64,000 nt of DNA from positions 82,321 to 146,320 of the forward strand of contig CAZQVF010000002.1 in assembly GCA_964596735.1 (NCBI GenBank), in the 5' to 3' direction. The position numbers were made by a program, and so were the translations under genes. This stretch comes from an uncultured Gammaproteobacteria bacterium. Lineage in GTDB: Bacteria; Patescibacteriota; Patescibacteriia; UBA2591; UBA6264. Below are positions 1-64,000 of this stretch, one piece after another (position 1 is the first letter of the stretch; each line of letters opens with the position of its first letter). The notes beneath the pieces were generated by a model, which saw only the letters and a program-made list of their open reading frames with translations, searched no databases and was not told where the DNA came from.

Positions 1-98
1 GTTTAGTGGTGTAATGCCCCAAGTGCATGCCTGCCTTAACTAATTCATCTGTAGAAGGCATTTTAACTTTATTAGATTTTGCTTGCTTTTTCAACATA
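1..98 (-). CDS. rpsB: 30S ribosomal protein S2, N-terminal fragment (gene continues upstream of window)
   Basis: Reverse-strand translation gives MLKKQAKSNKVKMPSTDELVKAGMHLGHYTTK. The motif (E)LVKAGMHLGH matches the conserved S2 N-terminus (LLEAGVHFGHQTR). The start is either ATG 96-98 or ATG 59-61. Confidence 0.6.
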
Positions 99-231
99 AA
101 CTTAAATAGATTAAAAATTAGACCTTAATGACACTAAGTATAACATAGATATAAAAAAGGTAAAGACTGGGTTGCTAAAAATTTTATTTTTGTTATATTA
201 TATCTACTCTTAAATTTCAAAAATATTTCTT

Positions 232-489
232 ATGGCTAAAAAAGATATTCATCCAAAATATTATCCAAAAGCAAAGGTCAAATGTGCCTGTGGCGCTGAA
301 TTAAAAGTGGGCTCAACTCAAAAGCTAACCGAAGTGGAAATTTGCTCAAATTGTCATCCTCTTTATACTGGTAAACAGAAATTTATTGATACGGCTGGAA
401 GACTAGAAAGATATGAAAAAATGGTGGCTAAATCTTCTGCTTTAAAAAAGAATATTAAGGATAAAACTAAAAAGAAAAAAACAAAATAA
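232..489 (+). CDS. rpmE: 50S ribosomal protein L31 with K-rich C-terminal tail
   Basis: MAKKDIHPKYYP...CxxC...CxxC...LYTGKQK is the L31 signature. The stop TAA is embedded in the repeat element ATAAGAACC. Confidence 0.9.
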   Translation: MAKKDIHPKYYPKAKVKCACGAELKVGSTQKLTEVEICSNCHPLYTGKQKFIDTAGRLERYEKMVAKSSALKKNIKDKTKKKKTK

Positions 490-545
490 GAACCTGCGTT
501 CGCAGAATCTTGAAATTAAATAACAATTTAATTATAAGTAAAACT
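486..545 (+). repeat. Conserved intergenic element, copy 1 (stop-overlapping palindrome AAGAACCTGC-N-GCAGAA + TTGAAATTAAAT + AATTTAATTATA)
   Basis: ataagaacctgcgttcgcagaatcttgaaattaaat... is recurrent in the window (see finding). It lies between rpmE and prfA. Confidence 0.7.
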
Positions 546-572
546 TGAAACTAAATATCAAGTTAATTAAAG

Positions 573-1616
573 ATGCAAGATCAAGCTGATCAATTTAAAG
601 AACAAGCTAAGGCTTTAGAGGATCAATTACAAGATCCTAATGTTTATAATAATCCAGAAAAGTTAAGAGAAATTTCTCAAAAATACAATCAATTAAAAGA
701 TTTAATAAGGGATTTTCGTCAATTACAGGAGATTAATCAGAAGATCTTTAACACGGAAAAACTTTTGAACGAAGAACCAAACGCTGATATGATTAATCTG
801 GCTAAAAAAGAGGTTAAACTACTAGAAAAAGACAAAAAAATACTAGAGAAGAAAATAAAAGAACAAACTAAGCCTCAAAGTAAAATTGATAAAAAAAATG
901 CTATTATTGAAATCAGAGCGGGTACGGGTGGTGGTGAAGCGGCCCTATTTGCCGCTGATTTATTTAGAATGTATTCTCGCTATGCTGAAAGAAAGGTCTG
1001 GGGAATTCATCTAATTTCTTCCCATCCCACAAGCATTGGCGGGTTTAAGGAGATAATCTTTGAAATTAGAGGACCAGGGGCTTATCAGGCTTTAAAAAAT
1101 GAAAGTGGAGTTCATCGCGTTCAACGTATTCCAGAAACAGAAAAAAGCGGCCGCCTTCATACCTCGGCTGCTTCAGTTGTTGTTCTCCCTGAAGCTGATC
1201 CTATTGATATAAATATAGATCCAGGTGACCTTAAAATTGATACTTTTCGTGCTTCAGGTCATGGTGGACAAAACGTTCAAAAAAATGAAACCGCCATTAG
1301 AATTACCCACCTGCCGACTGGTTTAGTTGTTTCTTGTCAGGACGAGAGAAGTCAAAAACAAAACAAAGAAAGAGCATTAACTGTTCTTCGCTCGCGTCTA
1401 CTCGTTATTGAAGAGGAAAAAAAACATAAAAACTTAAAAAGAAAAAGACAGTCCCATATTGGCACTGGTGATCGTTCAGAAAAAATCAGAACATATAATT
1501 TTCCTCAAGATCGGGTTACTGACCATCGAGTTAAAAAATCCTGGCACGATCTTAATCAAATTCTAAATGGTGGCTTAGAACGGATTATTAAATATCTGGT
1601 AACAAAAAATAATTAA
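573..1616 (+). CDS. prfA: Peptide chain release factor 1
   Basis: GGQ motif (SGHGGQNVQK) and RVQRIPETE (PxT-type anticodon motif), IRAGTGGGEAALFAADLFRMYSRYAE. Confidence 0.9.
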   Translation: MQDQADQFKEQAKALEDQLQDPNVYNNPEKLREISQKYNQLKDLIRDFRQLQEINQKIFNTEKLLNEEPNADMINLAKKEVKLLEKDKKILEKKIKEQTKPQSKIDKKNAIIEIRAGTGGGEAALFAADLFRMYSRYAERKVWGIHLISSHPTSIGGFKEIIFEIRGPGAYQALKNESGVHRVQRIPETEKSGRLHTSAASVVVLPEADPIDINIDPGDLKIDTFRASGHGGQNVQKNETAIRITHLPTGLVVSCQDERSQKQNKERALTVLRSRLLVIEEEKKHKNLKRKRQSHIGTGDRSEKIRTYNFPQDRVTDHRVKKSWHDLNQILNGGLERIIKYLVTKNN

Positions 1617-2662
1617 TAAAGGACTTGATGATTGTTAGAAACAATCTCTATCCAAATTGACCCGGGCAAAAACTCTATTTCCTCCCCCTGAGAATTATAA
1701 TATATAGTTCTTTTATTTTTTTCTAATTTTTGCCAAGTTCCCTGAGTTAAAACACCCTTTTGAAAAATAAGTGCCTCACCCTGACCTAAGGTGGTAATCT
1801 CTCTGCGGCCAATAGCATCTAAAATTTTAATATTTGTTTTTTGAATAATTAAATTGGGAGTTTGTACCTGTCTTCCTTTTTCATCAACAAATTCTTTTCC
1901 ATTTTGATAACGTAAATAAGCTTGTTTCTCTTTGTCAAATTGCCAAATAACTGGCTCTCGATAATCAATTTTAACAATTAAATTATTTGCTTGGACATCA
2001 ATTAAATCCATTTGCTTGTAGGGCCAAGGAATAAAATCTGACCTTAACTCATTGGTCAGTTTTTTCTTTTCTATTACCTTATTAATTGATTCTTTTGAAA
2101 TGTATATATTATGGGGTTTATCTCTTTGATTGTCTCGCCAAAAATATTTTCCATCACCGCTGATTTCATCTAAATTATATATTTGATATTCTCTATTTTT
2201 TACTTTTTGTAAAAAGTCAGGGCTGCCTCCAGCATGGACAAACAAGCCACTGTATTCTTCGGCCAACTCAGCAAGATAAGGACGCGCTGATCTAACTGGT
2301 CCTATTTTATCTGGTAAAAACTCTTGATTAAAAATCATTAAAAGGCGGGTAATATCTGCTTCCATTGGCGTCTCATAGACAATAGAGGCAAAATTCACCC
2401 CGGCTATGGGCCAAGATTCACTAAAATTATCCAAAACCAAAGCAATTGGCAATTGGGTCTCGGCTCCTTGTTTTAAAGAAACATCTATCTCTATTAATGG
2501 AGCTTTTTCCATTTGAACAACTGATTCATCTTTCTGAATATTTTCTAAGGTTTCTAAAACAGGTCTTTGTTCATTTTGTCCAAAAAATATTAGAATCCAG
2601 ATTAAAATAAAAAAAAGGCCTAAAGCTATTAGCCAAAAGGTTTTGGTTAACTTAAATAACAT
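1613..2662 (-). CDS. DUF3048 (YerB-like) domain secreted/lipoprotein
   Basis: N-terminal TM/signal, VLDN...IVYE...GITR...GPVRSARPY motifs typical of DUF3048. Start taken at the internal Met (MLFKLTK) to avoid a 112-nt overlap with rplY; the ORF-track start is 2779. Confidence 0.6.
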   Translation of the reverse strand: MLFKLTKTFWLIALGLFFILIWILIFFGQNEQRPVLETLENIQKDESVVQMEKAPLIEIDVSLKQGAETQLPIALVLDNFSESWPIAGVNFASIVYETPMEADITRLLMIFNQEFLPDKIGPVRSARPYLAELAEEYSGLFVHAGGSPDFLQKVKNREYQIYNLDEISGDGKYFWRDNQRDKPHNIYISKESINKVIEKKKLTNELRSDFIPWPYKQMDLIDVQANNLIVKIDYREPVIWQFDKEKQAYLRYQNGKEFVDEKGRQVQTPNLIIQKTNIKILDAIGRREITTLGQGEALIFQKGVLTQGTWQKLEKNKRTIYYNSQGEEIEFLPGSIWIEIVSNNHQVLY

Positions 2663-2666
2663 GGGC

Positions 2667-3335
2667 CTATTTTTTTGGTTGTTCTCGTTTGCCTTCTTCA
2701 GCTGGTTTTTCTTCTTCAGCTTCTTCTTCGGCTGGCTTTTCTTCTTCAACCTCTTCTTCGGCTGGCTTTTCTTCTTCAACCTCTTGCCTTGGCCTTTCTA
2801 CTTGAACAACCATTTCTTCTGCCTCATCTATAATTTTTACTTTTGAAGGCACATTTAAATCTTTAACTCTAATAATGTCCTCAAAGGTTTTTAAAACAGA
2901 TATATCAACTTCAATTTCATGAATTAAATCTTCTGTTAAACATTCTATTTCTACCTTATCTAGGTTATGAAATAAAACTCCGCCCAATTCTTTGACCGCT
3001 GGTGCTTCACCAATAAGTTTTAATCCTGTTTCTACTTTAATTTTTTGTCCTTCCTTAATTTTATAAAAATCAATGTGTTGAAAATTGTCTTTCAAGGGGT
3101 GACGTTGCAAGTCGTGAATTAAAACCTTGATTGGTTTACCTCCCTCAATCTCTAAATTAATTAAACTGCTTTCGCCAGCCTCTTTAAAAACTTTTTTAAA
3201 ATCCAAAGCTAAAACCTGAATAGACTTGGGTTTAAATCCATGACCATAAACAACAGCGGGGATCAATCCCTGTTCTTTTATTTTTTTTGTTTTTCTTCCC
3301 TTTAATTCTCTGAGTTGTGCTTTTAAACTTAACAT
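2667..3335 (-). CDS. rplY: 50S ribosomal protein L25 / general stress protein Ctc with acidic repetitive C-terminal tail
   Basis: N-terminal L25/Ctc domain (LKAQLRELKG...IPAVVYGHG). C-terminal (V)EEEKPAEEE x3 is encoded by 30-bp in-frame tandem repeats. Confidence 0.8.
   Translation of the reverse strand: MLSLKAQLRELKGRKTKKIKEQGLIPAVVYGHGFKPKSIQVLALDFKKVFKEAGESSLINLEIEGGKPIKVLIHDLQRHPLKDNFQHIDFYKIKEGQKIKVETGLKLIGEAPAVKELGGVLFHNLDKVEIECLTEDLIHEIEVDISVLKTFEDIIRVKDLNVPSKVKIIDEAEEMVVQVERPRQEVEEEKPAEEEVEEEKPAEEEAEEEKPAEEGKREQPKK
2697..2796. repeat. ~30-bp tandem repeat (x3) inside the rplY 3' end
   Basis: cttcttcggctggcttttcttcttcaacct repeated directly; encodes the EEKPAEEEVE units. Confidence 0.8.
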
Positions 3336-3392
3336 AAACTTTTGGTTTTAAAATTAAAATACCTTAACTTCTTAGTTCCGCCAAACAGGTTC

Positions 3393-4511
3393 TCATAATG
3401 ATATCATATCTTCATATTTTGTAAATGGTTGATGAGTGACTACACTCTCTACCAGGCCAATAGATATCAGGCTGATTAATAATGAGCTCCCTCCATAGCT
3501 AACAAAAGGTAGGGGCACCCCAACAACAGGAACCAGCCCAATATTCATGCCAATATTAATAAAGGCTTGGAAGAAAATAGAAAGGGTGGTTCCTAGAATT
3601 AAAATCAAACCAAAATTATCATAAACAGTCCGAGCCAATCTAATTAAACGATAAAAAAGACCGGCGTAAATACCCAAAAGAAGTAGACAGCCGATAAAAC
3701 CAAATTCTTCAGCTAAAACAGCAAAGATAAAATCTGTTTCTCCGGCTGGTAAAAACCTTAATTGCGATTGTGGGCCCAAACCAAAGCCCCTGCCGACAAC
3801 TTGACCTGAACCAACGGCCACAATTGACTGAGTAATTTGATAGCCGCGGTCTAAGGGATCTCCTTGTGGATTAATATAGGTTAAAATTCTGTCTTTTTGA
3901 TAATCTTGCAAAAAGAATAACCAAGATGAAGAGAATACCAGAATAAGAATGACTAACAAACTAATAAAATGTTTTTTATTCTTATCAACCAAAAAGAGGA
4001 TGCCAAACCAAAGAATAATAATCATTAGAGCCGAACCTAAATCTGGCTGACGAATAATCAAAAAGATTAAAGGCAAGATCAAGATAAAACTAATTAATAT
4101 GTGTTTAAGGCGGACTGGTAAACGAGCTTCTTGCCAGAATTTAGCTAATATAATAATGGCGGTCAATTTTGCTAACTCAGCTGGTTGAAAATTAAAAAAT
4201 CCAAGGCTTAACCATCCTTGAACTCCACGAAAAACCTGACCAAAGAATAGCACACCAATTAAAAGTAAAATTGTCAGAAGATAAATTATATAAGCAGAAG
4301 AGCGGACAAAACGAAAATCAGTTAAGAAAACAATTAAAAATAAAATAAGCCCAATCAGGGCAAAAATACATTGTTTAAAAAAATCACCAGTACTTTCTCC
4401 TTCAACAGCCAAAGACAAACTATACTGAATAACTAAACCAAAAACGATTAAAAGAACCGTTAAAATAAATAAAATTGCATCAAAGCGTTTTAATTGAACA
4501 AGATTAATCAT
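3393..4511 (-). CDS. ftsW: SEDS-family peptidoglycan glycosyltransferase (FtsW/RodA)
   Basis: Polytopic membrane protein with SEDS motifs (GFGLGPQSQLRFLPAGETDFIFAV, VPVVGVPLPFVSYGGSS). Confidence 0.85.
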   Translation of the reverse strand: MINLVQLKRFDAILFILTVLLIVFGLVIQYSLSLAVEGESTGDFFKQCIFALIGLILFLIVFLTDFRFVRSSAYIIYLLTILLLIGVLFFGQVFRGVQGWLSLGFFNFQPAELAKLTAIIILAKFWQEARLPVRLKHILISFILILPLIFLIIRQPDLGSALMIIILWFGILFLVDKNKKHFISLLVILILVFSSSWLFFLQDYQKDRILTYINPQGDPLDRGYQITQSIVAVGSGQVVGRGFGLGPQSQLRFLPAGETDFIFAVLAEEFGFIGCLLLLGIYAGLFYRLIRLARTVYDNFGLILILGTTLSIFFQAFINIGMNIGLVPVVGVPLPFVSYGGSSLLISLISIGLVESVVTHQPFTKYEDMISL

Positions 4512-4520
4512 TGGGTTGAT

Positions 4521-5405
4521 CTAATATGCTGGAATAAAAATTTCTGAATCAAAGGGATTAATATCAGGAACAATCTCAATATGACTATAAGAAGAGATTT
4601 TGGGCCAAATTAATTCTATTTGTCTTTGTTCATTGCCTTGCCAGTTTTTTACTGGAATAGTATTTATTCCGACAATCTTTGACTTCTGGTAAAGAATAAC
4701 TAATAAATTAACTTGCCAAAAACTATGAATTGATTCATTTTTTATTGAAAAAGAAACTTGTGGTAAGGCAATCATCTCTTCTTCAGAAATGGCATAACCT
4801 AATTCAATGTCTCCAAAGGTAAATTGTGATGGTATTTGAAGCAGTTGATCATTAGGGTCAATTCTTTTCCAGTCAACATTAGAAAGGATAAATTCTGCCT
4901 TGGTTAGTTTTCCACCCACTTCTTGTCCTAGGGCTGAAATATACTTTTCCGCTCCTGGTAAAATAAAGCCTTTTTGTATTTGTGTTTGTCCGTTTTCCCA
5001 GGAAAAATAATATTCAATTTCTTGGACAAACCATTCCTTGCTTGGATTTTTTACTTTGATAACAAAATCATATTTTGGTTCAGCTGAAGATAATCTAAGT
5101 AAAATAGGGTTTTCTAGGATTAGATTCTCGGGTTGAAAATGTTCATGCAATTTCAAATAGTCTATTTGTTCAGTAGTTAATTCTCTCAACCCTTGTTCAT
5201 GAGCCTCTTTTAAAGAAAAGTACTTGTATAATTGATAGCCGGCTATGCTCCAAACAACAATATTTAAAAGAATAACGACAATAAGCAAAAGGAGTTTAAG
5301 CTTTTTTTTATTGGCTAAATACCACTGGGCAAATCTAAGTTGTTTAGTGGTTAATTCTTCTGCCATAACGCCCCTTATTTTACCAAACATTATTTGAAGC
5401 GGCAA
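4521..5405 (-). CDS. Hypothetical N-terminally membrane-anchored protein
   Basis: Single predicted TM helix after a K-rich N-terminus; no recognisable catalytic motifs; directly downstream of ftsW. Confidence 0.5.
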   Translation of the reverse strand: MPLQIMFGKIRGVMAEELTTKQLRFAQWYLANKKKLKLLLLIVVILLNIVVWSIAGYQLYKYFSLKEAHEQGLRELTTEQIDYLKLHEHFQPENLILENPILLRLSSAEPKYDFVIKVKNPSKEWFVQEIEYYFSWENGQTQIQKGFILPGAEKYISALGQEVGGKLTKAEFILSNVDWKRIDPNDQLLQIPSQFTFGDIELGYAISEEEMIALPQVSFSIKNESIHSFWQVNLLVILYQKSKIVGINTIPVKNWQGNEQRQIELIWPKISSYSHIEIVPDINPFDSEIFIPAY

Positions 5406-5464
5406 GGGGTTGGCAGAATAAAATTATGTGCTAAAATTATATCTTAACCGATTAAATTAAAATT

Positions 5465-5535
5465 ATAAGAACCTGCATTTGCAGAACCTTGAAATTAAAT
5501 ATTATTTATTATAGATAATAAAGTAATTTAATTAT
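5465..5535 (+). repeat. Conserved intergenic element, copy 2 (promoter-like; ends at the ATG of the 5536 gene)
   Basis: ataagaacctgcatttgcagaaccTTGAAAttaaat-17nt-TAGATAAT...gtaatttaattatATG. Confidence 0.7.
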
Positions 5536-5829
5536 ATGACAACTCAAAACTTCTTTTATATCACCTCCTCTTCTGCCATTATTATCTTGTCTCTATTGTT
5601 TGTCGTCCTGATAATCTTGGGCATTGTTATTGCCGTAAGAATTGCCAAAACATTTAGAAACGTGTCTCAGGCCTCAGAACAAGTCAATAAAACAGCAAAA
5701 GAATTAAGAGAAAAACTAAGAGTCTCTGCCTTAATGGGAACTTTTATGGAAGGGTTAAAGGAAATTATTCTCTTGGTAAAAGAAAAACGGGAGAGAAATG
5801 AAGGAAAGAAAAAAAAGAAAAAAGATTAA
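5536..5829 (+). CDS. Small membrane protein with K-rich C-terminus
   Basis: One strong TM segment (IIILSLLFVVLIILGIVIAV); follows a promoter-like repeat. Confidence 0.5.
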   Translation: MTTQNFFYITSSSAIIILSLLFVVLIILGIVIAVRIAKTFRNVSQASEQVNKTAKELREKLRVSALMGTFMEGLKEIILLVKEKRERNEGKKKKKKD

Positions 5830-5891
5830 AAGACAGTTGTTTTTTTAGTTTTACTTAACCTTAGGTTATAATTTTTTATCCTTTTTTATTT

Positions 5892-8800
5892 ATGTTTACT
5901 CATCTTCATGTCCACAGTCATTACTCTTTGCTTGATGGTTTATCAAAAATTGATGGACTGATTGATCAAGCCAAAAAACATAAAATGAAATCCTTGGCCT
6001 TAACTGATCACGGCGTAATGTATGGCGTGATTGAATTTTATCAAAAAGCAAAAGAAGCCGGAATTAAACCAATTATTGGAGTTGAGGCATATGTGGCCAG
6101 ACATGGCCATTTAAATAAAAGGGTAAAAATAGATGAAAAACCTTATCACTTAATTCTTTTGGCCAAAGATGAACAAGGGTATAAAAATTTAGTTAAACTT
6201 ACCACTATTGCTCATTTAAAAGGTTTTTACTATAAACCCAGAATAGATTTTGAGCTTTTGAAAAAATATTCTCTTGGATTGATTTGTTTGAGTGCTTGCA
6301 TTCGAGGAGAAATTCCCCAATTAATTCTTGAAAAACAAAAAGACAAAGCTATTAAAAGAGCTTTGGAGTATCAAGAAATTTTTGGTGCAGAAAATTTTTA
6401 TTTAGAAGTTCAAGATCATCCAAAAAGCAAAGAGCAGACTTTAATTAACAAGGCTCTTTTTAATATTTCTAAAAAACATAACATTCCTGTGGTCGCTACC
6501 AATGATGTTCATTATGCTAAAAAAGAAGATGCAGAAATTCAAGATATTCTTCTTTGCTTGCAAACAAAAAGAAAACAACAAGATAAAGATAGAATGTGTT
6601 CTTTGGACTATGATCTTTCTCTCCAGCCTGAAGCAGAAATAAAAGAAGCCTTTAAAAACCATCCTGAAGTGATTACTAATACTCAAAAAATTGTTCAGGC
6701 CTGCAATCTAGAGATTGAATTAAAAAAGACCAAGCTCCCCTACTTTCCTTTACCAGAGGGGGAAACAGCTGATCAATATTTAAGAGAACTTTGTGAAGAA
6801 AAAATTAGTAATCGTTATCCAAGAAAAACCAAACAAGTTACTGATCGCCTTGATCATGAATTATCAATGATTGAAAAAACTGGATTTGCCTCTTATTTTT
6901 TAATTGTTCAGGACTTTGTTAACTGGGCTAAGGATAATAATATCGTGGTTGGACTAGGTCGCGGAAGCGTCGCCGGCTCAATTGTCTCTTATGCCCTAAA
7001 CATTACTGATATCGACCCTTTAAAATATGGGTTACTTTTTGAAAGATTTTTAACTGGTTCAAGAAATGAACCACCAGATATTGACTTGGATTTTGCAGAT
7101 ACGCGACGTGATGAGGTTATTCACTATGTTGAAGAAAAATATGGCCGAGATCATGTCGCCCAAATAATTACTTTTGGGACCATGGCGGCCCGAGCAGCGA
7201 TTAGAGATGTGGGACGAGTGCTTAATTATCCTTATACCTTTTGTGATAAATTAGCTAAAATGATTCCTTTTGGTAATACTTTGGAAAAAGCCTTAAAAGT
7301 CTCTGATGAGTTAAAAAACATTTATCAAACTAATGAAGATGCTCAAAAAATTATTGACGCAGCTAAAAAGTTAGAAGGAGTAGCTCGTCACGCATCAAAA
7401 CACGCCTGTGGTGTGGTAATTGCCCCTGAGGCTTTAAACCAATATGTTCCTACCCAATATGATGTCTCTGGCGGAGAAAAAACAATTATTACTCAATATG
7501 ACATGCACGCTGTTGAAGATATTGGTCTTTTAAAAGTGGATTTTTTGGGACTGAAAAACCTAACTATCATTGAAAGAACATTAAAATTAATAAAATACCG
7601 CTATGACAAAGATATTGATATAGCTCAAATACCCCTTGATGATGCAAAGACTTTTAAACTTTTACAAAAAGCAGAAACAACTGGGGTCTTTCAATTAGAA
7701 TGTCTAACTGGAGACACTGTTGTTTCTAACACAACGATAAAAAAATTATTTGAACAAAAAAATAAGAAAGTTTTAGAATCTGTTTATTTAGATGAAGGAA
7801 AAATACACAAGAATAAAATTAAAAATATTTTATACAAGGGCGAAAAAGAGGTTTATACATTAATTGCCAATAACAATCGTTATATAAAAACAACATTAAA
7901 CCATTATTTTTTAACGGAAAATGGCTGGAAAAAATTAAAAGACATAAAAATAGGAGACAAATTATTAATTAAAGAAAAGGCTAAACATTTAGTTTATAAT
8001 ATATGTAAAAATTGTGGCAAACAAATTAGTGGTAATCCCTTAAGAAAAAGTGTGTTTTGTTATCGCTGTTCAGCAGGTTTTTATAAAAATCCCTCTAAAC
8101 CGTCTTCTAGAAAAAAAATATCAAAATCAATAATTAATTTTTATCAAAAAGGGGGCAGGCCATGGAATTATGGAATAACCACCGAAAATAGCGAATTATG
8201 GAAACAAACCGCTAAAAAAATATCAAAAGCTCTTACAGGAAAAACGCTTGAAGACCGTTATGGCAAAGAAAAAGCAGAAAGAATAAAAAAAGAGATGTCA
8301 GAAAAATTCAAAGGAAAAAATAATCCAATGTTTGGAAAGCCGTCTCCTCATCGAAAGGGTGGATTTAGAAAAGATCTAGGGCATTATGTTCGTTCTGCCT
8401 GGGAAGCAGATTTTGCCAGAATTTTAAAATTGTATCACTATAAATATGAATATGAACCGATAACATTTGAATTAAAATTACCAAATAACGAAATCTACCA
8501 TTATACCCCTGATTTTTATGTTAAATCCAATAATACCTTTTATGAAGTTAAAGGATGGATGCACGATTTAGACGAAAAGAAAATAGAACTTTTCCAAAAA
8601 CAATACCCACAATACAATTTTGTATTAATTAATAAAACAAAATTTGCTGAATTCGCTCTACAATATAAAAATTTAATTAAATGGGAATGTCCTCGTATAC
8701 CTATTGAAAATAGCTTTAAATTCATAAAAGTCAAAAAAATATTCCCTTCTGGTAAAGAAAAAACTTATGATATTGTAATGGAATCTCCTGGGAATAATTT

Positions 8801-10220
8801 TGTCGCTAATAGTTTTGTTGTACATAACAGCGGGGGGATGCAGCGATATCTAAAGCAGCTTAAGCCAACGGTTTTTGAAGATATCATTGCCATGGTTGCT
8901 CTTTACCGGCCTGGACCTATGGAATTAATTCCTGATTATATTGCTGGAAAAAAGCAGTTAAGAAAACCACACTATCTTCATCCAAAACTGAAACCTATTT
9001 TAGATAAAACATATGGTATCGCTGTTTTCCAAGAACAAGTTTTACAAATTGTTCGTGACTTGGCTGGATTTTCTTTATCTGAAGCTGATGTTTTACGTAA
9101 AGCAGTAGGAAAAAAGATTGCCAAACTCCTTCAACAGCAAAAGACAAAATTTATCCATGGATGTATTAATAACAAAATTCCTAAAGAAACAGCTGAAAGA
9201 ATCTTTGCCTTTATAGAGCCTTTTGCTGGCTATGGATTTAATTTGGCTCATGCCACCTGCTATGCAACTATTTCTTATCAAACTGCTTATTTAAAAGCAA
9301 ATTATCCAGCTGAATTTATTGCCGCTCTTTTAACTGCCCACAAAGCTGATACAGACCGCATTTCTGTTGAAGTAGAAGAAGCTCGAAAAATGGGTTTAGA
9401 GGTTCTTCCTCCTGATATTAATGAGAGTTTTAAAAATTTTACTGTTGTTGATAAAAAAAATATTCGGTTTGGATTAATAGCGATTAAAAATGTTGGCGAA
9501 GGAATTGTTCAAGCTATTATTGAAGAAAGGGAAGAAAACGGCATATTTCAAAATCTAGAAGACTTTCTCGGCCGAGTTGATTCTAAGGATTTAAATAAAA
9601 AGTCTATGGAAAGCTTGGTTAAAAGTGGAGCCTTAGACAAGTTTGGCGAACGTAATCATCTTTTAAACAATATGGAAACACTGCTTGAATTTGTTAGAAA
9701 AAAACAAAAAGACAAGAATAACGGGCAGACTAGTCTTTTCGGGCTTTTATCTTTAACTGGCAAGGTGAATTTAAAATTAAAAAAATCTGATCCGGCTACT
9801 CATCAGGAAAAACTTCTTTGGGAAAGAGAACATTTAGGATTCTTTGTCTCTGAGCATCCTTTAAAACAATATCAAGAAGTTATTAAAAAATATGTTAAAC
9901 CTATTAATCAATTAGAATTATCCAATGGCTTTAAAAATTCTTCTATAAAAATATTAGGTCTAATTACTAAAATTAAAAAAATCACTACCTCTAGTAATGA
10001 GAATATGATTTTTGTTAAAGTAGAAGATTCTTTTGGCGAAATAGAAGTCATTGTCTTTCCTAAAATATTAAAACCTACTTCTAAGCTTTGGGAAGAAAAC
10101 AAAATGGTTTCTGTTGAGGGAAGGCTTTCTGATAAAGATGGTGAATTAAAATTAATTGCTGAAAGCGTCAAAGAAGTGACTAAAAACATGCTTGATGATC
10201 TCTTGCTTAAAAAAGAATAA
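5892..10220 (+). CDS. dnaE: DNA polymerase III alpha subunit, interrupted by an in-frame intein (7701-8828)
   Basis: PHP domain HLHVHSHYSLLDG, polymerase core, and C-terminal OB fold. The extein junction VFQLE|...|SGGMQRYLK corresponds to the E. coli VFQLESRGMK region. Confidence 0.9.
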   Translation: MFTHLHVHSHYSLLDGLSKIDGLIDQAKKHKMKSLALTDHGVMYGVIEFYQKAKEAGIKPIIGVEAYVARHGHLNKRVKIDEKPYHLILLAKDEQGYKNLVKLTTIAHLKGFYYKPRIDFELLKKYSLGLICLSACIRGEIPQLILEKQKDKAIKRALEYQEIFGAENFYLEVQDHPKSKEQTLINKALFNISKKHNIPVVATNDVHYAKKEDAEIQDILLCLQTKRKQQDKDRMCSLDYDLSLQPEAEIKEAFKNHPEVITNTQKIVQACNLEIELKKTKLPYFPLPEGETADQYLRELCEEKISNRYPRKTKQVTDRLDHELSMIEKTGFASYFLIVQDFVNWAKDNNIVVGLGRGSVAGSIVSYALNITDIDPLKYGLLFERFLTGSRNEPPDIDLDFADTRRDEVIHYVEEKYGRDHVAQIITFGTMAARAAIRDVGRVLNYPYTFCDKLAKMIPFGNTLEKALKVSDELKNIYQTNEDAQKIIDAAKKLEGVARHASKHACGVVIAPEALNQYVPTQYDVSGGEKTIITQYDMHAVEDIGLLKVDFLGLKNLTIIERTLKLIKYRYDKDIDIAQIPLDDAKTFKLLQKAETTGVFQLECLTGDTVVSNTTIKKLFEQKNKKVLESVYLDEGKIHKNKIKNILYKGEKEVYTLIANNNRYIKTTLNHYFLTENGWKKLKDIKIGDKLLIKEKAKHLVYNICKNCGKQISGNPLRKSVFCYRCSAGFYKNPSKPSSRKKISKSIINFYQKGGRPWNYGITTENSELWKQTAKKISKALTGKTLEDRYGKEKAERIKKEMSEKFKGKNNPMFGKPSPHRKGGFRKDLGHYVRSAWEADFARILKLYHYKYEYEPITFELKLPNNEIYHYTPDFYVKSNNTFYEVKGWMHDLDEKKIELFQKQYPQYNFVLINKTKFAEFALQYKNLIKWECPRIPIENSFKFIKVKKIFPSGKEKTYDIVMESPGNNFVANSFVVHNSGGMQRYLKQLKPTVFEDIIAMVALYRPGPMELIPDYIAGKKQLRKPHYLHPKLKPILDKTYGIAVFQEQVLQIVRDLAGFSLSEADVLRKAVGKKIAKLLQQQKTKFIHGCINNKIPKETAERIFAFIEPFAGYGFNLAHATCYATISYQTAYLKANYPAEFIAALLTAHKADTDRISVEVEEARKMGLEVLPPDINESFKNFTVVDKKNIRFGLIAIKNVGEGIVQAIIEEREENGIFQNLEDFLGRVDSKDLNKKSMESLVKSGALDKFGERNHLLNNMETLLEFVRKKQKDKNNGQTSLFGLLSLTGKVNLKLKKSDPATHQEKLLWEREHLGFFVSEHPLKQYQEVIKKYVKPINQLELSNGFKNSSIKILGLITKIKKITTSSNENMIFVKVEDSFGEIEVIVFPKILKPTSKLWEENKMVSVEGRLSDKDGELKLIAESVKEVTKNMLDDLLLKKE
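7701..8828 (+). mobile_element. Intein (376 aa) in DnaE with putative Zn-finger/NUMOD3/PD-(D/E)xK homing-endonuclease region
   Basis: Begins with Cys (CLTGDTVV, block A), TxxH block B (TTLNHYF), ends VVHN followed by Ser (+1 nucleophile). The interior has CxxC...CxxC, NUMOD3-like K/G-rich repeats (GKTLEDRYGKEKAERIKK; KNNPMFGKPSP) and HYTPDFYV...FYEVKG (a PD...ExK pattern). The frame was checked: 7701 and 8829 are both in frame with 5892. Confidence 0.8.
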
Positions 10221-10252
10221 ATTGATAAAATTGTATTATTAAAGCTAAAAAA

Positions 10253-11404
10253 ATGCCTCAAACCTATATTTCCCCCCACAATAAAATCGCTTATTTATTT
10301 CTTTTATTAACTGCTTTGATTTTTCTTGGATTGATTCTGGGAACTTTAAGCGGGGCTTATGGAGCTCAAATTATTGTTACCCCTGTTCCTGAGGAGGTTG
10401 ATGTCAATTTTGAAGCTAAAATTGATAAAACACAAGAAAACTTAACTGATTCAGAAGAATCACTTATTTTAGTTGGTCAGGTTTTTGAAAATATTCAAGA
10501 AGGACTGGAAAAAGCTGTTCCTCAAGCCACTGTTTCCATGGAGGATTATGCAGAAGGAGAAATTACTTTAATTAACAATACCTGGTCTCCAATAAATTTT
10601 GTGGCTAGTACTCGCTTTGCCTCACCCGAAGGATTAATCTTCCGAGCCGTTGAACGCATTAGAATTGCCCCAAAAGGTGAAACAACTATTTTGGTCCGGG
10701 CTGATAAAATGGGAGAGGATTATGAAATAGATCCCACTCAATTTACTATTCCTAATTTACGTGATCCTAATTTAAAAAGTAATATTATTGCTGAGAGTAA
10801 AGAAAAAATGAGTGGCGGAATTAAAAAAGCGGGTATTGTTATGCAGGCTGATATTGACCAAGTTAAAAAAGCTCTTAAAGATAAACTTTATCAAGATGCT
10901 TTGCAAGAAATTGAAAAAGAGCTTTCTGCGGCTGACTTAAAAATTGTTGTTCACTCACAAGTGATTGACGAACAAATTAATGCTCAGGCCGGAGACGAAA
11001 AAACTGAATTTACTGTTTTTGAAAAAATAAAAATTGGAGCTGTCGCTTTTAATGAAGATGTGCTTTTAGACATAGCTTTAAATGCTCTGCGCCAAGCTAT
11101 TCCTCCTGGGAAAGAATTGACTGCTTATGAGCCAGATGGTTTATCTTATCGTTTAATTGAATATGATTCTGAGCAAGATAAAGCCATTTTAGAGGTTCAG
11201 TTTCGCGGTTACATGGTAATCAATGAAGAAAGTGATATTTTAGACAAAACTCTTTTCCGTGGTTTAAGTCCTGAGGAAATTGAAAACTATCTTAAAGACT
11301 TTAAAGAGATTAAACAGGTTCAAGTTAAGTTCTGGCCTCCCTTTATTTTAAAAAAAGCACCAGAGACAATAAATAAAATAAAAATAAAAATTAACAGAAA
11401 ATAG
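10253..11404 (+). CDS. Hypothetical N-terminally anchored extracytoplasmic protein
   Basis: N-terminal TM (IAYLFLLLTALIFLGLILGTL) then a soluble domain; no known motifs recognised. Confidence 0.5.
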   Translation: MPQTYISPHNKIAYLFLLLTALIFLGLILGTLSGAYGAQIIVTPVPEEVDVNFEAKIDKTQENLTDSEESLILVGQVFENIQEGLEKAVPQATVSMEDYAEGEITLINNTWSPINFVASTRFASPEGLIFRAVERIRIAPKGETTILVRADKMGEDYEIDPTQFTIPNLRDPNLKSNIIAESKEKMSGGIKKAGIVMQADIDQVKKALKDKLYQDALQEIEKELSAADLKIVVHSQVIDEQINAQAGDEKTEFTVFEKIKIGAVAFNEDVLLDIALNALRQAIPPGKELTAYEPDGLSYRLIEYDSEQDKAILEVQFRGYMVINEESDILDKTLFRGLSPEEIENYLKDFKEIKQVQVKFWPPFILKKAPETINKIKIKINRK

Positions 11405-11410
11405 AAATAT

Positions 11411-13210
11411 TTGTTTATGAAAAAAATACCTTTAGAAATCCTTCGTCACTCAACCAGTCATTTAATGGCCGCGGCTGTTTTAGAATTATTTCCCCAGGCC
11501 AAGTTTGGCATTGGTCCGGTAATTGCCAATGGTTTTTATTATGATTTTGACATAAAAGAAAGATTAACTCCTCAAGATTTGAATAAAATTGAAAAAAAAA
11601 TGAGGCAGTTGGCTAAAAAGAATTTAAAATTTGTTAAAAAAGAAATGACCATTGACCAAGCCATAAAGCTTTTTCAAAAATTAAAACAACCCTATAAAGT
11701 AGAGCTCTTGAAAGAAATAAAAGAACGCGGAACCACTGAAATGAAAGAACTTGTTGAAAAAACAATAAAACAAAAAACAAACAAAGTAACTATTTATGAA
11801 TTAGGTAATTTTGTTGACCTTTGTCGTGGTCCTCATGTCAGTTCCACTGGACAGTTAGGTGCCTATAAATTAAATAAAATTGCCGGGGCTTATTGGCGGG
11901 GTGATGAAAAAAATAAAATGCTTCAGAGGGTTTATGGCCTGGCTTTTTCTCAACAAAAAGAATTAGATGAATTTTTAAAACTTCAAGAACGAGCTGAAAA
12001 AAGAGATCATCGAAAATTAGGCCAAGAATTAGATTTATTTCAAATTAACGAAGATGTTGGCCCAGGGCTAATTCTTTGGCACCCCAAAGGAGCCACTTTA
12101 AAAAGAACTATTGAAAATTATGTTTTAGATGAATATATTAAAAATGGTTATCAAATAGTTAGCACACCTCATTTAGCTAAATTAAATCTTTGGAAAATAT
12201 CTGGTCATGATGATTTTTACAAAGAAAATATGTTTCCAGGCATGTCTATAAAGGAACTGGATAGAGAAGAGAAAGAAGATTATCAAGTAAAGCCAATGAA
12301 TTGTCCATTTCATATTGCTATTTATCAAAATACCATCAAAAGTTATCGTGATCTTCCTTTGCGTTATACAGAATTAGGCACGGTTTATCGTTATGAGAAC
12401 TCAGGAGTTTTACATGGTTTAACCCGGGTTCGAGGCTTTACTCAAGACGACGCTCATATTTTTTGCACCCCTGAACAGCTTGATAAAGAAATAGAAACTA
12501 CAGTTAAGTTTGCTATAAAAATATTAAAAACATTTAGTTTTAAAGAATATAGCGTTTATCTTTCTACTCAGCCAAAAAAATTTGTTGGCACTCAAACTAA
12601 TTGGAAAGAATCAACCAGCGCTTTGGAAAAAGCTTTGAAAAAATTCAAAATTAAATATGAAATTGATTTAGCCGGTGGTGTTTTTTATGGACCAAAAATT
12701 GATATTAAGATAAAAGATAGTTTGGGTCGGGGTTGGCAATGCACTACCATTCAAGTTGATTTTAATTTACCAGAAAAATTTGATGTCACTTATGTTGACA
12801 ACAAAGGAAAGAAACAGCAACCAATTATGATTCATCGAGCTCTTTTGGGCTCATTAGAAAGATTTATTGGTGTTTTAATTGAACACTATGCTGGGGATTT
12901 TCCTGTTTGGCTCTCCCCTATTCAAGTTTATTTAACTCCGGTTGGTAAGGCTCATTCTTCTGTAGCGAAAAAATTATCTCAGGAATTAGAAGAATTAGGA
13001 ATTAAAACAGAAGTTGATATTCTTAATGAAACTATTTCTTATAAGGTAAGGAAGGCGGAAAAACAAAAAATTCCCTATATCTTAGTCATCGGTGACAAAG
13101 AAGCTAAGGGAAAAACCTTGAATGTAAGAATGAAAGGAAATGTGGTTAAAAAAATGACCAAGAAACAATTTTTTGATAAAATACTAAAAGAAATCAAGGA
13201 TAAAAAATAA
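11411..13210 (+). CDS. thrS: Threonyl-tRNA synthetase (lacking the N-terminal TGS domain)
   Basis: Editing/N2 domain HSTSHLMAAAV...GIGPVIANGFYYDFD, class II core (RDHRKLG, motif 2/3) and C-terminal anticodon-binding domain. The stop TAA is inside a repeat element. Confidence 0.9.
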   Translation: MFMKKIPLEILRHSTSHLMAAAVLELFPQAKFGIGPVIANGFYYDFDIKERLTPQDLNKIEKKMRQLAKKNLKFVKKEMTIDQAIKLFQKLKQPYKVELLKEIKERGTTEMKELVEKTIKQKTNKVTIYELGNFVDLCRGPHVSSTGQLGAYKLNKIAGAYWRGDEKNKMLQRVYGLAFSQQKELDEFLKLQERAEKRDHRKLGQELDLFQINEDVGPGLILWHPKGATLKRTIENYVLDEYIKNGYQIVSTPHLAKLNLWKISGHDDFYKENMFPGMSIKELDREEKEDYQVKPMNCPFHIAIYQNTIKSYRDLPLRYTELGTVYRYENSGVLHGLTRVRGFTQDDAHIFCTPEQLDKEIETTVKFAIKILKTFSFKEYSVYLSTQPKKFVGTQTNWKESTSALEKALKKFKIKYEIDLAGGVFYGPKIDIKIKDSLGRGWQCTTIQVDFNLPEKFDVTYVDNKGKKQQPIMIHRALLGSLERFIGVLIEHYAGDFPVWLSPIQVYLTPVGKAHSSVAKKLSQELEELGIKTEVDILNETISYKVRKAEKQKIPYILVIGDKEAKGKTLNVRMKGNVVKKMTKKQFFDKILKEIKDKK

Positions 13211-13275
13211 GAACCTGCTTTGCAGAACCTTGAAATTAAATATCATTGTATATATAGTAAAGTAATTTAATTATA
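13207..13275 (+). repeat. Conserved intergenic element, copy 3
   Basis: ataagaacctgctttgcagaaccttgaaattaaatatcattgtatatatagtaaagtaatttaattata upstream of the 13301 gene. Confidence 0.7.
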
Positions 13276-13300
13276 AATAATTATTTTGATTATAAAAATT

Positions 13301-16300
13301 ATGAAAAAAACAACAAAATTATTCATTTTAGGCCTAGTTCTTGGGCTTTTTGTTTTGCCTGGAATAAAGGTCATGGCCCAAGAAACAAATGAAGAACAGC
13401 CTGTTGCTGTCCCAATAAGCGAAGAAACAGCGACCGGATCTGTTGAAGTCTCAGACGATGTTCTCTTAGATGAAGATATTATGGCTGAGGATTTAGACGT
13501 TAATGAACAAAGGCTTTTACCCACTAGTCCATATTATCCGGTTAAAACTATTTGGCGTGGCTTTCGCTCAATTATTACTTTTGATCCAGTAAAAAAAGCT
13601 GAGCTTAATCTTCGTTATGCTAATGAAAAATTAATTGAAGCAAAAAGAGTGGCTGAAGAAAAAGACAAGCCAAAAGTTGTTGCTAAAGCCTTAGAAAGAT
13701 ATAAAAAGGATTTAGAAGATGTTTCTAAAATAGTTGAAAAATCTTCAGAAGAAATTAGAACTGGGGCAGAAAATTTTGCGGAAAGAATGATTGATTATTC
13801 ATTTAAACAGCAAAAGCTAATTGATGGAATTGAAAAAAGGCTTACTCCAGAACAGTTTGAAAGGGTAAACATGGTTAGAGAAGACGGCCTTGACTATTTT
13901 AGTCATGTTGTTACTAATCTTGTTCCTCCAGAAGAAATTAAAGATAAAATCACCAATGTGATTGAAACACAAGCAGGCAGTGAATTTAAAGATTTTAAAA
14001 ACATAGAAGTTTTAAAAATCATTGAAGAAAAAATTCCTGAACAGGCCAAACAAGCTATTCAGCAGGCTCGAGAAAATACAGTCCAACGTTTACAAGAAAA
14101 AATGACAGACATGGTTGAGGTGGAAAGAAAAAAGTTTAAAGAATATGTTGAAGATGTCGGTGGTAATGAAATAAGGCATTTAGAAATTATTAATGATTTT
14201 GCCTATGAACAAATACCTGAATTTCTTCATCAGGAAATGGAAATAGCCAAAGACAAAGCCATGGAAAGAATTGAGAATAAGATGCAAGAATTTAAAAGAG
14301 AAGACCAAAAAAGAGAATTCCTCCGTCATTTAGAAGACGGTAAAATGGAGGATCTAAGAATTATTAAAGAATTGGAAAACAATTTAGCTCCAGAAACTAT
14401 TGAAAAAGTTCTTGAAATTAAAAATGCTGCTCTGGATAACTTTAGAGAGGAATTTGAAGAATTAGAGGGCGATGAAGAACAAGGAAAATTCTTAGACAAA
14501 ATGGAAAAACTCCATGATGTTAAACAATTAGAAATCTTTAAAGAAATTGAACAGGTTATTCCTCAAGATAAAAAAGATTTTTTTGAACAAATGAAACATA
14601 AGGCCATGGATGAAATGAGAAAAGAAATGGATCAGGCTAGAAATGAACGTGATAGAGCCATGATTATGGACAGACTAGTCGGTGATATGCCAGAACATAT
14701 TGAAATCATTAAAGGGTTTGCTCCACCAGAAATGATGGATGAAATGCTAAGAAAACAAGCCGATAATGTGAGAGAAAAACTTTTAAGAATAGATGACATA
14801 GAAAAGATGCAACACTTAAGGAACAGAATTGATGATACTGCTATTAGAGAGGAGCTGGAAAGAAGGGCGCCTGATATTTTCCAACAAGTGGATAGGAGAA
14901 TTGAAAACAGGTTTGAAGAAATTAGCAAAGAAAAGGCAATGGAAAAGTTAGAAAAAGCTAAAGATGAAATTAATCAAGCAGGGAAAAATTTTAAAGAATT
15001 TTTAGAAAAAGAAGGAATAGGAGAATATTTAAAGAACTCCCCTGCTCCCCAACATCTTGAAAACGCTAAGAAACATCTCCAAGAAGCTAAAACCGCTTTT
15101 GATCAAGAAAAATATGGCCACGCTCTTGGTCAGGTAAATGCTGCTTTTAATCAATTAAATTATGTTTGGCGCTTTGTTAAAGAGTTTGAATTAAAACATG
15201 AAGTGGCTCATAAGAGATTTGAAGAGATGGAAGAAACCATGGAAGACATGGTTGGTGACTTTTTAGAATTTGAGGTAATGGAAATGGAATCTGAGGAAAT
15301 GCCAATGGAAGACAAAAAAGCTTTGAATAAAATGATAAAACAAGTTAAAGAAGGAGATATGGAACAAGCTTGGGACGAATACAGGGAAAAAATGGAACAA
15401 AGACATGTTGAAGAGAAGGGCGAAATAGAAGAAGTAGAATTACCTTATGAAGAAATGAATCTTTCTAATGAACAAATAGAAAAAATCAAAGAAGCAACCA
15501 GAATTTTACCATGGGAAATTAAGCAAAAATTGCAAAACCTTCCTCCTGAAATGATTATTGAGGCAACAGAACAAATAAGAGGTAAAATACGGGCTGTTCC
15601 TGAAACAACCACAGAAAGAGTTAGGGAGAGAATTGAACAAAGAATTGAGAATAGAGGAGATCCAACTGGCCTGGCTAATCCTGCTTCTGAATTTTGTATA
15701 AAAAAAGGCGGTAAATTAGAAATTAGAACAAACGATAGTGGTGGACAATTTGGCATTTGTCATTTCCCCAACGGCACTGAATGTGAAGAATGGGCTCTTT
15801 ATAAAGGAACTTGTTTATCTGAAGACCTTAAAAAAGAACCATTGCCCTCACAAACAAGAGAAGACTGTCAACATGTGTGTAAAAACCATGGCACTCGATC
15901 TGAAGGTTGGTATGATTCTTGTACTGGAAGACTAATTGAATATGCTAAATGCGCTGGGCGCACTACTTCCGGTTCTGACTATGGTGTGCCATCTGTTTCT
16001 TCTGAAGATGTGCCTTCAACAAATTTAGATTCATCAAACATTGCCTGTCCCTCATGGGCGCCACCGGCTCCTGACTGGTGTAAGGACGGCCAACAGGTTT
16101 CTGGTGGAATCGGTCAAAACGGTTGTAAATTACCGCCTAAATGTCTTCGCGCCATTGAAGATTTGCCTTCCCCAACTGAGCCAGCTTGTATTCAAGTAAT
16201 TACTTATGCAATTAGTGGCGATCTTTGTAAGGCCTTTCCCACTCCCTGTGATGTTCCAAGTGCCTGGAGAAAGGTAGATAAATGTCCGGAAAAGACATTA

Positions 16301-16483
16301 GAAACACCAACCAAAATTATACCGACAAGGATTATCCAACAAGAAACAGGAACAAATGAATCATATATGGAACCCAAACCGATAAGAATGGAAGAAACAA
16401 AACAATTTGAAGGAACGAAGGCCCCTGAAGGTTCTCTTGGAAAGCCGTCTTTATTTGAAAAGGTAAAGGGATTGTTCCAATAG
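13301..16483 (+). CDS. Secreted ~1060-aa protein: signal peptide, long E/K/M-rich helical (coiled-coil-like) region, and a C-terminal Cys-rich region beginning with a DUF333-like module
   Basis: Signal peptide MKKTTKLFILGLVLGLFVLPGIKVMAQE. The central ~750 aa is highly charged. The C-terminal NPASEFCIKKGGKLEIRTNDSGGQFGICHFPNGTECEEWALYKGTC matches the DUF333 (putative hemolysin) pattern, followed by further Cys pairs. Start chosen at MKKTTK rather than the track's 13286. Confidence 0.6.
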   Translation: MKKTTKLFILGLVLGLFVLPGIKVMAQETNEEQPVAVPISEETATGSVEVSDDVLLDEDIMAEDLDVNEQRLLPTSPYYPVKTIWRGFRSIITFDPVKKAELNLRYANEKLIEAKRVAEEKDKPKVVAKALERYKKDLEDVSKIVEKSSEEIRTGAENFAERMIDYSFKQQKLIDGIEKRLTPEQFERVNMVREDGLDYFSHVVTNLVPPEEIKDKITNVIETQAGSEFKDFKNIEVLKIIEEKIPEQAKQAIQQARENTVQRLQEKMTDMVEVERKKFKEYVEDVGGNEIRHLEIINDFAYEQIPEFLHQEMEIAKDKAMERIENKMQEFKREDQKREFLRHLEDGKMEDLRIIKELENNLAPETIEKVLEIKNAALDNFREEFEELEGDEEQGKFLDKMEKLHDVKQLEIFKEIEQVIPQDKKDFFEQMKHKAMDEMRKEMDQARNERDRAMIMDRLVGDMPEHIEIIKGFAPPEMMDEMLRKQADNVREKLLRIDDIEKMQHLRNRIDDTAIREELERRAPDIFQQVDRRIENRFEEISKEKAMEKLEKAKDEINQAGKNFKEFLEKEGIGEYLKNSPAPQHLENAKKHLQEAKTAFDQEKYGHALGQVNAAFNQLNYVWRFVKEFELKHEVAHKRFEEMEETMEDMVGDFLEFEVMEMESEEMPMEDKKALNKMIKQVKEGDMEQAWDEYREKMEQRHVEEKGEIEEVELPYEEMNLSNEQIEKIKEATRILPWEIKQKLQNLPPEMIIEATEQIRGKIRAVPETTTERVRERIEQRIENRGDPTGLANPASEFCIKKGGKLEIRTNDSGGQFGICHFPNGTECEEWALYKGTCLSEDLKKEPLPSQTREDCQHVCKNHGTRSEGWYDSCTGRLIEYAKCAGRTTSGSDYGVPSVSSEDVPSTNLDSSNIACPSWAPPAPDWCKDGQQVSGGIGQNGCKLPPKCLRAIEDLPSPTEPACIQVITYAISGDLCKAFPTPCDVPSAWRKVDKCPEKTLETPTKIIPTRIIQQETGTNESYMEPKPIRMEETKQFEGTKAPEGSLGKPSLFEKVKGLFQ

Positions 16484-16502
16484 AAATAATAATCAATTAC
16501 TT

Positions 16503-16530
16503 AAAAAGGGGCTGATTAGCCCCTTTTTAT
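16503..16530 (+). terminator. Rho-independent terminator
   Basis: aaaaAGGGGCTgattAGCCCCTttttat: 7-bp GC-rich stem, 4-nt loop, T-run. Confidence 0.8.
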
Positions 16531-16573
16531 ATCAAAGATTGAAAAATATTTTAAATTAGAGAAGATAAGTCTT

Positions 16574-17845
16574 ATGAATTACCACTTAATCACTTTTGGC
16601 TGTCAAATGAATAAATCTGATAGTGAGAGAATTGCCTCTGTTTTGGAAAACATGGGCTATCAACCTGTAAATAAATCTGCCCAGGCTGACTTAATCATTG
16701 TTAATATGTGTTCTGTGCGCCAATCAGCCGTTGATAGGGTTTATGGTTTGGGAAGAAAGTTTACTGAACTTAAAAAACAAAATCCAAACTTAAAAACAGC
16801 TTTGACTGGTTGTGTCTTATTACCAGATAAGACCAAGCTAAAAAAGCAATTTGACTTAATTTTTGATATTAAAAATCTCACCAAGCTTTCTAATATGCTC
16901 TGTTATCCTCTTATTATCCCTCGATCCAATGCTTTGGAATATTTTTCTGTCTTTCCAGATTCAGATTCTCTTGTCACTGCCTATGTTCCTATTATGACTG
17001 GCTGTAATAATTTTTGCGCCTATTGCGTGGTTCCTTATGTTAGAGGAGAAGAAAATAGCCGACCAGCCCAGGAAATCATCGAGGAGGTGAAAAAATTAAT
17101 TAAAAAAGAGTATAAGGAAATAATTCTTTTGGGTCAAAATGTTAATTCATATAAAGATAAAAATACTAATTTTCCTCAATTACTTAAACTAATTAATGAT
17201 TTGCCAGGGGGGTTTTGGTTGCGTTTTATTACTTCTCATCCAAAAGATTTATCTGATGAATTAATTGAAACAATGGCTAAGTCAGAAAAAATCACTGAAT
17301 ATTTACACTTACCAGTTCAGGCCGGGGATAATCAAATACTTAAAAAAATGAATCGCGGTTATAGTGTTGACCAATACAAAAATTTAATTGAAAAAATTAG
17401 AAAAAGAATAAAAAATATCAGTATTTCTACTGATATTATTGTTGGTTTTCCCGGGGAAACAAAAAAACAGTTTAAACAAACAGCTAAATTAATGAAATGG
17501 GTTAAATTTGATATGGTTTATACGGCCCAATACTCTCCTCGCCCAATGACGGCTGCCTCTAAATTAAAAGATGATGTTATTAAAAAAGAAAAAAGAAGAA
17601 GAGAACAAATTTTAACTAAAATTTTAAAAAAGACCGCCCTAAAGAATAATAGAAAATATATTAACAAAACAGTTGAAGTTTTAATTGAACAAAAAACAAA
17701 AAATGATTTTTACTTAGGTAAAGCTAGAACCTTTAAAAATGTAAAAATAAAAGACCCTAAAGGATCTTTAAAAATTGGTCAATTTATTAAAACAAAAATT
17801 ATTAAAGCGACGCCCTGGGGGCTTGAAGGTCGGATCGAGAAATAA
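16574..17845 (+). CDS. miaB: tRNA-i6A37 methylthiotransferase (radical SAM)
   Basis: UPF0004 N-domain (FGCQMN), radical-SAM CNNFCAYC, and TRAM C-terminus. Confidence 0.85.
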   Translation: MNYHLITFGCQMNKSDSERIASVLENMGYQPVNKSAQADLIIVNMCSVRQSAVDRVYGLGRKFTELKKQNPNLKTALTGCVLLPDKTKLKKQFDLIFDIKNLTKLSNMLCYPLIIPRSNALEYFSVFPDSDSLVTAYVPIMTGCNNFCAYCVVPYVRGEENSRPAQEIIEEVKKLIKKEYKEIILLGQNVNSYKDKNTNFPQLLKLINDLPGGFWLRFITSHPKDLSDELIETMAKSEKITEYLHLPVQAGDNQILKKMNRGYSVDQYKNLIEKIRKRIKNISISTDIIVGFPGETKKQFKQTAKLMKWVKFDMVYTAQYSPRPMTAASKLKDDVIKKEKRRREQILTKILKKTALKNNRKYINKTVEVLIEQKTKNDFYLGKARTFKNVKIKDPKGSLKIGQFIKTKIIKATPWGLEGRIEK

Positions 17846-18557
17846 ACTTAATTTTCTTAAATATTAGGAAGTAAACAACAATTAAAAGAATGGCCAAAGG
17901 AATTAAGTTCCACCACCAGTCAAATCTAACAATAGTGTTATAAAGGCCATGGAAAAGAATGGCAATAACAACTCCCCTAAAAATAATTAGTTTTGGTCTT
18001 TTTACAGAATTGAACTTGACTAAACCTAAATGATAGCCAATAATACCACCAGCAAGAAAATGCATAAATGTACTTGTAAAGCCTCTTAATAAAATAGTAG
18101 AAGCCCCTATCATTAAATCGCCGACTAAAAACCCATAAAGTAGATTTTCAACAAAAGCCAAGCCTAAACCCAAGACCATTCCATAAACAAAACCATCTCT
18201 TAATTCATCAAAATGCACTGATTGATAAGTTCTATATCTTAAAACCAAGTATTTGCTTGTTTCTTCAATAAAACCATCAATTAAAAAGGATAAAATTATA
18301 ATAAGGGCAATTGAACCAAACCAAGAAGTGTCCTGGACTAAACGCGTTAAATAACCAGCTAAAGGGATGATTGGAATGGTAATTAAACATCCCCAAAGAA
18401 AAGTTTTAAAAATCTGCAAACCTGGTTCAGGAGCGGCCTTATCAAGCCTTAGACAAATAAAAAGCCAAAGCAATGTCGGGCCAGCGCTCAATAATAAAAA
18501 GATAACAGAATTCTGCCAATTGGCTTGTTCAATTAAATATTCAAATAAATATCCCAT
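17802..18557 (-). CDS. PrsW-family intramembrane protease-like membrane protein
   Basis: Polytopic membrane protein with FIEE..K and HxxxN-like motifs typical of PrsW/CAAX-type proteases (GFIEETSKYL, FHGLYN). Its 3' end overlaps the miaB 3' end by 44 nt (convergent). Confidence 0.55.
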   Translation of the reverse strand: MGYLFEYLIEQANWQNSVIFLLLSAGPTLLWLFICLRLDKAAPEPGLQIFKTFLWGCLITIPIIPLAGYLTRLVQDTSWFGSIALIIILSFLIDGFIEETSKYLVLRYRTYQSVHFDELRDGFVYGMVLGLGLAFVENLLYGFLVGDLMIGASTILLRGFTSTFMHFLAGGIIGYHLGLVKFNSVKRPKLIIFRGVVIAILFHGLYNTIVRFDWWWNLIPLAILLIVVYFLIFKKIKFISRSDLQAPRASL

Positions 18558-18564
18558 TTCTATA

Positions 18565-18633
18565 TTATAAGCAAAGCTTGAAATTAAATTATTATATATA
18601 GAATTAATGTAATTTAATTATAGCATAAAAATT
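18565..18633 (+). repeat. Conserved intergenic element, variant copy 4 (lacks the CTGC/GCAG palindrome)
   Basis: attataagcaaagcttgaaattaaattattatatatagaattaatgtaatttaattatagcataaaaattATG (miaA). Confidence 0.6.
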
Positions 18634-19539
18634 ATGCCTGAAAAGCGAAAATTGGTTGTTATTTGTGGACCAACTGCCTGTGGAAAAACAGGTTTATCAT
18701 TAGAATTGGCTCAAAAATATAACGGGGAAATAATCGCCGCTGACAGTCGGACTATTTACCAAGATATGAATATTGGCACAGCCAAGCCCTCTTTAGAAGA
18801 ACGTTTAAAAATCCCTCATTATTTAATTGACGTTGTTCAGCTTGATCAAGAATTCACTGTGGCTCAATTTAAACAACGAGCCTTAGGTGTTATTTACGAG
18901 ATTCTCCGCCGATATAAGGTGCCTTTTTTAGTTGGGGGCACTGGCCTATATATCAGCTCTATTGTTAATAACTTAGATATCCCTTCTATTCCTCCTGATC
19001 AGAAATTAAGAAAAAAACTGGAAAAAAAGATTGTTAAACACGGTCTTGATTATCTTTGGCAAAAATTAATAAAATTAGATCCAGACGCAGCTGGTTTTGT
19101 TCAAAAACAAAATCCCCGCCGTGTTATTAGAGCTTTAGAGGTTTGTTTAAAAGCAAAAAAACCTTTTTCCCAGTTGCGCCAGAAAAAACAATGTTTGTTT
19201 AATGTCTTACAAATTGGCATTAAACTAAGCAAAAAAGAACTGATTCAAAGAATTGATCAACGCACCGAACAAATGATTAAACAAGGACTAGTTGAAGAGG
19301 TTAAAGAATTGGTTAAAAAATATCCCTCTGATGTTTTGGCTTTGGATACTATTGGTTATCAAGAAATTATATCCTATCTACAAAATAAAATTAGATTAGA
19401 TGAGGCGGTTGATTTAATTAAAAAAAATACGTGGCAGTATGCCCGACGCCAAATGACTTGGTTTAAAAAAGATAAAACTATTAAATGGATTGAAAATACT
19501 GAAGAAGCAGAAAAACTAGTTAAAGATTTTTTAATCTAA
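18634..19539 (+). CDS. miaA: tRNA dimethylallyltransferase
   Basis: P-loop GPTACGKTG, ADSRTIYQDMNIGTAKP. Confidence 0.9.
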   Translation: MPEKRKLVVICGPTACGKTGLSLELAQKYNGEIIAADSRTIYQDMNIGTAKPSLEERLKIPHYLIDVVQLDQEFTVAQFKQRALGVIYEILRRYKVPFLVGGTGLYISSIVNNLDIPSIPPDQKLRKKLEKKIVKHGLDYLWQKLIKLDPDAAGFVQKQNPRRVIRALEVCLKAKKPFSQLRQKKQCLFNVLQIGIKLSKKELIQRIDQRTEQMIKQGLVEEVKELVKKYPSDVLALDTIGYQEIISYLQNKIRLDEAVDLIKKNTWQYARRQMTWFKKDKTIKWIENTEEAEKLVKDFLI

Positions 19540-21029
19540 TTTTTTAATTCTTTTTCTAATAATTCCTGAACTGTATTTGGCTCAGCTTGTCCCTGAGTCT
19601 TTTTCATTACTTGGCCAACTAAATATTTTATTACATTGGTTTTTCCTTTTTTTATTTTTTCGACTATTTCTGGATTATCTTCAATTACCTTTAAGATAAT
19701 TTTTCCTAAATCTAATTTATCTTCTGCTGTTTTAAAATCATATTCTTTTAAGACCCTATCCACATCTTTTTCAGTAACATACATTTTTTCTAAAACTTGT
19801 TGACCTAAATTATCAGTAAGTTTTTTTTCATACATTAGAATAATAAACTCAGCAAAATTCTCTGGAGTGATTTTAAAATCAAGCTCTTGGCTCTTTTTTT
19901 GCAAAACAAGCAAATTATTAATTAACCACTTTAATAGTAATTTAATGAATTTACCTCTATTATTCTGCCAAATTTCTTGTTCTGACCCTTCAACTGTTTC
20001 TAAAGATATGAGCCAGGCTTTAAGTTCAGAAATAACTTTTTCAACATAAGCCGCTCTTTTCTTGGTTTCCGTTAAAAGTCCTGCTTCTGAGGTACCAAAC
20101 CCATACTCTTCAATAAAACGTTCTCTTTTCTTCATTGGCAATTCAGGTAAATCTTTTTTTAAAAGCTCTAAATCAATTCCCTGCTTTTTAAAGGTGTTTT
20201 TATCAAGAGGTGGTAGATCTGGTTCTGGGAAATATCGATAATCTTTTTCCTCTTCTTTGCCTCTTTGTTCAACTGTTTTACGGCCATCCCAGCCCTGGGT
20301 TGTTTGATATTTTGGTGGACTACCCTTATCCCACAATTCTTGTTGGCGAATTATCTCATAAGACAAGGCTTTTTCCACTGCTTTAAAAGAATTAAGATTT
20401 TTAATTTCTGTTTTTGGATAAAGTTTTTTATCATTCCTTGGCCTTATAGAAATATTGGCGTCGCAGCGTAATTGTCCTTTTTCCATGTCTGCATCAGAAA
20501 TTTCCAAATACCTAACAATCTTTTGTAATTCCTCAAGAAAAACTTTGGCGTGTGTTGCATTTTTAATCTCAGGATTTGTAACAATTTCTACCAATGGAAC
20601 ACCAGCTCGATTAAAATCAACTAAACTAGACTCATTCTGATGAAAAAGTTTAGCCGTGTCTTCTTCTAAGTGGATTCGTTCTAAATGAACATCTCCTGAA
20701 TTAGTATGTACTACGCCTCCTTTAATTAAAGGCAATTGATACTGACTGATTTGATATCCTTTAGGTAAGTCTGGGTAAAAATAGTTTTTGCGGTCAAAAC
20801 AACAATTTTCAGCCACTTCTCCGTCTAAGGCTAAACCAAGTTTTAAAGCTTTAATAATTACTTCTTTGTTTAAAACTGGTAAAACACCAGGGTGACCCAT
20901 GCAAATAGGACAAATATTTAAATTAGGCTTATCTGTTTCTTGGTTAGGGCAACTACAAAAAAACTTACTTTTTGTTTTAAGCTCTAAATGAATTTCTAAA
21001 CCAATGATTGTTTCGTAATCTTTTGTCAT
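19536..21029 (-). CDS. gatB: Asp/Glu-tRNA amidotransferase subunit B
   Basis: YETIIGLEIHLELKTKSKFFC N-terminus and GatB/YqeY C-terminal domain. Confidence 0.9.
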   Translation of the reverse strand: MTKDYETIIGLEIHLELKTKSKFFCSCPNQETDKPNLNICPICMGHPGVLPVLNKEVIIKALKLGLALDGEVAENCCFDRKNYFYPDLPKGYQISQYQLPLIKGGVVHTNSGDVHLERIHLEEDTAKLFHQNESSLVDFNRAGVPLVEIVTNPEIKNATHAKVFLEELQKIVRYLEISDADMEKGQLRCDANISIRPRNDKKLYPKTEIKNLNSFKAVEKALSYEIIRQQELWDKGSPPKYQTTQGWDGRKTVEQRGKEEEKDYRYFPEPDLPPLDKNTFKKQGIDLELLKKDLPELPMKKRERFIEEYGFGTSEAGLLTETKKRAAYVEKVISELKAWLISLETVEGSEQEIWQNNRGKFIKLLLKWLINNLLVLQKKSQELDFKITPENFAEFIILMYEKKLTDNLGQQVLEKMYVTEKDVDRVLKEYDFKTAEDKLDLGKIILKVIEDNPEIVEKIKKGKTNVIKYLVGQVMKKTQGQAEPNTVQELLEKELKN

Positions 21030-21038
21030 AATGTAATA

Positions 21039-22415
21039 TTAAGCAACGTCTTTCCTGGATAAAACAACAGGAATGGTTTTTATTATAATTTGAAAATCAA
21101 AACCTAAAGACCAATTTTCAATATAGTAAATATCTAATTTGGCCTCTTCTTCAAAAGATAATTTAGAACGTCCTGATATTTGAGCTAAACCAGTAATACC
21201 TGGCTTAATAGTTAAAAGTTGTTTGTGGTGGTTTTGATATCGAGCTACTTCTTGGGGTTCGTGAGGACGAGGACCAATCAAACTCATCTCCCCTTTTAAA
21301 ACATTAAATAATTGTGGCAATTCATCAAGGCTGGCTTTGCGTAAAAACCGGCCAAACTTAGTAATACGCGGATCATTTTCCATTTTGAAAAGAGGGCCTT
21401 CTTTTCTCTCATTATACTTTGATAGCTCCCTTTTCATCTGATGGGCATCTTTAACCATGGAACGAAACTTATAAAGGTTAAACTTCTTTCCCCTTTCTCT
21501 AATTCTTTCTAGTTTTACAAAAATTGGGCCTGAAGAATCTAATTTAATAAATATGCCTAAAATTAAGAAGACAGGACTAAGAATAATCAAGCTAATAAAA
21601 GAGAAAACTAAATCAAATAAACGTTTCGCAATTCTTCCCCAGCCATCTAAAGCTGTTTTTTGAATAACAATAATAGGAATACCGCCAATTGTTTCTGTTT
21701 GCACATTAGTCGCTAAAGAATTAAAAATATCAGGGGTGTATTTAAATACAATTTGATGTTCATTACAAAATTCTATTAGCCTTAAAACATCTTGACGACT
21801 AAGTTTTGGGTCGGCTTGGATAATTTGACTAATCTGATTAGCCTTGTCAGACCATTTATTAATCAATTCCTCAACTGTCTGTAAATGGCCTAAGGTCTGA
21901 TAACCCAATCCTGGTCTAGTTTTAATGTATTGATTAATTTGCTCAGCTGTTTTATCAGCTCCTAAAACCAAAATTGGCTCTAATCCTTTTCCTTTTCGAT
22001 AATAAATCAATTGAATGTAATGGCTTAAAATTCTCCCAAAGCTAACAAAAATAAAACTCATTAGCCAGCCGGCTAAAATAATAAAGCGGGAAGAAAAATA
22101 TTCTCTTTGAAAAAAAATAAAAAGAACAATTAACATTGTTCCCACTGAACAGGCCAAAAATATTTTTGAAAATTCTTTTGAAAAATGCCTTTCTTTTAAG
22201 TTATAAAGACCAGCTAGAATAAAAACGATCAGCCAAATTAAAAAAATAATTAATAGGGTTATAAAATATCTACCAAAGGGAATCTCATAAATTACTGGTC
22301 TCAGCTCAACTAAAGCACTGAAACGAAGATAATAGACGAATACACCTGATAAGACCAGCATTAAATAGTCAAGAGGAACAAGAATAGCTGAAAAAATAAG
22401 GTCAAACTTTTTCAT
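21039..22415 (-). CDS. Polyprenyl-phosphate sugar phosphotransferase (WbaP/PglC-like bacterial sugar transferase)
   Basis: Multi-TM N-terminus plus C-terminal bacterial sugar transferase domain (FNLYKFRSM, DELPQLFNVLKGEMSLIGPRP). Confidence 0.8.
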   Translation of the reverse strand: MKKFDLIFSAILVPLDYLMLVLSGVFVYYLRFSALVELRPVIYEIPFGRYFITLLIIFLIWLIVFILAGLYNLKERHFSKEFSKIFLACSVGTMLIVLFIFFQREYFSSRFIILAGWLMSFIFVSFGRILSHYIQLIYYRKGKGLEPILVLGADKTAEQINQYIKTRPGLGYQTLGHLQTVEELINKWSDKANQISQIIQADPKLSRQDVLRLIEFCNEHQIVFKYTPDIFNSLATNVQTETIGGIPIIVIQKTALDGWGRIAKRLFDLVFSFISLIILSPVFLILGIFIKLDSSGPIFVKLERIRERGKKFNLYKFRSMVKDAHQMKRELSKYNERKEGPLFKMENDPRITKFGRFLRKASLDELPQLFNVLKGEMSLIGPRPHEPQEVARYQNHHKQLLTIKPGITGLAQISGRSKLSFEEEAKLDIYYIENWSLGFDFQIIIKTIPVVLSRKDVA

Positions 22416-22442
22416 ACTTCTATTTTACCACAAAAATCTATC

Positions 22443-22470
22443 TTGACAAGTAAATAATTTCTGTTATAAT
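22443..22470 (+). promoter_or_regulatory. Sigma70-like promoter for rnpB (TTGACA-16-TATAAT)
   Basis: TTGACA at 22443-22448 and TATAAT at 22465-22470, about 11 nt before the RNA 5' end. Confidence 0.65.
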
Positions 22471-22481
22471 AAAATAGACTT

Positions 22482-22844
22482 AAGTAGGTGGCGATCGCTC
22501 TAAATATGACCTAGTCATATTTGGGGAGGAAAGTCCGAACACTCCCTTATTTAACATGAGGAGCCGGGTAGCAGGTAACTCCTGTCGTCGCGCACATTAC
22601 GAGCATGATAGAGGTGCGAACAGAGACGCTTAAACCTGAAAAGGTAAAAGCACCCCTTGGGGTGAGCTCTAAAAGAAATTTTAGAGGTGAAACGGCTAAA
22701 CCCTTACCTGAGTGAAAGGCCAAACAAAAAACCCCTGAATTTCAAAATTCAAGGATGGTAGGCCGTTTGAGTCTAGTTGCAAAGCTAGATCTAGATAAAT
22801 GATCGCGCTCTCACGAGTAACAGAATTCGGCTTATTGCCTACTT
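22482..22844 (+). ncRNA. rnpB: RNase P RNA (bacterial type A-like)
   Basis: 5' AAGUAGGUGG pairs with 3' UUGCCUACUU (P1). Contains GGAAAGUCCGAAC (P4 5' strand) and ACAGAAUUCGGCUUA (P4 3' strand / conserved 3' region). Confidence 0.85.
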
Positions 22845-23254
22845 AAGTCTTTTTTATTCTTGTCAATCACTTGATTAACAAGCTTATCAGCTTGTTTATT
22901 TTTTTCTCTGGGAATATAATGGTAACTGATTTTTTTAAAAGACTGGGACAAATTCCACACTTTAACAAACAAAGAGCCCAGATCTCGGTTTTTTATTTTA
23001 TATCGATGATTTAACTGTTCAACAATCAACTGGCTATCCAAATAACAACTAAGTTCTTTAGCTTTTAAGGCTTTTGCTTTTTGCAAAGCTAAAATTAAAG
23101 CCTCATATTCTGCTTGATTATTAGTGGCTTTTTTTAAAAACTTAGTGTATTCTCCAATTACTTTGTTTTGTTGGTCATAAATAACCACCCCGCAACCGCC
23201 TGGTCCTGGATTCCCCCTGGCTCCACCATCTGTATAGATTTTTAATTTACTCAT
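22832..23254 (-). CDS. rnhA: Ribonuclease HI
   Basis: IYTDGGARGNPGPGGCGVVI DEDD active-site signature. The 3' end overlaps the rnpB 3' end by ~13 nt (convergent). Confidence 0.85.
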   Translation of the reverse strand: MSKLKIYTDGGARGNPGPGGCGVVIYDQQNKVIGEYTKFLKKATNNQAEYEALILALQKAKALKAKELSCYLDSQLIVEQLNHRYKIKNRDLGSLFVKVWNLSQSFKKISYHYIPREKNKQADKLVNQVIDKNKKDLSRQ

Positions 23255-23262
23255 AAACGATA

Positions 23263-24957
23263 TTATTTACTATTTTTTAAATCAATTACTTTCATTTGTA
23301 ATTCTCGAGTGCCGTTCCACTCATTAATGTCTAATTGAAAAACAATGTCTAATTTATCCCCTATCTTAATTCCTTCCATTTTATGATTGGCTTTAAAATA
23401 GATCATTTTTTTTCCTTGATCAATAATTAGACGACAATGTTGTCCATTTTTTCCAACAATTTGTTTACCTTTTAAATAGGCGTGTTTAAGTAAAAGATTG
23501 GGCTGCCAGTTGTCACGACCAAATGGCTCAAACTTAACCAACTCTTCGTATAAAGGCCAATCAATGTCATTTAATTCAACCTGGGCATCAATTCTAAGTT
23601 TAGAGACTAGGTCTTGTTTTTTTATTTGTTTTCTCCCAATTTTTAGAATTTCTTTTTTAAAATCTTCGAATTTATCTGGACTTATAGTTAGTCCGACTGC
23701 CCCGGGATGTCCTCCAAAACGAATAAAATATTTTTTTAAAAGAGATAATGCCTGATGTAAATTAAAATTTGGTAGTGAACGGCCAGAGCCAATAATTTCA
23801 TTATTTCTTTGAGTTAAAACAAGAGCTGGTCGAGAATATTGATCAAGTAGTTTACTGGCACATAAACCCAAAACGCCCTTTGGCCAATCCCCAAAAGCAA
23901 TTAAAACCATTTCTTTTGGCTTGTCTCCTATGTCTAATTTAATTTTTCGAAAAGTTTTTTCAACTAATTGTTGCCTTGTCAGATTAAACGAGTTTAAATG
24001 TTCAGCCAGTTCATCAGCCTCAAAAGGATTTTTGGCTAAAATCATATTTAAGGCTTCGTCAGCATGTTTAACTCTAGCCGCGGCATTGATTCTCGGGCTT
24101 AGTTGAAAAGTTATATTCCCTGTACTGAGTTTGCCTAATTCTAAACCACTTTTTTCTACTAAAGATCTTATTCCTAAATTAGTTGTTTTATTTAAAACAA
24201 CTAAGCCATATTTAACCAGGGTTCTATTTTCGCCCAATAAAGGCATATAATCAGCTACTGTTCCTAAGGCCACTAAGTCAAGCAACCATTTTTCTGTTGC
24301 TTCTTTATTTTCTATCTGACACCTTGAATCAGACAATAGAGCCTGAATAAACTTAAAGGCGACCCCTACTCCGGCCAAAGTTTTAAAAGGATATTTTTCT
24401 CTATTTGCCTGTGGATTAATAATGGCAAAAGCCTTGGGAAGTTCTTTTCCTTGACAATGATGATCAGTAACAATTACTTCTATTCCTGCCTGATTGGCTA
24501 AATCGATTTCTTTGTTATTAGTGATTCCACAATCACAAGTCACAATCAGATTAACTTTTTGTTCAATAAATTCTTTAACCATTTTCTCGCTTAAGCCATA
24601 GCCTTCTATCTCTCTATCTGGAATATAGGTGGTAATATCTTTTGCTCCTAATTTTTGAAAAATAGGAAGTAAAATAGCCGAAGAAGTGATGCCGTCTGTG
24701 TCATAATCACCACAAATAACAATTTTTTCTTTTGTTTCAATTGCCTTATAAATTCTATCAACCGCCTTTTTCATGTCTTGTAATAAAAAGGGGTCGTGGA
24801 GATCTTGAGAATAATCTGGCAATAAAAATTCATCAATCTTCTTTTGAGTGTCTAGGTTGCGATTAAAAAACAATTGCAAAATTATCGGATTAATTTCCGG
24901 AAATTTTTCTTTAAATTCATTTGAATATTTTGGAGTAATCTCCCAAACTTTTTCCAT
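23263..24957 (-). CDS. recJ: Single-stranded-DNA-specific exonuclease RecJ
   Basis: DHH motifs (VICGDYDTDGITS, DHH) and DHHA1 (GGHPGAVG). Confidence 0.85.
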   Translation of the reverse strand: MEKVWEITPKYSNEFKEKFPEINPIILQLFFNRNLDTQKKIDEFLLPDYSQDLHDPFLLQDMKKAVDRIYKAIETKEKIVICGDYDTDGITSSAILLPIFQKLGAKDITTYIPDREIEGYGLSEKMVKEFIEQKVNLIVTCDCGITNNKEIDLANQAGIEVIVTDHHCQGKELPKAFAIINPQANREKYPFKTLAGVGVAFKFIQALLSDSRCQIENKEATEKWLLDLVALGTVADYMPLLGENRTLVKYGLVVLNKTTNLGIRSLVEKSGLELGKLSTGNITFQLSPRINAAARVKHADEALNMILAKNPFEADELAEHLNSFNLTRQQLVEKTFRKIKLDIGDKPKEMVLIAFGDWPKGVLGLCASKLLDQYSRPALVLTQRNNEIIGSGRSLPNFNLHQALSLLKKYFIRFGGHPGAVGLTISPDKFEDFKKEILKIGRKQIKKQDLVSKLRIDAQVELNDIDWPLYEELVKFEPFGRDNWQPNLLLKHAYLKGKQIVGKNGQHCRLIIDQGKKMIYFKANHKMEGIKIGDKLDIVFQLDINEWNGTRELQMKVIDLKNSK

Positions 24958-25019
24958 ATTCTTTTATTTTAACAAAAAATTTGGCCGGTCATACCTACCA
25001 AAGAAAAGAAATTCGTTCA

Positions 25020-26285
25020 TTACTTTCTTTTTTTAATCTGTTTAAGCCCAGTATGTTTTTGTAAGACCTTGGGAATTTTAATTGAACCATCTTTTTGCTG
25101 ATAATTTTCCATAATGGCAATTAAAATCCGGCCAATAGCAAAAGCTGTTCCATTTAAAGTATGAACAAATTCTATTTTTTCTTGGTTATTTCGAAAACGA
25201 ATATTTAATCTTCTTGCTTGAAAATCTGTGCAATTTGAAGTTGAATGTGTTTCCCTGTATTTATTCTGGCCAGGCATCCAGCATTCAATGTCATATTTAC
25301 TCGCCGCTGGATCTCCTAAATCGCCTGTGCACATTTTAACCACTTGATAAGGGATTTTCAATGCTTGAACTAATTTTTCTTCTAAGCTAAGAATAAATTT
25401 ATGCTCTTCTATTGATTTATCTGGAGTACAAAAACTAAACATTTCTACTTTATCAAACTGATGGACCCTTAAAATTCCCTTAACATCTTTGCCGTAAGAA
25501 CCCGCTTCTCTTCGAAAACAGGTGGAAAAAGATACATATCTTTTGGGTAAATCCTTTTTATCTAATATCTCATTTACATGCATGGGACCAATAGATTGCT
25601 CTGAGGTCCCGACTAAATAAAAATTATCTTTTTTGGTTTGATAAACCTCATCTTCTCCTCTTTCTAAATAACCCATTGCTTTCATTTGTCCTTGCTTAAT
25701 CATTACCGGAGGAACAACCGGGACAAAGCCTTGTTTTGTCAAAGTTTGAAAAACAAACTGGACCAAGCCATATTCTAATAAAGCTAATTCATTTTTTAAA
25801 TAAGCAAATCTGGTTCCAGAGACTTTTCCTGCTCTTTGTATGTCAATTAAATCAAGGTCTTCTCCTAAGGCTAAATGGTCTTTTGCTTCAAAATCAAATA
25901 CCTTAATTTTGCCCCACTGGGATAAAACCTCATTTTCTGATTCATCTTTGCCTACCTTAACATCAGGCAGGGCTGGATTAGGAATAGAAAGCATTAATTT
26001 TTGGAATTCTGTTTCAATTTTGGTTAATTCCTTGTCTGCTTGATCTATTTTATTAACCATTTCCTTTGCCTGGTTAATTAATTTTTGCTTTTCCTCTCTT
26101 TTAAGAGAAGCTATTTTTTTAGATAATTGATTGTGTTCAGCTTTTAGAATTTCGTTTTGTTTAATTAATTTTCTTCTTTGGGTGTCAAGAGTTAAAAGCT
26201 TATTAATATCAACTTTGGCTTGCTTGTCCTGACAAGCTTTTTTTATTTTTTCTGGATTATCTCTTATTGTTTTAATATTTAACAT
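25020..26285 (-). CDS. serS: Seryl-tRNA synthetase
   Basis: N-terminal coiled coil and class II core motifs (FRREAGSYGKDVKGILRVHQF, GTAFAIGRIL). Confidence 0.9.
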   Translation of the reverse strand: MLNIKTIRDNPEKIKKACQDKQAKVDINKLLTLDTQRRKLIKQNEILKAEHNQLSKKIASLKREEKQKLINQAKEMVNKIDQADKELTKIETEFQKLMLSIPNPALPDVKVGKDESENEVLSQWGKIKVFDFEAKDHLALGEDLDLIDIQRAGKVSGTRFAYLKNELALLEYGLVQFVFQTLTKQGFVPVVPPVMIKQGQMKAMGYLERGEDEVYQTKKDNFYLVGTSEQSIGPMHVNEILDKKDLPKRYVSFSTCFRREAGSYGKDVKGILRVHQFDKVEMFSFCTPDKSIEEHKFILSLEEKLVQALKIPYQVVKMCTGDLGDPAASKYDIECWMPGQNKYRETHSTSNCTDFQARRLNIRFRNNQEKIEFVHTLNGTAFAIGRILIAIMENYQQKDGSIKIPKVLQKHTGLKQIKKRK

Positions 26286-26289
26286 AAGT

Positions 26290-27747
26290 CTATTCTTCTT
26301 GTTTGGGCTTTAAAGTGGGAAAAAGAATTACCTCTTTAATGTTGCGAGTGTTAGTTAAAAGGCAGACTATTCTATCAATGCCAATTCCTTCTCCAGCCGT
26401 CGGCGGCATCCCATGTTTTAAAGCAGTAATAAAATTTTGATCAAATGGCTGGGCTTCTTGATCACCTTTATCTAATAGTTTTTGTTGTTCTTTAAATCTT
26501 TTCTCTTGTTCTAAGGGATCGTTTAATTCTGAAAAACCATTACAGATCTCTAAACCAGCCACTAATAATTGGAATCTTTCAACATAACCTGGTCTGTCTG
26601 GAATTTGTTTAGATAAAGGAGACAGTTCAACAGGATGATTAATTAAAAAAGTCGGTTTAATAATCTTGGGTCTGACTGCTTCCTTATAGATTTCATCAAT
26701 GATTTTTCCCCTTCCCCAGGTTTTGTCTACAGGAATTTTTAACTTTTCTGCTTTTTTAGCTAATAATTTAAGATCTTTTTCTTTATCAATATCAATTCCT
26801 GTATGATTTAACAATGTCTCTCGATAATCCATTTTCGGATAAGGTGGCACGAAATTAATTTTTTTACCTTGATATTCAATGGTTAATTTTCCTGTAACCT
26901 CTTTAACTAATCTCTGTAATAATTTTTCAGTTAATTTCATTAAATCTTGATAATCAGCATATGCTTGATAAAACTCAACCTGGGTAAATTCTGGATTATG
27001 AGCCCAATCAATGCCTTCATTACGAAAACAGCGAGCAATTTCGTAAACTCTTTCAAAGCCAGCCACAATTAATCTTTTTAAATAAAGCTCGGGAGCAATT
27101 CTTAGATATAGATCAATGTCTAATGCTTGGTGATGAGTAACAAAGGGCTTAGCCGCTGCTCCGCCGGCTAAGGGTTGTAATATGGGGGTGTCTACCTCAA
27201 TATATTCTAAATCATTAAAAAATTTTCTAATTACTTTGATAATCTGGCTTCTTTTAATAAAAATATCTTTGACTTTTTTGTTAACCAATAGGTCAAGATA
27301 ACGTTGACGAAAACGAGTTTCAATATCAGCTAAGCCATGCCACTTTTCTGGTAAAGGTAAAACTGCTTTAGATAAAATTTTCCAAGAATTAACTTGAAGG
27401 GTTTTTTCTCCTTTTTTAGTGGTAAAAAGACTGCCTTGTGCTTGAATAAAATCACCGACATCAATATTTTTAACAAAAAACTTATACTCTTCTTCACCAA
27501 TATCTCTTTGGTTTAAAAAAAGCTGAAACCGTCCAGTTCCATCTTGGATATGGGCAAAACAAGCCTTACCATGTAATCTTATTAAAACAAGGCGACCAAG
27601 TAAAATAATTTTTGTTTTGCCAATCTTATTAAATTCTTTTCCAACTTGATAACAAGTATAAGAACGCTTGGATTTTGCTGGATAAGGATCAATCCCCTTC
27701 TTTTTTATTTCTGCTAATTTTTTGATTCTTTGTTGTTCTTCTCCCAT
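26290..27747 (-). CDS. lysS: Lysyl-tRNA synthetase (class II)
   Basis: N-terminal OB fold plus class II motifs (FRNEGIDWAHNPEFT, GIGIDRIV). Start placed at the internal Met (MGEEQQRIKKL); the track start is 27783. Confidence 0.85.
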   Translation of the reverse strand: MGEEQQRIKKLAEIKKKGIDPYPAKSKRSYTCYQVGKEFNKIGKTKIILLGRLVLIRLHGKACFAHIQDGTGRFQLFLNQRDIGEEEYKFFVKNIDVGDFIQAQGSLFTTKKGEKTLQVNSWKILSKAVLPLPEKWHGLADIETRFRQRYLDLLVNKKVKDIFIKRSQIIKVIRKFFNDLEYIEVDTPILQPLAGGAAAKPFVTHHQALDIDLYLRIAPELYLKRLIVAGFERVYEIARCFRNEGIDWAHNPEFTQVEFYQAYADYQDLMKLTEKLLQRLVKEVTGKLTIEYQGKKINFVPPYPKMDYRETLLNHTGIDIDKEKDLKLLAKKAEKLKIPVDKTWGRGKIIDEIYKEAVRPKIIKPTFLINHPVELSPLSKQIPDRPGYVERFQLLVAGLEICNGFSELNDPLEQEKRFKEQQKLLDKGDQEAQPFDQNFITALKHGMPPTAGEGIGIDRIVCLLTNTRNIKEVILFPTLKPKQEE

Positions 27748-27777
27748 AATGTGATATTTTAACATTGTCAGAAAATA

Positions 27778-27802
27778 AAACAAGGCCCGACAGGGCCTTG
27801 AT
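27778..27802 (-). terminator. Hairpin terminator downstream of greA
   Basis: AAGGCCCgacaGGGCCTT: 7-bp stem, followed on the minus strand by GUUUUAUUUUCU. Confidence 0.6.
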
Positions 27803-27816
27803 TAATATAGAAAAAA

Positions 27817-28269
27817 TTACTCAATCTTAATGATTTCAGCTTGTATTTCTGCTTTAGGGGTTTTAATTATCACTTTTTCCCCGACTCTCTTTTCTAATAA
27901 AGCTTGTCCAATGGGCGATTCATATGAAATACGGCCTTGGCCCGGGGCTGCCTCTTCACTGCCAACCAAAATATATATTTGAATCTCTTGATTAACTTTT
28001 ATAGTCACTGTTGTTCCAATTTCAACACAACCGCTTTTTTCGCGATTTTCAACAGGTTGGGCAGTTCTTAAGAGATTTTCTAGCTCTTGTATTCGAGATG
28101 CAACCAATGAGAGTTCTTCTTTAGCAGAAGTAAACTCGCTATTCTCAGTTAAATCTCCTTGTTCTTGAGCGCTACGAATTCTTCGGGCAATTCCTGGTTT
28201 TTTTTCCCTTAATGTCACTAATTCGTCTTCAATTTTCATTCGCCCCTCAGGCGTTATAAATTTAGGCAT
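27817..28269 (-). CDS. greA: Transcription elongation factor GreA
   Basis: Coiled-coil N-domain and FKBP-like C-domain (ISYESPIGQALLEKRVGEKV). Confidence 0.85.
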   Translation of the reverse strand: MPKFITPEGRMKIEDELVTLREKKPGIARRIRSAQEQGDLTENSEFTSAKEELSLVASRIQELENLLRTAQPVENREKSGCVEIGTTVTIKVNQEIQIYILVGSEEAAPGQGRISYESPIGQALLEKRVGEKVIIKTPKAEIQAEIIKIE

Positions 28270-28408
28270 ATAGGCATAAATGTACTACTAAACCATAAAT
28301 AAAATCAGAGCAATATAAAACATTCGCTCCTTGGAGTTCAGATTATCTATTTAATTGTTTAAAGTATATCAAATTTTTAGAAAAAGTCAACTAAGGCTGT
28401 GGAAAACT

Positions 28409-30322
28409 TTAATCCTTTGGAAAATAGGCTTGAAAAACTTCTAAAGCAGCGGGGACGGCAATCTTGTCTCCTCCACCACCATTTTCAACTAAAACCGTTA
28501 CCACAATTTCTGGATTTTCATAAGGAGCAAACCCAGTAAACCAGGCATGACTTCTTTTGTTTCCTCCTACCTGGGCCGTACCAGTTTTCCCTGCCACCAT
28601 TACTGATAAGCTATTTAATCTTCGGGCGCTTCCTTGAGTAACTGCCGCCCGTAAACCTTGTTTAATTAAATCTAAATAATCAGAATCTATAAAATCTTTT
28701 CTAATAATTTTAGGTAAAATTTGTTTTTTCTTCCCTGTTTCAGAGCTACTATATTCTTTAACCAAATGGGGTTGAAAAAGAATTCCTCCATTAGCAATGG
28801 CGGCTGTATAATTAGCCACTTGAATTGGAGTAACTAAAATATCTCCCTGACCAATTGATATGTGATAAGTATCACCAATATACCAGGGTTCCTCTTTTAC
28901 TTCTTCTTTCCATTCTGGGGTAGCTAAAAGACCTTTGTTTTCGCCAGGAATATCAATTCCTGTTTCTTCGGTTAAACCAAAAAGTTGGGCATAGTGATTG
29001 ATTCTTTCCGGTCCTAATCCTTTAATTTCACCATAGCCTCCTCCCACGTAATAAAAAAATGTGTTAACTGATTCAGCTAAAGCTTTAACTAAGTCAGTCC
29101 AACCATGTCCATTTTCTTTCCAATCAGCAAAAAACCATTGCTTGACCTTAATTCCGCCCTTGGAGAAAAATACAGTATTTTTATTAATAATTTCGTCCAT
29201 TAGGCCAGCCGCGGCAATAACAGGCTTAATCACTGAGCCACAAGGATATTCTCCGGCAATGGCTCGAAAAAACAAGGGCTTACTAGGGTCAGTTAAATAA
29301 GCTTCTGACCCTCCTTTAATAAATAGGTTATTATCATAACTTGGCCAAGAAAAAATAGATAAAATCTCTCCGTTTTTTGGATTCATAACAATAATCGTCC
29401 CTGCTTTACTTTTGCTTGCCTTTAAGTATTTTTGTAAAATTTGACTTACTTTTTCTTGTAAATTTGCATCTAAAGAAAGGATTAAATCTTGTCCTGTCTG
29501 TGGTTCTTGCTGGGAAATAATTCTTTCTTCTTTCCCCAATGAATTAACTTCTATTCTTTTTTGCCCGTCTTTGCCTTTTAATAAATTTTCATAAGATACT
29601 TCTAAACCTGTTTTACCAATGAAATCTGTTATTAAGTAATCTGGATACTCTATTAGCTCTTCTGGGCTTAGTTTTCCAACATAACCCAGGACATGAGCCA
29701 AAGTCTGCCCTCTTAAATATTCTCTTTCTGCCTCTATTCTTAGATTTATACCTGATAAATTCTTTAATTTTGTTTCTAATTTAACAGCCGTTTGATAATC
29801 AAGGTCTCTTAATAATTCTACCTCTTGATAAGAATGAGGTAATAAATTTTGAAAAATCTCCCTGATTTGGGCTTCTGTTTCTCTATTCACATTTAAGATT
29901 AAAAAAACCTGTTCTAATGTTTTTTCTTTTCCTTCTCTGTCTTTAGGTAAATCCCCGGGAATAACTACTAAAGAAAATCCGGGCCTGTTTTTGATCAAAT
30001 GTTGAAGACTTCGATCATAAATTAACCCCCGATCAGCTTTAATCGGCAAGATGCGGACCCTGTTTCCCTCAGCAATGTCTCTGTATTCTTGGCCATGAAC
30101 AACTTGTAGCCAAAAAAGGCGGCCCAGCATTAACAGGGTTAATAGAGAAATAAAAAGAAATAAAAAATAAATTCTTCCTCTTTTTATGGGCGTAGCCAAG
30201 GCGGCTGTTTCTGGCTCGCTTTCTGGTAAATAATTACCTTCGTCAAGATGACGAGAAAAATTTGGTATTTTTTTATCTTTAAAACCCTTGCCTGATGATT
30301 GGATATTAAAAGGATCACTCAT
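28409..30322 (-). CDS. mrdA: Penicillin-binding protein 2 (elongasome transpeptidase)
   Basis: N-terminal TM, PBP dimerisation domain, and transpeptidase motifs SVIKP, SxN, KTGT. It overlaps mreD by ATGA. Confidence 0.85.
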   Translation of the reverse strand: MSDPFNIQSSGKGFKDKKIPNFSRHLDEGNYLPESEPETAALATPIKRGRIYFLFLFISLLTLLMLGRLFWLQVVHGQEYRDIAEGNRVRILPIKADRGLIYDRSLQHLIKNRPGFSLVVIPGDLPKDREGKEKTLEQVFLILNVNRETEAQIREIFQNLLPHSYQEVELLRDLDYQTAVKLETKLKNLSGINLRIEAEREYLRGQTLAHVLGYVGKLSPEELIEYPDYLITDFIGKTGLEVSYENLLKGKDGQKRIEVNSLGKEERIISQQEPQTGQDLILSLDANLQEKVSQILQKYLKASKSKAGTIIVMNPKNGEILSIFSWPSYDNNLFIKGGSEAYLTDPSKPLFFRAIAGEYPCGSVIKPVIAAAGLMDEIINKNTVFFSKGGIKVKQWFFADWKENGHGWTDLVKALAESVNTFFYYVGGGYGEIKGLGPERINHYAQLFGLTEETGIDIPGENKGLLATPEWKEEVKEEPWYIGDTYHISIGQGDILVTPIQVANYTAAIANGGILFQPHLVKEYSSSETGKKKQILPKIIRKDFIDSDYLDLIKQGLRAAVTQGSARRLNSLSVMVAGKTGTAQVGGNKRSHAWFTGFAPYENPEIVVTVLVENGGGGDKIAVPAALEVFQAYFPKD

Positions 30323-30852
30323 ATGTTTATTCCTTTATACTTCTTATACTTTAATCCTATTAGTCTGATTAAGAAAGAAAAAATAGTGATTAATAAAGCA
30401 TTGAAAAAAATTGATTGAAATAAGGCAGACCAATAAAATTTATCAAAACTAATTCTTAAATCTGATAAATTTATTAAGTAAAAAAATTGGCTGATCAACA
30501 GAATAAAAACATGATAAACCAAGCCGGCGACTAAGCCAAAGACAAAAATACTTAATGACTTATTTAAATTAAATTTAGATAGTAAAAATTTGTAACAAAA
30601 ATAGCTAGTCAGAATTAGACTTAAAACAAACAAACCCGGGGGAAAAATAGAATAAACATCTAATAAAATGCCCCCCCAAATACTTATTAAAAAAACATGT
30701 TTAGTTATTTTGTTTTTCCCTGACTCAATTAAAAAAAGTATTGCCAGAATAAAAATCAAAGAAACCTCTGTAGGAATTAACGGGGAAGAAAGTTCCAAAG
30801 CAGCCAAAATTAGGACAAAAAAAACAAGGCAAATGGATTTTAAAACTGACAT
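30319..30852 (-). CDS. mreD: Rod shape-determining protein MreD (putative)
   Basis: Small polytopic membrane protein between mreC and PBP2. Start set at the Met abutting the mreC stop. Confidence 0.55.
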   Translation of the reverse strand: MSVLKSICLVFFVLILAALELSSPLIPTEVSLIFILAILFLIESGKNKITKHVFLISIWGGILLDVYSIFPPGLFVLSLILTSYFCYKFLLSKFNLNKSLSIFVFGLVAGLVYHVFILLISQFFYLINLSDLRISFDKFYWSALFQSIFFNALLITIFSFLIRLIGLKYKKYKGINI

Positions 30853-30853
30853 A

Positions 30854-31618
30854 TTATTGAGGTAAAATAATTGAAACAATTTTTGGCTTTGGCGTTAAAA
30901 GAGGTTTAACAATGACTTCTTGAAAAATATCGTTTGGTTTTTTATTAATTTCCATTACCTGACCAATAACTATTCCCCAACGAATATTGTCTTCTAGGCC
31001 AGTTGTAATCACGGCGTCTCCAATGTTTATTCTCTTATCTAAAGGAACATATTTCATTTTTAAAGTTAATCCGTACTCTCCTTGAATAACACCAGAAACG
31101 ATTCCAGGATTATTAATATCACTTTCTAAGGGCAATTGAGTTAAAGGATCATAAGTAATAATGTCAGCCGCTAAAGCTAGGTGTTGATCAAAAATTGGTT
31201 GAGAATAAGAAACAGAATCTTTAACTTTGACAACCACCCCGATTAAAACACCATTTTGGTCAACTACGGCCAAGCCTGGTTCTATCCCTTTATCTGCTCC
31301 TTGATCTAATAAAAGCCATTTAAATCCGGCGACTGATTTTTGGCCAATTACTCTAGCCAAAACACTGTTATCTTTTGTTTTGTCCAAAAAATTAAAATGA
31401 TCCCTTATAACTTCGTTTTCAACTTGAATCTTTTTTAATTTAACATTTTCTATTTTAAGTTGACGATAAAACTCATCCCCAGATAAAGATGATGCTTCTA
31501 ATTGATAAAAAGATTTTTGGATTGGCTGTAAAATTTTAAAAAAAACATTTTCTCCTTTAAGGAGAAAAATAAATATCAATAATAAAACAATAATAATAAA
31601 AACAACAAGTTTTCTCAT
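30854..31618 (-). CDS. mreC: Rod shape-determining protein MreC
   Basis: N-terminal TM, coiled coil, and beta-rich C-terminal domain (VVDQNGVLIGVV..., ITTGLED). Confidence 0.75.
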   Translation of the reverse strand: MRKLVVFIIIVLLLIFIFLLKGENVFFKILQPIQKSFYQLEASSLSGDEFYRQLKIENVKLKKIQVENEVIRDHFNFLDKTKDNSVLARVIGQKSVAGFKWLLLDQGADKGIEPGLAVVDQNGVLIGVVVKVKDSVSYSQPIFDQHLALAADIITYDPLTQLPLESDINNPGIVSGVIQGEYGLTLKMKYVPLDKRINIGDAVITTGLEDNIRWGIVIGQVMEINKKPNDIFQEVIVKPLLTPKPKIVSIILPQ

Positions 31619-31646
31619 ATTAAAATCTTATTTTATTTTGTATTTA

Positions 31647-33728
31647 TTATCTGCTTGGTACAGAAGTTACATTGCTATCAATAATTGGTCCGTCTGGATA
31701 AACTTCATCCGCTAAAATCTCAATAACGTCATCCCATTTAAAGCCTAATGCTTCAAAAACCTGGCCTGAAGCAAAGGCTCTTTTCTTGCCAGATTCAACT
31801 AAATAAACACCTGGTTGGTCAACATACTTAATCAAAGTTCCGTCTAAACGCCCGGTAACTGGATCTCCGTCAATATAGGTTTCATTGTAAGGAATTTCAA
31901 TAACGTCTTCCCATTTAAAACCTATTCTTTCAAAGACCTCACCTGAAGCAAAGGCTCTTTTCTTACCAGATTCAATTAAATAAACGCCTGGTTGATCAGG
32001 ATATTTAATTAAAGTTCCATCTACCCTACCCTGAGGTTGAACAACAAATTGGAAACTGTTAATCATCAGCTCAAAACTTGTTTTAAAGTTAGCTTCTTTT
32101 TCAGTTCCTACATTATAAGACAAGATATAAATGCGACTATCTTTCTGAATATAAAGGGTTAAGTGTTCTGGATTCCAAACTGCTTCTTGATTGTTAACAA
32201 TAGTTGAATATAACAAGGATTGATCAATGCTTGGAGATTGTCTTAAATACCATTCAACTGGCTTTAGTCCTTCGGGATTATTTTCCACAGTGATGCTAAA
32301 AAATTCACCTGTATTTGTAATAACTAATACTTCTTGATTATTAGTTTCTGGAATAGCTCTTGCCAGCCAAGATGAAGGATAAAAGAAACTGTATGAATAA
32401 GTTGGATTAGTGTAAACATTGATTAGCCCTGAAGCAGCTAACTGAGCCCCTTCTGCTTGTTGATTAGGATCTGTAAGATTAAGAATTTCTTGGCCATCAG
32501 GGGTGGTATCAGTGTCTGAGTCAGGATTATTTACTTCTGTGTGATAAAGTGTCTCTTCAACATCTGTTAAACCATCATTGTCTGTATCTAGGCTAGATTG
32601 AACTTCTGGGGCTATCTGGAACATTTCTACTTTAGGGGTAAGTTTTTCTTTGGCTACAATAATAGCTAGGGTTTTCGCTGGCATAAGATCAAGAGCAATC
32701 GTTAATGTATTTGTTTCTTCATTAAGAGAAGAAGACAGGGGTGTCCAAAGGTTGTCTTTAAAATATCCCAGGACTAAATCTTTTTCCCATGCATCTTCAA
32801 CTAAAGCTTGATGATAAAACATTTTTAAGTCTGCTGTTTTTTTAAAAATTATATCAAGTGTCTCTTCAGTTTCAACCTCAGTTTCAATTTTTTGAGAAGA
32901 AACTTGATAAAGACCTCCTATTATCTTATAATCTCCTTCTGATTCTTCACTAGCTAACTCTCCACTAATCTCTAATTTAATATCTGTCTCTATCGCCCCT
33001 TCTGGTAAATAAATTTCTGCCCAAGAGATAATAACATCTGTTTCAGTGTTTTTTAGCTCATTCTTTAGGGTTTGTACTGGTGATAAAACCGGCTCTTCAA
33101 TAATTTCTGTCTTTTCTTCTTCAACTGGTTCAACAGGCTCTTCTAATTCTGTAGCTGTTGGCTCTGTAATTGGTTCAGGGGCAACCGATTTTTGGGAATA
33201 ATTCTGAGCCCAAAAGTAAAAACCAAGTCCTCCGGCAATAATTAAGATAACAACAACTAATAAAATAATTAAAAGCTTACCCTTCTTTTTACCTGATTTT
33301 GGTTTTTTGGGTTTAGATTTTCTAAATTTATCTGCCATCACTCGAACTGTTTCCTTGTCTGAGTCCCCTCCTTCATCTGCCTCTTGAATAATCTCCTTTT
33401 TGGCTAATTCTGGAGTAGCAAATTTAGTGGCTGACGGTTGAGGTGGTGGCGGGCTTGGTTGTTCAGGTGTTGGAGGCTCTGTTGAAGGTGTTGGGGCAAC
33501 TGGTTCTTGTTGTGGCAATTCAGCCGCAGGTTCAGGAGTTGTCTCAGGGACAGATGTATCTGTGGCTGGCTCTGAAGGTGCGGGAGCAGCTGTCGGTTCA
33601 GTTACTGGTTCAGTTGCCGGAACGGCTGGCTGGGCTGCTCCTGGTTCAGCTGGAGGAACCGGCGAAGAGCCCTGGGTAGCTGGCTCCTGCGGTTGCTGTG
33701 ATGATTGTTGTTGTTTTTCATCAAACAT
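31647..33728 (-). CDS. Membrane-anchored extracellular protein: Pro/Ala/Glu-rich cytoplasmic N-terminus, TM anchor, acidic region with DxDxDG-type Ca-binding motifs, two C-terminal ~60-aa tandem repeats
   Basis: The N-terminal 100 aa are PA-rich and GC-rich in DNA. TM LLIILLVVVILIIAGGLGFYF. Motifs DTDNDGLTDVEE and DSDTDTTPDGQE. Repeats GR(V/L)DGTLIKYxDQPGVYL(I/V)ESGKKRAFASGxVFExxGFKW(E/D)DVIEI x2; the DNA repeat spans 31700-32040. Confidence 0.6.
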   Translation of the reverse strand: MFDEKQQQSSQQPQEPATQGSSPVPPAEPGAAQPAVPATEPVTEPTAAPAPSEPATDTSVPETTPEPAAELPQQEPVAPTPSTEPPTPEQPSPPPPQPSATKFATPELAKKEIIQEADEGGDSDKETVRVMADKFRKSKPKKPKSGKKKGKLLIILLVVVILIIAGGLGFYFWAQNYSQKSVAPEPITEPTATELEEPVEPVEEEKTEIIEEPVLSPVQTLKNELKNTETDVIISWAEIYLPEGAIETDIKLEISGELASEESEGDYKIIGGLYQVSSQKIETEVETEETLDIIFKKTADLKMFYHQALVEDAWEKDLVLGYFKDNLWTPLSSSLNEETNTLTIALDLMPAKTLAIIVAKEKLTPKVEMFQIAPEVQSSLDTDNDGLTDVEETLYHTEVNNPDSDTDTTPDGQEILNLTDPNQQAEGAQLAASGLINVYTNPTYSYSFFYPSSWLARAIPETNNQEVLVITNTGEFFSITVENNPEGLKPVEWYLRQSPSIDQSLLYSTIVNNQEAVWNPEHLTLYIQKDSRIYILSYNVGTEKEANFKTSFELMINSFQFVVQPQGRVDGTLIKYPDQPGVYLIESGKKRAFASGEVFERIGFKWEDVIEIPYNETYIDGDPVTGRLDGTLIKYVDQPGVYLVESGKKRAFASGQVFEALGFKWDDVIEILADEVYPDGPIIDSNVTSVPSR

Positions 33729-33751
33729 AAAAATTAATTTTAATTGTTATT

Positions 33752-34339
33752 TTATTTTATTTTTTGGATTTCTTTTTGTAAATCCAAAAGTTTTGCATTT
33801 GGATTAGGATCTTTAGGGTCACCCCCTTTTCTTACTTCTTCCCCGTCTAAAATTCCATCTTCATCTGTATCAGATTTTAATGGGTCGGTTAAATAAATTT
33901 TAACTTCTTCTTTATCAAAAAGGCCGTCTTGATCACTATCTAAACTATTTATCTGGGTCCCTAATTCGCGTTCTTCTGCATCTGTTAAACCGTCATGATC
34001 TGAGTCTAATGTTTCCTCGTCGTCCCCTGATTCTTCTAAATCTACTGGAGTTTCTGTTAATTCTTCTTGTCCTGCTTGTTCAACTGGTGTCTCAACCCTG
34101 CCTTCTTCTGAAGATTTTCCTTTTATTTTAGAAAAAACAAACCAGAGAGCAATGATAAGGATAACAATAACAATGATGATTATTATTAAACGAATTACCT
34201 TGCTTATATTAACCCTTTTTTTAAACTTTGGTTCTACTTTTTTTGTTTCAATAGATTGCCCCTCTACCTGAGCCACTGTAGAAGATGGTGTTTTTTCAAC
34301 TTTATCAAAAATGTCTTCAGTTTTATTTTCTTCTGGCAT
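33752..34339 (-). CDS. Membrane-anchored protein with three thrombospondin-type-3-like Ca-binding repeats
   Basis: TM LIIIIIVIVILIIALWFVF, then DSDHDGLTDAEE, DSDQDGLFDKEE, DTDEDGILDGEE. Confidence 0.6.
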   Translation of the reverse strand: MPEENKTEDIFDKVEKTPSSTVAQVEGQSIETKKVEPKFKKRVNISKVIRLIIIIIVIVILIIALWFVFSKIKGKSSEEGRVETPVEQAGQEELTETPVDLEESGDDEETLDSDHDGLTDAEERELGTQINSLDSDQDGLFDKEEVKIYLTDPLKSDTDEDGILDGEEVRKGGDPKDPNPNAKLLDLQKEIQKIK

Positions 34340-34366
34340 AAAATTCTATTATTTTTATTATTTATA

Positions 34367-37300
34367 TTACTGATCAAGATCTCCACAATTACGTTTGAGG
34401 CCACTTCCCGGACCACAATAATAGTCTTTATTATGAACCAAGAAATCATTGGCAAAGTAGTTATGTAGTTTATCAACTTCTAGATTATAAACTGTTTGCT
34501 GATCTATTGCCTTTTTAATTTTAATAATTTTAACAAATTCTAATCGCCCATTATTATTTATTTTCCCAACCTCATCCCAAATGTTTAAATCTTTAACTTT
34601 TAAATATCCTTTTCTAGTATAGATAGGATGAATATTTGTTACCTTTAAAACTGAATAGTCTAAAAGTGTCATTATATAATAATCTTGTTTTTCATGTTCA
34701 AATGTTTGCATTACTTTGACTTTTTGGATTCTATTTTTTTCTAAATCATACCCATTAATTATGTCTCCGACTTTAATGTCCTCAATGTTTTTAAATCCAT
34801 TCTCAGTTGTAATTAAAGTCCCGGCAATAAAACATCCTGCTTCGTCTCCACAACAAAATTGATCATCATCACAACTGCTACCACAAGTGGCAACGCAATC
34901 ACTACAATAAGTCGAATCAGTAGGACAACCATCTTCTGAAGGACCCCATTGACAATCATCTTCACAATAGCGACATTGACCCGCTCCTACATAGTCTCCC
35001 TCACCAGGTGTACATGCGTTTTTTGGAGGAAGATCACATATTCCACTTTGACACTCGCCACATGCCTCCATACACTCTGTTCCATCCGATACAGATTGAT
35101 CAGCTGGACAGCTGCTAGAAGAACCTGTGCAGGTTTCTGATATATCACACTCAGAGTCTGCTGGGCGACAAACATATTCTGAAGACCGATAATAACAACC
35201 ATCACAACAAGCTCCCGTAGTACAGTCGCAGGGAGGAACACAAGCACCATTATTACAAACTTCCCCAGTAGGACAGCAAACACCAGCACAACAAGTTCCT
35301 GTATCACAACCTAAATAAGGTGGCGGCCCTGTGTCTGTAACTGGATCACAATCTCCAGTACCATCACACTGATAACAAGTTGTACATTGAGCAGTAGATT
35401 GCCCACAACTAGCTGTTAATATATTGCCGGCATCAGCATTAATTGTCACGCCAAAAGCTCCTGAATTATCTGTTTTACAAACACCATTATAAGCACAGCT
35501 ACGATAATATATTGTTCCTGAACAAGCCCCAGAAGTACAAGAATTATCTATATCACAATAATAAGTAGATGAAACTGATATTTCTGAACCGTTAACGCAA
35601 ACCTTGTTTTCTGCCACAATTGAACCATTGTTACCAACATCATAAGAACAAGCATGTCCAGCAGAACATCTTAATTCATCTCTTGTTTTAAAACAATCTG
35701 TATTACAGTAATTCCAAGAAGAAAAATCGCAAAGTGTCGTTCCGTTTGGCGAACAACTACCGGTTAAAGTTTTGCCAGTATTAGGATAAACTGTTTGTTG
35801 GTAAGAACCTGTCGCGTCTGCTTTACAAGCTCCACTACCATCACAACCACGATAATATCTATAACCAACACAAGCACCGTTTGTACAATCATCAACAATC
35901 GCCCCGCAATAATTACTAGTGCTACGATAAGCCAGGGTGCAATCAGGATATAATACACAATTTGCCTGAGCCATGATTGGTTGTAAATGACCGCCCGTGT
36001 AGTCACCTACACCCCGGCAAGCCCCACTACCATTACATGAGCGATACCATCTAGTCCCTGAGCAACTATTATTACTGCAATTATTTTCAGGTGATCCACA
36101 ATAATTTGAGGCTGAAACAGAAGTGATTTCACCTGCTCCTGTACAAACAGAACCAGAAGGAATATTTTCTGTGCCGCCACTAGGATCACAAGACCCACTA
36201 GAACCACATAGCCCACTACCTCCCCCTCTAACACAATCACTGTCGCAAGAAATCCAACCTATTTCACACTGATTAAACGGATCTTGACCTGCTGTCTGAT
36301 TTACACAAGATCCGTTATAACATCTTTTACAAGTATCCTGGCATAATGTTGAGCCAACAGTATCTTGGGTATTATTTGTTTTATTAACACAGGTTCCAGA
36401 ACCTGCCCCATCACAAGTCTGACAAGCTGAACAATTTCTATCTCCAGAAGTATAATAATCTGTACAAAAGCCGCTGCCGTCACAATTACCAGTTAAACAT
36501 CCACTAGTATCATTGCAAATATTTCTGGGATCATTTCCTGCACTGACATTATGACAGGTTCCAGCTGATCCACCAAAACCTTCACCACAATATTCACAAC
36601 TCCCAGTACAAGACATATCACAACAAACTCCGTCAACACAACTTCCTGAATGACAATTTGCGTCACCTGAACAAGCTTCACCATTGGCTTTTAACGCACA
36701 AGAAACTCCACTCCAAGAACAATTATTACATTCAAGAAAACCGGTTGGTTCACTTTCATATCCTAAGCCTTCACATGTTGCTGCTGGAATAAATCCCTCT
36801 GATGGAAAAGTTGTTCCCGGACAATATCCTGATTGAAATGGAGAACAGCAGGTTCCATAACCACTTCCGCAATCACATTGTTCTCCGCATTGGAGTGTTC
36901 CGTCTCCGCAAACAGGTGCTCCTGGTGACTCATAAATATAATTAAAATCCCCTGAAGAATCTGATTGGGTAGTGATAACGTCTTCTTCCCCTTTCCAGAT
37001 GATTCCCCCATTACCATATTCTAAATTGACTGATAAGGTATAATATTCACCTAAACAACCTGATTGATCTGGAGCATAATATTGATAAACATGAGACCCA
37101 TCAGGAATCTCAAAAATTTGAGTACTAGGGTTATAACAAGTATTATCACATTGAGAATCTGGTTCATCAATACAACCAGCACAAGGACCATTAAATTCAT
37201 TAATTGGATCAACTGGTAATGATTCTCCTAAGGCTTGTGATAAAGTATTTGTCCAAGAAGGCCAAAGACTATTGCTTTTACTCAAGACATATGTCCCTGC

Positions 37301-40300
37301 CCCCAAGGTTGGATATTCACCTTGTTCTTGATAATGCTCTTCTAATTCATCTTTTATTTCTTGAAAATTATAAAGTCTTAATAAGTCGTTTTGTAGCTTG
37401 GGTTTATCTTCAAAATAATTATCTAAATTAATATTAAATTCCCAATTATATAATATCTGATTAAATATTTCTATTGTTTTTGGGCTTGCTCCATCATTAT
37501 ATGAAATTAAATAAACATAGGTATAAACTCCCTGATCAGCACAAGTAAGTGTTGCAATATAGCTTCCATGTCCTGTTACACCCCATGCCCCATTATTATA
37601 TCTCATATAACCTCCTCCTGATCCAGTAGTTGTGTAGGACTCAAAGCCACTGTAATTTTGATCATCAACACAATATTGCTGAGCCGTCGCGTTGTCAGGA
37701 TATAAATAATATGAACCATGTTGAGGATTAGAAAAATTATCAGTATCTGAACCCAAATTAGTTGCCCCAACATAAGTAGTTCTTCCTTCTCGCAAAGCAT
37801 AATAGTTATCAATAACAAAATTGCTCGGCTTTCCCGGATTTGGTACATTTTGTTCGTACCAGTTTAAAACACTCAGTCTTTTTGGATTATTAAATACTTT
37901 TAAGCCAATTACGTCTCCTGAATCACCAACGGAAAAAAGAAATTCTTTAATTAAAGGATCACTGCCTTCTATTGATGCCTCTGCTAATTCTGGCAATCTG
38001 TCTGCTTCGGCTTGAGCTAAGTCTCCTCGACAATAACTTAATTTAAATTGAGTATTTGGAGCAAAACCTGGACCAGCTGCATCTTCAAAAGTCCAAGGAA
38101 CTTCGCAAATAAGAACGTTTGCTTCTGTTATTCCTAAAACAGAAATAGCTGGATCAGAACCAACAATCGTGGCCGTAGCCGTAATCTGCACTCGGCCATT
38201 TCTGTCTTGAGCCATAGCTGTTTCATCTTCTGAACTAGATCCTGTTATTGAAACAACTGCTGGGTCTGAAGATTCCCATGACCAGGTCCAGTCATAAACA
38301 TCAGGAATTCCTAATATTTCATTGCCCTGATTATCATATGTGTAAGCAATTAAATTTTCTGATTCGTCCGTGGATGTGAAGTCAATTGTTTTTGGTTCAA
38401 TATCAACTTCTGACAGAGTACAAATTTGATCAGAAGTAGTAAATGTTGAATTATAATCAGCGGCCATACCAACACCATAAATGCTTTCTACTCCGTTTTC
38501 CCCGCCTAGAATTGTTATTTGATATTCTTGATTAGAATCAAGTAATCCGGCATTTATATTTACTATTGTCTTATTTTCATTATAACAAGTAAGTGTTGCA
38601 ATATAGCTTCCATGTCCTGTTACACCCCATGCCCCATTATTATATCTCATATAGCTTCCCAGTGTTAGGGTAGTTGTATAGGAGTCAAAGCCCCTGTAAT
38701 CTTGATCAAGACAATATTGCTGAGCTGTTGCACTACTAGGATATAAATAATATGAACCATGTTGAGGATTGGGAATGTCATTAGTAGGTTCTCGAAAGAT
38801 ATCGTCAACAGCTGAAACATCAACTGTCGAAGTTATATCATCCCATAAAGTAGTCCATTTAAAAAATTTTATTGTGTCTTTTGAAATACTTGATCTGTCC
38901 ATGGGTTGATCAAAAATTGCTTTAATTACTGAATTGCGACAAACATTAGAGCCAGAAGGTTGAAAAGTTTCTACATTAGGATAAATGGCTACCACTAAAT
39001 CAACAGAGTTAGTTACTGGCTCGCCTGCTGATGGAGTAGCCGTAACCTCAATTTCTGTTTCTCCTAAGTCTACGGCCGTAGCCATAGCAGTATAAGTGGG
39101 TGTTTGCGGAGCCACAGTGGCCACACCCGGTTCTGTTGATTCCCATGTCCAAGTAAATGTATCTGGTCTTAAAATCTGACAATCTGGACCAATTGGCAAA
39201 GCAGAATAATCTTTAGTTCCTGATTCAATAATTATCCCAACCGGATCTTGTTCAAATATTTCTATTGCTTGAGCAGAACAAACCTCTGCCTGGTCTTTTG
39301 TTTTAAAATACCAAGTATAGTCGTCATTGGGCGAGTCGTCTTCAATTCCGTCCTTGTTTCCGTCTAACTGATAATTATCAACCGAATCTACAATCCCTGT
39401 TTCCCCACTTTTAAGAGTAACTTGATACCAATAATTTTGATCCAACAGAACACCAGGTGTATAAATAAATCCTTTACTACAGAGTAGTGTATCAATTCTT
39501 TCTGCTGAACTTTCTTCAACCCATTCTCCGTCTACATACCTCATATAGTCATCAATTGGACCAACTGTAGAATAAGTCGCTTTAAAACTAGTATAACCGT
39601 GTTCAAAACAAAATCGATTGGCTGTTGTTATGTCTGGATATAAATGAACTGCATTGTGTTGGGGGTTAACAAATGACTTGTCTGTTTCCACAATTGTTCC
39701 GCTAACATCAGTGGTGCATGATGCTGAATCAAACATTTCATTGCCTAGATTACATTTCTCAACAATGATATTAGTGTTTGATAAATTATCTACTTCCATG
39801 TTAAAACGAGCTGAAATCAATGCATTGCGGCAGGCTTGCGAAGATAAATGACGCGGGGAAGGGGTCTGGATATTGTTTAAGCAAGTACTGTCTTCAAAAA
39901 CCTGGGGAAGATCAAAAGTTTCTGGATCTTCCGGCGGCAAAACTGGGGGGGAAAGCACACTAGTAAATTCTCCTGAACCAGAATACCCCGATATTGTTGC
40001 AGAAATATCAGTGGTCTGCTCCCCTTCTCCTTCCACAGGAGAAACCGTAGTTTCTAATGCTTGGCTAGGACTAACCACAGCGATATTAATGTCATCTGAT
40101 TGCCAGAAAAATTCTGCCACACAAATCGGGTTATTATTAAAATTATATCCCTGGGCTGTATAAATAACACTGTCTTCAAAAGATTCAACAATAGCACTGT
40201 CTGGACTAACAATAATTTCACTAATTTCGCATATATTATCTTCAGGTCCAGTTGCAAATTGCCAAGTATAATCATCCATGGAAACGCCCAGGCTATCGCG

Positions 40301-43300
40301 AATACCTTGTCCATCAAGCCCCCCAATTAATTCTACCTTGTAACCTGTGTATGGATCTAAATCACAATCTATTGGTAATAAATTAACCTGATCATTGTCT
40401 TCATTAATAATTAAATTATAACTTACGTCTTGTTCAGATGATTCCTGCCTTAAATCAACCTGATAAATTCTAATATTAGAATCATGGGGCGACTCAGACC
40501 AATCATTGTCCCACTCTAATCTAATCGTGTGCGTCCCTGCAGTAATATTACCCAATGAAACATTTGAAATCTGGTGACCTAATGTTGCGTCAGCGCAAAA
40601 ATCACCCTTTTCAACATTGTCAACAAACACTTTAACGTGATGTTGAACACCTGGTTCAGAACAAACTCCGTCTTCGCCAAAATCTTTAACATCTGCTGAA
40701 TAATTAGACGTTTCTACATAGATCTGATAATCACCATCTGCGCTAACATTAAAACTATAATCCCACCAATTAACATCACAACGGCCAGTATAAATACCTG
40801 ACTGATCAAGACAACTAGTGTATTGGGTGGTTGTATAATCTATTCCAAGCTTGGATTCAATTAAAGGAGGTAATTTTTTTAATTTAATATTATTTGTATT
40901 TAAAGAGTTTCTGTCCATGTCTTGACTGAAATTAGCCTCAATAGCTGTATTTAAACAAACCGCCTCTCCAGTTGGGCTATTACTGGTTATTGTTGGTTGA
41001 GCATAACAGCATTGATTTGGATCTAAAAATCCGCAGCCTAATCCGTTTCCACATTGGTCATCACTTTCACACCCACAGCAAAGACCACGATCATCACCAG
41101 TACAACTTCCTTGATTAGCCATACATTCCAAAGGAGCCTCGCAAGAATTTGTAATAACATCGCAGCAACATCGGCAAGTGTCTGTTGCTTCATATAGGCA
41201 ATTATAAATGGGGGTCGAACAATTATAAGGAGGGTTGTCAGGACAAAAAGTTGCCTCTTGGCAGGCTTGGCCTGGTCCGCCCGGATGTTGTAAAATATCA
41301 AAAGGCAATTCATTACTCATGCCCTGATCATTTTCAACATATACTAAACCGTCTTCTGATCCCAAAGGAACTAAAGCACTACTAATTTGTTGGTCTGACC
41401 AGGTTTGATAAACAGCTAATTTATTATTATAAAATACCACCTTACTTCCTGCTGACTCTACGCCAAATCTTATTCCTGATAAATCAACTTCTGTTTCATT
41501 TGAATAACCGGCTGACGGATTAATAGAGAAAAGACAGGGCCCATTTGCCTGTTCATTACTGTCTACATAAAACTCAACTAAATTACTAGTTAATTGATCT
41601 CCACCATCATATTCAATAGTCGCCTGGACTTCTGGCCGATCCCCTTGTGAATAAATATCTGGCACTTGTGTAGTTAAATAATTATTGTCAGATCCTTCAA
41701 TTGCTGTTTGAGTAGGTGTTCCATTAAGAATAAAATCTATTTTTATTGGAAGAGCTGGCTGAGTAGCTGTTCCCTCAAAACAGCTGCCATGAAGTGTTAT
41801 ACACTCACCTTTTGAACCTTGAGCCGGTTCTAGATGTGAAATCCAAGGTGAACAAAAGCAGTTTCCCATGGTGGCTGTTGTAAATTCCCAAAAGTCAGAA
41901 AGTAAAGTGCCTTGTTGATCAATGACTAAATCAGTTAAAACTGTTACCTGATAATCTGATTCAGTTTGTAAATTATCATCTGGATCAAAAGTAAAAACTC
42001 TAAAATGATTATTAACTGGGTCACCTGGATCATCTACTCTAAAAACACCACCAATAACTATTTCTTCATAAGGAGGGTCAAATTCACTTGGTCGCATCTC
42101 AAAATCAAAATTATCACCCCCGCCACTAATTTCAAACCTAACTAAGTTGCCATACATCTGGGTGCCAAAAGTCACACTAATATCAGTGTCCGGACAAACC
42201 AAAGTACCGGTTGGGTGCCAAAAACTAATTCCTGGTGCTTGATCATTGGTCTGGAACTCCCACTCAAGTGGTTCGTCCATCTGGTTCATGCAAAGATCTT
42301 CAATGTTGCCAACATGAATCCGATACCAGGTAAATGCTTGTAATAAATTTTCATCTCTTAAAGAAATTCTAAATCCATTACTAATCGCCCCAATTTCAAA
42401 AATCTCTTTAGCCAAAGTTTCAACTATCGTCCCCCCTTGACCATCTAACCTGGCCAGCCAAATATTTGTTTCAATTGGATAATTATTTTCATCAGCTACT
42501 GTGGTCATATCAATTGGCTCAGAAAAACTAGCCTCAATACTTGGTTTTCGGGAAACATTTTGATCTGGATAATCAGGATCACTTTGGTCAAAAATTGGAT
42601 AAGTAGCAACAATCTCTGGTGGGACGGTGTCAAGGGTTTCTCCAGTCATAAAATTCCAAAGAAAATAACTGCCAGCGTCAAGACAATCGCCAGCAGCTAA
42701 ACAGACTTGAAGAAATTCTCCCTGAGTGTCTGAAATTGCTTTGGGAAAATAAGCCTCATAAGAAGTATTAGGATCAAAAAGGTCAGGATGTTTGAAAATA
42801 ATAATATTATTTCTGGTTTGCCAACTACCACTAACCGGGCTTGCCCCGGTTTCAATTCTTAAATCCCCGGCTGTTTCTAAGTCCTCAATTATTAGCCCAT
42901 CAACTGAATGATTAAATATTGGCTGAACAGCAGAACAAAGATAAACATCCTGATGATAATTCTGCTCTAAGCCGCCATGAGTTGTTTCAATTTTTCTAAT
43001 TCTAAAAGCATCTGGAGGCAATGAACAGTCTGGATCAGAAATATTACAACTACCACCAGAATCGCAACGCAAACCCGGGCCACAGCAAAGACCTGGAGTA
43101 CAACCTCCACTGCCTCCTAGGCCTTCTCCAGTCACTCCGCTTAACCGGCCCATAATAAAAGATACTATTGCATAAGCAAAAACAATAATCAAAAGCCCGA
43201 TTAAACCACTAGAAATAATTTTCTTGGCTTTGGTTACCTTGTCAGCAACCCCCCCTGAGGTCATCCAAATAAAACCACCGGCAATCATAATGATGACGGC

Positions 43301-43498
43301 GATTAAACCTAAAAGGCTTAGTCCAATTTTAACAATGTTACCAATTACTTGGGGCAAAGGGGCTTCTCCATAACCGGCTGCTTCGCCAAAATTTATTAAC
43401 TCTTCATTTCCCAGTGTTTGAGCCTGAACCGGTAAAATAAAATAGAATAAACAAAAAACCGTAAACACCAAAAATGTAATTTTAAAAATATTTTTCAT
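34367..43498 (-). CDS. Giant (3043 aa) cell-surface protein: signal peptide + VirB2/TrbC-like pilin double-TM N-terminus, Ig/IPT-like domains, tandem internal repeats, extensive Cys-rich modules, C-terminal Hint/BIL domain
   Basis: Signal peptide MKNIFKITFLVFTVFCLFYFILPVQA. Two TM helices separated by a short loop (IGLSLLGLIAVIIMIAGGFIWM / LIGLLIIVFAYAIVSFIM). An IPT-like CSPWISHLEPAQGSKGECITLHGSCF. Repeated ...YMRYNNGAWGVTGHGSYIATLTC modules. Dense C-x-C arrays. CFIAG...FLVHN at the C-terminus. The antisense ORFs listed in the track over this region are spurious. Confidence 0.85.
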   Translation of the reverse strand: MKNIFKITFLVFTVFCLFYFILPVQAQTLGNEELINFGEAAGYGEAPLPQVIGNIVKIGLSLLGLIAVIIMIAGGFIWMTSGGVADKVTKAKKIISSGLIGLLIIVFAYAIVSFIMGRLSGVTGEGLGGSGGCTPGLCCGPGLRCDSGGSCNISDPDCSLPPDAFRIRKIETTHGGLEQNYHQDVYLCSAVQPIFNHSVDGLIIEDLETAGDLRIETGASPVSGSWQTRNNIIIFKHPDLFDPNTSYEAYFPKAISDTQGEFLQVCLAAGDCLDAGSYFLWNFMTGETLDTVPPEIVATYPIFDQSDPDYPDQNVSRKPSIEASFSEPIDMTTVADENNYPIETNIWLARLDGQGGTIVETLAKEIFEIGAISNGFRISLRDENLLQAFTWYRIHVGNIEDLCMNQMDEPLEWEFQTNDQAPGISFWHPTGTLVCPDTDISVTFGTQMYGNLVRFEISGGGDNFDFEMRPSEFDPPYEEIVIGGVFRVDDPGDPVNNHFRVFTFDPDDNLQTESDYQVTVLTDLVIDQQGTLLSDFWEFTTATMGNCFCSPWISHLEPAQGSKGECITLHGSCFEGTATQPALPIKIDFILNGTPTQTAIEGSDNNYLTTQVPDIYSQGDRPEVQATIEYDGGDQLTSNLVEFYVDSNEQANGPCLFSINPSAGYSNETEVDLSGIRFGVESAGSKVVFYNNKLAVYQTWSDQQISSALVPLGSEDGLVYVENDQGMSNELPFDILQHPGGPGQACQEATFCPDNPPYNCSTPIYNCLYEATDTCRCCCDVITNSCEAPLECMANQGSCTGDDRGLCCGCESDDQCGNGLGCGFLDPNQCCYAQPTITSNSPTGEAVCLNTAIEANFSQDMDRNSLNTNNIKLKKLPPLIESKLGIDYTTTQYTSCLDQSGIYTGRCDVNWWDYSFNVSADGDYQIYVETSNYSADVKDFGEDGVCSEPGVQHHVKVFVDNVEKGDFCADATLGHQISNVSLGNITAGTHTIRLEWDNDWSESPHDSNIRIYQVDLRQESSEQDVSYNLIINEDNDQVNLLPIDCDLDPYTGYKVELIGGLDGQGIRDSLGVSMDDYTWQFATGPEDNICEISEIIVSPDSAIVESFEDSVIYTAQGYNFNNNPICVAEFFWQSDDINIAVVSPSQALETTVSPVEGEGEQTTDISATISGYSGSGEFTSVLSPPVLPPEDPETFDLPQVFEDSTCLNNIQTPSPRHLSSQACRNALISARFNMEVDNLSNTNIIVEKCNLGNEMFDSASCTTDVSGTIVETDKSFVNPQHNAVHLYPDITTANRFCFEHGYTSFKATYSTVGPIDDYMRYVDGEWVEESSAERIDTLLCSKGFIYTPGVLLDQNYWYQVTLKSGETGIVDSVDNYQLDGNKDGIEDDSPNDDYTWYFKTKDQAEVCSAQAIEIFEQDPVGIIIESGTKDYSALPIGPDCQILRPDTFTWTWESTEPGVATVAPQTPTYTAMATAVDLGETEIEVTATPSAGEPVTNSVDLVVAIYPNVETFQPSGSNVCRNSVIKAIFDQPMDRSSISKDTIKFFKWTTLWDDITSTVDVSAVDDIFREPTNDIPNPQHGSYYLYPSSATAQQYCLDQDYRGFDSYTTTLTLGSYMRYNNGAWGVTGHGSYIATLTCYNENKTIVNINAGLLDSNQEYQITILGGENGVESIYGVGMAADYNSTFTTSDQICTLSEVDIEPKTIDFTSTDESENLIAYTYDNQGNEILGIPDVYDWTWSWESSDPAVVSITGSSSEDETAMAQDRNGRVQITATATIVGSDPAISVLGITEANVLICEVPWTFEDAAGPGFAPNTQFKLSYCRGDLAQAEADRLPELAEASIEGSDPLIKEFLFSVGDSGDVIGLKVFNNPKRLSVLNWYEQNVPNPGKPSNFVIDNYYALREGRTTYVGATNLGSDTDNFSNPQHGSYYLYPDNATAQQYCVDDQNYSGFESYTTTGSGGGYMRYNNGAWGVTGHGSYIATLTCADQGVYTYVYLISYNDGASPKTIEIFNQILYNWEFNINLDNYFEDKPKLQNDLLRLYNFQEIKDELEEHYQEQGEYPTLGAGTYVLSKSNSLWPSWTNTLSQALGESLPVDPINEFNGPCAGCIDEPDSQCDNTCYNPSTQIFEIPDGSHVYQYYAPDQSGCLGEYYTLSVNLEYGNGGIIWKGEEDVITTQSDSSGDFNYIYESPGAPVCGDGTLQCGEQCDCGSGYGTCCSPFQSGYCPGTTFPSEGFIPAATCEGLGYESEPTGFLECNNCSWSGVSCALKANGEACSGDANCHSGSCVDGVCCDMSCTGSCEYCGEGFGGSAGTCHNVSAGNDPRNICNDTSGCLTGNCDGSGFCTDYYTSGDRNCSACQTCDGAGSGTCVNKTNNTQDTVGSTLCQDTCKRCYNGSCVNQTAGQDPFNQCEIGWISCDSDCVRGGGSGLCGSSGSCDPSGGTENIPSGSVCTGAGEITSVSASNYCGSPENNCSNNSCSGTRWYRSCNGSGACRGVGDYTGGHLQPIMAQANCVLYPDCTLAYRSTSNYCGAIVDDCTNGACVGYRYYRGCDGSGACKADATGSYQQTVYPNTGKTLTGSCSPNGTTLCDFSSWNYCNTDCFKTRDELRCSAGHACSYDVGNNGSIVAENKVCVNGSEISVSSTYYCDIDNSCTSGACSGTIYYRSCAYNGVCKTDNSGAFGVTINADAGNILTASCGQSTAQCTTCYQCDGTGDCDPVTDTGPPPYLGCDTGTCCAGVCCPTGEVCNNGACVPPCDCTTGACCDGCYYRSSEYVCRPADSECDISETCTGSSSSCPADQSVSDGTECMEACGECQSGICDLPPKNACTPGEGDYVGAGQCRYCEDDCQWGPSEDGCPTDSTYCSDCVATCGSSCDDDQFCCGDEAGCFIAGTLITTENGFKNIEDIKVGDIINGYDLEKNRIQKVKVMQTFEHEKQDYYIMTLLDYSVLKVTNIHPIYTRKGYLKVKDLNIWDEVGKINNNGRLEFVKIIKIKKAIDQQTVYNLEVDKLHNYFANDFLVHNKDYYCGPGSGLKRNCGDLDQ
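34430..34834 (-). other. Hint (intein-like, BIL-type) domain, 135 aa, 20 aa from the C-terminus of the giant protein
   Basis: Starts CFIAGTLITTENG (block A-like) and ends NDFLVHN (block G His-Asn). The +1 residue is Lys, which is not a nucleophile. There is no endonuclease insert. Confidence 0.7.
37530..37760. repeat. Internal repeat A within the giant gene
   Basis: A 70-nt stretch identical to 38586-38655 (acaagtaagtgttgcaatatagcttccatgtcctgttacaccccatgccccattattatatctcatata), with flanks ~80-85% identical. Confidence 0.8.
38575..38800. repeat. Internal repeat B within the giant gene (paralogous to 37530-37760)
   Basis: See repeat A; a third, more diverged copy lies near 39540-39700. Confidence 0.8.
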
Positions 43499-43523
43499 AA
43501 AATGATTGTCTACAGTTTAGAAT

Positions 43524-43982
43524 TTAAAGTTGGGACAATTGTTCTTGAACAATTTTTTTAACTTTATCTCCTTGTACTTGACCTTTGGCTTCGGCCATAA
43601 CCTTACCCATAACCTTGCCAAAATCCTGCGGTCCAGCTGGATTTACAGCCTGGATCGCTTTAATAACTAGCTCTTTTACTTTATCATCTGAAAGTTGTTC
43701 TGGCAAGTATTGATCTAAAATAGCTAATTCTTTTTCTTCTTTCTCTGCTAATTCTTTTCTTTCCCCTTTTTTATACATTTCCGCTGCTTCTCGCCTTTTC
43801 TTTGCTTCTTTTTGGACAACTTCAATAACAATCTCTTCAGTCATTTCTTTTTTCTGAGGCTTTAATTCAATCTCTTTATTATGCAAAGCAGTTTTTAAGC
43901 CTCTTAAGACGCTTAATTTTTCTGCTTGTTTTTGCTGTAAAGCCTGCTTAAAGTCTTTTTCAATACGTTCTAATAAAGCCAT
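43524..43982 (-). CDS. GatB/YqeY-domain protein
   Basis: Typical YqeY fold sequence (LKTALHNKEIE..., EAKGQ..GKV..I) adjacent to rpsU, a conserved gene pair. Confidence 0.75.
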   Translation of the reverse strand: MALLERIEKDFKQALQQKQAEKLSVLRGLKTALHNKEIELKPQKKEMTEEIVIEVVQKEAKKRREAAEMYKKGERKELAEKEEKELAILDQYLPEQLSDDKVKELVIKAIQAVNPAGPQDFGKVMGKVMAEAKGQVQGDKVKKIVQEQLSQL

Positions 43983-43999
43983 GGATTTTATCTTAAGGC

Positions 44000-44218
44000 T
44001 TATTTAATACGACCGACTTTTTTTAAAAAAGCCATTTTTTCTGCTCTTTTTTTTCTTTGGAGAGCACTTTCTTTTTTTAATTTTTGACTTTTCGGCTTAA
44101 TATAAAACTTACCTTTTTTATGTTGATTTATTACTCCGCTTCGCTTTACTTGTTCAGAAAATCTTCTTAAAAAAACATTTAAAGGTTCTCTTTGTTTTCT
44201 TTTAGCTTCTACGCTCAT
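44000..44218 (-). CDS. rpsU: 30S ribosomal protein S21
   Basis: Basic 72-aa protein with EPLNVFLRRFSEQVKRSGV...KRAEK, an S21-like pattern. Confidence 0.75.
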   Translation of the reverse strand: MSVEAKRKQREPLNVFLRRFSEQVKRSGVINQHKKGKFYIKPKSQKLKKESALQRKKRAEKMAFLKKVGRIK

Positions 44219-45063
44219 AAATTTAATAGTTTCTTAACCAAATTATCTAATTCTTTATCTTGATAAAGTTCGATTGTAACTTTAATCTTTTTATTTCTTT
44301 TAATAATTTTTACTTTTGTTCCTAAGGCCTCAGTTAAAGCTTTTTCTTTTTCTAAAAACTTTGGGTCCAGTTCAATATTTTTTCTTACTCGTTTCCCTGA
44401 CATTATCTTCTCTGTTTCCCTTACTGTTAGCCCTAATCCTAAAATTCTTTTTAATAAAGCCTTTCGTTTTTCTTCTGTGTCTACTGAAAGTAATGCTTTG
44501 GCATGCCCTTCGGTAATTCTTTCTTGAGCAATTGCTTTTTGAATTGACTCGGGCAAGGTTAAAAGCCGTAAAGTATTGGCAATACTGGCTCGAGCCTTCC
44601 CCATTTTTTGCCCTACTTGTTCCTGAGTTAAATTAAACTCTTCCATTAAACGATGATATCCCTTTGCCCTTTCCATGGGATTAAGATCTTTTCTCTGAAT
44701 ATTTTCTAAAAGAGAAATAGCTAGTTTTTCATTTGCTTCAATTGAGCGAACAAGGGAGGGAACAGTTGTCAGTTCTAAAACCTTAGCGGCCCGCCAACGC
44801 CTTTCTCCAGCAATTATTTGATATTGATCAGTGCCAATCTTGGTCAAAATTAATGGCTGAATAATTCCATGTTCTCGAATAGAATTAATCAACTCTTCTG
44901 TTTCTAAATGAGGAAAGTTTTCTCTTGGTTGTTCTGGATTAGATTGAATCTGATTAATTCTAATTTCTAAGACCTGCTCTCCTGTTTGTACTAAAACTTC
45001 CTCTGTGGCTTTTTTTATTGTTCTGGTTGGAATTAATGATCCCAAACCACGTCCTAATGGCAT
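44215..45063 (-). CDS. parB: Chromosome partitioning protein ParB
   Basis: ParB box GERRWRAA plus HTH region. It overlaps rpsU by 4 nt. Confidence 0.85.
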   Translation of the reverse strand: MPLGRGLGSLIPTRTIKKATEEVLVQTGEQVLEIRINQIQSNPEQPRENFPHLETEELINSIREHGIIQPLILTKIGTDQYQIIAGERRWRAAKVLELTTVPSLVRSIEANEKLAISLLENIQRKDLNPMERAKGYHRLMEEFNLTQEQVGQKMGKARASIANTLRLLTLPESIQKAIAQERITEGHAKALLSVDTEEKRKALLKRILGLGLTVRETEKIMSGKRVRKNIELDPKFLEKEKALTEALGTKVKIIKRNKKIKVTIELYQDKELDNLVKKLLNL

Positions 45064-45161
45064 CCCTCACCTTTCAGCGATGCATTTTAAATAAACACAT
45101 CGGTTAATTATTTAACTATCTGACTTTTATTTTCCCCTCATCTTACAGTAAATACACTTGT

Positions 45162-45965
45162 TTAAAAATGCGAAGCATTATCGCTGCAGGGTGAGGGATT
45201 ATTAAGTAAAAATTCTTTGGCTAACCTCTTATAAGCATGAGCTCCTTTTGATTTTGGAGCGTATTCTAAAATTGTCTGACCATAACTTGGAGCTTCGGCT
45301 AAACGAACATTGCGGGGAATAATAGTGCGAAAAATTTTATAAGGAAAATGTTTATACAATTCTTCCCAGACTTCAGCTGAGAGACGTCCTCGGCCATCAT
45401 ACATAGTTATCACCGCTCCTAAAATTCCTAAATTGGGTTGCAGGTTTTCTTTAATCAATTTAATTGTTTCTAAAAGCTGGCCCAATCCTTCTAAGGCATA
45501 GTATTCTGCCTGAACCGGGATTAAAACCTGGTCAGCCGCCACCAAACTGTTAACCGTAATTAAGCTTAATGAAGGTGGGGTGTCAATAAAGATATAATCA
45601 AAATTCTCCCCTGCTTTTTCGGCTAATATATCTTTAATTACCTTAGATAAAATAAACTCTCTTTCTGGAATATTCACTAATTCAATATCTGCTCCGGCTA
45701 AATTTTCATTAGCCGGAATAATCCAAAGATTTCGTCGCGTCGCCGTAATACTTGAATGCAAAGGAATTTTTTGGCTTAAAACTTCGTAAATTCCCTGGGA
45801 GCGGTCACCAATCCCTAAACCAGAACTGGCATTAGCCTGAGGATCTAAATCAATTAACAGGATTTTTTTACCTGAAGCAGAGAGATAAGCGGCTAAATTA
45901 ATTGCAACATTAGTCTTACCCGTTCCTCCTTTTCGATTACATATAACAATGACTTTTGGCTGCAT
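45162..45965 (-). CDS. parA: Chromosome partitioning ATPase ParA/Soj
   Basis: Deviant Walker A KGGTGKTN, DLDPQAN, IDTPPS. Confidence 0.9.
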   Translation of the reverse strand: MQPKVIVICNRKGGTGKTNVAINLAAYLSASGKKILLIDLDPQANASSGLGIGDRSQGIYEVLSQKIPLHSSITATRRNLWIIPANENLAGADIELVNIPEREFILSKVIKDILAEKAGENFDYIFIDTPPSLSLITVNSLVAADQVLIPVQAEYYALEGLGQLLETIKLIKENLQPNLGILGAVITMYDGRGRLSAEVWEELYKHFPYKIFRTIIPRNVRLAEAPSYGQTILEYAPKSKGAHAYKRLAKEFLLNNPSPCSDNASHF

Positions 45966-45971
45966 ACCCGC

Positions 45972-46247
45972 CTAAATTTTTTTATTTAAATAATGTTTAA
46001 GCGACCTTTTGATATAATTCCTGCCCCACCCTGTCTTAAAAAATTTTTCTCGTCTTTTAGCGTCTTCTAAATGAAGAAAAGCTTCATAATAGATTAAAAC
46101 AAATGGCACTCTTGGTTTAGTAGATCTTGACTCTTTATTATTATGATCTTTTAATCTACGCTTTAAATCTTTTGTTAGACCAATATAGAATTTGCCATCT
46201 TTTAAACTGCGAAGAATATATACATAGTAAAAAATTTGGGCGGGCAT
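45972..46247 (-). CDS. GIY-YIG nuclease-domain protein (small, Slx1/UPF0213-like)
   Basis: YVYILRSLKDGKFYIGLTKDLKRRLKDHN matches the GIY...YIG signature with the conserved R and E downstream. Confidence 0.7.
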   Translation of the reverse strand: MPAQIFYYVYILRSLKDGKFYIGLTKDLKRRLKDHNNKESRSTKPRVPFVLIYYEAFLHLEDAKRREKFFKTGWGRNYIKRSLKHYLNKKI

Positions 46248-46304
46248 ATCTTTTTTATTAATGCAAAAACTTCAGGCAAATTCTCTTTTCCCTAGTATAA
46301 TATT

Positions 46305-46415
46305 ATAAGAACCTGCTCGCTTTACTCGCAGAACCTTGAAATTAAAGTTTAATTGTATATAAATTAAGGTAATTTAATTATAAGCAAAGCTTGAAATTAA
46401 TAAATTAATTATAAC
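46305..46415 (+). repeat. Conserved intergenic element, copy 5a (with expanded loop) directly followed by variant copy 5b
   Basis: ataagaacctgctcgctttactcgcagaaccttgaaattaaag...ggtaatttaattata then agcaaagcttgaaattaataaattaattataac. There is no plus-strand CDS downstream. Confidence 0.65.
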
Positions 46416-46441
46416 ACAAATATCTGTTTTGAATAGTAGAT

Positions 46442-46888
46442 TTATCCCCTCTTTTTTTCTTTTAAATACAGCCAAATTAAAATAAAAATTGCTCCAGCAA
46501 AATTAGCCAAAACATCAGTTAAGGTGTCGATTGGGCCCATTTGTCGAGGGGTTAAAATCAAATATGGACTAATGACATGGTCGATTAAATACTCGTAAAT
46601 CTCCCAGCAAAGACTAATAAAAAATAAAACAATTAAAGAAATTAATTGTTTATTTACTCTTATTGTTTTTGATTGTAAAAACCAATAAACGACCAAAACG
46701 ACACTGGCTCCGGCTAAAAAATGAACCAATTTGTCATAACCGTTAATACTATAATAGTATTTCCAACATCCTAAAAAATGAACAATTACAAAAAAAGGGA
46801 TAGCAATAATTAAAAATACTTTTAATTTTTTCTGCATACCCCGTAGAAGAACTTTGACAAATAATTGTGATGTTAAAATTTTAAGCAT
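46442..46888 (-). CDS. Hypothetical polytopic membrane protein
   Basis: Four predicted TM helices; no motif recognised. Confidence 0.5.
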   Translation of the reverse strand: MLKILTSQLFVKVLLRGMQKKLKVFLIIAIPFFVIVHFLGCWKYYYSINGYDKLVHFLAGASVVLVVYWFLQSKTIRVNKQLISLIVLFFISLCWEIYEYLIDHVISPYLILTPRQMGPIDTLTDVLANFAGAIFILIWLYLKEKKRG

Positions 46889-47004
46889 TAGTTGTTTCTT
46901 GATAAAAGTTATCTATTCTCTGTGTTTTATCCCGTAATTTATTTATATTTTTCCTTCGGAAAAATATAGTCAAAGTTTCTCTACGGGACATACAAGAATT
47001 AATT

Positions 47005-47055
47005 TGCAAAAGCTTAAAATTAAACATAGGTAATTCAAGATAATTTAATTTTAAT
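47005..47055 (+). repeat. Degenerate copy 6 of the intergenic element
   Basis: gcaaaagcttaaaattaaacataggtaattcaagataatttaattttaat. Confidence 0.45.
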
Positions 47056-47063
47056 AAGGTTGA

Positions 47064-47096
47064 AGGGACTACTTTGGAGAGCAGTCCCTTTTTAAA
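47064..47096. terminator. Bidirectional hairpin terminator
   Basis: GGGACTactttggagagcAGTCCC followed by TTTTT on the plus strand; on the minus strand it sits immediately 3' of the ICMT-like gene stop. Confidence 0.65.
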
Positions 47097-47655
47097 AAAT
47101 CCAAGGAATAAACCAGCTGGTTCTCTTCTTATAGTCTTGATAGTCCTGACCCAACCATTTTTTTAACAACTGCTCTTCTTTATAAGCGCAGCCCCAAACA
47201 AAAGGTGTTCCAATAATCAGAACCACAAAAAACAACCAACTCCCTATGGTCAGTTCAAAACCCAAGCCCATTAACAGGCTACCAAGGTAAATTGGATGCC
47301 TAACATAGGCGTAGATTCCTGAATCAACCAATCTTTGTGGTCGAGCAAAGGCTCTAGCTGTACTCCAGTTTTCTTTCAAAGTGTATCTCGCTAAAATGCA
47401 CAAGAATATACCGAGAAAGAAGAGAAAAATGCCAAAGTTTTGCCATTTAGCAAATGCTTGCCATTTACCAGAGTAAACATAGAGCTGGAACCAGATTATA
47501 AAAACAGTAAACAGTTCTGCTCCAATGAGCAACCACTCATAGATTTTCAATTTTAAGGTTCCGTTATTATTTCCCTGGTTTGGAGTTCTTGTTCTTATCC
47601 GACTTAGATACCAAAATACAATCCCGGCCAGCAAAACAAGTTCTATTCCATTCAT
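47092..47655 (-). CDS. Isoprenylcysteine carboxyl methyltransferase (ICMT)/phospholipid methyltransferase-family membrane protein
   Basis: RHPIYLGSLLMGLGFEL and the C-terminal EE..L pattern characteristic of the ICMT/PEMT family. Confidence 0.65.
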   Translation of the reverse strand: MNGIELVLLAGIVFWYLSRIRTRTPNQGNNNGTLKLKIYEWLLIGAELFTVFIIWFQLYVYSGKWQAFAKWQNFGIFLFFLGIFLCILARYTLKENWSTARAFARPQRLVDSGIYAYVRHPIYLGSLLMGLGFELTIGSWLFFVVLIIGTPFVWGCAYKEEQLLKKWLGQDYQDYKKRTSWFIPWIF

Positions 47656-47792
47656 CTTTCCCTCCTCTCTTTTGATTTGATTTCTAGATTAATTAGAACA
47701 TATTTTTAATCATTTGTCAAGATTAAAGAGTTGACGGCCTCGTTGAGGCCGTCATCTATTCTCCTTGTTTAAGAAGTTTTGTTGTATACATT

Positions 47793-47936
47793 TTACTTAC
47801 CATTATAAGCGAGTTTGTCGCATTTTGGGCAGGTAGCAATGTGTCCCCCGCCGTAGGGTATCAGTTCTACGACTACCTTTTCTTTACAGCTAATACAGAT
47901 AACTTTTTTTTCTTCTCGTTTTTCTGCTTTTTTCAT
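47793..47936 (-). CDS. 47-aa zinc-ribbon protein (not in the ORF track)
   Basis: MKKAEKREEKKVICISCKEKVVVELIPYGGGHIATCPKCDKLAYNGK (CxxC...CxxC). A strong SD AAAGGGGGAG lies 6-8 nt upstream. Confidence 0.55.
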   Translation of the reverse strand: MKKAEKREEKKVICISCKEKVVVELIPYGGGHIATCPKCDKLAYNGK

Positions 47937-48069
47937 TTTGCTCCCCCTTTGGGTTCATTGTATGTTTAAATTATATTTATATTAAATCATATTTTTTTGT
48001 TTTTGTCAAGGTTTAAAAATAAAAAGACAGCCTCAACTGTCTTTTTTATTGTTGATTTTTAATTAATTT

Positions 48070-48540
48070 CTAAACTTGAACTGGTCCTGATCCAGAAACA
48101 TCCTTATCTGAATCCCCTGGTTTAATTGGTGTAATTGATTCAGGAATAGGCTCTTGTGTTTCTGGCTTGGCCTCAATGTGTTTGCCAATCTTGTCTAATA
48201 TTTCAGTTAAGTGAACATCTGCTTTGATTAAATAATCAACCGCACCCAAGGCCTTTCCTTTGTTTACTTCTTTTTCTTGGCCAAGATTAGAAAGAATAAT
48301 TACTGGAATCTCCTGAGTAACTGGATCATATCTTAATTTTTCCAAAACCTCAAAACCGCTTAATTTGGGCATAACCAAATCTAGTAAAATCATATCTGGT
48401 TTTTCTTTGACGGCTAAATCAAGACTTTTTTGTCCGTCTTCAGCCGTAATCACTTCATAATCAGCACTTTCAATCATGCTTTGTAAAAGTCCTCTCATGT
48501 CTGGTTCGTCTTCACAAATTAAAATTCTTTTTTTTGCCAT
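48070..48540 (-). CDS. Response regulator, receiver domain only (CheY-like) with acidic/Pro-rich C-terminal tail
   Basis: ILICEDEPDMRG...DLVMPKLSGFEV...K. Confidence 0.8.
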   Translation of the reverse strand: MAKKRILICEDEPDMRGLLQSMIESADYEVITAEDGQKSLDLAVKEKPDMILLDLVMPKLSGFEVLEKLRYDPVTQEIPVIILSNLGQEKEVNKGKALGAVDYLIKADVHLTEILDKIGKHIEAKPETQEPIPESITPIKPGDSDKDVSGSGPVQV

Positions 48541-48564
48541 AATTGTTTAATTAAAAAATATTTA

Positions 48565-51042
48565 TTAAATATTAAATGGAAGAGTAAAACAAAAAGTTGT
48601 TCCTTTGTTTTCTTCAGATTCAAACCAAATCTTTCCGCCATGAGCTTCAACTAATCCCTTGGCCAGATAAAGGCCAAGTCCTGTCCCTGGTTTTTGACTA
48701 ACATTATCAGCCCTAAAAAATCTGGAAAATATTTTCTCTTGCTGTTCTTTGGGAATGCCTACTCCTTGATCAGTATTGGAATAAAAAAGTTCTTTTTCTC
48801 TTTGGGCAAGTTTTATTTCAATTTCTGAACCTTCTGGAGAATATTTAATGGCGTTATCAAGGAGAATAATAACTACCTGGCGAATCTTTTCTAAATCAAC
48901 GCTAACCTTGGGCATTGATTTCTCTGGTTTGGACACAGAGACTTTAGCGTTTTTCTTTTCTAAATAAGGCTTATATTCTTCTACTACTTTATCAATTAAT
49001 TCTTCAAATTGAATTTCATCTTTTTTAAATACTAATCTCCCCCCTTCTAAACGAGAAACATTGAGCAGGTCGTTAACCAGTTCAATCATGCGATTGCTAC
49101 CGCGATAAATTCGATCCACTTGTTCTCTGTCTTTTTTCCCCAATTTATGACCAATTGATTTTAACAAGGTTTCTGCTCCCCATTTAATAATGGTCACTGG
49201 GGTTCTTAGTTGATGAGAGGCTAAAGAAACAAATTCTGATTTAATTTTTTCAACCTCTCTTTCTTTGGTAACATCTCTGAATACTCCGACTGCCCCGACA
49301 ACAATACCTTTTTCATCTTTAATCGCCGCGGCTGAACAAGCAACTGGGATTTCTTTGCCATCTTTGGTCATTAAAACTGTGTGGTTGGTCATTTTACTTA
49401 ACTCCCCTGTTTGTAAAGCATGCTGCATAAAAGCAATGTTTTGCTTTTTTTCTTTTTCTGTTAAGAATTTTAAAACCTGATTATATGGTTGACCCAGACA
49501 GTCTTTTTCTTCAAAACCAGCGATTCTCTCCACGGCTGGATTTAAAAGAGCTAATCTACCTTGGGCATCAACCACAAAAACGCCATCAGCTATACTAATT
49601 AAAATCGCTTCAATTCTGTTCTTCTCCTGTTCAATCTTATTCTTGGCCAAGGCTAATTCATTAGTCCGGTCTTTAACCTTTTGTTCCAAAGTAGCATAAT
49701 ATACTTTTAAGCGTCGGGCCATTTCATTAAAACCTTGGGCCAATTCTTGAATTTCATCTTTGGTTTTAATTCTAATTTGATAATCCAGGTTACCTTTACT
49801 GATTTCAAGAGCACCTTTGGTTAACTCCTTAATCGGAGCGGTCACCAAGCGTGCACTAAAGAAAATCAGAACAATTAAAATTAAAGTAATAATACCAAGA
49901 ACAATAAAGATAAAGTTTCGAGTAGCCAAAGCACTGGCCACGATTTCTTCAACCGGAACCACTAAGCCCAGCCCCCAAGCTGTATTTTTAATTGGAGCAT
50001 AAGCAATATATTTTGTTTTTCCTCCCAGCTCAATCTTTTCCAGTCCTTCTTTGCCCGCTCCTATTAATTTAATTATTTCCCTTAGCTGAGGATTAGAAAC
50101 ATCATTTAAATTATGTTCTCTAATTTCTGCTAATTCTAATGATTCTTTTTCCCATTCTAAATCAGCCCGAGCCCTGACTGGTAAGCTGATTGGTCTGCCC
50201 TCAGAATCAATCATAAAAGCATACCCCGTCTCCCATAATTTAATATCTAAGATACGGGTGGTGATGTCTTCCAGGGTCATATCAATGCCGGTAATGGCCT
50301 CCATCTTATTATCTCTATAAACCGGAGAAAGAGCTGAAACCATTAAACCATGGCCGGTAACATCAACATAAGGCGGGCTCCATTGAGTTAACCTGCCAGA
50401 GTTATGAATTTCATTTAAATTATCCCAGAAAACCGGATCAACCCCTTCTTTGTTTAAATCAGCCGGTAAGACATCCATGGCAAAGCTTCCTTTTTGATTG
50501 GGCTTAGGATCTGAATTAGGATAAAGACGATACCAGCCATAGTTCCCGCCAATGATATATAGATTATCAATATTAGAATTCTCTTTTTTAATTGAAGGAA
50601 AAACAAAATCTAAAGCAGCTGAGAGCTCTAAATCACGTTTGGTTAAATCATTTAATTCATACCAATTAAAAACAATGACTGAGCTAGTTTCGTTTGCTCC
50701 ATTGCCATATTGTCCTTCTGAACCCTGAAACAAATTCTCAATTGACCAATAATCAGGGTGATAAAAAAGCAAAGGATTATTATAGACTTCAGTCGCATAA
50801 TCAGCCAAATTTTTACTACTGGAACCAACTTTTGATAAAACCAAATCAATCTTTTCTGCTTCATCATGAGAAAGGCTTTCTAAATAAGTGATTGCTTCTT
50901 TTTTTAATTCTTCAATGGTTCTGGAAACAGAAAAAAAGTTAAGAAGAATTGGACATAAAACAAAAAATAGAAAGATGAGAGCTAATTTTACATTTAAGCC
51001 TAAACCTTTTTTTAGTTTATTTTTTTTAAAATCAGGCTCCAT
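48565..51042 (-). CDS. Sensor histidine kinase with extracytoplasmic Cache-like domain, HAMP, PAS, HisKA and HATPase_c
   Basis: Two TM segments flank a ~330-aa sensor domain. HAMP (IKELTKGALEISKGNLDYQI), PAS (FVVDAQGRLALLNPAVERIAGF), H-box SHQLRTP, and G-boxes GTGLGL. Confidence 0.85.
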   Translation of the reverse strand: MEPDFKKNKLKKGLGLNVKLALIFLFFVLCPILLNFFSVSRTIEELKKEAITYLESLSHDEAEKIDLVLSKVGSSSKNLADYATEVYNNPLLFYHPDYWSIENLFQGSEGQYGNGANETSSVIVFNWYELNDLTKRDLELSAALDFVFPSIKKENSNIDNLYIIGGNYGWYRLYPNSDPKPNQKGSFAMDVLPADLNKEGVDPVFWDNLNEIHNSGRLTQWSPPYVDVTGHGLMVSALSPVYRDNKMEAITGIDMTLEDITTRILDIKLWETGYAFMIDSEGRPISLPVRARADLEWEKESLELAEIREHNLNDVSNPQLREIIKLIGAGKEGLEKIELGGKTKYIAYAPIKNTAWGLGLVVPVEEIVASALATRNFIFIVLGIITLILIVLIFFSARLVTAPIKELTKGALEISKGNLDYQIRIKTKDEIQELAQGFNEMARRLKVYYATLEQKVKDRTNELALAKNKIEQEKNRIEAILISIADGVFVVDAQGRLALLNPAVERIAGFEEKDCLGQPYNQVLKFLTEKEKKQNIAFMQHALQTGELSKMTNHTVLMTKDGKEIPVACSAAAIKDEKGIVVGAVGVFRDVTKEREVEKIKSEFVSLASHQLRTPVTIIKWGAETLLKSIGHKLGKKDREQVDRIYRGSNRMIELVNDLLNVSRLEGGRLVFKKDEIQFEELIDKVVEEYKPYLEKKNAKVSVSKPEKSMPKVSVDLEKIRQVVIILLDNAIKYSPEGSEIEIKLAQREKELFYSNTDQGVGIPKEQQEKIFSRFFRADNVSQKPGTGLGLYLAKGLVEAHGGKIWFESEENKGTTFCFTLPFNI

Positions 51043-51045
51043 ATA

Positions 51046-51122
51046 TTTCTATAATTAAATTACCTTGATTTTCATACGATAAATATTTAATTTCAAGGTT
51101 CTGCGAAGCAGGTTCTTATAAT
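51046..51122 (-). repeat. Conserved intergenic element, copy 7 (minus orientation; promoter-like for the histidine kinase gene)
   Basis: Minus-strand reading: ataagaacctgcttcgcagaaccttgaaattaaat...ggtaatttaattatagaaatatATG. The TAA inside it is the stop of the 51116-51808 gene. Confidence 0.7.
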
Positions 51123-51808
51123 AAATCACTTTGCTTGGCTGTCAATTCTTTTATTTCATTATGCCATTGACAAAAAGAACAATCATCAGCCGGCTCAGGC
51201 ATTTCAGCTTCTAAAATATTAATCGCTTCAGCCAAGCGGGGCAAGACTTCTTTAGAATCTGTTTTAACTTCTTGAAAATGAATGACCAATGGAACACCTT
51301 TGGCTAAATCTTTAATTTCATCTGGATAAAGATAAATCAAACAGGCTGTTTTCTCAGTTGGTTTTCTGTTCTCTTCCAACAAAAAAGCATATTCATTCAT
51401 TTGCCGTTGATAAGAAGGAAAAACTTCTTTTCTTGGTCTTGGATCAGAGCTAGCTGTTTTATAATCAATGATTATATGTTTCCCCTCCGGAGTAATTAAA
51501 CATTCATCAAGCTTGCCATAAAAACCATATTTTTGATTAACATGATAAAAATATACTTCTTGAAATGGATTTTCTAATTTTCCTTTTAATTTTCCCTGCA
51601 GAAAAGGAGGAAGTTCATTTTTCTGACGATAAGAGTTAAAATAGTTTTTAAGAATTTTATCAAACCTTGAGGGTAAACGAGAAAAAATGCCCTGGGGCTG
51701 TCTAATTCCTAAACGATATTGTAACCAAAAACAGCGTGGACATCGATACAAAATATCAAGACCAGAATGAGATAACCAGGTCTTTTTGCCTGCTCTTTGC
51801 AATTTCAT
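51116..51808 (-). CDS. PD-(D/E)xK nuclease-family protein, Cas4/RecB-like
   Basis: N-terminal Cys pair (CPRC), GKLDEC, IIDYKT (D/ExK), QMNEY (QxxxY), and C-terminal CSFC. Confidence 0.5.
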   Translation of the reverse strand: MKLQRAGKKTWLSHSGLDILYRCPRCFWLQYRLGIRQPQGIFSRLPSRFDKILKNYFNSYRQKNELPPFLQGKLKGKLENPFQEVYFYHVNQKYGFYGKLDECLITPEGKHIIIDYKTASSDPRPRKEVFPSYQRQMNEYAFLLEENRKPTEKTACLIYLYPDEIKDLAKGVPLVIHFQEVKTDSKEVLPRLAEAINILEAEMPEPADDCSFCQWHNEIKELTAKQSDLL

Positions 51809-52809
51809 TTTTTAATAACTATATTTTCTGGTTTGTTTAATAAATATTGTTTAATATTTTCTATGGTTGTTTCAATGATTCTAATCAGCGCTTCTTGACT
51901 ATAAAAAGCAATATGAGGGGTAAAAACAACGTTATCTTTACTTAAAAGAATATGGCCCTTTACCAGCTCAGCCAAGACTTCTAAATTCTTTTTATCATAT
52001 AAGAGTTGTTTTTCTTCTTTGATTAATTTCTCGCCCTCTAAAACATCTAGTCCCAGCCCTGATAAAATGCCCTGGTCTAATGCCCAGATTAAGGCTTCTG
52101 TGTCAGCAACTCCTCCTCGGGCTGTATTAATTAAAACGGCTCCTTTTTTAATTTTTTTAATTGTTTGTTTGTTAATCAAATGATGAGTCTTCTTATTATA
52201 TGGGATATGCAAGGTAATAATATCTGAATTTTTTAAGACCTGATCAAAGGCAACATATTGAAAATCTAATTCTTTAGCTAACTCCTTATTCTCTATAACA
52301 TCAAAAGCCAAAACATTCATATCAAACCCCTTGGCCATTTTAATTACGCAGGCGCCAATGTGGCCAGTGCCAATTACCCCTAATGTTTTTCCCTTTAAAT
52401 CAAAGCCCTTTAAGCCTTCAATGGAAAAATCATTTCTTAAGGTTCGAACATATGATTTATGAATATTTCTGGACAATGACAAAATCAAAGCAAAGGTATG
52501 TTCGGCTACTGTGTTTTCTCCGTAAAAGGGAACACTACAAACAGTAATCTTCTTCTTCTGGCAAACCTTTAAATCAATGTGGCCAAAGCCGGTTGAACGA
52601 GTAGTAATTAATTTTAGTTGTGGTAATTTCTTCAAAACCTTTTCATCCATTTTAGAGTAAATAAAAACAGAGACTATTTCAAAATCTCTGATTTTATCAA
52701 CATTAGCTGAACTTAAGGGCTCTTGATAAAACTCAAGGGTGTGATTTTTAAGTTCTTTTTTTAGATAGGGTTTTTCCCAGCCCTTAATTTCAAAAAATGC
52801 TATTTTCAT
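51805..52809 (-). CDS. D-isomer-specific 2-hydroxyacid dehydrogenase (NAD-binding)
   Basis: GVIGTGHIG Rossmann motif and the catalytic R/E/H pattern of the D-2-HDH family. Confidence 0.8.
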   Translation of the reverse strand: MKIAFFEIKGWEKPYLKKELKNHTLEFYQEPLSSANVDKIRDFEIVSVFIYSKMDEKVLKKLPQLKLITTRSTGFGHIDLKVCQKKKITVCSVPFYGENTVAEHTFALILSLSRNIHKSYVRTLRNDFSIEGLKGFDLKGKTLGVIGTGHIGACVIKMAKGFDMNVLAFDVIENKELAKELDFQYVAFDQVLKNSDIITLHIPYNKKTHHLINKQTIKKIKKGAVLINTARGGVADTEALIWALDQGILSGLGLDVLEGEKLIKEEKQLLYDKKNLEVLAELVKGHILLSKDNVVFTPHIAFYSQEALIRIIETTIENIKQYLLNKPENIVIKK

Positions 52810-52817
52810 AATCTGTT

Positions 52818-53402
52818 TTAATATTCTTCACATTTAATTTGATAAAAGCTTTGATCATGATCACAAGAGGGACATTCTTTTGGTGCTTCCTTGCCAAAAT
52901 AAACATAACCACATTCTCGGCAGACCCACCAAACTTCTTTATCTTTTTTAAAGACAGTTCCTGCTTCTACTTCTTTTAAAAGTTTTTTATATCTTTCTTC
53001 ATGGTGTTTTTCAGCCACAGCAATCGCCCTTAATCTCTTGGCAATTTCTGGTAAGCCTTCTTTGTCAGCCATCTCGGCAAATTCTGGATACATTTGAGTA
53101 TATTCATAATTTTCTCCAGCCGCGGCTGTTTTTAAATTTTCTGCTGTACTTCCATAAACAGTCGGGGTGCTGGCTTGGACCTGGATTTCATCTAATTTTT
53201 CTTCTGATTTTTCTTTTAATTCTTGAATATGTTCAAATAATCTTTTGGCATGTTCTTTTTCCTGTTCTGCGGTTAAAAGAAAAACTTCTCTAATTTGCTC
53301 AAACCCTTCTTTTTTAGCTATTTTAGCGTAAAAAGTATAACGATTTCTGGCTTGTGATTCACCAATAAATGCTTTGGTTAGATTTTTAATTGTTTGTTTC
53401 AT
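52818..53402 (-). CDS. Rubrerythrin
   Basis: Ferritin-like diiron ExxH motifs (EKEHAKR; EKHHEERY) and a C-terminal rubredoxin-like CxxC...CxxC. Confidence 0.85.
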
Positions 53403-53479
53403 AATTTTTATTTTATTTTATTAAGTTCTATATATTATATCAAACATATTAATTAAAGCAATTAAAAATCCGCCCAGTA

Positions 53480-54685
53480 TTAATGAGCGGATTTTTTAAC
53501 CTTGTTTCCATTCAAAAGCATTACTAATGGCAGGAAAACTATAATCACTGTTCCTGACAAAATCCAAGCTATTTCAATGCTTAGGCTTTCAGCTGCCCAG
53601 CCACCCAAAACAAGACCTAGGGCAGCGGCACCTGTTCTCATCATTGAAACAAAGGATTCTACTGTTGCCCTCTTATCAGAAGGAACATTTTCCTGTAAAA
53701 CAGCATTAGTATATGGTTGGTAAATACCCCTTACTATTTCATGGGCATAAAACCAGATTAAGGAGAGGGTGAAAACGGGAATGGCTCCGGCCAAGACCAT
53801 GGTTATTCCTAGGCTTAAACCAATAACCACATAGGCTCTCTTAACCACTGGATAATGCCTCCAGAAATATCTAACCGTTTCATTACCAATTGCTGTAAAG
53901 ACAACAATTCCGGCCCAAATAAATCCAAACTGCTGAGTACCAAGTAATGATGGGCCATATTTGGGTTGCCAAAACATATTAAGAGATTGAAACCCTAGGG
54001 TAAAGAGTATTGTCACCGCAACGATTAGGAAAATCATGTTGTCCTGAAAGCCGTAAACAATACTATCTTGAGCAATCTGTCTAATGTCTTGAACCACTTG
54101 TTTTCCTTGTCTACTTTTCTTTTGAAAGTAATCCTCTTGCATTATTCCGTAAGAAAGCATGGCTAATAACCAGTAACCTAGTCCGGCCACAGCAAAGGGA
54201 ACGGACAAGTCTTTGACGCCTAAGTAGGCCCCGATCAAACCACCCGCTAACTTTGCCAGATTAATCACTCTTCCTTCTAAATGAAAGATCTTAATCAGCT
54301 GACCATCCCAACTTACAAAGTGCAAGGAATCAACTAACCATGCTGTTAAAGCCCCTGAAGTAAGGGTCATGCCCAGAGCAATGATTATTTCTGCAGCAAT
54401 AAAGCCAGAGAAACTATTGGCTAAGCTGTAGACAAAAAACCCGATTCCATTGATCACGCTCGAAAGAACAAAAGAGAATTTTCTGCCACAGAGATCAGCT
54501 ATTGCTCCAGTCGGAACCTCAAACAAAAAGACTGAGACCATAAAGAACAGATTAACCAGGCTGACCTCAAGCAAGCTTAAACCACTTTCTAATAGATAAG
54601 TGACATAAACTGCGGCATGCAGGGCAATTAACAAGGTTGCGATTAAACTGACTAATAAATAAGTTGTAATTATTCTTTTAGCCAT
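53480..54685 (-). CDS. MFS transporter
   Basis: 12 predicted TM helices; a motif-A-like GAIADLCGRK between TM2 and TM3. Confidence 0.75.
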   Translation of the reverse strand: MAKRIITTYLLVSLIATLLIALHAAVYVTYLLESGLSLLEVSLVNLFFMVSVFLFEVPTGAIADLCGRKFSFVLSSVINGIGFFVYSLANSFSGFIAAEIIIALGMTLTSGALTAWLVDSLHFVSWDGQLIKIFHLEGRVINLAKLAGGLIGAYLGVKDLSVPFAVAGLGYWLLAMLSYGIMQEDYFQKKSRQGKQVVQDIRQIAQDSIVYGFQDNMIFLIVAVTILFTLGFQSLNMFWQPKYGPSLLGTQQFGFIWAGIVVFTAIGNETVRYFWRHYPVVKRAYVVIGLSLGITMVLAGAIPVFTLSLIWFYAHEIVRGIYQPYTNAVLQENVPSDKRATVESFVSMMRTGAAALGLVLGGWAAESLSIEIAWILSGTVIIVFLPLVMLLNGNKVKKSAH

Positions 54686-55043
54686 GATAAACCTCCTTTG
54701 TTTGTTAAGTTATGTATTAAGTTTTAATGAGTATTAAACAAAGCTCCTGGGGTTTAGCCCAGGAGCTTTGTTTAAGAATATAATCAAATTATTAGTCATC
54801 ATCTAATAAATCATAATAATTGCTTTCTACAACAATAACTACCTGGGCTAGATCTTGGGCAATAGCAAAACAAACATCGCCATGATCAGTGTCAGGAGCC
54901 ATGTTTTGGCTGTTGTCAGGCCATAAACAGTTTTTAAATTGTTGTTTCTCGTTTTCCATTTTTAAATTTATTCAGGTTATTTGCTTCTACTAACTTAGAC
55001 GAATCAACCTATGTCTTTGTTACACTTTTATTCTTAAATTAAA

Positions 55044-55073
55044 AGAAATGGCCGGCATTTGCCGGCCATTTTA
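55044..55073 (-). terminator. Rho-independent terminator
   Basis: ATGGCCGGCatttGCCGGCCAT: 9-bp GC stem flanked by A/T runs; 3' of the 55095-55340 gene. Confidence 0.75.
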
Positions 55074-55094
55074 ATGAAAAGATTATGATCAATG

Positions 55095-55340
55095 TTAGCG
55101 ATTCTTCATTGCCTGATCCAGGATCTCAGCATATTCATCCCGTTTGTGTGGGAATTTGTCCTGAAAAATCATGGCAAATTCTTCCAACGCCACTATTGAT
55201 GGATTTTTCCTTAGCATCCTCCGCAATCGCTTCATCAACTGATCAGCCGCAATCCCATTCACTTCTTTGTTAATCGTGGGTAGTTTCTCAATGGGGAATC
55301 TTATTATTACTCTTCCCTGTCTAATGACAACCGGTTTCAT
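55095..55340 (-). CDS. Hypothetical 81-aa protein
   Basis: ORF with GC content above the window average; no motif recognised. Confidence 0.4.
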   Translation of the reverse strand: MKPVVIRQGRVIIRFPIEKLPTINKEVNGIAADQLMKRLRRMLRKNPSIVALEEFAMIFQDKFPHKRDEYAEILDQAMKNR

Positions 55341-55474
55341 CTTTTCTTTGTCCTCCTTAAGCTAGATGTATTTATAGAATAAGTTGATAAAGTATAACAA
55401 GGTATTAATTTATGTCAAATGAATCGCGCCAGACATAATGCCTGGCGCTTAATTCGTTTCCAAACGACTTTTTT

Positions 55475-55705
55475 TCAAAATATACCTCTTTTAAACAGAG
55501 GTAGGGCTAACATATGTAGCCCAGCTGTCCCGAGCCCAAGCCCGATGAGCCAAATTGGAGAGGTGAGTATTGGAATATCTATTATTCCTGGATATTGACC
55601 AGGAAAACTGGTCATAAACACCAACCAACCTCCGACCAGGATAAGTATCGGCCCCGCAATTATCCGATTCCACATCTTTCTTCTCTTACTGTAAGGTTTC
55701 CGCAT
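55475..55705 (-). CDS. Small 2-TM membrane protein
   Basis: Basic N-terminus followed by two hydrophobic helices. Confidence 0.4.
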   Translation of the reverse strand: MRKPYSKRRKMWNRIIAGPILILVGGWLVFMTSFPGQYPGIIDIPILTSPIWLIGLGLGTAGLHMLALPLFKRGIF

Positions 55706-55769
55706 TTGAAAATTCCTCCTTAGATTATCTGTTGATTATTATAACAGATTTTTATGCTTTTGTCAATAT

Positions 55770-56507
55770 CTAAAAAACAAAGCCGATTATTGCCCCTAAA
55801 AAACAAATGATACTAAAAATTAAAGCAAATTTAAAAAAATCTATTTTTTTAGCCCAATTAATTAAAAAATGCAAGGTTAAAATACCTATTAAAAAACTAG
55901 AAACCAAAGCTGGCCAAGCCTTAAAAACCAAAGTAGAATCTTGTAAAATCAAATAGCCAGTTGAAGCTAATACTACTGGAGCAGACATTAGATAAGAAAG
56001 CTTTAAAATCTTGTCTGGCTTTATTCCACTTAAAGACAAACCAAAAATAGTTGCCCCTGAACGAGATAAACCAGGAATAACAGCCAGGCCTTGTAAAAAT
56101 CCAGTCATAACAGCTAAATATTTAAGATTTATTTTAAAACTTATATTTTTTTTGTGGAAATAAGCGGTGATCAATAAACCAATGCCCATGACCAATAAAA
56201 GGCCATTGCCCAAAACCATGCTCCTGATTAATTTATAAAGAGGATAACTAACAATTAAAGAAACAGCTGTTGCTATAGTTAAAAAGCGGAGTAATTTAGG
56301 ATTTTTAAATGTTAAAATTTCTTTCCAGTCTTTTCTAAAATAGATTAACACGGCAAAAAAAGTACCCAGGTGTAAAAACAAGGCTAAATCAACAGGGTTA
56401 AATGTCTTAATTAAAAAATGAGTTGTTAAAGCAGTTACTCCTTCACTAGAAATGGGCAACCATTCAAATATTCCCTGGATAATGCCGAGTAAAATATATG
56501 ACCACAT
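55770..56507 (-). CDS. uppP: Undecaprenyl-diphosphatase (BacA/UppP)
   Basis: GIIQGIFEWLPISSEG, PGLSRSG motifs. Start moved to the internal Met matching the usual BacA N-terminus (track start 56594). Confidence 0.8.
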   Translation of the reverse strand: MWSYILLGIIQGIFEWLPISSEGVTALTTHFLIKTFNPVDLALFLHLGTFFAVLIYFRKDWKEILTFKNPKLLRFLTIATAVSLIVSYPLYKLIRSMVLGNGLLLVMGIGLLITAYFHKKNISFKINLKYLAVMTGFLQGLAVIPGLSRSGATIFGLSLSGIKPDKILKLSYLMSAPVVLASTGYLILQDSTLVFKAWPALVSSFLIGILTLHFLINWAKKIDFFKFALIFSIICFLGAIIGFVF

Positions 56508-56644
56508 GTTTAAGAGGTTAACAAATAAATCCTTCTTGTCAAGAATATCTGCTTTAGGGTTATCCCCCGCCCTGGTTGACAAAAAATACATCAAAGATTA
56601 TATTTAAAATAGCTCACAACTAAAATAGGAAGGGGGTGAGAAAA

Positions 56645-57076
56645 ATGGGTAAGCAACCCAAAAGTGTCCGAAATAAATCTTCTCCTGATGAACAAGCTCT
56701 TGCGCAACTTATGGAAAAAATCAATAAACTCGGCGCCGGAATCCAACGAATCGAGATTACTCACCACGATAATGGTGCGAAAACCAAAGATAACTACAGT
56801 GGACTCTTGTTAAACGTTATAATAAAGAATGGTGCTGTAATCTACACCCTTGTCAATAATGGCAGACACGAAGCTGAGGTAAAAGCAAATGACGAATTAA
56901 ACCTTTCTCCCTGGCGCAAACTAGTGGATCCCAATCAAAGTCGTCAATTCATTCCGTTAAGTGAAAACGATGAATTAACACTTCAACTCGGTCGGATTAC
57001 GAAAATCTCGCCAGTTAGCACAGAAGAGCTTGAAAAGCGTCTACTAACCTATATTAAAAGGAGAAGAACGCGATGA
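56645..57076 (+). CDS. Hypothetical protein (144 aa)
   Basis: ORF with an SD GGGGGTGA 6 nt upstream of ATG 56645. No known motifs. Confidence 0.5.
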   Translation: MGKQPKSVRNKSSPDEQALAQLMEKINKLGAGIQRIEITHHDNGAKTKDNYSGLLLNVIIKNGAVIYTLVNNGRHEAEVKANDELNLSPWRKLVDPNQSRQFIPLSENDELTLQLGRITKISPVSTEELEKRLLTYIKRRRTR

Positions 57077-57097
57077 CACTTATAAGTGTTTCGGATA

Positions 57098-57170
57098 AAA
57101 AAGAGCCTTGTGTTACTAAATCAATTAGTCAACAAAGCAAGGCTCTTACCTTTTGTAAACTTTTTTTAAT
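57098..57170 (+). terminator. Long-stem terminator
   Basis: AAGAGCCTTG...27-nt loop...CAAGGCTCTT (10-bp perfect stem) followed by a T-rich tract. Confidence 0.6.
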
Positions 57171-57194
57171 AAATTATTTACGTAAAGATAAAAC

Positions 57195-57221
57195 TTGACA
57201 AAAACAAAAAATTATTATAAT
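57195..57221 (+). promoter_or_regulatory. Promoter TTGACAAAAACAAAAA-N-TATAAT (shared architecture with 60985-61010)
   Basis: TTGACA at 57195-57200 and TATAAT at 57216-57221 (15-nt spacer); about 45 nt upstream of a strongly SD-preceded small ORF. Confidence 0.55.
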
Positions 57222-57268
57222 ATGATACTAGAAAACATTTTTCTCAACGTGGAAAAGGAGGTGCTATC

Positions 57269-57379
57269 ATGGCCTTGAAACGAGGAAAAAGAAACGCTGG
57301 CATGAAATTTACGGCGGTTGTCATGTCAGTGATTGTTGTTGTTCTTTGGCTGATGATAAAATATAATATCATCAATTAG
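57269..57379 (+). CDS. 36-aa hydrophobic peptide (not in the ORF track)
   Basis: MALKRGKRNAGMKFTAVVMSVIVVVLWLMIKYNIIN. A perfect SD AAGGAGGTG lies 7 nt upstream. Confidence 0.5.
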   Translation: MALKRGKRNAGMKFTAVVMSVIVVVLWLMIKYNIIN

Positions 57380-57491
57380 CCAAAGGCAATTAAATTATTA
57401 ATCGCCGTGCCCTGTTCTGTAAATTATCCTATTTTATAGGATAAAAAGGACGGGGCTTTTCTTTAAAAAATTTTTATTAAAACAAAAGTTA

Positions 57492-57926
57492 TTAAAAACT
57501 ATTTTTTTTCTTAACAAACATCACTATACTACCAACCATTCCAATTAAAAACCCTATAGGGCAGACAATAATCGCTAAAAAGAAAAAAACCGGCTCATCT
57601 CCTAAACCAATCCTTTGCCAAAAATCTGAACCAAATAAATAAATGAACAGGCCATAAATAAAATTATGTAAAAGTATGCTGACAAAAAAACCTGACGAAG
57701 AAAGGCCTGTTAATATTAAAAACTTTCTCAGCATTTCCCTTGGCTCTCCTTTCATGGCTAAAACTATTAATACTATACCTAATAAAAAGAAAATGGCGAT
57801 TGGTAATAAAAAAAGGATAGAACCTCTGAAGAAGTCTCTAACCGCAGGAATAAAAAACTCACCCAATATCACTAAAAAAACTCCTATTAATACCCAAAAT
57901 GTCGCTGGTATTAAAAATTTTTTCAT
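57492..57926 (-). CDS. Hypothetical 4-TM membrane protein
   Basis: Hydropathy only. Confidence 0.45.
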   Translation of the reverse strand: MKKFLIPATFWVLIGVFLVILGEFFIPAVRDFFRGSILFLLPIAIFFLLGIVLIVLAMKGEPREMLRKFLILTGLSSSGFFVSILLHNFIYGLFIYLFGSDFWQRIGLGDEPVFFFLAIIVCPIGFLIGMVGSIVMFVKKKNSF

Positions 57927-57946
57927 TATTTAATTCTAATAATTAC

Positions 57947-58108
57947 TTAATTCTTCCTATTAAGCAATCCTATTACAATCATTACCAATCCCCCGCCCAG
58001 CCAAATAATTAGCTCAATTCCTGAATGCAAAAATATTCCAATGAGAATCCAGATAATTCCAAGGACTATATGAATTTGATAGGGAAACTTTTTTGTCATT
58101 TTTTTCAT
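57947..58108 (-). CDS. Possible 53-aa membrane protein (alternative frame to track ORF 58014-58244)
   Basis: MKKMTKKFPYQIHIVLGIIWILIGIFLHSGIELIIWLGGGLVMIVIGLLNRKN has two clean TM segments. No obvious SD. Confidence 0.3.
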   Translation of the reverse strand: MKKMTKKFPYQIHIVLGIIWILIGIFLHSGIELIIWLGGGLVMIVIGLLNRKN

Positions 58109-58336
58109 TAATAAACTTAGTTAATAATATAATTATATCATATTTTGAAAAAATTGATATGTTATTTGAATATTTAAAAATCCCTTTCTCTGCTTGACAA
58201 ATATTATACATTATGCTATATTTATTATGTTGATTATTTTTCAAGTTGATTAAAAATCAACACAAGCGAGTAAATGTAGAGATTATGTCGAGTTTCTGCT
58301 TATTACTACGTGTTAATTAACTTAATTTCTACATTT

Positions 58337-58534
58337 ATGCAAGGCACAATCAAGAAATTAACTGATAAAAACTTTGGTTTCATTAGCCAAGAAGGTAGTG
58401 AAAAAGATTTATTTTTTCATGCCAATGAATTGGCTGATGTTAACTTCAGCGACCTTAGAGAAGGTGATGCTGTCAGTTTTGAAGTAACTGACACCCCCAA
58501 GGGTCAAGCTGCAGTCAAAGTGAAAAAAGTTTAA
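58337..58534 (+). CDS. Cold-shock protein (CspA family)
   Basis: MQGTIKKLTDKNFGFISQ...DLFFHANEL is an RNP1/RNP2 cold-shock domain. Long AT-rich 5' UTR. Start at the internal Met of the track ORF. Confidence 0.85.
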   Translation: MQGTIKKLTDKNFGFISQEGSEKDLFFHANELADVNFSDLREGDAVSFEVTDTPKGQAAVKVKKV

Positions 58535-58560
58535 TTCACTTTCAATAGAACTAAATAAAA

Positions 58561-58588
58561 AGACTGCCATTTTCGGCAGTTTTTTTAT
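58561..58588 (+). terminator. Rho-independent terminator after csp
   Basis: GACTGCCattttcGGCAGTTTTTTT. Confidence 0.8.
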
Positions 58589-58686
58589 TACTATCGATGA
58601 ACATTATACCTACTTTATTAATCTAGGTTAAAGCCCCCCATTGTTGTGGGGGGCCTGTTTAAAAATTAACAGATTATTCCGGATTT

Positions 58687-59871
58687 TTATTGATTAAAAT
58701 CAGAAAGAATCTGAATCAGGTTGTAAAACGAGTATTCCAAGGCGTCTGGTCTTGAGTAGTAGAACGGATCTGGCGCTATTTCGCCGGAATTTGATGTCTC
58801 AAGAGCCAGGGTAAGCGGCTTATCAAGTCCGTCACCAATCTTCAAAACATGTTGTAACATATTTTGAAACAAAGGAGTGAGCTTAATCGGAGCATGAGAA
58901 CCACAACGACGATGTTTGGCCAATTTCCACGCATAAGTATCATTCTTGAGAATAACTCGAAGCTCTCGATGATAATCCGTGTCTGTGTCTCTTGGATCAA
59001 GAACGATTACCTGCCATGGGTTATTTCCGTGCAAATGATAATAAGATGTGTTCAACTTGGAAGCCATTTCATTAAAACTGGCTCTTTGTTGAATTGTGCG
59101 CGGAACTTTTCCATTCTCAGCAGAAAAACCAAAGAACTTTTCAAACTCAGGGTTTGGTTGAGCAAACTCTAAATTTTCAATTTCTTCAATTTCTATGCAT
59201 TCTTGATTTAATGCCTGAACCGTACCTAGTAAATGATCAAAGTCCACCACACAGTCAACGTCTGCCTCTTTCATGATATTGAACAAATCCAGATAAATTC
59301 CTGAACGGTGAGATAAGCGAGTAATTGGAAGCCACGCATTGTGTTCAGGTATCCAACAGAAATTGTTCAAATACACTGTTTCTAGTCTTGGGTAAACATC
59401 TGCCTGTCGCATCTGTGAAAGCACTTTTATATGCCATCTCGCTCCGGCAAGCCATTCTTCTGGTTCAATTCGGCAATAAAATCTACGTTCGTTTATAAGG
59501 GCCTTTTGTTTCACAATGTTAGCCCCGTGAAAAACCAAACATTCTGGTGCTGGATCCCACTGAGAAACCGTATCAATCCATTGCCAGAATTCATTTACAA
59601 AACCCTGTTCTCCTTCTCTTTCACTATGATAGAGCTTGGTCAAACATTCATTTGGGAAATGGATGCTATATGGCAAACCATTTAATGATTTTGGGTTAAA
59701 GCTCTTTGAGAAAAGACCTGGTAGTCCTTTAAGCTCAAAGCCAAAACTGATTTCATATCCAGTAGACTTAGTTACTGCATTTTTAAACCATTTTTGGCGA
59801 CTGATATATTCAGGAATACTGTTTTGTGTCCGTACTCCTGCTGGGACAAAGATTCTAAGTTGTCTCTTCAT
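58687..59871 (-). CDS. Hypothetical 394-aa protein, compositionally atypical (GC-richer than surroundings)
   Basis: Long ORF with clearly higher G+C and different codon usage than neighbouring genes; Trp/His-rich; no motif I can assign. Confidence 0.5.
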   Translation of the reverse strand: MKRQLRIFVPAGVRTQNSIPEYISRQKWFKNAVTKSTGYEISFGFELKGLPGLFSKSFNPKSLNGLPYSIHFPNECLTKLYHSEREGEQGFVNEFWQWIDTVSQWDPAPECLVFHGANIVKQKALINERRFYCRIEPEEWLAGARWHIKVLSQMRQADVYPRLETVYLNNFCWIPEHNAWLPITRLSHRSGIYLDLFNIMKEADVDCVVDFDHLLGTVQALNQECIEIEEIENLEFAQPNPEFEKFFGFSAENGKVPRTIQQRASFNEMASKLNTSYYHLHGNNPWQVIVLDPRDTDTDYHRELRVILKNDTYAWKLAKHRRCGSHAPIKLTPLFQNMLQHVLKIGDGLDKPLTLALETSNSGEIAPDPFYYSRPDALEYSFYNLIQILSDFNQ

Positions 59872-59998
59872 GGAATACTTCCTTTCCTGTTTATTTAATG
59901 AGCAGAATCAATTGTAGACCAAGTATAGCACAAATTTCTTGATTTGTCAATATTAAAATTAGGCTTAACAGAGCCTAATTTTTATTAAATCTCTAAAT

Positions 59999-60520
59999 TT
60001 ATTTTAGAGGATTCTGTAATAATTTTATGGTCTGTTTCACTTCCTCTTTAATTCCTTTAATACAGTCTAAATTCTTAACTTCTTCTTCATTAACCCAGGC
60101 ATAATCAGTGAAAGCGCCTTTTTCTGGTTTCACTTCCCCACTTTTATATTTAACAGCAAACTTTATCAATACAACTGGTGTTTCGTCTGGTCTTATAAAA
60201 ACAACGCTGTTGATATAAAATAGTTGGTCATGAATTTCTACCCCTGCCTCTTCTAAGGTTTCTCTTTTTAAGAGTTCAATTACGGCATTTTCATAATCAA
60301 GCACTTTACCATTTAATCTTGTTGGATTATTAATATCTAGATCTTTCCATTCCAGCTTTCCACCAGGAACAGCATACTTACCAGGATGAACCTTTTCTCT
60401 TTTATCTCTTTTTAAAATAAGGCAGCGTTTATCACTTTCACGAAAAACCACTGCATTGGCAACAAAATAGAAAAGTTTCTTTTTTTTAGCATTATCTATG
60501 CTTACTTTTTCAGCCGGCAT
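59999..60520 (-). CDS. NUDIX-like hydrolase
   Basis: GGKLEW...RETLEEAGVEI resembles the Nudix box (E-x7/8-REUxEExGU). Confidence 0.5.
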   Translation of the reverse strand: MPAEKVSIDNAKKKKLFYFVANAVVFRESDKRCLILKRDKREKVHPGKYAVPGGKLEWKDLDINNPTRLNGKVLDYENAVIELLKRETLEEAGVEIHDQLFYINSVVFIRPDETPVVLIKFAVKYKSGEVKPEKGAFTDYAWVNEEEVKNLDCIKGIKEEVKQTIKLLQNPLK

Positions 60521-60521
60521 A

Positions 60522-60851
60522 TTAATATATTAAAATTAAAACTAATAAGATGATTATGGTTGCTAAAAACAACCAGCCAATAGTGCAGAATAATAATTTA
60601 ATCGCCTCTTTCTTATGGTCATTTAAATAAAGATGGGCTACTCTTCCAAAAATTAAAAGACCAACAATAGCGGCAGAAACAACAAATAACAATAAAAAAG
60701 TAAAGGGGGCCCATATGGTTTTCATCTTGCCGAAAATTTTTTCTCCGGAAAAAAGAAGTTGAGAAATAACAAAAACATAAACTAAAACTCCTAAAGAGTT
60801 AATTAAACTCCATGATAATAGTTCTTTTCTTTTTTTATTTTTATTAATCAT
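60522..60851 (-). CDS. Hypothetical 3-TM membrane protein
   Basis: Hydropathy only. Confidence 0.4.
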   Translation of the reverse strand: MINKNKKRKELLSWSLINSLGVLVYVFVISQLLFSGEKIFGKMKTIWAPFTFLLLFVVSAAIVGLLIFGRVAHLYLNDHKKEAIKLLFCTIGWLFLATIIILLVLILIY

Positions 60852-60984
60852 GCTTTAAGTATAACAAAATTTCAGAATTTTAAAATATTGATAAAAGGGC
60901 TATTTCTTTGCCAAATTTTAATAATAAAAAAAGCTCTACTTTTAAAAATTTAAAAACTTGACAAAAACAAAAATTTTTGTTATT

Positions 60985-61010
60985 ATAAAAATAACAAAAT
61001 GGAGGAAACA
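60985..61010 (+). promoter_or_regulatory. Promoter TTGACAAAAACAAAAA-N-TATAAA
   Basis: Near-identical -35 context to the 57195 promoter; followed by GGAGG and a GTG start. Confidence 0.5.
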
Positions 61011-61015
61011 AAAAG

Positions 61016-61236
61016 TGAAAAACGCTCTATTTAAAATAGCAAATGGACGAGTAGCAGGAATCATTGTTGCCGTAATTTTTCTTGGTATTTTTGCCGCTCT
61101 ATTTATCGGTTACAATGTCTTACAAGGTATGTTGCTTGCTCTCGTCTCCATTGTCTTAATTGGTTTAATCTTGTACGTCTGTCCTTTGCTTGTCATGGAT
61201 TTTCTGAATTATAAAAGAGCAATGAAGAAGGGGTGA
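61016..61236 (+). CDS. 73-aa 2-TM membrane protein (GTG start)
   Basis: SD GGAGG 8 nt upstream of GTG 61016. VKNALFKIANGRVAGIIVAVIFLGIFAALFIG... The track ORF 60958 start lies inside the promoter. Confidence 0.45.
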
Positions 61237-61345
61237 AAAATTTTTCACCCCTTCAACTTTTCCATATCTACGAAAATAAAATGAGGGTTACTCTTCATGG
61301 GTTATTTCTAAGCCTGCTTTAATTATAGCGGGTTTTTGTGTTTCC

Positions 61346-61405
61346 TTAACCCAAAAAGCGAGGATTAACTTCGCTTTTTAGTCAAAAACTCCCTTGGTGG
61401 GACGC
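61346..61405 (+). repeat. Direct repeat R1 flanking the TA cassette (contains a 9-bp perfect hairpin)
   Basis: ttaacccAAAAAGCGAggattaacTTCGCTTTTTagtcaaaaactcccttggtgggacgc; 53/60 identical to R2. Confidence 0.8.
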
Positions 61406-61462
61406 TTTTCGAGCTTTTAAGTGGATTAACTGATAATTTGAACTTAAAACTTTATTAATCTA

Positions 61463-61723
61463 TTAATAAATGTCGTGTTTGCCGATAGAATAAAATCTAA
61501 CCACATTTTTCTTTTTATCTACAAAATCAAAAATAATTCTATATTCATAATTTATAGAAAATACCAGAAAACTACTCAACTTGCCATGAAGTTTATGCGT
61601 TTTTAACCTTGAATCCGATGGATTTTTGCGAAAAACTTTTTCTTTCTCCTCAGCCAAATCTTTCACTTTTATTGGCAGCTTTTTGTACTGCTTTGCAAAT
61701 TTAGGCAAATACAATATTTTCAT
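61463..61723 (-). CDS. Type II toxin, RelE/ParE family
   Basis: LKTHKLHGKLSSFLVFSINYEYRIIFDF...VVRFYSIGKHDIY fits the RelE/ParE C-terminal pattern (G.L...YE.RIGDYRIIY...IGHR.DVY). Confidence 0.75.
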   Translation of the reverse strand: MKILYLPKFAKQYKKLPIKVKDLAEEKEKVFRKNPSDSRLKTHKLHGKLSSFLVFSINYEYRIIFDFVDKKKNVVRFYSIGKHDIY

Positions 61724-61731
61724 GAATCAAT

Positions 61732-61947
61732 TTATCGTAAATCCTTCAAAGATTTTAACACTTTTCCTTTGCCGGCCTCAAACTTTAAACGATCTTTCTT
61801 TAGTTCTTCTGCTAACTTATTAGTATTCCATTCACGAATAAGATAACGAAAAAATTCGCTAACAGAAGCATATCCTTCTGCTTTAACCTCTTTTTTTATT
61901 ACCTTTACCATTTTTTCAGGTAAAGAGATGTTAACAATGTTACGCAT
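61732..61947 (-). CDS. Ribbon-helix-helix antitoxin (ParD/CopG-like)
   Basis: VNISLPEKMVKVIKKEVKAEGYASVSEFFRYLIREW is an RHH fold. It lies 8 nt upstream of the toxin gene. Confidence 0.7.
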   Translation of the reverse strand: MRNIVNISLPEKMVKVIKKEVKAEGYASVSEFFRYLIREWNTNKLAEELKKDRLKFEAGKGKVLKSLKDLR

Positions 61948-62045
61948 ATAATTATGTATTAATTGTAATAATCTGTAATAATTTATATTACATATATTAA
62001 CATGGATAATAATAACGTCAATTATAAAACTGTGGATAACCTAAT

Positions 62046-62104
62046 TAACTAAAAAAGCGAGGTTTAACTTCGCTTTTTAGTCAAAAACTCCCCAGGTGGA
62101 ATGC
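62046..62104 (+). repeat. Direct repeat R2 flanking the TA cassette
   Basis: ttaactaAAAAAGCGAggtttaacTTCGCTTTTTagtcaaaaactccccaggtggaatgc. Confidence 0.8.
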
Positions 62105-62246
62105 CTGCCCGCCGACATGGAGGGATGTTAGAACTTAATATAGTTAGATGACAAGAGGACGGGTTTTAAAATGATAATTGATGTTATCTTGCAAAAAGTC
62201 TATAATTAAAATGGACCTGCCTAATTTTTTAATAAAAGGTATTTAA

Positions 62247-64000
62247 ATGAAATCCAACAAAACATTTTACGGCATATTCTTAATATCATTAGCCGCCTTA
62301 TCATTGGAAATAAGCCTGATTAGGTTTTTTTCAATATCCCAGTGGTATCATTTTGCATTTATGATTGTTAGCATCGCTTTATTTGGTCTGGCCGCCTCTG
62401 GAACTTTTCTAACAATTAAAAAATTAAATAATCCGCTGTTTATTTCATCGATATTGTTCTCTTTATCTGTGTTAATTGGTTTTTTTATAACAAATAATTT
62501 AATTTTTGATCCTTTTAAAGCAGTTTTGGATTTTAAACATATATTTATTTTGCTGATTTACTATATTTTTCTTGGCCTGCCGTTCTTCTTTTTCGGAATT
62601 ATAATTGCCCATTCTTTTTTAAAATTTCAAAAAAGAGCCGGGAAAATTTATTTCTACAATATGTCTGGTTCGGCTTTTGGCACATTAGCTTCGCTGTTTT
62701 TCATGTCGTACTTTAACATAAAAACCATATTCATAATTTCCTTAATTGGCTTTATTTCCGCGCTATTTTTTGTTGATAAAAAAAAGAAAAAAATAATCTT
62801 TTTACTTTTTTTAATTCTTATAAATTTGTTATTATTTTTCACTCCATTAGAAATAAATATTTCAAAATACAAAGAATTAAATCAGGCGTTAAATGTTCCA
62901 GGATCTAAATTAATAAACACAGAATATAATTCATTTTCAAGAGTTGATATTATTAAGAGTTCTTTTATAAGATATGCGCCTGGTCTAAGTCCTGCTTTTA
63001 AAGGAAATTTACCAGAGCAGATTGGCATCACCATTGACGCCGGCAATATGAACGCAATCACAAAACACGAAAATCTTGATTTTATTAATAACCTGCCTTC
63101 GGCCATTCCATATTTTTTAAGCCAAAACAAAAAAACATTGATAATAAATTCTGGCGCTGGTTTGGACGTCTTAGCGGCACTAAAAAACAAGGCCATTGTA
63201 ACGGCTTTGGAAACAAATCCGGTTGTTATTGATTTATTAAAAAATGAATACTCAGACTATTCAGGAAATATTTACAACCGGGCAGACATAATTTTTGGAC
63301 AGGGCAGAAGCTTTACTAAGCATAATAAAGAAAAATTTGATATTATTGTTGTTTCTTTAGCCGGCAATGTTTTGAGTACCAGCGGAATTTCAGGTTTAAA
63401 TGAAAATTACTTACTAACGAAACAAGCATTTGAGGACTACTATGATGATTTAAATGATGATGGATTTTTAATAATAACGGATTGGCTAGTTTTTCCACCA
63501 AGAAAAAGTTTAAGATTGTTTTCTTTGTCCTTAGAAATTGATAAAGAGGCAAAAAAAACTGCGCTTTTTAGGACCTGGACTACGGTTACGTTACTTTTAT
63601 CAAAAAAGGATTTGGATCAAAATACTATTGAAAAAATAAAGGATTTTACTGAAGAAAATAAATTTGACATTATTTACCTGCCGACAGGTTTTGTTCCGAA
63701 CAAGAATCTTAAATTTAAAAAACCTTTTTATTATAATTCTGTAAAAAATCTACTGGAAAACAAAAATGAGTTTTACAAAAATTATATTTTTGACGTTAGA
63801 GCGACAACAGATGATCGGCCATTTTATTCTAATTTTTTCAAAATCTCAAAAGTTAATGAGCTGCACAAAATAGTAGACAAATGGAATCCTTTTTTTGATC
63901 CCGGATTTTTATTATTTTTTATACTGGTACAGGCCTTGATTTCAGCCTTAATATTCATACTGCTGCCCATTAAACTCTTTAACAGAACAAGTAAAAAATT
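62247..64000 (+). CDS. Membrane-anchored polyamine aminopropyltransferase (spermidine synthase)-like protein, 3' truncated by window end
   Basis: Open from ATG 62247 to the window end. N-terminal multi-TM region followed by a class-I methyltransferase-like region (LIINSGAGLD, DIIVVSL, DGFLIIT) and another C-terminal TM. Not in the ORF track because no stop lies within the window. Confidence 0.55.
   Translation, partial: MKSNKTFYGIFLISLAALSLEISLIRFFSISQWYHFAFMIVSIALFGLAASGTFLTIKKLNNPLFISSILFSLSVLIGFFITNNLIFDPFKAVLDFKHIFILLIYYIFLGLPFFFFGIIIAHSFLKFQKRAGKIYFYNMSGSAFGTLASLFFMSYFNIKTIFIISLIGFISALFFVDKKKKKIIFLLFLILINLLLFFTPLEINISKYKELNQALNVPGSKLINTEYNSFSRVDIIKSSFIRYAPGLSPAFKGNLPEQIGITIDAGNMNAITKHENLDFINNLPSAIPYFLSQNKKTLIINSGAGLDVLAALKNKAIVTALETNPVVIDLLKNEYSDYSGNIYNRADIIFGQGRSFTKHNKEKFDIIVVSLAGNVLSTSGISGLNENYLLTKQAFEDYYDDLNDDGFLIITDWLVFPPRKSLRLFSLSLEIDKEAKKTALFRTWTTVTLLLSKKDLDQNTIEKIKDFTEENKFDIIYLPTGFVPNKNLKFKKPFYYNSVKNLLENKNEFYKNYIFDVRATTDDRPFYSNFFKISKVNELHKIVDKWNPFFDPGFLLFFILVQALISALIFILLPIKLFNRTSKK

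Follow-up and report, generated by a model that had tools for sequence, protein, structure and literature searches.

A family of short two-hairpin DNA repeats, probably mobile, at gene boundaries in a Patescibacteria lineage

The closest described counterparts of the intergenic element considered here are found among other short repeats of bacterial genomes. The REP/BIME sequences of gamma-proteobacteria, which are mobilised by the HUH Y1 transposase RAYT, are likewise short, extragenic, high-copy repeats centred on a GC-rich imperfect palindrome whose structure rather than sequence is conserved; the single-stranded bases at the hairpin foot are conserved as well. They too form mosaics with other short motifs and tandem clusters, occur after stop codons and within operons, and lack terminal inverted repeats. 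However, the foot motif of our element is (A)GAAC on both sides as opposed to the GTAG of REP; it further possesses an AT-rich palindromic core of 27-47 bp and flanking direct ATA(A) sequences, its host is a CPR bacterium, and no RAYT was found for it in the examined sequence. The Correia elements (CREE/NEMIS) of Neisseria and the MITEs RUP, BOX and ERIC provide a second parallel, as non-coding repeats of 50-150 bp with TA-rich targets and a short duplication, ~100 copies per small genome, presence/absence polymorphism between strains, and promoter-like hexamers at the ends along with hairpins able to affect transcripts; ERIC is also comparable in being conserved through a whole genus or family. 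Correia elements, however, end in 26-bp terminal inverted repeats and contain an IHF site, whereas the present element lacks such repeats and is modular, built of two hairpins and with a hypervariable GC stem. The IS200/IS605-derived PATEs, again without terminal inverted repeats, resemble it in having hairpins near the ends and a short sequence shared between left flank and right end, an arrangement that would likewise yield head-to-tail arrays, and its loop signature suggests a single-stranded DNA hairpin as in these elements. Yet its two hairpins are dissimilar to each other, neither a Y1 transposase nor TnpB was found for it in the neighbourhoods, the window or other loci, it is weakly biased in orientation with respect to the genes (30 vs 17), and its ATA(A) would be either a duplication or a target plus element end. 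Finally, a sigma-70 promoter joined to an intrinsic terminator would share the TTGAAA hexamer, the AT-rich -10-like hexamers and the GC hairpin beside a stop codon. In contrast to such a signal, the boxes of the element are off the -35/-10 spacing, there is no U-tract in the gene direction, and the unit is portable, present in both orientations and missing from working orthologous sites.

Copies in the window

The repeated 50-90-bp intergenic sequence is real and is a member of an undescribed family of small two-hairpin DNA repeats. The window, by which we mean the whole 64,000-nucleotide stretch that was analysed, contains six significantly scoring copies and three partial or decayed ones, every one of them intergenic. 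Site inspection and alignment bore out all seven sites listed in the original prediction, which had overlooked one decayed minus-strand copy. Exact matches to CTTGAAATTAAA number 7 against 0.14 expected, those to GTAATTTAATTATA with at most two mismatches 16 against 3.7, and those to the bipartite pattern TTGAAATTAA-N15-40-TAATTTAATTATA 5 against 0.00; these counts exceed expectation by so much that chance is excluded. One exact match to CTTGAAATTAAA, the seventh, falls within the giant gene at 14411 and is due to chance rather than being a copy. An nhmmer profile built from the copies of relatives and run on the window returned significant copies at 486, 5465, 13207, 18574, 46305 and 51119 (minus strand), with E from 3e-4 to 2e-18, and weak matches at 47007 and 3393 (minus strand), all of which fall in the non-coding 12% of the window.

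The unit has the form ATA(A) / (A)GAACC-(variable GC-rich stem-loop)-GAACC-TTGAAATTAAAT-(2-24 nt)-(G)TAATTTAATT / ATA(A), a layout by which it folds as two adjacent hairpins: HP1, reading AAG / AAC internal loop / variable stem / AAC / CTT, and HP2, in which AATTAAAT pairs with ATTTAATT. The first copy (486..537, plus strand; E=3.5e-6) occupies the rpmE/prfA spacer and comprises ATAA (486-489, with TAA at 487-489 being the rpmE stop), GAACC (490-494), the HP1 stem-loop CTGC-GTTC-GCAG (494-505), and a core of TTGAAATTAAAT (510-521), the loop AACA, ATTTAATT (526-533) and ATAA (534-537). As its AT-rich arms are merely 2-4 nt apart, we reclassify it, together with the second tandem unit at 46383-46414, as a short-core variant. 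The second copy (5465..5536, plus strand; E=7e-12) is a full unit with ATAA (5465-5468), GAACC-CTGC ATTT GCAG-AACC, and the boxes TTGAAATTAAA (5489-5499) and GTAATTTAATTATA (5523-5536), the final A of the latter being the A of the ATG of a 97-aa gene; a conserved native promoter, TTGGCA-16-TAAAAT (5410-5437), lies upstream of it. The third, also full (13207..13276, plus strand; E=2.6e-14), opens with ATAA at 13207-13210, whose TAA is the thrS stop, followed by HP1 CTGC-TTT-GCAG, a core at 13230-13275 and ATAA at 13273-13276, and precedes the giant DUF5667/DUF333 gene with its ATG at 13301. The fourth (18567..18622, plus strand), previously noted simply as a variant at 18565, fills the divergent PrsW/miaA spacer: after ATAA (18567-18570), the long hairpin is replaced by a mini-hairpin AAGC-AAA-GCTT (18569-18579), which is succeeded by a core at 18578-18622 and the miaA ATG at 18634.

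Two tandem units occupy 46305..46414 on the plus strand (E=1.9e-18), namely a full one at 46305-46382 with CTGCTCGCTTTACTCGCAG as HP1, and a mini-hairpin, short-core one at 46383-46414 reading AGCAAAGC-TTGAAATTAAT-AA-ATTAATT-ATAA; both are antisense to their neighbours, a GIY-YIG gene and a DUF2238 gene on the minus strand. A degenerate copy at 47005..47055 (plus strand; GCAAAAGC-TTAAAATTAAAC ... ATAATTTAATTTTA), not significant with nhmmer (E about 3), adjoins a canonical bidirectional intrinsic terminator at 47064-47095. The full unit at 51049..51119 on the minus strand (E=1.9e-15) begins with ATAA as the reverse complement of 51116-51119, where TAA is the stop of the PD-(D/E)xK gene, and continues with HP1 CTGC-TTC-GCAG and a core at 51050-51096, ending 7 nt before a histidine-kinase ATG. 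The overlooked copy, at 3345..3397 on the minus strand in the ftsW/L25 junction (weak, E=1.1), reads TGA-GAACC-TGTTTGGCG-GAAC ... GTATTTTAATTTTA, with TGA being the ftsW stop, and has lost its TTGAAATTAAAT box. Thus, the leading TAA is indeed the upstream stop codon for rpmE, thrS and the PD-(D/E)xK gene as proposed, while the proposed distance of 0-25 nt to the start codon holds at four sites (0, 25, 11 and 7 nt) but not for prfA, which starts 36 nt past the element.

Conserved structure and what might recognize it

The first hairpin shows clear compensating changes. In the short class of HP1, 100% of cells are paired with 8 double changes; 0/500 shuffles did as well, and sliding the partner left at most 40% paired. 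The long class is 92% paired and shows 13 double changes, one of them replacing an inner GC pair by AU. The HP2 palindrome is retained in three short-core types, AATTAAAT/ATTTAATT, AATTAAAA/TTTTAATT and AATTAAT/ATTAATT. The covariation of HP1 and the presence of copies at both 5' and 3' UTR positions would fit an RNA-level element, either a cis structure whose two transcribed hairpins process or stabilize UTRs, as ERIC or REP do in mRNAs, or a reverse-strand small RNA of 70-85 nt starting after the terminal TATAAT and ending at the GC hairpin plus UUCUUAU. Reverse-strand folds are somewhat more stable (z -1.0 to -3.0) and three window copies are flagged as terminator-like on that strand. However, these z-scores are modest and do not clearly differ between strands, no Rfam family was matched even at E<=1, the element occurs in both orientations relative to genes, and only the variable flanking DNA could supply a -35 for the reverse-strand RNA. 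Moreover, C(GNA)G loops typify mini-hairpins of DNA, not of RNA. We accordingly regard an RNA-level role as improbable.

The ends of the unit show no terminal inverted repeats, the sole inverted repeat near them being a subterminal one of 8-10 bp inside the core; hence, a classical DDE-MITE mechanism is a misfit. ATA follows the element in 70/78 terminal copies (ATAA in 42/78), and ATAA precedes 41/70 first units. The two most conserved boxes lie 27 nt apart, and conservation drops sharply from the boxes to the centre, where identity is 76% within a genome and 57-72% between genomes, a pattern expected if the ends are needed for copying. Copies within a genome are not near-identical, and there is thus no sign of a very recent burst.

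The exact conservation of the 11- and 14-nt boxes across genomes with prfA identity of only ~64-96% could equally reflect binding by a conserved host protein. A nucleoid-associated protein, global regulator or partition/condensation factor might read the palindromic AT-rich boxes, with the copies kept by selection for chromosome organisation or regulation; consistent with this, in at least 14 species the boxes hardly vary even as the centre drifts, and variants keep the symmetry of the imperfect palindrome made by the arms. Nevertheless, a single dimeric footprint could not accommodate arms spaced 2-24 nt apart, the proposal does not account for a GC hairpin that keeps its structure while varying in sequence, and the sequence is unlike parS, though parAB is nearby. 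Tandem arrays, fast gain and loss in close relatives and unrelated housekeeping neighbours also fit poorly, both with this proposal, to which we give little credence, and with the global-regulator site originally suggested.

Occurrence among relatives

The exact bipartite motif with the same flanks was recovered in at least 14 related assemblies (MAGs) of the Patescibacteria lineage, with many copies in head-to-tail arrays and many at contig ends or beside runs of N. It was not found at prfA loci with identity of 58% or less, or in the viral contigs of IMG/VR. Within the genus, orthologous sites repeatedly carry the element in one genome and lack it in a close relative, in either orientation, with clean junctions and always a direct ATA(A) on both sides, whose length (3, 4 or 5 nt) is not fixed by the six site comparisons. 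At the rpmE/prfA site, L174, L093 and L094 have a spacer of 11-17 nt without the element, and L095/L096 only a single T between stop and start. At the thrS/giant-gene site, L175 and L177 have element-free spacers of 19-24 nt. Compared with the empty site TTCTATATTATA^CCATAAAAATT of L175, the PrsW/miaA spacer of the window carries an insert of exactly 53 nt, and L177 has two units there. L171 lacks the window's copy at the 5465 site (281aa/97aa), with a reverse copy instead 9 nt from the ATG of the divergent gene, and has a better-preserved, hairpin-less copy at the ftsW/L25 junction. Further sites of gain or loss are rpmG/tRNA-Trp, L073 versus the window at 27.8 kb, and both rpsB/rpmE and DUF3048/L25 in L171 versus the window. 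These comparisons uphold the portability originally proposed, and the 23-nt empty PrsW/miaA spacer of L175 indicates that the neighbouring genes do not need the element.

Gene context, expression and mobility

The neighbours are diverse, unrelated housekeeping genes. Of 57 arrays, 39 point at a co-oriented gene, forward being commoner, and 17 (~30%) are antisense to both neighbours; co-directional spacers hold 30 forward against 17 reverse. Only 1/57 arrays is in a convergent spacer versus a baseline of 8% (p=0.044), and forward copies, which occur in very tight junctions, are closer to the next ATG (median 19 vs 58 nt, p=0.047). These orientation statistics weakly favour a directional effect.

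The unit might be a selected expression cassette, ending the upstream message by means of the stop codon and hairpin and restarting transcription downstream through a TTGAAA -35 and an nAnAnT -10 at 17-18 nt, with GTAATTTAATTATA serving as a short, conserved leader that lacks a Shine-Dalgarno site; its portability would be secondary. TTGAAA is invariant and copy 3 offers TTGAAA-17-TATAGT; -10 hexamers are enriched 16-18 nt after TTGAAA, being present in 51% of 55 distinct cores versus 32 +/- 6% with a shuffled centre. Besides the predominance of co-oriented arrays and the near-absence of convergent ones, where a terminal forward copy precedes a long ORF, the ATG falls -2 to +8 nt past its end in about half of the cases, the element ends 1 nt before tRNA-Trp in L006, and copies lie within otherwise tight operon junctions, as before rpsC in L084. 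Against this, in half of the cores no usable -10 stands at sigma-70 spacing, which the 27 nt between the conserved boxes does not match either; promoters of this host are of the textbook TTGACA-17-TATAAT form, as in RNase P RNA. HP1 has no forward-strand U-tract, and in many versions it is of low stability (-2 to -5 kcal/mol). The fraction of arrays antisense to both neighbours, functional empty sites with spacers of 2-24 nt, the native promoter still upstream of the 5465 copy, identical tandem units without obvious promoter use, and a reverse copy in L073 between a stop codon and a canonical terminator all tell against a cassette. Proximity to the ATG would be expected anyway from insertion at ATA(A), given tiny AT-rich spacers and few Shine-Dalgarno sites (6/48 window genes); AT-rich leaders without them are normal in this 88%-coding genome. 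Therefore, of the terminator/insulator-plus-promoter cassette originally envisaged, portability stands and an expression purpose is not established. We consider such a purpose unlikely, although less so than recognition by a host protein or a role in RNA.

Our favoured and, on balance, probable interpretation is that the copies are lineage-specific, short (~50-90 bp), non-coding, non-autonomous mosaic mobile repeats, functionally comparable to MITEs or REP/BIME. A putative trans-acting enzyme would recognize the conserved boxes and hairpins, with insertion at ATA(A) presumably generating a 3-4 bp duplication, though the direct ATA(A) need not be a true duplication and could instead combine the target with the element end. 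No mobilising gene, be it a transposase, RAYT or other, was detected beside the copies, in the window or in ~1.4 Mb of loci. A hint of a cruciform or single-stranded state of the DNA comes from the apical loop, C(TNC)G on one strand and C(GNA)G on its complement, and modules may have been reshuffled by tandem duplication and gene conversion between copies. Copies would persist just where they are harmless, at gene boundaries in an 88%-coding genome with few Shine-Dalgarno sites. Such a unit, which contributes a TAA stop on one side and an AT-rich leader on the opposite side and likely allows read-through, would be tolerated and can occupy 5' UTRs, 3' UTRs and operon interiors. The promoter-like hexamers (forward TTGAAA-17/18-nAnAnT, reverse inward TATAAT) may modulate neighbours without being the reason for its presence, and promoter or terminator activity is possibly a side effect. 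The element is not a fixed promoter/terminator signal required by its neighbours; rather, this is probably a mobile family that has colonised the gene boundaries of one tiny-genome CPR/Patescibacteria lineage.

Copies, architecture and lineage of the repeat

The conserved intergenic sequence described in the original prediction was recovered at all seven of the sites listed for it, and is alignable over about 70 columns. The exact sequence CTTGAAATTAAA occurs 7 times in the window versus 0.14 expected, GTAATTTAATTATA has 16 matches with up to 2 mismatches versus 3.7 expected, and the bipartite pattern occurs 5 times versus an expectation of 0; shuffles thus rule out chance or low complexity as the source of these motifs. 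A profile search of the window, using an nhmmer model built from full units of relatives, recovered six significant copies, at 486, 5465, 13207, 18574, 46305 and 51119 (minus strand), along with weak matches at 47007 and 3393 (minus strand), and the total stands at 6 significant and 3 partial or decayed copies per 64 kb. All of the window copies are intergenic, despite the window being 88% coding, and a match at 14411 was rejected as a chance match in coding sequence. The earlier list of copies had overlooked a decayed minus-strand copy at 3345-3397, and had placed the prfA start within 25 nt of the element when it actually lies 36 nt after the copy; on the other hand, its gene names (rpmE, prfA, thrS, miaA, the histidine kinase and the PD-(D/E)xK nuclease) are confirmed by Pfam. 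A possible further decayed copy (caagaatc-TTAAATTTAAAAAACCTTTTTATTATA), of the short-core type in which the two AT-rich arms are only 2-4 nt apart, lies at 63675-63746 on the plus strand (nhmmer E ~6, not significant).

Each unit is non-coding, 50-90 bp in length, and shows the order ATA(A), (A)GAACC, variable GC stem-loop, GAACC-TTGAAATTAAAT, centre, (G)TAATTTAATT and ATA(A). The variable stem-loop forms the first hairpin (HP1), with the layout AAG/AAC/variable stem-loop/AAC/CTT. The 10 distinct short versions of HP1 show pairing in every cell and 8 double (compensatory) changes, a covariation matched by 0 of 500 shuffles, with pairing at 40% or less when the partner is slid. In the 16 long versions, 92% of the cells are paired, with 13 double changes, including a GC to AU replacement in the inner 2-bp stem, and the 'hairpin-less' variant AAGC-ARA-GCTT is a mini-hairpin too. 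The apical triloop is T-N-C in 24 of 33 cases and the closing pair C-G in 30 of 40 inserts; hence, on the opposite strand the loop reads C(GNA)G, a hallmark of DNA mini-hairpins with exceptional stability, d(GCGAAGC) being one example. In some loci from related Patescibacteria MAGs (L001, L017, L046, L060, L063, L081 and L177) HP1 carries a nested second palindrome, CCCGCC-N3-4-GGCGGG, and it may be an insertion hotspot for another mini-palindrome.

The second predicted hairpin (HP2) would pair the AT-rich arms of the core, AATTAAAT with ATTTAATT, across a loop that measures about 24 nt in long cores and only 2-4 nt in short ones. Its palindrome is preserved by symmetric changes in three short-core types, and its pairing is plausible, not proven: the covariation is anecdotal, with two differing registers each having one supporting variant, and we claim none. 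Single-strand folds of the element are only modestly better than those of shuffles, and the two strands are alike. The 22-nt centre is far less conserved than the boxes (76% identity within a genome, 57-72% between genomes), a pattern which would be expected if the ends and hairpins were needed for copying, and which binding by a host protein would fit as well. There are also extra mosaic modules, such as arrays of the form GAACCTTG-(second GC hairpin)-TAAGAACC that lack the AT-rich core.

The window belongs to a 266-kb contig from a metagenome (JGI 3300009374). The host is a bacterium of the Patescibacteria/CPR with a GC content of about 33%, whose nearest named relatives by prfA are Parcubacteria-type bacteria (65% identity) and Kuenenbacteria (60%). 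When a single genome of each species was scanned, the exact bipartite motif turned up with the same flanks on many contigs from at least 14 assemblies of the window's lineage, which are labelled Patescibacteria or, in the case of TPA MAGs, mislabelled 'Gammaproteobacteria' or 'Saccharibacteria'. The close-relative MAG JAHIMV01, about 91% identical to the window in DNA, has at least 24 exact cores, and the window is syntenic with contigs bearing 74-94% identical prfA or MiaB. Motif matches in unrelated taxa lack the flanks and are chance-like. Carriage by phages was rejected: a single exact viral match and 39 matches to a 16-mer are all attributable to chance, and no element was found on IMG/VR viral contigs.

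Filled and empty sites and the known classes of repeats

Comparison of orthologous spacers revealed that their element content differs repeatedly between relatives. Between rpmE and prfA, the element is present in the window, L091 and L092/L171, and absent in L174, L093 and L094, which have spacers of 11-17 nt, and in L095/L096, where a single T separates stop from start. In L006 it exactly spans the distance from the rpmG stop codon to a tRNA-Trp gene, while in L048 the gene and the tRNA abut. The spacer between PrsW and miaA has exactly 53 nt inserted in the window and two units in L177, versus an empty 23-nt spacer in L175. Conversely, a site at 27.8 kb is empty in the window and filled in L073, and the rpsB-rpmE and DUF3048-L25 spacers, empty in the window, house arrays of 3-5 units in L171. 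In the divergent spacer between genes for 281-aa and 97-aa proteins, the window has a copy beside one gene and L171 beside the other, each without the other's copy. The element is thus dispensable to its neighbors. Across six filled/empty comparisons, a direct ATA(A) repeat flanks the insert at every junction; over all copies, ATA follows the terminal unit in 70 of 78 cases (ATAA in 42 of 78). This direct repeat of 3-5 nt fits both a target-site duplication and a target plus element end. Copies are found alone or grouped into arrays of 2-5 that often consist of identical units, and in head-to-tail arrays one ATAA is common to adjoining units. The original notion that the element is portable is upheld by its presence and absence at orthologous sites, with clean junctions; the element occurs in both orientations. 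Moreover, the HP1 insert can be wholly different at the same site between genomes with 96% identical prfA, and in some arrays neighboring units have identical cores and differing HP1s, which together suggest a cassette-like exchange between copies.

Certain other differences between these genomes were seen alongside. At L071 67-568 of JAHIMV01, a small gene for a four-helix bundle (23S-rRNA-IVS/Avd-like by eye) and one element are inserted, preceded by a (TTGATTG)n microsatellite, between a pair of genes that adjoin each other in the window (33728-33752). L175 has an ABC-transporter/methyltransferase block after thrS (2990-6624; window 13210-13301), and its recJ and serS are separated by an alanine racemase gene (18383-19534; window 24957-25020), both additions being absent in the window; the 3' end of the latter gene overlaps a short-core element. 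The DnaE (DNA polymerase III alpha) of the window (5892-10220, plus strand; 1442 aa) contains an intein with an Intein_splicing domain; its orthologue in L171 (1524 aa) has a LAGLIDADG domain, and those in L173 (1082 aa) and L174 (1062 aa) are intein-free.

The element behaves like MITEs or REP/BIME repeats, yet matches neither by definition. In being short, non-coding, multi-copy and dispersed it resembles the DDE-dependent MITEs. However, MITEs and Correia elements have terminal inverted repeats, whereas the ends of the element, (A)GAACC... and ...GTAATTTAATT, are non-complementary, and its sole inverted repeat, formed by the HP2 arms, is internal to the core; further, neither 85 flanking ORFs nor 37 ORFs of the window yielded a transposase. 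With REPs and BIMEs it shares a GC-rich imperfect palindrome conserved in structure, as seen in the covariation of HP1, but the REP foot is GTAG, while that of the element is AAGAAC ... GAACCTT in all copies. Searches with tblastn, using approximate sequences of E. coli RAYT and IS200 TnpA as queries, yielded nothing credible in 1.4 Mb of loci. A separate, REP-like repeat with a GTAG foot was observed in L173 (CAZXPA01), a related genome, as palindromes of the form GTAGCGAA...TTCGCTAC; together with CTCGCTTCGCTCG motifs, these palindromes are among further GC-rich intergenic repeats of its spacers (e.g. 2031-2303, 5465-5621, 7986-8110), which resemble the inserts inside HP1. The PATEs of the IS200/IS605 type have strand-specific hairpins, to be set beside the T-N-C/G-N-A signature of 24/33 triloops in the element and its 30 to 17 orientation relative to genes. 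They insert 3' of a fixed short target without duplication; the element has ATA(A) on both sides. This flanking direct repeat would set it apart from IS200/IS605 derivatives, and the loci searched gave no Y1 transposase. Finally, TIGR arrays are long and regular, lie beside a tas gene, and have unique spacers and box C/D motifs (PMC12045711). An array of the TIGR-Tas or CRISPR type was rejected for the element, as its copies are dispersed singly or in small groups of often identical units, with no Nop or Cas genes nearby.

Neighboring genes, transcription and translation

Among 57 arrays with both neighbors called, 30 are in sense and 17 in antisense orientation within co-directional spacers, 9 are in divergent spacers and 1 is in a convergent spacer, versus a baseline of 8% (p=0.044). 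Sense copies have very tight junctions (median 19 nt to the next ATG), and about 11 of 48 first units contribute their TAA as the stop codon of the upstream gene; antisense copies abut the stop codon with their TTATA end, and their distance to the next gene has a median of about 58 nt (sense versus antisense p=0.047). Though the statistics are weak, this fits an orientation-dependent tolerance, with sense copies harmless inside operons and antisense copies tolerated mainly at operon ends. The neighbors are ordinary housekeeping genes of many kinds without enrichment of a functional class, the top Pfam family accounting for at most 3 of 85 flanking ORFs (99 families in total). An association with tRNA or tmRNA genes is incidental only (tRNA-Trp 1 nt after the element in L006, a tRNA about 20 nt past the hairpin end in L051). 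A 91-aa stand-alone GIY-YIG nuclease-domain gene (45972-46247, minus strand), directly downstream of parA/parB-like genes (44215-45965), adjoins the tandem pair at 46305-46414. Two very large ORFs, encoding 3043 aa (34367-43498, minus strand) and 1060 aa (13301-16483, plus strand; DUF5667 and DUF333 domains), have a GC content of about 0.38, above the window average.

The original prediction saw in the element a terminator/insulator combined with a promoter, or a site for a global regulator. Canonical promoters are in use by the RNA polymerase of the host, as shown by the bacterial class A RNase P RNA (22444-22850, plus strand; 124 bits), which is conserved in L175 and has a textbook sigma-70 promoter (TTGACA-17-TATAAT, 22444-22472), and by the 97-aa gene, with a conserved upstream TTGGCA-16/17-TA(A/T)AAT. 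The TTGAAA of the element is invariant, but only 51% of 55 cores carry an acceptable -10 (A2/T6 and at least 4/6 matches) 16-18 nt after it; shuffled centres reach 32 ± 6%. A promoter consensus scan flagged only the window copy at 13207, and the two best-conserved boxes are 27 nt apart. Promoter activity is possible. Terminator activity is unlikely: what comes after the hairpin on the forward strand is AACCUUGAAAUU, not a U-tract, three copies are flagged as terminator-like on the reverse strand only through TTCTTAT and flanking Ts, many HP1 stems are weak (-2 to -5 kcal/mol), and canonical terminators lie beside some copies. A native promoter is still present upstream of the copy at 5465, placing that unit in a 5' UTR, and expression of the divergent PrsW and miaA genes, for which 23 nt suffice in the empty allele, has to pass through the insert or start from within it, implying that the unit either permits read-through in both directions or fires both ways.

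Only 6 of the 48 window genes have a Shine-Dalgarno-like motif, most starts following plain A/T-rich leaders, so that initiation without one seems to be the norm in this host and its lack after the element is not special. This also weakens the idea of a promoter for leaderless mRNAs, raised by the -10-like TAATTT and AATTAT, which precede the ATGs of the 0 and +6 classes by 7 nt each: 42 of 48 genes have no Shine-Dalgarno anyway, and the ATG offsets spread from -2 to +37. As for protein-binding sites, the IHF consensus WATCAANNNNTTR misfits the core by inspection; a Xer/dif-like site is suggested by the TGTATA centre and a TTAT..TTAAAT-like arm, but by reasoning alone the arm arrangement is unfit for dif. 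Rfam gave no matches at elements, either in the window at the gathering threshold or in three array-rich loci at E<=1. We conclude that neither promoter nor terminator activity is the reason for the family's existence; either role or that of a regulator site would at best be a side effect.

Interpretation and significance

The best-supported reading is that of a lineage-specific, non-autonomous, mosaic repeat family inserting at ATA(A). We posit that its members are mobilised in trans, possibly through a single-stranded DNA intermediate, that gene conversion might act between copies, and that copies may be tolerated through read-through. A more elaborate proposal, which we consider rather improbable, unites two ideas: a new mode of mobilisation, in which a repeat defined by two hairpins and lacking terminal inverted repeats would be copied in the form of folded single-stranded DNA, and its co-option as a portable gene-boundary module. 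Here, recognition would rely on the C(GNA)G mini-hairpin, and insertion at ATA(A) in CPR bacteria would be catalyzed by an enzyme newly linked to such repeats or by a host replication or recombination function. The module would supply a stop codon, a hairpin that permits read-through, an AT-rich leader devoid of a Shine-Dalgarno and possibly two-way promoters; if true, it would allow operons to be split and re-joined in extremely compact genomes.

The finding itself is real: these are small interspersed bacterial repeats in a phylum for which the searchable literature holds no description of such repeats, nor any report of the 14-mer on either strand (a 12-mer match is unrelated). CPR/Patescibacteria genomes are regarded as streamlined and repeat-poor; here about one in ten intergenic regions holds a copy of a structured repeat with turnover inside a single genus. 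In housekeeping genes it rewrites stop codons, 5' leaders and 3' UTRs; it also provides a natural strain-typing marker and, as many copies lie at contig ends, breaks MAG assemblies. It also raises the mechanistic question of how a hairpin element with a short flanking direct repeat is copied without terminal inverted repeats. If forward copies fire transcription, they would offer ready-made promoter parts for organisms without genetic tools, and should a lineage-specific enzyme or host protein be recruited by the boxes or hairpins, this would open a way to study DNA transactions in an uncultivated phylum.

What the first reader, a model, noticed from the sequence alone, without database searches (positions are those of the whole stretch)
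7701..8828. DnaE intein carrying a non-canonical (Zn-finger + NUMOD3 + PD-(D/E)xK-like) endonuclease region
An in-frame 376-aa insertion sits at the highly conserved VFQLE/S motif of DNA polymerase III alpha. It has textbook intein ends: Cys1 (CLTGDTVV), a TxxH block B, and ...VVHN followed by Ser+1.

Instead of LAGLIDADG or HNH motifs, the central region contains:
- a CxxC-x14-CxxC zinc finger;
- two K/G-rich NUMOD3-like DNA-binding repeats (GKTLEDRYGKEKAERIKK; KNNPMFGKPSPHRKGG);
- a YHYTPDFYV...FYEVKGW segment matching the PD...(D/E)xK nuclease signature.

PD-(D/E)xK homing endonucleases are well known in introns and free-standing genes but rare within inteins, so this could be an uncommon intein-endonuclease combination.
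Basis: partly seen in the sequence, partly recalled or inferred. Interest (0 to 1): 0.65.

Follow-up and report, generated by a model that had tools for sequence, protein, structure and literature searches.

The report
DnaE intein with T7-endonuclease-I-type nuclease
The DNA polymerase III alpha gene of this candidate-phyla-radiation bacterium is interrupted by a self-splicing protein element (intein) whose built-in "homing" nuclease belongs to the phage T7 endonuclease I family rather than the two families normally found in inteins, and comparative data suggest it is still mobile.

Summary
Window 5892-10220 (+) encodes a 1442-aa DnaE. Codons 7701-8828 are a 376-aa in-frame class-1 intein (Cys1, T65xxH68, HN376|Ser+1) inserted at VFQLE|SGGM.

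The interpretation also holds, and can be sharpened. Between the splicing lobes sits a complete module: a CxxC-x14-CxxC zinc ribbon, two NUMOD3-like repeats and a PD-(D/E)xK nuclease. By sequence and by fold, its closest relative is phage T7 endonuclease I, and all four catalytic residues are present (E235, D271, E282, K284). No LAGLIDADG or HNH signal was found.

The same intein occupies the same dnaE site in 51 species-representative genomes (Patescibacteria, Chloroflexota, Acidobacteriota, Acidimicrobiia). Four results indicate an active homing element:
- Two syntenic alleles with 94-95% identical exteins lack the intein precisely.
- The nuclease shows dN/dS of about 0.1.
- In several genome pairs the intein is much less diverged than its flanking dnaE.
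- The same nuclease module is nested in inteins of phage terminase and tail-completion proteins, and is free-standing in thousands of phage-like genes.

I found no paper describing this nuclease family inside inteins. I rate it a new variant of a known kind. Splicing and cleavage remain untested.

The parts
5892..10220 (+). dnaE (DNA polymerase III alpha) precursor ORF, 1442 aa including the intein. The spliced product would be 1066 aa.
   Evidence: Pfam PHP 1e-59, DNA_pol3_alpha 1.7e-104, DNA_pol3_finger 2.6e-57, HHH_6, OB. An identical protein, P0173, is in public data on contigs up to 288 kb.
5892..7700 (+). N-extein (603 aa), ending ...TTGVFQLE.
   Evidence: Aligns colinearly with intein-less P0174/P0175.
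7701..8828 (+). Intein, 376 aa, class 1 (Cys1 ... His68 ... His375-Asn376, Ser+1).
   Evidence: Pfam Intein_splicing 1e-20. TIGR01445 intein_Nterm scores above its cut-off. The Ssp DnaB mini-intein 1mi8 aligns to aa 10-94 and 341-375. The element is precisely absent from L055 and L056.
7701..7985 (+). HINT N-terminal splicing lobe (aa 1-95), with block A CLTGDTVV and block B T65xxH68.
   Evidence: C1, H68, T72 and G-W are conserved in all 18 representatives.
8004..8069 (+). Zinc ribbon C102xxC105-x14-C120xxC123, the start of the nested endonuclease module.
   Evidence: Three Cys are invariant and the fourth is at least 90% conserved in 18 intein copies. Free-standing relatives have the same CxxC...CxxC N-terminus. 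The Pfam hit is weak only (zf_Rg, E=0.049).
8070..8237 (+). Helical linker with invariant NPS and W-N motifs (aa 124-179). Presumed DNA-binding extension.
   Evidence: Invariant N35/P36/S37/W60 in alignment A2. Predicted helices in the AF2 model. Its function is inferred.
8238..8363 (+). Two NUMOD3-like repeats (aa 180-221): GKTLEDRYGKEKAERIKKEMSEKFKG and KNNPMFGKPSPHRKGG.
   Evidence: Pfam NUMOD3 E=0.0023, 18.2 bits against a 20.4 cut-off, at aa 196-213. Relatives pass the cut-off, for example P0016 at 31.2 bits and HVTV-1 gp37 at 23.9 bits.
8364..8702 (+). T7-endonuclease-I-like PD-(D/E)xK nuclease domain (aa 222-334). Catalytic residues are E235 (8403-8405), D271 (8511-8513), E282 (8544-8546) and K284 (8550-8552). 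It ends in the conserved WECPxIP junction motif.
   Evidence: - Pfam Phage_endo_I 4.6e-6.
- PHROG 9019 at 6e-14, PHROG 945 at 2e-10.
- phmmer against PDB: 1m0d at 5e-5, with RSxxE / TPDF / E-x-KG aligned to T7 endo I.
- AF2 pLDDT 90-98.
- Foldseek top five hits are all T7 endo I, prob 0.94-0.99 (four of five at 0.99).
- dN/dS 0.08-0.11.
8706..8828 (+). HINT C-terminal splicing lobe (aa 336-376), with block F TYDIVM...N.F and block G ANSFVVHN.
8829..10220 (+). C-extein (463 aa plus stop), starting at Ser+1: SGGMQRYLKQL...
7671..7700 (+). Left half of the predicted homing site: GCAGAAACAACTGGGGTCTTTCAATTAGAA. The right half is 8829-8858: AGCGGGGGGATGCAGCGATATCTAAAGCAG.
   Evidence: Reconstructed empty site. 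Real empty sites occur in L055 and L056...TTTCAATTAGAA|TCAGGGGGAATG.... That this is the cleavage target is inferred, not shown.

Best explanation
This is a mobile class-1 intein in dnaE. Its nested homing endonuclease is a complete free-standing-type phage module: a zinc ribbon, a helical/NUMOD3 DNA-binding arm, and a C-terminal PD-(D/E)xK nuclease of the T7 endonuclease I lineage.

Proposed mechanism:

1. dnaE is translated as a 1442-aa precursor. The HINT lobes then splice: N-S acyl shift at Cys1, trans-esterification to Ser+1, cyclisation of Asn376, and O-N shift. This restores VFQLE-SGGM in the finger domain and yields a functional 1066-aa Pol III alpha. This step is inferred from conserved residues.

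2. The excised 43-kDa intein binds an intein-less dnaE allele across the VFQLES coding sequence. Binding uses the extended zinc-ribbon/NUMOD3 arm, as in I-TevI, I-HmuI and I-Bth0305I. The tethered nuclease cuts with Mg2+ held by E235, D271 and E282, with K284 as the catalytic lysine. This step is inferred.

3. Recombinational repair from the intein-bearing allele copies the 1128 bp into the empty site. Occupied alleles are immune because the target is split. This step is inferred.

What is shown: the anatomy, the family assignment, the presence/absence polymorphism, purifying selection on the nuclease, and intein-versus-extein discordance.
For: Intein identity:
- Pfam Intein_splicing 1e-20.
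- The Ssp DnaB mini-intein aligns to both lobes, placing the insert at the canonical endonuclease position.
- C1, H68, HN and S+1 are conserved in 18 cluster representatives and in 49 of the 51 genome loci; L049 and L051 did not show a C-terminal junction.

Nuclease family:
- Pfam PF05367 4.6e-6, PHROG 9019 at 6e-14, PDB 1m0d at 5e-5, with E20/D55/E65/K67 equivalents aligned.
- The five best Foldseek PDB hits are all T7 endo I; the rest are other PD-(D/E)xK nucleases.
- No LAGLIDADG or HNH hit.

Mobility:
- P0174 and P0175 (94-95% extein identity, 92% DNA identity, same gene neighbourhood) have a precise empty site.
- Most Patescibacteria DnaE in the top 120 hits are intein-free.
- Nuclease dN/dS is 0.08-0.11 at dS 0.43-0.78.
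- For L007/L012 and L015/L021 the intein dS is 0.61-0.63, against 2.2-2.5 for the flanking 1.2 kb of extein, so the intein is younger than the host-gene divergence.

Modularity:
- The same architecture is free-standing in about 4,000 clusters and in cultured phages and haloviruses.
- It is nested in inteins of a phage terminase large subunit and of tail-completion proteins.
Against: - No experiment exists. Neither splicing nor cleavage nor the target site has been shown.
- The window protein's PF05367 score (26.8 bits) and NUMOD3 score (18.2 bits) are just below Pfam's gathering cut-offs of 29.1 and 20.4.
- T7 endo I is an obligate domain-swapped dimer that recognises DNA structure, not sequence. 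How a single nested copy makes a site-specific double-strand break is unknown. The AF2 model is a compact monomer that superposes poorly on the swapped crystal chains (rmsd above 20 A, TM 0.35).
- Across phyla, intein identity roughly tracks extein identity, so much of the distribution could be vertical.
- dS values above about 1.5 are saturated, so the intein/extein contrast is semi-quantitative.
- One representative (P0033) has Gly in place of E235.
Confidence: 0.8

Rival explanations
1. This is a fixed, vertically inherited intein whose nuclease is no longer active in homing. The element persists only because precise loss from an essential gene is rare.
For: Intein identity to the window copy is similar to extein identity over most of the 51 loci. 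The element sits at a single site in an essential gene. P0033 has lost E235.
Against: - A decaying nuclease should drift, yet dN/dS of the nuclease part is 0.08-0.11 and the catalytic residues are invariant in 17-18 of 18 representatives.
- Alleles at 94-95% extein identity lack the intein precisely.
- In several pairs the intein is 3-4 times less diverged at synonymous sites than the flanking dnaE.
Confidence: 0.1
2. The nuclease is domesticated. After splicing, the free intein serves the host as a structure-specific nuclease or Holliday-junction resolvase, like T7 endonuclease I. Alternatively, the module makes DnaE maturation conditional, acting as a regulatory intein.
For: The closest characterised relative is a junction-resolving enzyme. 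Purifying selection is strong and similar to that on the polymerase itself. The insertion sits in a catalytically important motif of a replisome protein.
Against: - Closely related strains do without it, so it is not essential.
- The zinc-ribbon/NUMOD3 arm is the hallmark of sequence-targeted phage homing endonucleases.
- The same module is nested in unrelated phage structural proteins and occurs free-standing in phages, which fits selfish mobility better than a host function.
Confidence: 0.07
3. It is not a splicing element but a permanent insertion domain retained in the mature polymerase.
For: None beyond the lack of direct splicing evidence.
Against: All nucleophiles and assisting residues of class-1 splicing are present and conserved (C1, T65xxH68, H375-N376, S+1). 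The element interrupts the invariant VFQLES motif, and its boundaries coincide to the codon with the empty site in orthologues.
Confidence: 0.02

Closest known systems
Phage T7 endonuclease I (gp3; Pfam PF05367; PDB 1fzr, 1m0d, 2pfj)
   Same: It is the best sequence and fold match for aa 222-320. The motifs RSxxE, TPDF and E-x-KG align, with the E20/D55/E65/K67 equivalents at E235/D271/E282/K284.
   Different: T7 endo I is a stand-alone, 149-aa, domain-swapped homodimer that resolves four-way junctions without sequence specificity. Here the domain is fused behind a zinc ribbon and NUMOD3 arm, is nested in an intein, is modelled as an unswapped monomer, and scores just under the Pfam cut-off (26.8 against 29.1 bits).
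Canonical endonuclease-bearing inteins (LAGLIDADG type such as PI-SceI and Mtu RecA; HNH type)
   Same: A class-1 HINT splicing domain with the endonuclease inserted between blocks B and F. The host is a replication protein and the site is a conserved motif. The distribution is sporadic, with empty alleles.
   Different: The nuclease family differs. Dassa et al. [quoted passage not shown] No LAGLIDADG or HNH signal is present here.
Modular phage homing endonucleases (I-TevI/I-BmoI GIY-YIG, I-HmuI HNH, I-Bth0305I EDxHD)
   Same: [quoted passage not shown] Free-standing relatives occur in phage genomes.
   Different: The catalytic fold is T7-endo-I-type PD-(D/E)xK. The nuclease is C-terminal to the binding arm. 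This copy is translated as part of an intein rather than from an intron or a free-standing gene.
I-Ssp6803I (PD-(D/E)xK homing endonuclease of a cyanobacterial tRNA group I intron)
   Same: Same nuclease superfamily, and also used for homing.
   Different: No detectable sequence or Foldseek relationship in these searches. It is a compact tetramer without a NUMOD arm and is intron-encoded, not intein-nested (PMC2677866, PMC3943268).
F-CphI / DHHRN family (T4 endonuclease VII fold)
   Same: It is the precedent for a phage Holliday-junction-resolvase fold re-used as a homing endonuclease, with the catalytic domain at the C-terminus (PMC6083498).
   Different: The fold differs (beta-beta-alpha-metal). 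F-CphI is free-standing, and that paper does not mention inteins at all.
Vsr-like/EDxHD endonucleases in 'fractured' split-intein loci, including three DnaE loci (Dassa 2009)
   Same: A restriction-fold-derived homing endonuclease associated with inteins in DnaE.
   Different: In those loci the endonuclease is a separate gene between split-intein halves and has the EDxHD/Vsr active site. Here it is fused in-frame inside a contiguous intein and has the classical E/D/ExK site.

Membership tests
Intein (class 1, HINT) | In-frame insertion in a conserved host-protein motif that is absent from orthologues | tested here: met
   VFQLE|...|SGGM. P0174 and P0175 (94-95% identical) and their DNA (L055, L056) have a precise empty site.
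Intein (class 1, HINT) | Block A Cys/Ser1, block B TxxH, block G His-Asn, and a Cys/Ser/Thr at +1 | tested here: met
   C1, T65-L-N-H68, H375-N376, S+1. Conserved in 18 representatives and in 49 of 51 loci.
Intein (class 1, HINT) | HINT-fold or profile match | tested here: met
   PF14890 at 74.5 bits against a 35.8 cut-off. TIGR01445 at 26.5 against 24.5. PDB mini-inteins 1mi8 and 6frg at 5e-10 to 3e-9. The AF2 N-terminal 46 residues are low-confidence.
Intein (class 1, HINT) | Autocatalytic protein splicing | not testable with these tools
   Requires expression of the precursor.
T7 endonuclease I family (PF05367) | Profile match at or above Pfam's gathering score | tested here: not met
   26.8 bits (E=4.6e-6) against a 29.1 cut-off for this protein. 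Relatives with the same module pass: P0008 30.1, P0051 31.1, P0065 31.5, P0172 40.2. The database's precomputed Pfam list for the identical protein P0173 includes PF05367. I therefore describe it as T7-endo-I-like rather than as a curated member.
T7 endonuclease I family (PF05367) | Catalytic Glu20, Asp55, Glu65 and Lys67 | tested here: met
   The phmmer alignment to 1m0d pairs RSGLE/RSAWE, TPDF/TPDF and ETKG/EVKG. The residue numbering of T7 endo I is from my own knowledge.
T7 endonuclease I family (PF05367) | Fold similarity | tested here: met
   Foldseek ranks 1-5 are 1fzr, 1m0d, 3cae and 2pfj (prob 0.94-0.99, four of five at 0.99; 22-26% identity). TM is only about 0.35 and rmsd above 20 A. 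I attribute this to domain swapping in the crystal chains, which is an inference.
T7 endonuclease I family (PF05367) | Domain-swapped homodimer; four-way-junction resolution | not testable with these tools
Homing endonuclease (functional class) | Encoded inside a self-splicing element at the canonical endonuclease insertion point | tested here: met
   The insert lies between the residues that align to positions 101 and 122 of the Ssp DnaB mini-intein.
Homing endonuclease (functional class) | Population signatures of mobility: empty sites in close relatives, purifying selection on the nuclease, and an element younger than its host gene | tested here: met
   The high dS values are saturated, so the contrast is semi-quantitative.
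Homing endonuclease (functional class) | Site-specific cleavage of the intein-less allele | not testable with these tools
   Needs biochemistry.
NUMOD3 (PF07460) | Profile match at the gathering score | tested here: inconclusive
   18.2 bits against a 20.4 cut-off (E=0.0023) at aa 196-213. Aligned relatives pass.
LAGLIDADG or HNH intein endonucleases | LAGLIDADG or HNH motif or profile | tested here: not met
   No such Pfam, NCBIfam or PHROG hit at E<=1.
EDxHD / Vsr-like homing endonucleases | Vsr-type active site (Asp/His) and profile | tested here: not met
   No Vsr or EDxHD hit in Pfam, PDB or Foldseek. The active site is the classical E...PD...ExK.

The most novel reading that the evidence does not exclude
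T7-endonuclease-I-type, NUMOD3-tethered nucleases may constitute a large and so far undescribed homing-endonuclease family. About 4,000 clusters at 50% identity match, and most are free-standing, phage-like genes. This DnaE intein, and its counterparts in phage terminase and tail-completion proteins, would then be the first PD-(D/E)xK endonucleases found nested in contiguous inteins. That would make them a third nuclease class for inteins, and still actively homing across at least four bacterial phyla.
Probability: 0.5. Interest if true: 0.7.

Novelty: new variant of a known kind. Interest (0 to 1): 0.6.

Why it matters
Inteins are textbook carriers of LAGLIDADG, and rarely HNH, endonucleases. 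A third nested nuclease class would show that HINT domains can capture whole modular phage endonuclease genes. That fits the capture model proposed from "fractured gene" loci (PMC2677866).

It would also add the second classic phage junction resolvase fold to the list of folds converted to sequence-targeted homing; T4 endonuclease VII / F-CphI was the first. This raises a concrete mechanistic question: how does an obligately dimeric, structure-specific nuclease become a site-specific one?

On the practical side, small catalytic domains on NUMOD arms, such as I-TevI, have been used as fusion partners for genome-editing nucleases. A PD-(D/E)xK version with a defined natural target, a 60-bp dnaE site available here together with natural empty alleles, is directly testable.

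For genome annotation, it explains over-long DnaE genes in CPR, Chloroflexota and Acidobacteriota MAGs.

Tried and rejected
- PADLOC scan of the central region gave no defence-system match.
- NCBIfam gave nothing for the nuclease part.
- A homologue search with the HINT lobes alone (endonuclease removed) was meant to reveal mini- or LAGLIDADG-inteins at the same site. It returned nothing, because the word index is too insensitive for a 137-aa query. Whether the site was first occupied by another intein type therefore remains open.
- Literature searches could not match the string 'PD-(D/E)xK' because of its punctuation. The surrogate terms 'PDDEXK', 'restriction endonuclease-like', 'PF05367', 'endonuclease I-like' and 'candidate phyla radiation', each combined with 'intein', found no description of this combination. 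Absence from an open-access library is not proof of absence.
- The halovirus HVTV-1 gene annotated 'replication factor C small subunit' looked like a possible RFC intein with the same nuclease. It is a 241-aa free-standing NUMOD3/endo-I-like protein, so this is probably a misannotation.
- I looked for a co-conversion tract next to the insertion site. Identity in the first 100 bp downstream is slightly lower (0.85-0.87 against about 0.92 overall), but not convincingly so.
- I did not test whether the VFQLE|S site matches a named InBase DnaE site (a, b or c), because no such database is available here.

Full report
**1. Observation**

ORF 5892-10220 (+) encodes a 1442-aa DNA polymerase III alpha subunit. 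Its Pfam matches are PHP 1e-59, DNA_pol3_alpha 1.7e-104, DNA_pol3_finger 2.6e-57 (split into two stretches), HHH_6 and OB. The key positions are:
- Cys1 at 7701-7703
- T65-L-N-H68
- C102xxC105-x14-C120xxC123
- GKTLEDRYGKEKAERIKK... and KNNPMFGKPSPHRKGG at aa 180-221
- YHYTPDFYV at aa 266-274
- FYEVKGW at aa 280-286
- VVHN376 at 8826-8828, followed by AGC (Ser+1)

Removing the 376 aa restores ...TTGVFQLE-SGGMQRYL.... From my own knowledge of E. coli DnaE, which I did not align here, this corresponds to its VFQLESRGM motif. The window has about 32% G+C and the intein is not compositionally foreign. The genome is a Patescibacteria (CPR) genome, judged from the source names of its closest DnaE relatives.

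**2. It is an intein**

Pfam Intein_splicing matches aa 10-376 at E=1e-20, 74.5 bits against a 35.8 cut-off. TIGR01445 (intein N-terminal region) passes its cut-off. By phmmer against the PDB, the Ssp DnaB mini-intein (1mi8) aligns to aa 10-94 and again to aa 341-375. The roughly 245 intervening residues therefore sit exactly where endonuclease domains sit in other inteins.

A search with the spliced extein found the identical 1442-aa protein in public data (P0173). It also found two orthologues of 1072 and 1066 aa that are 95% and 94% identical and uninterrupted. Their contigs are syntenic with the window: the same small upstream ORF, the 383-aa downstream ORF and thrS. The DNA alignment is 92% identical, with a clean junction ...TTTCAATTAGAA|TCAGGGGGAATG.... 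Most other Patescibacteria DnaE in the top 120 hits are also intein-free.

**3. What the central region is**

No LAGLIDADG or HNH family appears even at E<=1. The nuclease evidence is as follows:
- Pfam Phage_endo_I (T7 endonuclease I) matches aa 229-309 at E=4.6e-6. At 26.8 bits it is just under the 29.1-bit gathering score.
- TnsA-like_N gives a weak match.
- PHROG 9019 ('Holliday junction resolvase') scores 6e-14, and PHROGs 945 and 29037 ('endonuclease') score 2e-10.
- phmmer of aa 221-330 against the PDB finds only T7 endonuclease I (1m0d at 5e-5; also 1fzr, 2pfj, 3cae).
- That alignment pairs RSAWE with RSGLE, YTPDF with YTPDF, and YEVKG with VETKG. These are the positions of T7 endo I Glu20, Asp55, Glu65 and Lys67 (numbering from my own knowledge), which here are E235, D271, E282 and K284.

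An AlphaFold2 model of aa 96-335 has pLDDT 90-98 over the nuclease core. Its five best Foldseek PDB hits are all T7 endonuclease I chains (probability 0.94-0.99, 22-26% identity). The following hits are other PD-(D/E)xK nucleases: the R2 endonuclease domain, Bax1, AbaSI, Cas4 and RecE. The full-intein model likewise hits mini-inteins and T7 endo I. TM-scores to T7 endo I are low (about 0.35) and rmsd exceeds 20 A. I attribute this to the domain-swapped, extended conformation of the crystal chains compared with a compact monomer model, but that is an inference.

NUMOD3 matches aa 196-213 at E=0.0023 (18.2 bits against 20.4). Aligned relatives pass the cut-off. The four zinc-ribbon cysteines are conserved.

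**4. Relatives**

A full HMMER scan of 1.84 billion cluster representatives with aa 95-330 gave 4,172 hits at E<=1e-3 and 23 at E<=1e-30. The roughly 20 best hits cover the whole query and lie inside long proteins. Their flanks show they are all DnaE interrupted at the same motif.

An alignment of 18 such inteins (39-69% identical to this one in the endonuclease part) gave these results:
- Invariant: C1, H68, three zinc cysteines, the NPS and WN motifs, R231, S232, Y268, P270, D271, E282, K284, the junction motif W-E-C, and H-N.
- E235 is present in 17 of 18.

A scan of one genome per GTDB species found 51 genomes with the full module. All are in dnaE at this site. They comprise about 25 Patescibacteria, two Acidimicrobiaceae, and many Anaerolineales/Chloroflexota, Blastocatellia/Acidobacteriota and one 'Clostridia' MAG. 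Only one peptide pattern was used for that scan, so this is a lower bound.

The remaining thousands of hits are 200-350-aa stand-alone proteins with the same order of parts: CxxC...CxxC, then NUMOD3, then the endo-I/TnsA_N-like nuclease, often ending ...LWEGK where the intein copies read WECPxIP. Cultured examples include Bacillus phage G gp28, which lies next to the major capsid gene, and haloviruses HVTV-1 gp37 and HCTV-5 gp38.

The same module is also nested in other inteins. Five tail-completion (HK97 gp10-like) proteins carry it at YVEYG|C...HN|T, and one terminase large subunit carries it too. The endonuclease therefore looks like a free-standing phage gene that HINT domains have captured, or that has moved between them, more than once.

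**5. Is it active?**

Nei-Gojobori estimates on the closest intein pairs give dN/dS = 0.07-0.11 for the whole intein and 0.08-0.11 for the endonuclease part, at dS 0.43-0.78. That is purifying selection comparable to the flanking polymerase (0.04-0.07).

In some pairs the intein is far less diverged than the 1.2 kb of dnaE around it:

| Pair | Intein dS | Intein dN | Extein dS | Extein dN |
|---|---|---|---|---|
| L007/L012 | 0.61 | 0.066 | 2.15 | 0.13 |
| L015/L021 | 0.63 | 0.066 | 2.47 | 0.18 |

L002/L005 shows the same direction, with dS 0.91 against 1.5. High dS values are saturated, but the dN contrast points the same way. In these pairs the intein arrived after the host genes diverged. 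Together with the empty alleles at 94-95% extein identity, this is the expected signature of ongoing homing. Across phyla, intein and extein identities are similar, so vertical descent also contributes.

**6. Mechanism (shown against inferred)**

Shown:
- the architecture
- the conserved splicing and catalytic residues
- the polymorphism
- the selection

Inferred:
- class-1 splicing that restores VFQLE-SGGM
- binding of the empty dnaE site by the zinc-ribbon/NUMOD3 arm, as in other modular phage homing endonucleases (PMC3943268)
- Mg2+-dependent hydrolysis by the E/D/ExK site
- copying of the intein by recombinational repair

Unknown:
- the cleavage position
- whether the cut is a nick or a double-strand break
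- whether the enzyme dimerises as T7 endo I does

**7. Comparison with the known**

[quoted passage not shown] F-CphI (T4 endo VII fold) has been proposed as a seventh (PMC6083498). [quoted passage not shown]

Nine literature searches found no description of a T7-endo-I-type or other PD-(D/E)xK endonuclease nested in an intein. The library is open-access only, and the domain co-occurrence is visible in precomputed Pfam annotations. I therefore rate this 'new variant of a known kind', not categorically new.

**8. Verdict**

I score interest at 0.6: it is a real, conserved and apparently mobile intein with an unconventional endonuclease class, and it is directly testable. It remains within the established intein/homing paradigm and has no experimental support yet.

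Noticed in passing
window 34367-43498 (-): A 3043-aa ORF with a Big_5 Ig-like domain and a C-terminal pretoxin-HINT domain (PT-HINT 5e-13). This is the architecture of a giant polymorphic-toxin-like surface protein, and a second, non-intein use of a HINT domain in the same window.
   Followed up: no
window 22480-22850 (+): Bacterial RNase P RNA, class A: 124 bits, full-length model match.
   Followed up: no
P0176, P0235, P0034 (DnaE relatives); sites correspond to window aa 358|359 (GLGRG|S) and about 742|743 (GYGFNL|AH) of the spliced DnaE: Close DnaE relatives carry other inteins at two other dnaE sites. P0176 (88% identical extein) and P0235 carry LAGLIDADG_3-type inteins there. P0034 carries the endo-I-type intein plus a second intein of undetermined type. 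The endo-I-type endonuclease was seen only at the VFQxE site.
   Followed up: partly
L025-L050 compared with L001-L024, L026, L027: The insertion register differs by one codon between clades. Patescibacteria and Acidimicrobiaceae have VFQLE|C...HN|SGGM. Chloroflexota and Acidobacteriota have VFQ(V/L/F)E(G/S)|C...HN|SGM. The Ser+1 seems to travel with the intein.
   Followed up: partly
P0004 (413 aa, on a 31-kb contig): An intein-like ORF with the same endonuclease module and intact E/D/ExK. It has W-LDGSTLV in place of Cys1 and ends ...NGYLIRSSA in place of HN|S. It may be a decayed intein or a derivative that has become a stand-alone gene.
   Followed up: no
L057:2704-3429 (Halovirus HVTV-1 gene 37, KC117377.1): Annotated 'replication factor C small subunit', but it is a 241-aa NUMOD3 plus endo-I-like protein. 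Other records of the same virus call it 'endonuclease' or 'endodeoxyribonuclease I'. The RFC label is probably a misannotation.
   Followed up: yes
L052 and L053: The two loci gave identical results in this analysis: a 442-aa ORF of the same length with the same upstream sequence and the same tblastn statistics. It is a free-standing relative of the nuclease. It lies on ~109-kb contigs assigned to a Daviesbacteria MAG and a Woesearchaeota MAG respectively, which suggests a shared mobile element or phage, or a binning error.
   Followed up: no
L058:1734-2666 (Bacillus phage G gp28): A free-standing zinc-finger plus endo-I-like relative sits immediately downstream of the major capsid gene, a typical position for a free-standing homing endonuclease gene.
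   Followed up: no
L019, L022, L037, L038, L048: The dnaE ORFs in these genomes are 1870-2285 aa. This implies one or two further inteins in addition to the endo-I-type one.
   Followed up: no

Follow-up and report, generated by a model that had tools for sequence, protein, structure and literature searches.

According to our analysis, two neighbouring genes of the window (the whole stretch of DNA analysed, 64,000 nucleotides of an ultra-small bacterium of the Patescibacteria), here called those of protein A and protein B, may belong together with a gene for a giant surface protein in an ancient, Patescibacteria-specific envelope module, in which B would act as a calcium-stiffened membrane-to-wall tether partnering the giant protein; we put this reading forward tentatively. 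A large part of bacterial diversity belongs to the Patescibacteria, and to our knowledge almost nothing is known about how they construct their envelope and hold huge surface proteins. A gene module of three parts, recognisable by sequence patterns, tightly linked to the giant gene and usually located beside division genes, offers a concrete target for this question. If the calcium and wall binding discussed below are true, the module would show how a cell with one membrane attaches a surface protein of 3000 residues to its wall.

Gene order and conservation of the block

The genes and the one terminator-like site to which we refer are as follows.

43524..43982, minus strand: yqeY (Pfam YqeY, E 2.6e-42), upstream of the giant gene with a 25-bp gap
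34367..43498, minus strand: giant protein of 3043 aa, the conserved upstream partner (Pfam, sequence features and positional conservation)
33752..34339, minus strand: protein A, 195 aa, with an inside N-terminus, a single transmembrane (TM) helix, an acidic linker and three TSP3 units (open reading frame [ORF] and translation)
31647..33728, minus strand: protein B, 693 aa, a multidomain, single-pass membrane protein (ORF and translation)
30854..31618, minus strand: mreC (Pfam MreC, E 4.5e-24), 28 bp downstream of protein B
30319..30879, minus strand: putative mreD, assigned by position, with about five hydrophobic segments and without a Pfam match
28409..30322, minus strand: PBP2-type transpeptidase, mrdA (Pfam PBP_dimer and Transpeptidase)
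27781..27800, minus strand: terminator-like hairpin after greA, the sole strong one on the strand (8-bp stem with 6 GC pairs, followed by a T-run)

The two reading frames given for A and B in the preliminary description, 33752-34339 and 31647-33728 on the minus strand, were recovered exactly. The run from the giant gene through A and B to the mre genes lies on one strand with gaps of 23 to 28 bp, mreC overlaps mreD and mreD overlaps the PBP2 gene, and no terminator-like site was detected in the intergenic gaps ahead of the hairpin after greA. The co-orientation with the giant gene and mreC-mreD-PBP2 reported earlier is borne out. ORFs homologous to the putative mreD sit between mreC and PBP2 in loci L001 to L004 and L008 to L010. 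Co-transcription of the giant gene, A, B, mreC, mreD and the PBP2 gene is plausible from this layout; the promoter and terminator scans gave results that did not differ from those of shuffled sequence.

We compared 84 related Patescibacteria loci from Parcubacteria and ABY1-type groups, 69 of which had enough upstream sequence to show a giant ORF. The genes are co-stranded in all 84. As far as the giant protein, A and B are concerned, the block singled out in the preliminary description is conserved in relatives, a giant same-strand ORF being located upstream of the A-/B-like genes in every one of the 69 loci with room for it. A-like genes number zero to two per locus (one or two in 75/84) and are always found between the giant gene and B. 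In 11 related loci the giant gene is directly preceded by a YqeY match. In 73 of the 84 loci the block is followed by ybeY-dgkA-ftsA-ftsZ, and in just six, which constitute the window's own small clade, by mreC-mreD-PBP2; in this clade yqeY-giant-A-B was kept intact while the downstream partner switched. Since the giant gene is linked wherever it could be seen and the mre genes only in these six loci, we regard the link of the giant protein, A and B as ancient and the mre link as a recent rearrangement. The cell-shape module suggested earlier from the mre adjacency does not hold up as the conserved feature, as that adjacency occurs only in the close clade of the window.

A common neighbourhood is in itself a weak indication of a common function, since the conserved run includes the unrelated housekeeping genes yqeY, ybeY and dgkA. 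A and B might accordingly be generic calcium-binding envelope proteins without a functional tie to the giant protein or to the mre and fts genes, their order being inherited in small genomes that rearrange slowly; greA, likewise functionally unrelated, is part of the run as well, and the scans that could not be told from shuffled sequence point the same way. We deem this quite improbable in view of a linkage that is kept across lineages whose B cores are only about 30% identical and that outlasted the one rearrangement observed, and in view of A-like genes that vary in number but never in position.

The B core family comprises at least 954 clusters, among which all taxon-named ones are Patescibacteria, with a core identity of 28 to 47% across classes. 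At least 248 species-level genomes contain relatives; all members are annotated as "hypothetical" or misnamed FliL, and we found no description of this module in Patescibacteria in the literature. Most B-like proteins are 300 to 360 aa long and lack the putative wall-binding repeats described below, so that wall tethering is excluded as the role from which the family started. Homologues of the window's protein B number 92, with total lengths from 436 to 855 aa, and all taxon-named ones among those listed come from Patescibacteria-type metagenome-assembled genomes. One entry, P0001, is identical in sequence to protein B and lies on a 266-kb contig.

Topology and TSP3 repeats of proteins A and B

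The features of the two proteins are listed below, all on the minus strand.

34124..34189, minus strand: TM signal-anchor of protein A, aa 51-72, peak hydropathy 3.74
33806..34006, minus strand: TSP3 block of protein A, Pfam TSP3_bac match, three motifs
33971-34006, minus strand: TSP3 motif 1 of protein A, DSDHDGLTDAEE, aa 112-123
33905-33940, minus strand: TSP3 motif 2 of protein A, DSDQDGLFDKEE, aa 134-145
33836-33871, minus strand: TSP3 motif 3 of protein A, DTDEDGILDGEE, aa 157-168
33414..33728, minus strand: Pro/Ala/Thr/Glu/Gln-rich cytoplasmic head of protein B, aa 1-105, coinciding with a GC-rich patch
33318..33347, minus strand: cytoplasmic juxtamembrane motif VRVMADKFRK of protein B, a variant of the family motif h-x-h-M-P-x-K-F
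33204..33275, minus strand: TM signal-anchor of protein B, aa 152-175, peak hydropathy 3.23
32640..33074, minus strand: beta-sandwich of protein B, aa ~219-363 (AF2: all-beta, pLDDT mostly >90)
32487..32588, minus strand: TSP3 pair of protein B, DTDNDGLTDVEE and NNPDSDTDTTPDGQE, with invariant columns and the Asp motif quoted in the preliminary description at aa 381-392
32040..32423, minus strand: PsbP-fold domain of protein B, aa ~436-563 (Pfam PsbP_2 and Foldseek)
31857..32033, minus strand: C-terminal repeat 1 of protein B, aa 566-624, EccB-repeat type
31680..31856, minus strand: C-terminal repeat 2 of protein B, aa 625-683, 73% identical to repeat 1

Proteins A and B each contain exactly one strong hydrophobic segment, at aa 51-69 in A and aa 152-170 in B. 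The net charge changes across it from +6 on the N-terminal side to -12 on the C-terminal side in A and from +11 to -10 in B, and this switch from positive to negative fits an N-in, C-out topology of both proteins, in agreement with the cytoplasmic N-terminus and single TM anchor that had been claimed for them. Cleavable signal peptides were considered and rejected, given N-regions of 50 and 150 aa, hydrophobic segments of 22 to 24 aa and no cleavage-type motif. The earlier wording "secreted" needs correction if release is meant, both proteins being signal-anchored.

Protein A passes the gathering cut-off of Pfam TSP3_bac (PF18884) with 49 bits against 25 (E 5e-13, two stretches). The TSP3 segment of B scores 19.2 bits, below the same 25-bit cut-off; several B homologues carry a precomputed PF18884 match, and the columns D/D/D/L/E/E, D and D at the TSP3 pair are invariant (alignments A1 and A5). 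All four Asp motifs pointed out earlier are present, three in A and one in B. In the related loci, the pattern D.[DN].[DN]G..[DN]..E occurs in 98/98 A-like and 89/89 B-like proteins and just five times in the 746,307 residues of the remaining ORFs, while its Asp, Gly and Glu positions are invariant across alignments of 57 and 45 homologues. This specificity for A-/B-like proteins rules out that the Asp motifs are a low-complexity artefact, and the assignment to TSP3-type repeats stands for A and is likely for B. A and B are predicted from these repeats to bind calcium. As a point against the tether reading, their TSP3 units contain no cysteines; intra-repeat cysteines are reported for the one bacterial TSP3 that has been studied structurally.

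The giant protein has a signal peptide and a VirB2-like double-TM anchor, along with Big_5 Ig-like domains, a body rich in Cys and, at its C-terminus, a HINT domain; motif and Pfam scans found neither a TSP3-type motif nor a calcium-domain match in it. The contiguous block of calcium-binding surface proteins that had been proposed consequently shrinks to A and B, for which binding is predicted. Another reading of the trio is that of a host-attachment apparatus of an epibiotic cell, with the giant protein as adhesin and A and B as co-factors of calcium-dependent adhesion or cohesion, comparable to the TSP3 proteins of Myxococcus. Among the domains of the giant proteins are Ig-like, TIG, laminin-G and Lcl_C ones, and these proteins differ strongly among lineages, as expected if they face a host. 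In other predatory bacteria, attachment has been connected with the TSP3 and dockerin repeats of giant proteins (10.1101/2023.11.21.568195). A also has weak NCBIfam matches to MtsD and CglD through its TSP3 region, but they stay far under the cut-offs (22 versus 800 bits and 21.5 versus 400 bits, respectively). We consider a role in host attachment unlikely: A and B are short and lie near the membrane, and a B core conserved at the level given above beside a diverging giant protein better suits a housekeeping anchor than a host-specific ligand.

Domain architecture of protein B

From the N- to the C-terminus, protein B consists of a Pro/Ala-rich cytoplasmic head, the beta-sandwich, the TSP3 pair, the PsbP-fold domain and two 59-aa repeats. 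The head contains 28% Pro and 14% Ala, and the GC content at 33400-33699 is 0.57 versus 0.34 in the whole window, confirming the GC-rich patch and what it was said to encode; we attribute the high GC to codon use, since the Pro/Ala-rich head is encoded there. An ORF on the plus strand (33562-33807), within the GC-rich head, was discarded as most likely a compositional by-product.

The AF2 model of the ectodomain has a pLDDT of 89.9 and a pTM of 0.53, with uncertain relative orientation of the domains. The beta-sandwich gave no match in Pfam or PDB and is confined to the closer homologues, L001 to L005 and L008 to L014 (phmmer). The PsbP-fold domain passes the cut-off of Pfam PsbP_2 (PF18933) with 29 to 33.4 bits against 27, and a Foldseek search of PDB retrieved CyanoP 2xb3 (E 8.8e-6, probability 1.0, TM-score [target] 0.54). 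The NCBIfam model PSII_PsbP failed on protein B (14.9 bits versus a cut-off of 60), and phmmer of protein B against PDB sequences returned no match. Annotations of protein B as FliL, PknB-PASTA or IcmG were rejected, the similarity being limited to the Lys-rich stretch and the TM helix; the NCBIfam FliL equivalog failed as well (21.7 bits versus a cut-off of 179), and some homologues are named FliL by JGI.

The juxtamembrane motif and the genes located downstream bear on a further explanation, according to which B-like and perhaps A-like proteins are Patescibacteria-specific accessory subunits of the divisome or elongasome. Their juxtamembrane peptide would contact FtsA, FtsZ or MreC-PBP2, and their ectodomain would organise wall synthesis in place of the FtsQ/DivIB or RodZ scaffolds. 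The block is found by ftsA-ftsZ or, in the window's clade, by mreC-mreD-PBP2, always on the same strand, and no FtsQ/POTRA gene was called beside ftsA in the loci inspected. The N-in bitopic topology is shared with FtsQ, RodZ and MreC, and the C-terminal repeats are found on wall-remodelling enzymes. The family motif, searched as [MLIV]P.[KR][FLYW] with Pro fixed, matches 32/83 B-like and 0/67 A-like proteins; it is thus present in less than 40% of the members, and the window's own protein B fails the pattern because Ala replaces Pro. Pfam and NCBIfam searches detected no POTRA, FtsQ or RodZ (HTH, RodZ_C, DUF4115) domain and no such fold was matched. Moreover, B and ftsA are separated in most loci by ybeY and dgkA, neither of which has to do with division, and no linkage to fts or mre genes is as tight or as stable as that to the giant gene. 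Membership in the divisome or elongasome, be it through the peptide or through the ectodomain, is doubtful in our judgement. Less likely still is that the giant protein, the TSP3 proteins and the PsbP-TSP3 protein, encoded upstream of ftsA-ftsZ or, here, of mreCD-PBP2, make up an undescribed envelope-morphogenesis system of several Patescibacteria lineages, in which the B-like protein would couple the cytoskeleton to the wall and the giant layer via its MPxKF peptide and stand in for the bitopic divisome or elongasome scaffolds, none of which was seen beside ftsA in the loci inspected.

The C-terminal repeats of protein B

The two C-terminal repeats share 43 of 59 residues (73%), and their DNA is 75% identical. 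They do form the tandem pair described earlier and are not "nearly identical"; a recent tandem duplication is rejected on the DNA identity and on the 12 codons that differ while specifying the same amino acid. The repeat family is large, with 2551 representative clusters, arrays of up to 17 units and a period of about 59 to 63 aa. Pfam EccB (PF05108) matches single repeat units in family members (P0232, E 7.5e-11, 41.8 bits, above the cut-off), its coordinates in these proteins coincide with the repeat units, and no PF05108 match was obtained by Pfam search for the window's protein B or for its repeats alone. When the model of the repeat pair was compared with PDB folds, the top ten were all EccB, with weak E values of 5e-3 to 0.2. 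The repeat profile retrieved only chance matches among PDB sequences, e.g., Pizza and TAF14, and a search of BFVD with the repeat pair yielded mostly uncharacterised proteins, the best two being from actinophages, with marginal lysin matches. According to our analysis, the EccB repeat belongs to a very large family of free-standing repeats for which Pfam has no separate model.

The comparison with cell-wall-binding families proposed in the preliminary description turned out negative for the described ones, as the 59-aa repeat matched none of Pfam LysM, SH3, SLH, SPOR, PG_binding_1, CW_binding_1/2 and PASTA at E values up to 10, and described wall-binding modules merely co-occur with the repeat in other proteins. 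The comparison was positive for an association with cell-wall enzymes: the domains found in 89 scanned repeat carriers include Amidase_2 (8), SpoIID (6), PG_binding_1 (4), M23 (3), Glucosaminidase (1) and Peptidase_S8 (8), and DD-carboxypeptidases are among the proteins bearing the repeat. EccB repeats have been likened to the phage wall-binding protein PlyCB (PMC4769845). Homology to EccB repeats and the frequent fusion to peptidoglycan hydrolases suggest that the 59-aa repeats of protein B, as putative peptidoglycan binders, probably attach to the wall. A large repeat family typically fused to such hydrolases also bears on the role of EccB in type VII secretion.

Proposed role of the module

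In the membrane-to-wall tether reading that we tentatively prefer, the TM helices would hold A and B in the membrane, so that both display their TSP3 repeats directly outside the cytoplasmic membrane, where calcium on the TSP3 units would stiffen the acidic stalk. The PsbP-fold domain of B may serve as a protein-docking surface, the likeliest partners for such contact being the giant protein, itself presumably anchored by its VirB2-like hairpin, or A. In the window's clade, B would have gained the beta-sandwich and the two EccB-type repeats, which may grip the peptidoglycan layer; B with these repeats could then work as a membrane-to-wall tether that positions the giant protein in the envelope or keeps it there.

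Comparison with known systems

In bacterial proteins of the OmpA family, TSP3 repeats are located between a membrane anchor and a peptidoglycan-binding domain. Protein B resembles them in the succession of an anchor, calcium-type TSP3 units with the consensus DxDxDG..D..E and a putative wall-binding module. It differs in that its anchor, in a Patescibacteria envelope, is a single N-in TM helix and not an outer-membrane beta-barrel, in that its wall-binding candidate is an EccB-type repeat and not OmpA_C, and in having an inserted PsbP-fold domain and cysteine-free TSP3 units. For TSP3 in the OmpA family (Pfam PF18884), see Dai et al. 2017.

EccB, a core component of the mycobacterial ESX/type VII secretion system (PF05108; PDB 3x3n, 5cyu and 7np7), is like B an N-in single-pass protein with extracytoplasmic beta-sheet-plus-helix repeats of about 55 aa that belong to the same family. 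Unlike EccB, protein B has no central core domain and bears two tandem repeats, versus four arranged around the core, and the window ORFs scanned contain no T7SS genes (EccC, EccD, MycP, WXG100). The PsbP-fold domain of B forms the same alpha/beta sandwich as PsbP/CyanoP and the bacterial PsbP_2 proteins (PF18933; PDB 2xb3 and 3hlz, BT_1490), but the sequence identity is just 10 to 17%, the domain is joined in one protein with a TM anchor and TSP3 units, and it is not a photosystem subunit; photosystem genes were likewise not detected among the window ORFs scanned. Myxococcus CglD and MtsD (NCBIfam NF033765 and NF047639) are TSP3 surface proteins implicated in calcium-dependent adhesion or cohesion; unlike A and B, they are of large size, are secreted or held by a lipoprotein anchor, and contain other domains, and the similarity is confined to the repeats. 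The module is assembled from known parts.

Conservation of the gene block encoding proteins A and B

The genes for proteins A and B, two adjacent membrane proteins with TSP3 motifs, lie in a tightly packed minus-strand run with the order parA, parB, yqeY, a giant gene, A, B, mreC, putative mreD, a PBP2-type transpeptidase gene, greA, lysS, serS, and recJ. Intergenic spacing from yqeY to mreC is 23 to 28 bp, the pairs mreC/mreD and mreD/PBP2 overlap, and the sole convincing terminator-like hairpin of the minus strand is found after greA (27800-27781). The main features are as follows.

43524-43982, minus strand, yqeY
34367-43498, minus strand, giant gene, 3043 aa
43148-43498, minus strand, N-terminal module of the giant protein (aa 1-117): signal peptide, TM-helix pair, then Gly-rich linker
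34430-34834, minus strand, PT-HINT domain at the C-terminal end of the giant protein (aa 2889-3023; Pfam E 5e-13)
33752-34339, minus strand, protein A, 195 aa
31647-33728, minus strand, protein B, 693 aa
33318-33347, minus strand, juxtamembrane peptide of protein B, VRVMADKFRK
30319-30879, minus strand, putative mreD between mreC and PBP2, about five hydrophobic segments, counterparts conserved in relatives

The putative mreD ORF has no match to Pfam MreD; its listed TTG start gives a 26-base overlap with mreC, and the true start may be an internal ATG at codon 10. No MreB-family Pfam match was found in the window ORFs scanned (those between 13210 and 56636 and beyond 63196), and phmmer gave no matches to ftsA, ftsZ, ybeY, or dgkA within the window. 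Two other large ORFs of the window are on the plus strand, one at 13286-16483 (1065 aa, matching DUF5667 and DUF333) and one at 5892-10220 (1442 aa).

The window has a GC content of 34%, and its nearest relatives are metagenome-assembled Patescibacteria. Related loci were obtained from lookups of five homologues and from a scan limited to one genome for each species, in which 248 genomes had a relative and 80 loci were retained; after duplicate removal, 84 loci were analyzed by phmmer. The relevant genes are on the same strand in all 84, and a giant same-strand ORF is located upstream in 69 of the 69 loci having sufficient upstream sequence, being recognized by phmmer in 60 and represented in the other 9 by an ORF of 785 to 3060 aa, too divergent for recognition. 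Between it and the gene for the homologue of protein B (B-like), there are no A-like genes in 9 loci, one in 48, and two in 27. The block of giant gene, A, and B is thus conserved in relatives, as the preliminary description would require, whereas the link that it drew to mreC-mreD-PBP2 does not hold as a conserved feature: this arrangement follows the B-like gene in only 6/84 loci, limited to the window's closest relatives, while (ybeY)-(dgkA)-ftsA-ftsZ follows it in 73/84 (ybeY alone in 2/84, contig end in 3/84). One related locus, L013, has the beta-sandwich and C-terminal repeats of protein B yet retains ybeY-dgkA-ftsA-ftsZ; the domain gains thus preceded the rearrangement. At the rearrangement, yqeY-giant-A-B was kept together as a unit, whether it moved or stayed. 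This integrity, together with the same-strand order kept in the loci, is our chief ground for grouping the giant protein with A and B, the mre link being secondary. A caveat is that the conserved neighborhood also includes yqeY, ybeY, and dgkA, which have no obvious functional tie.

Many species-representative records among loci L008 to L087 bear the title "uncultured Gammaproteobacteria bacterium," with one entered as "Vicinamibacterales," despite a Patescibacteria-type locus; gene content and the names of relatives suggest that these titles are mislabels. In another locus (L005, 13993-18537), the gene downstream of ftsZ, encoding the anaerobic ribonucleotide reductase NrdD, is split by intein and LAGLIDADG domains.

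TSP3 repeats and membrane topology

The four Asp-rich motifs reported previously were all found in the translations of A and B. Protein A scores 49 bits against Pfam TSP3_bac (cut-off, 25). The lone TSP3 unit of protein B scores under this threshold by itself, but alignments of homologues (57 full-length sequences and 45 core sequences) show no variation at its Asp, Gly, Leu, and Glu positions or in a second, degenerate unit. Every A-like protein of the 84 loci contains one to four copies of the motif D.[DN].[DN]G..[DN]..E, and every B-like protein one or two, compared with only 5 occurrences in the 746,307 residues of the remaining ORFs. This restriction rules out compositional bias as the source of the motifs, which are genuine TSP3 repeats. 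The view of all three proteins as a Ca-binding block is therefore retained, as a prediction, for A and B and not for the giant protein, in which Pfam and the motif scan gave no TSP3-type motif and no calcium-domain match.

Proteins A and B have one strongly hydrophobic segment apiece, with a net charge of +6 (A) and +11 (B) directly before it and of -12 (A) and -10 (B) directly after it. The single segment and the charge flip across it bear out the proposed signal-anchored topology with a cytoplasmic N terminus. The GC-rich patch noted in the B gene (GC of 0.57 versus a background of 0.34) encodes the head of the protein, with 28% Pro and 14% Ala, and is an outcome of codon use rather than of foreign DNA. 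An 81-aa ORF with a GTG start (33562-33807, plus strand), mostly within the region encoding this head and extending into the first part of the A gene, is in all likelihood a compositional by-product.

Architecture of protein B and its C-terminal repeats

Protein B begins in the cytoplasm with a disordered head, followed by a Lys-rich juxtamembrane stretch that includes VRVMADKFRK. After the TM helix come an acidic linker, the beta-sandwich, the TSP3 pair, and a PsbP-fold domain, and the protein closes with two C-terminal repeats. The AlphaFold2 model of residues 214 to 693, built from 57 homologues, has a mean pLDDT of 89.9 and a pTM of 0.53, so that individual domains are reliable and their mutual orientation is not. 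The PsbP-fold domain exceeds the threshold of Pfam PsbP_2 and matches CyanoP (2xb3) in Foldseek (E 8.8e-6). The B-like family comprises at least 954 clusters (E <= 1e-10), whose taxon-named members are all from Patescibacteria groups and which are annotated as "hypothetical" throughout, or as FliL in error. Among the best matches listed, B-like proteins are mostly ~300 to 360 aa long. The ancestral form thus had a tail, a TM helix, TSP3 units, and a PsbP-like domain, to which a beta-sandwich and C-terminal repeats were added only in the window's wider clade.

These repeats, previously called nearly identical, share 43/59 residues and 75% of their DNA sequence; they are related, yet neither close to identical nor of recent origin. 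A full profile scan of 1.84 billion representative proteins retrieved 2551 clusters at E <= 1e-3, of which 970 also pass E <= 1e-10, with arrays of up to 17 units, a period of ~59 to 63 residues, and carriers of up to 3254 aa (P0094; another example is P0093, of 1423 aa). In 89 carriers scanned, the repeat was accompanied by Amidase_2 (8/89), SpoIID (6/89), PG_binding_1 (4/89), Peptidase_M23 (3/89), Glucosaminidase (1/89), and Peptidase_S8 (8/89); it is also present on DD-carboxypeptidases. The Pfam EccB model matches single units in some carriers, some above threshold, and in the database protein P0232 the coordinates of the match (41.8 bits, E 7.5e-11) are those of the repeat units. A separate AlphaFold2 model of the repeat pair (pLDDT of 90.3) shows, per unit, a sheet of three strands, one helix, and one further strand, and its ten top PDB fold matches are all EccB (E 5e-3 to 0.2). 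On these grounds we regard the repeat as an EccB-type module, with strong circumstantial evidence for cell wall association. Its carriers include wall hydrolases, and the repeat has no dedicated Pfam model. EccB1 repeats are said to look like PlyCB, a wall-binding phage protein (PMC4769845). The two-repeat fold is also seen in uncharacterized proteins of Rhodococcus phage Weasels2 and Streptomyces phage LukeCage.

The giant protein

The TM-helix pair of the giant protein is VirB2/T4SS_pilin-like, scoring 25.6 bits, just under the Pfam cut-off of 26.6. The body of the protein contains 5.4% Cys. At many related loci, the positionally equivalent giant gene has the N-terminal module too; in some of these, the remaining sequence is too divergent for phmmer to recognize. 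The first residue of the HINT (intein/Hedgehog-like) domain is Cys (CFIAGT); a TNIH block lies within, and VHN, with Lys after it, forms the end. Since just 20 residues lie beyond the domain, a toxin domain and a splice-competent +1 residue are absent. The domain could mediate self-cleavage, or transfer of the new C terminus to another molecule. No HINT-family match is listed for the giant genes of L001, L003, L005, and L006. An internal duplication (37559-38773, minus strand, aa ~1576-1980) contains long exact peptide matches 347 residues apart (aa 1576-1632 and 1923-1980).

Proposed role and comparison with known systems

In the best-supported reading, A and B would act as a membrane tether stiffened by calcium and as a partner of the giant surface protein, and in the window's clade the tether would additionally hold the wall through its EccB-type repeats; binding of calcium and of the wall, the identity of the partner, and cotranscription are all inferences. 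The main rival is a role of the B-like proteins in division or elongation. It draws on their repeated placement beside ftsAZ or mreCD-PBP2 and on a conserved cytoplasmic peptide, h-x-h-MPxKF, just ahead of the Lys-rich stretch and TM helix (e.g., IYVMPEKFRK, IHVMPSKFHK, and IYTMPEKFL), which matches 32/83 B-like proteins and none of the A-like ones. Host adhesion is a third option.

The lineage-wide three-gene module of giant gene, A, and B appears to be new, as do its usual site upstream of division genes and the recognition of a very large EccB-type repeat family without its own model; no description of these was found in the literature searched, whose incomplete coverage makes the novelty provisional. 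The domains of A and B are all of known kinds, and the proteins themselves are not strange. In OmpA-family proteins, TSP3 units stand between the membrane anchor and a domain that binds peptidoglycan. They offer the closest analogy to the proposed calcium-stiffened tether, since protein B likewise has a membrane anchor, TSP3 units, and a candidate wall-binding module.
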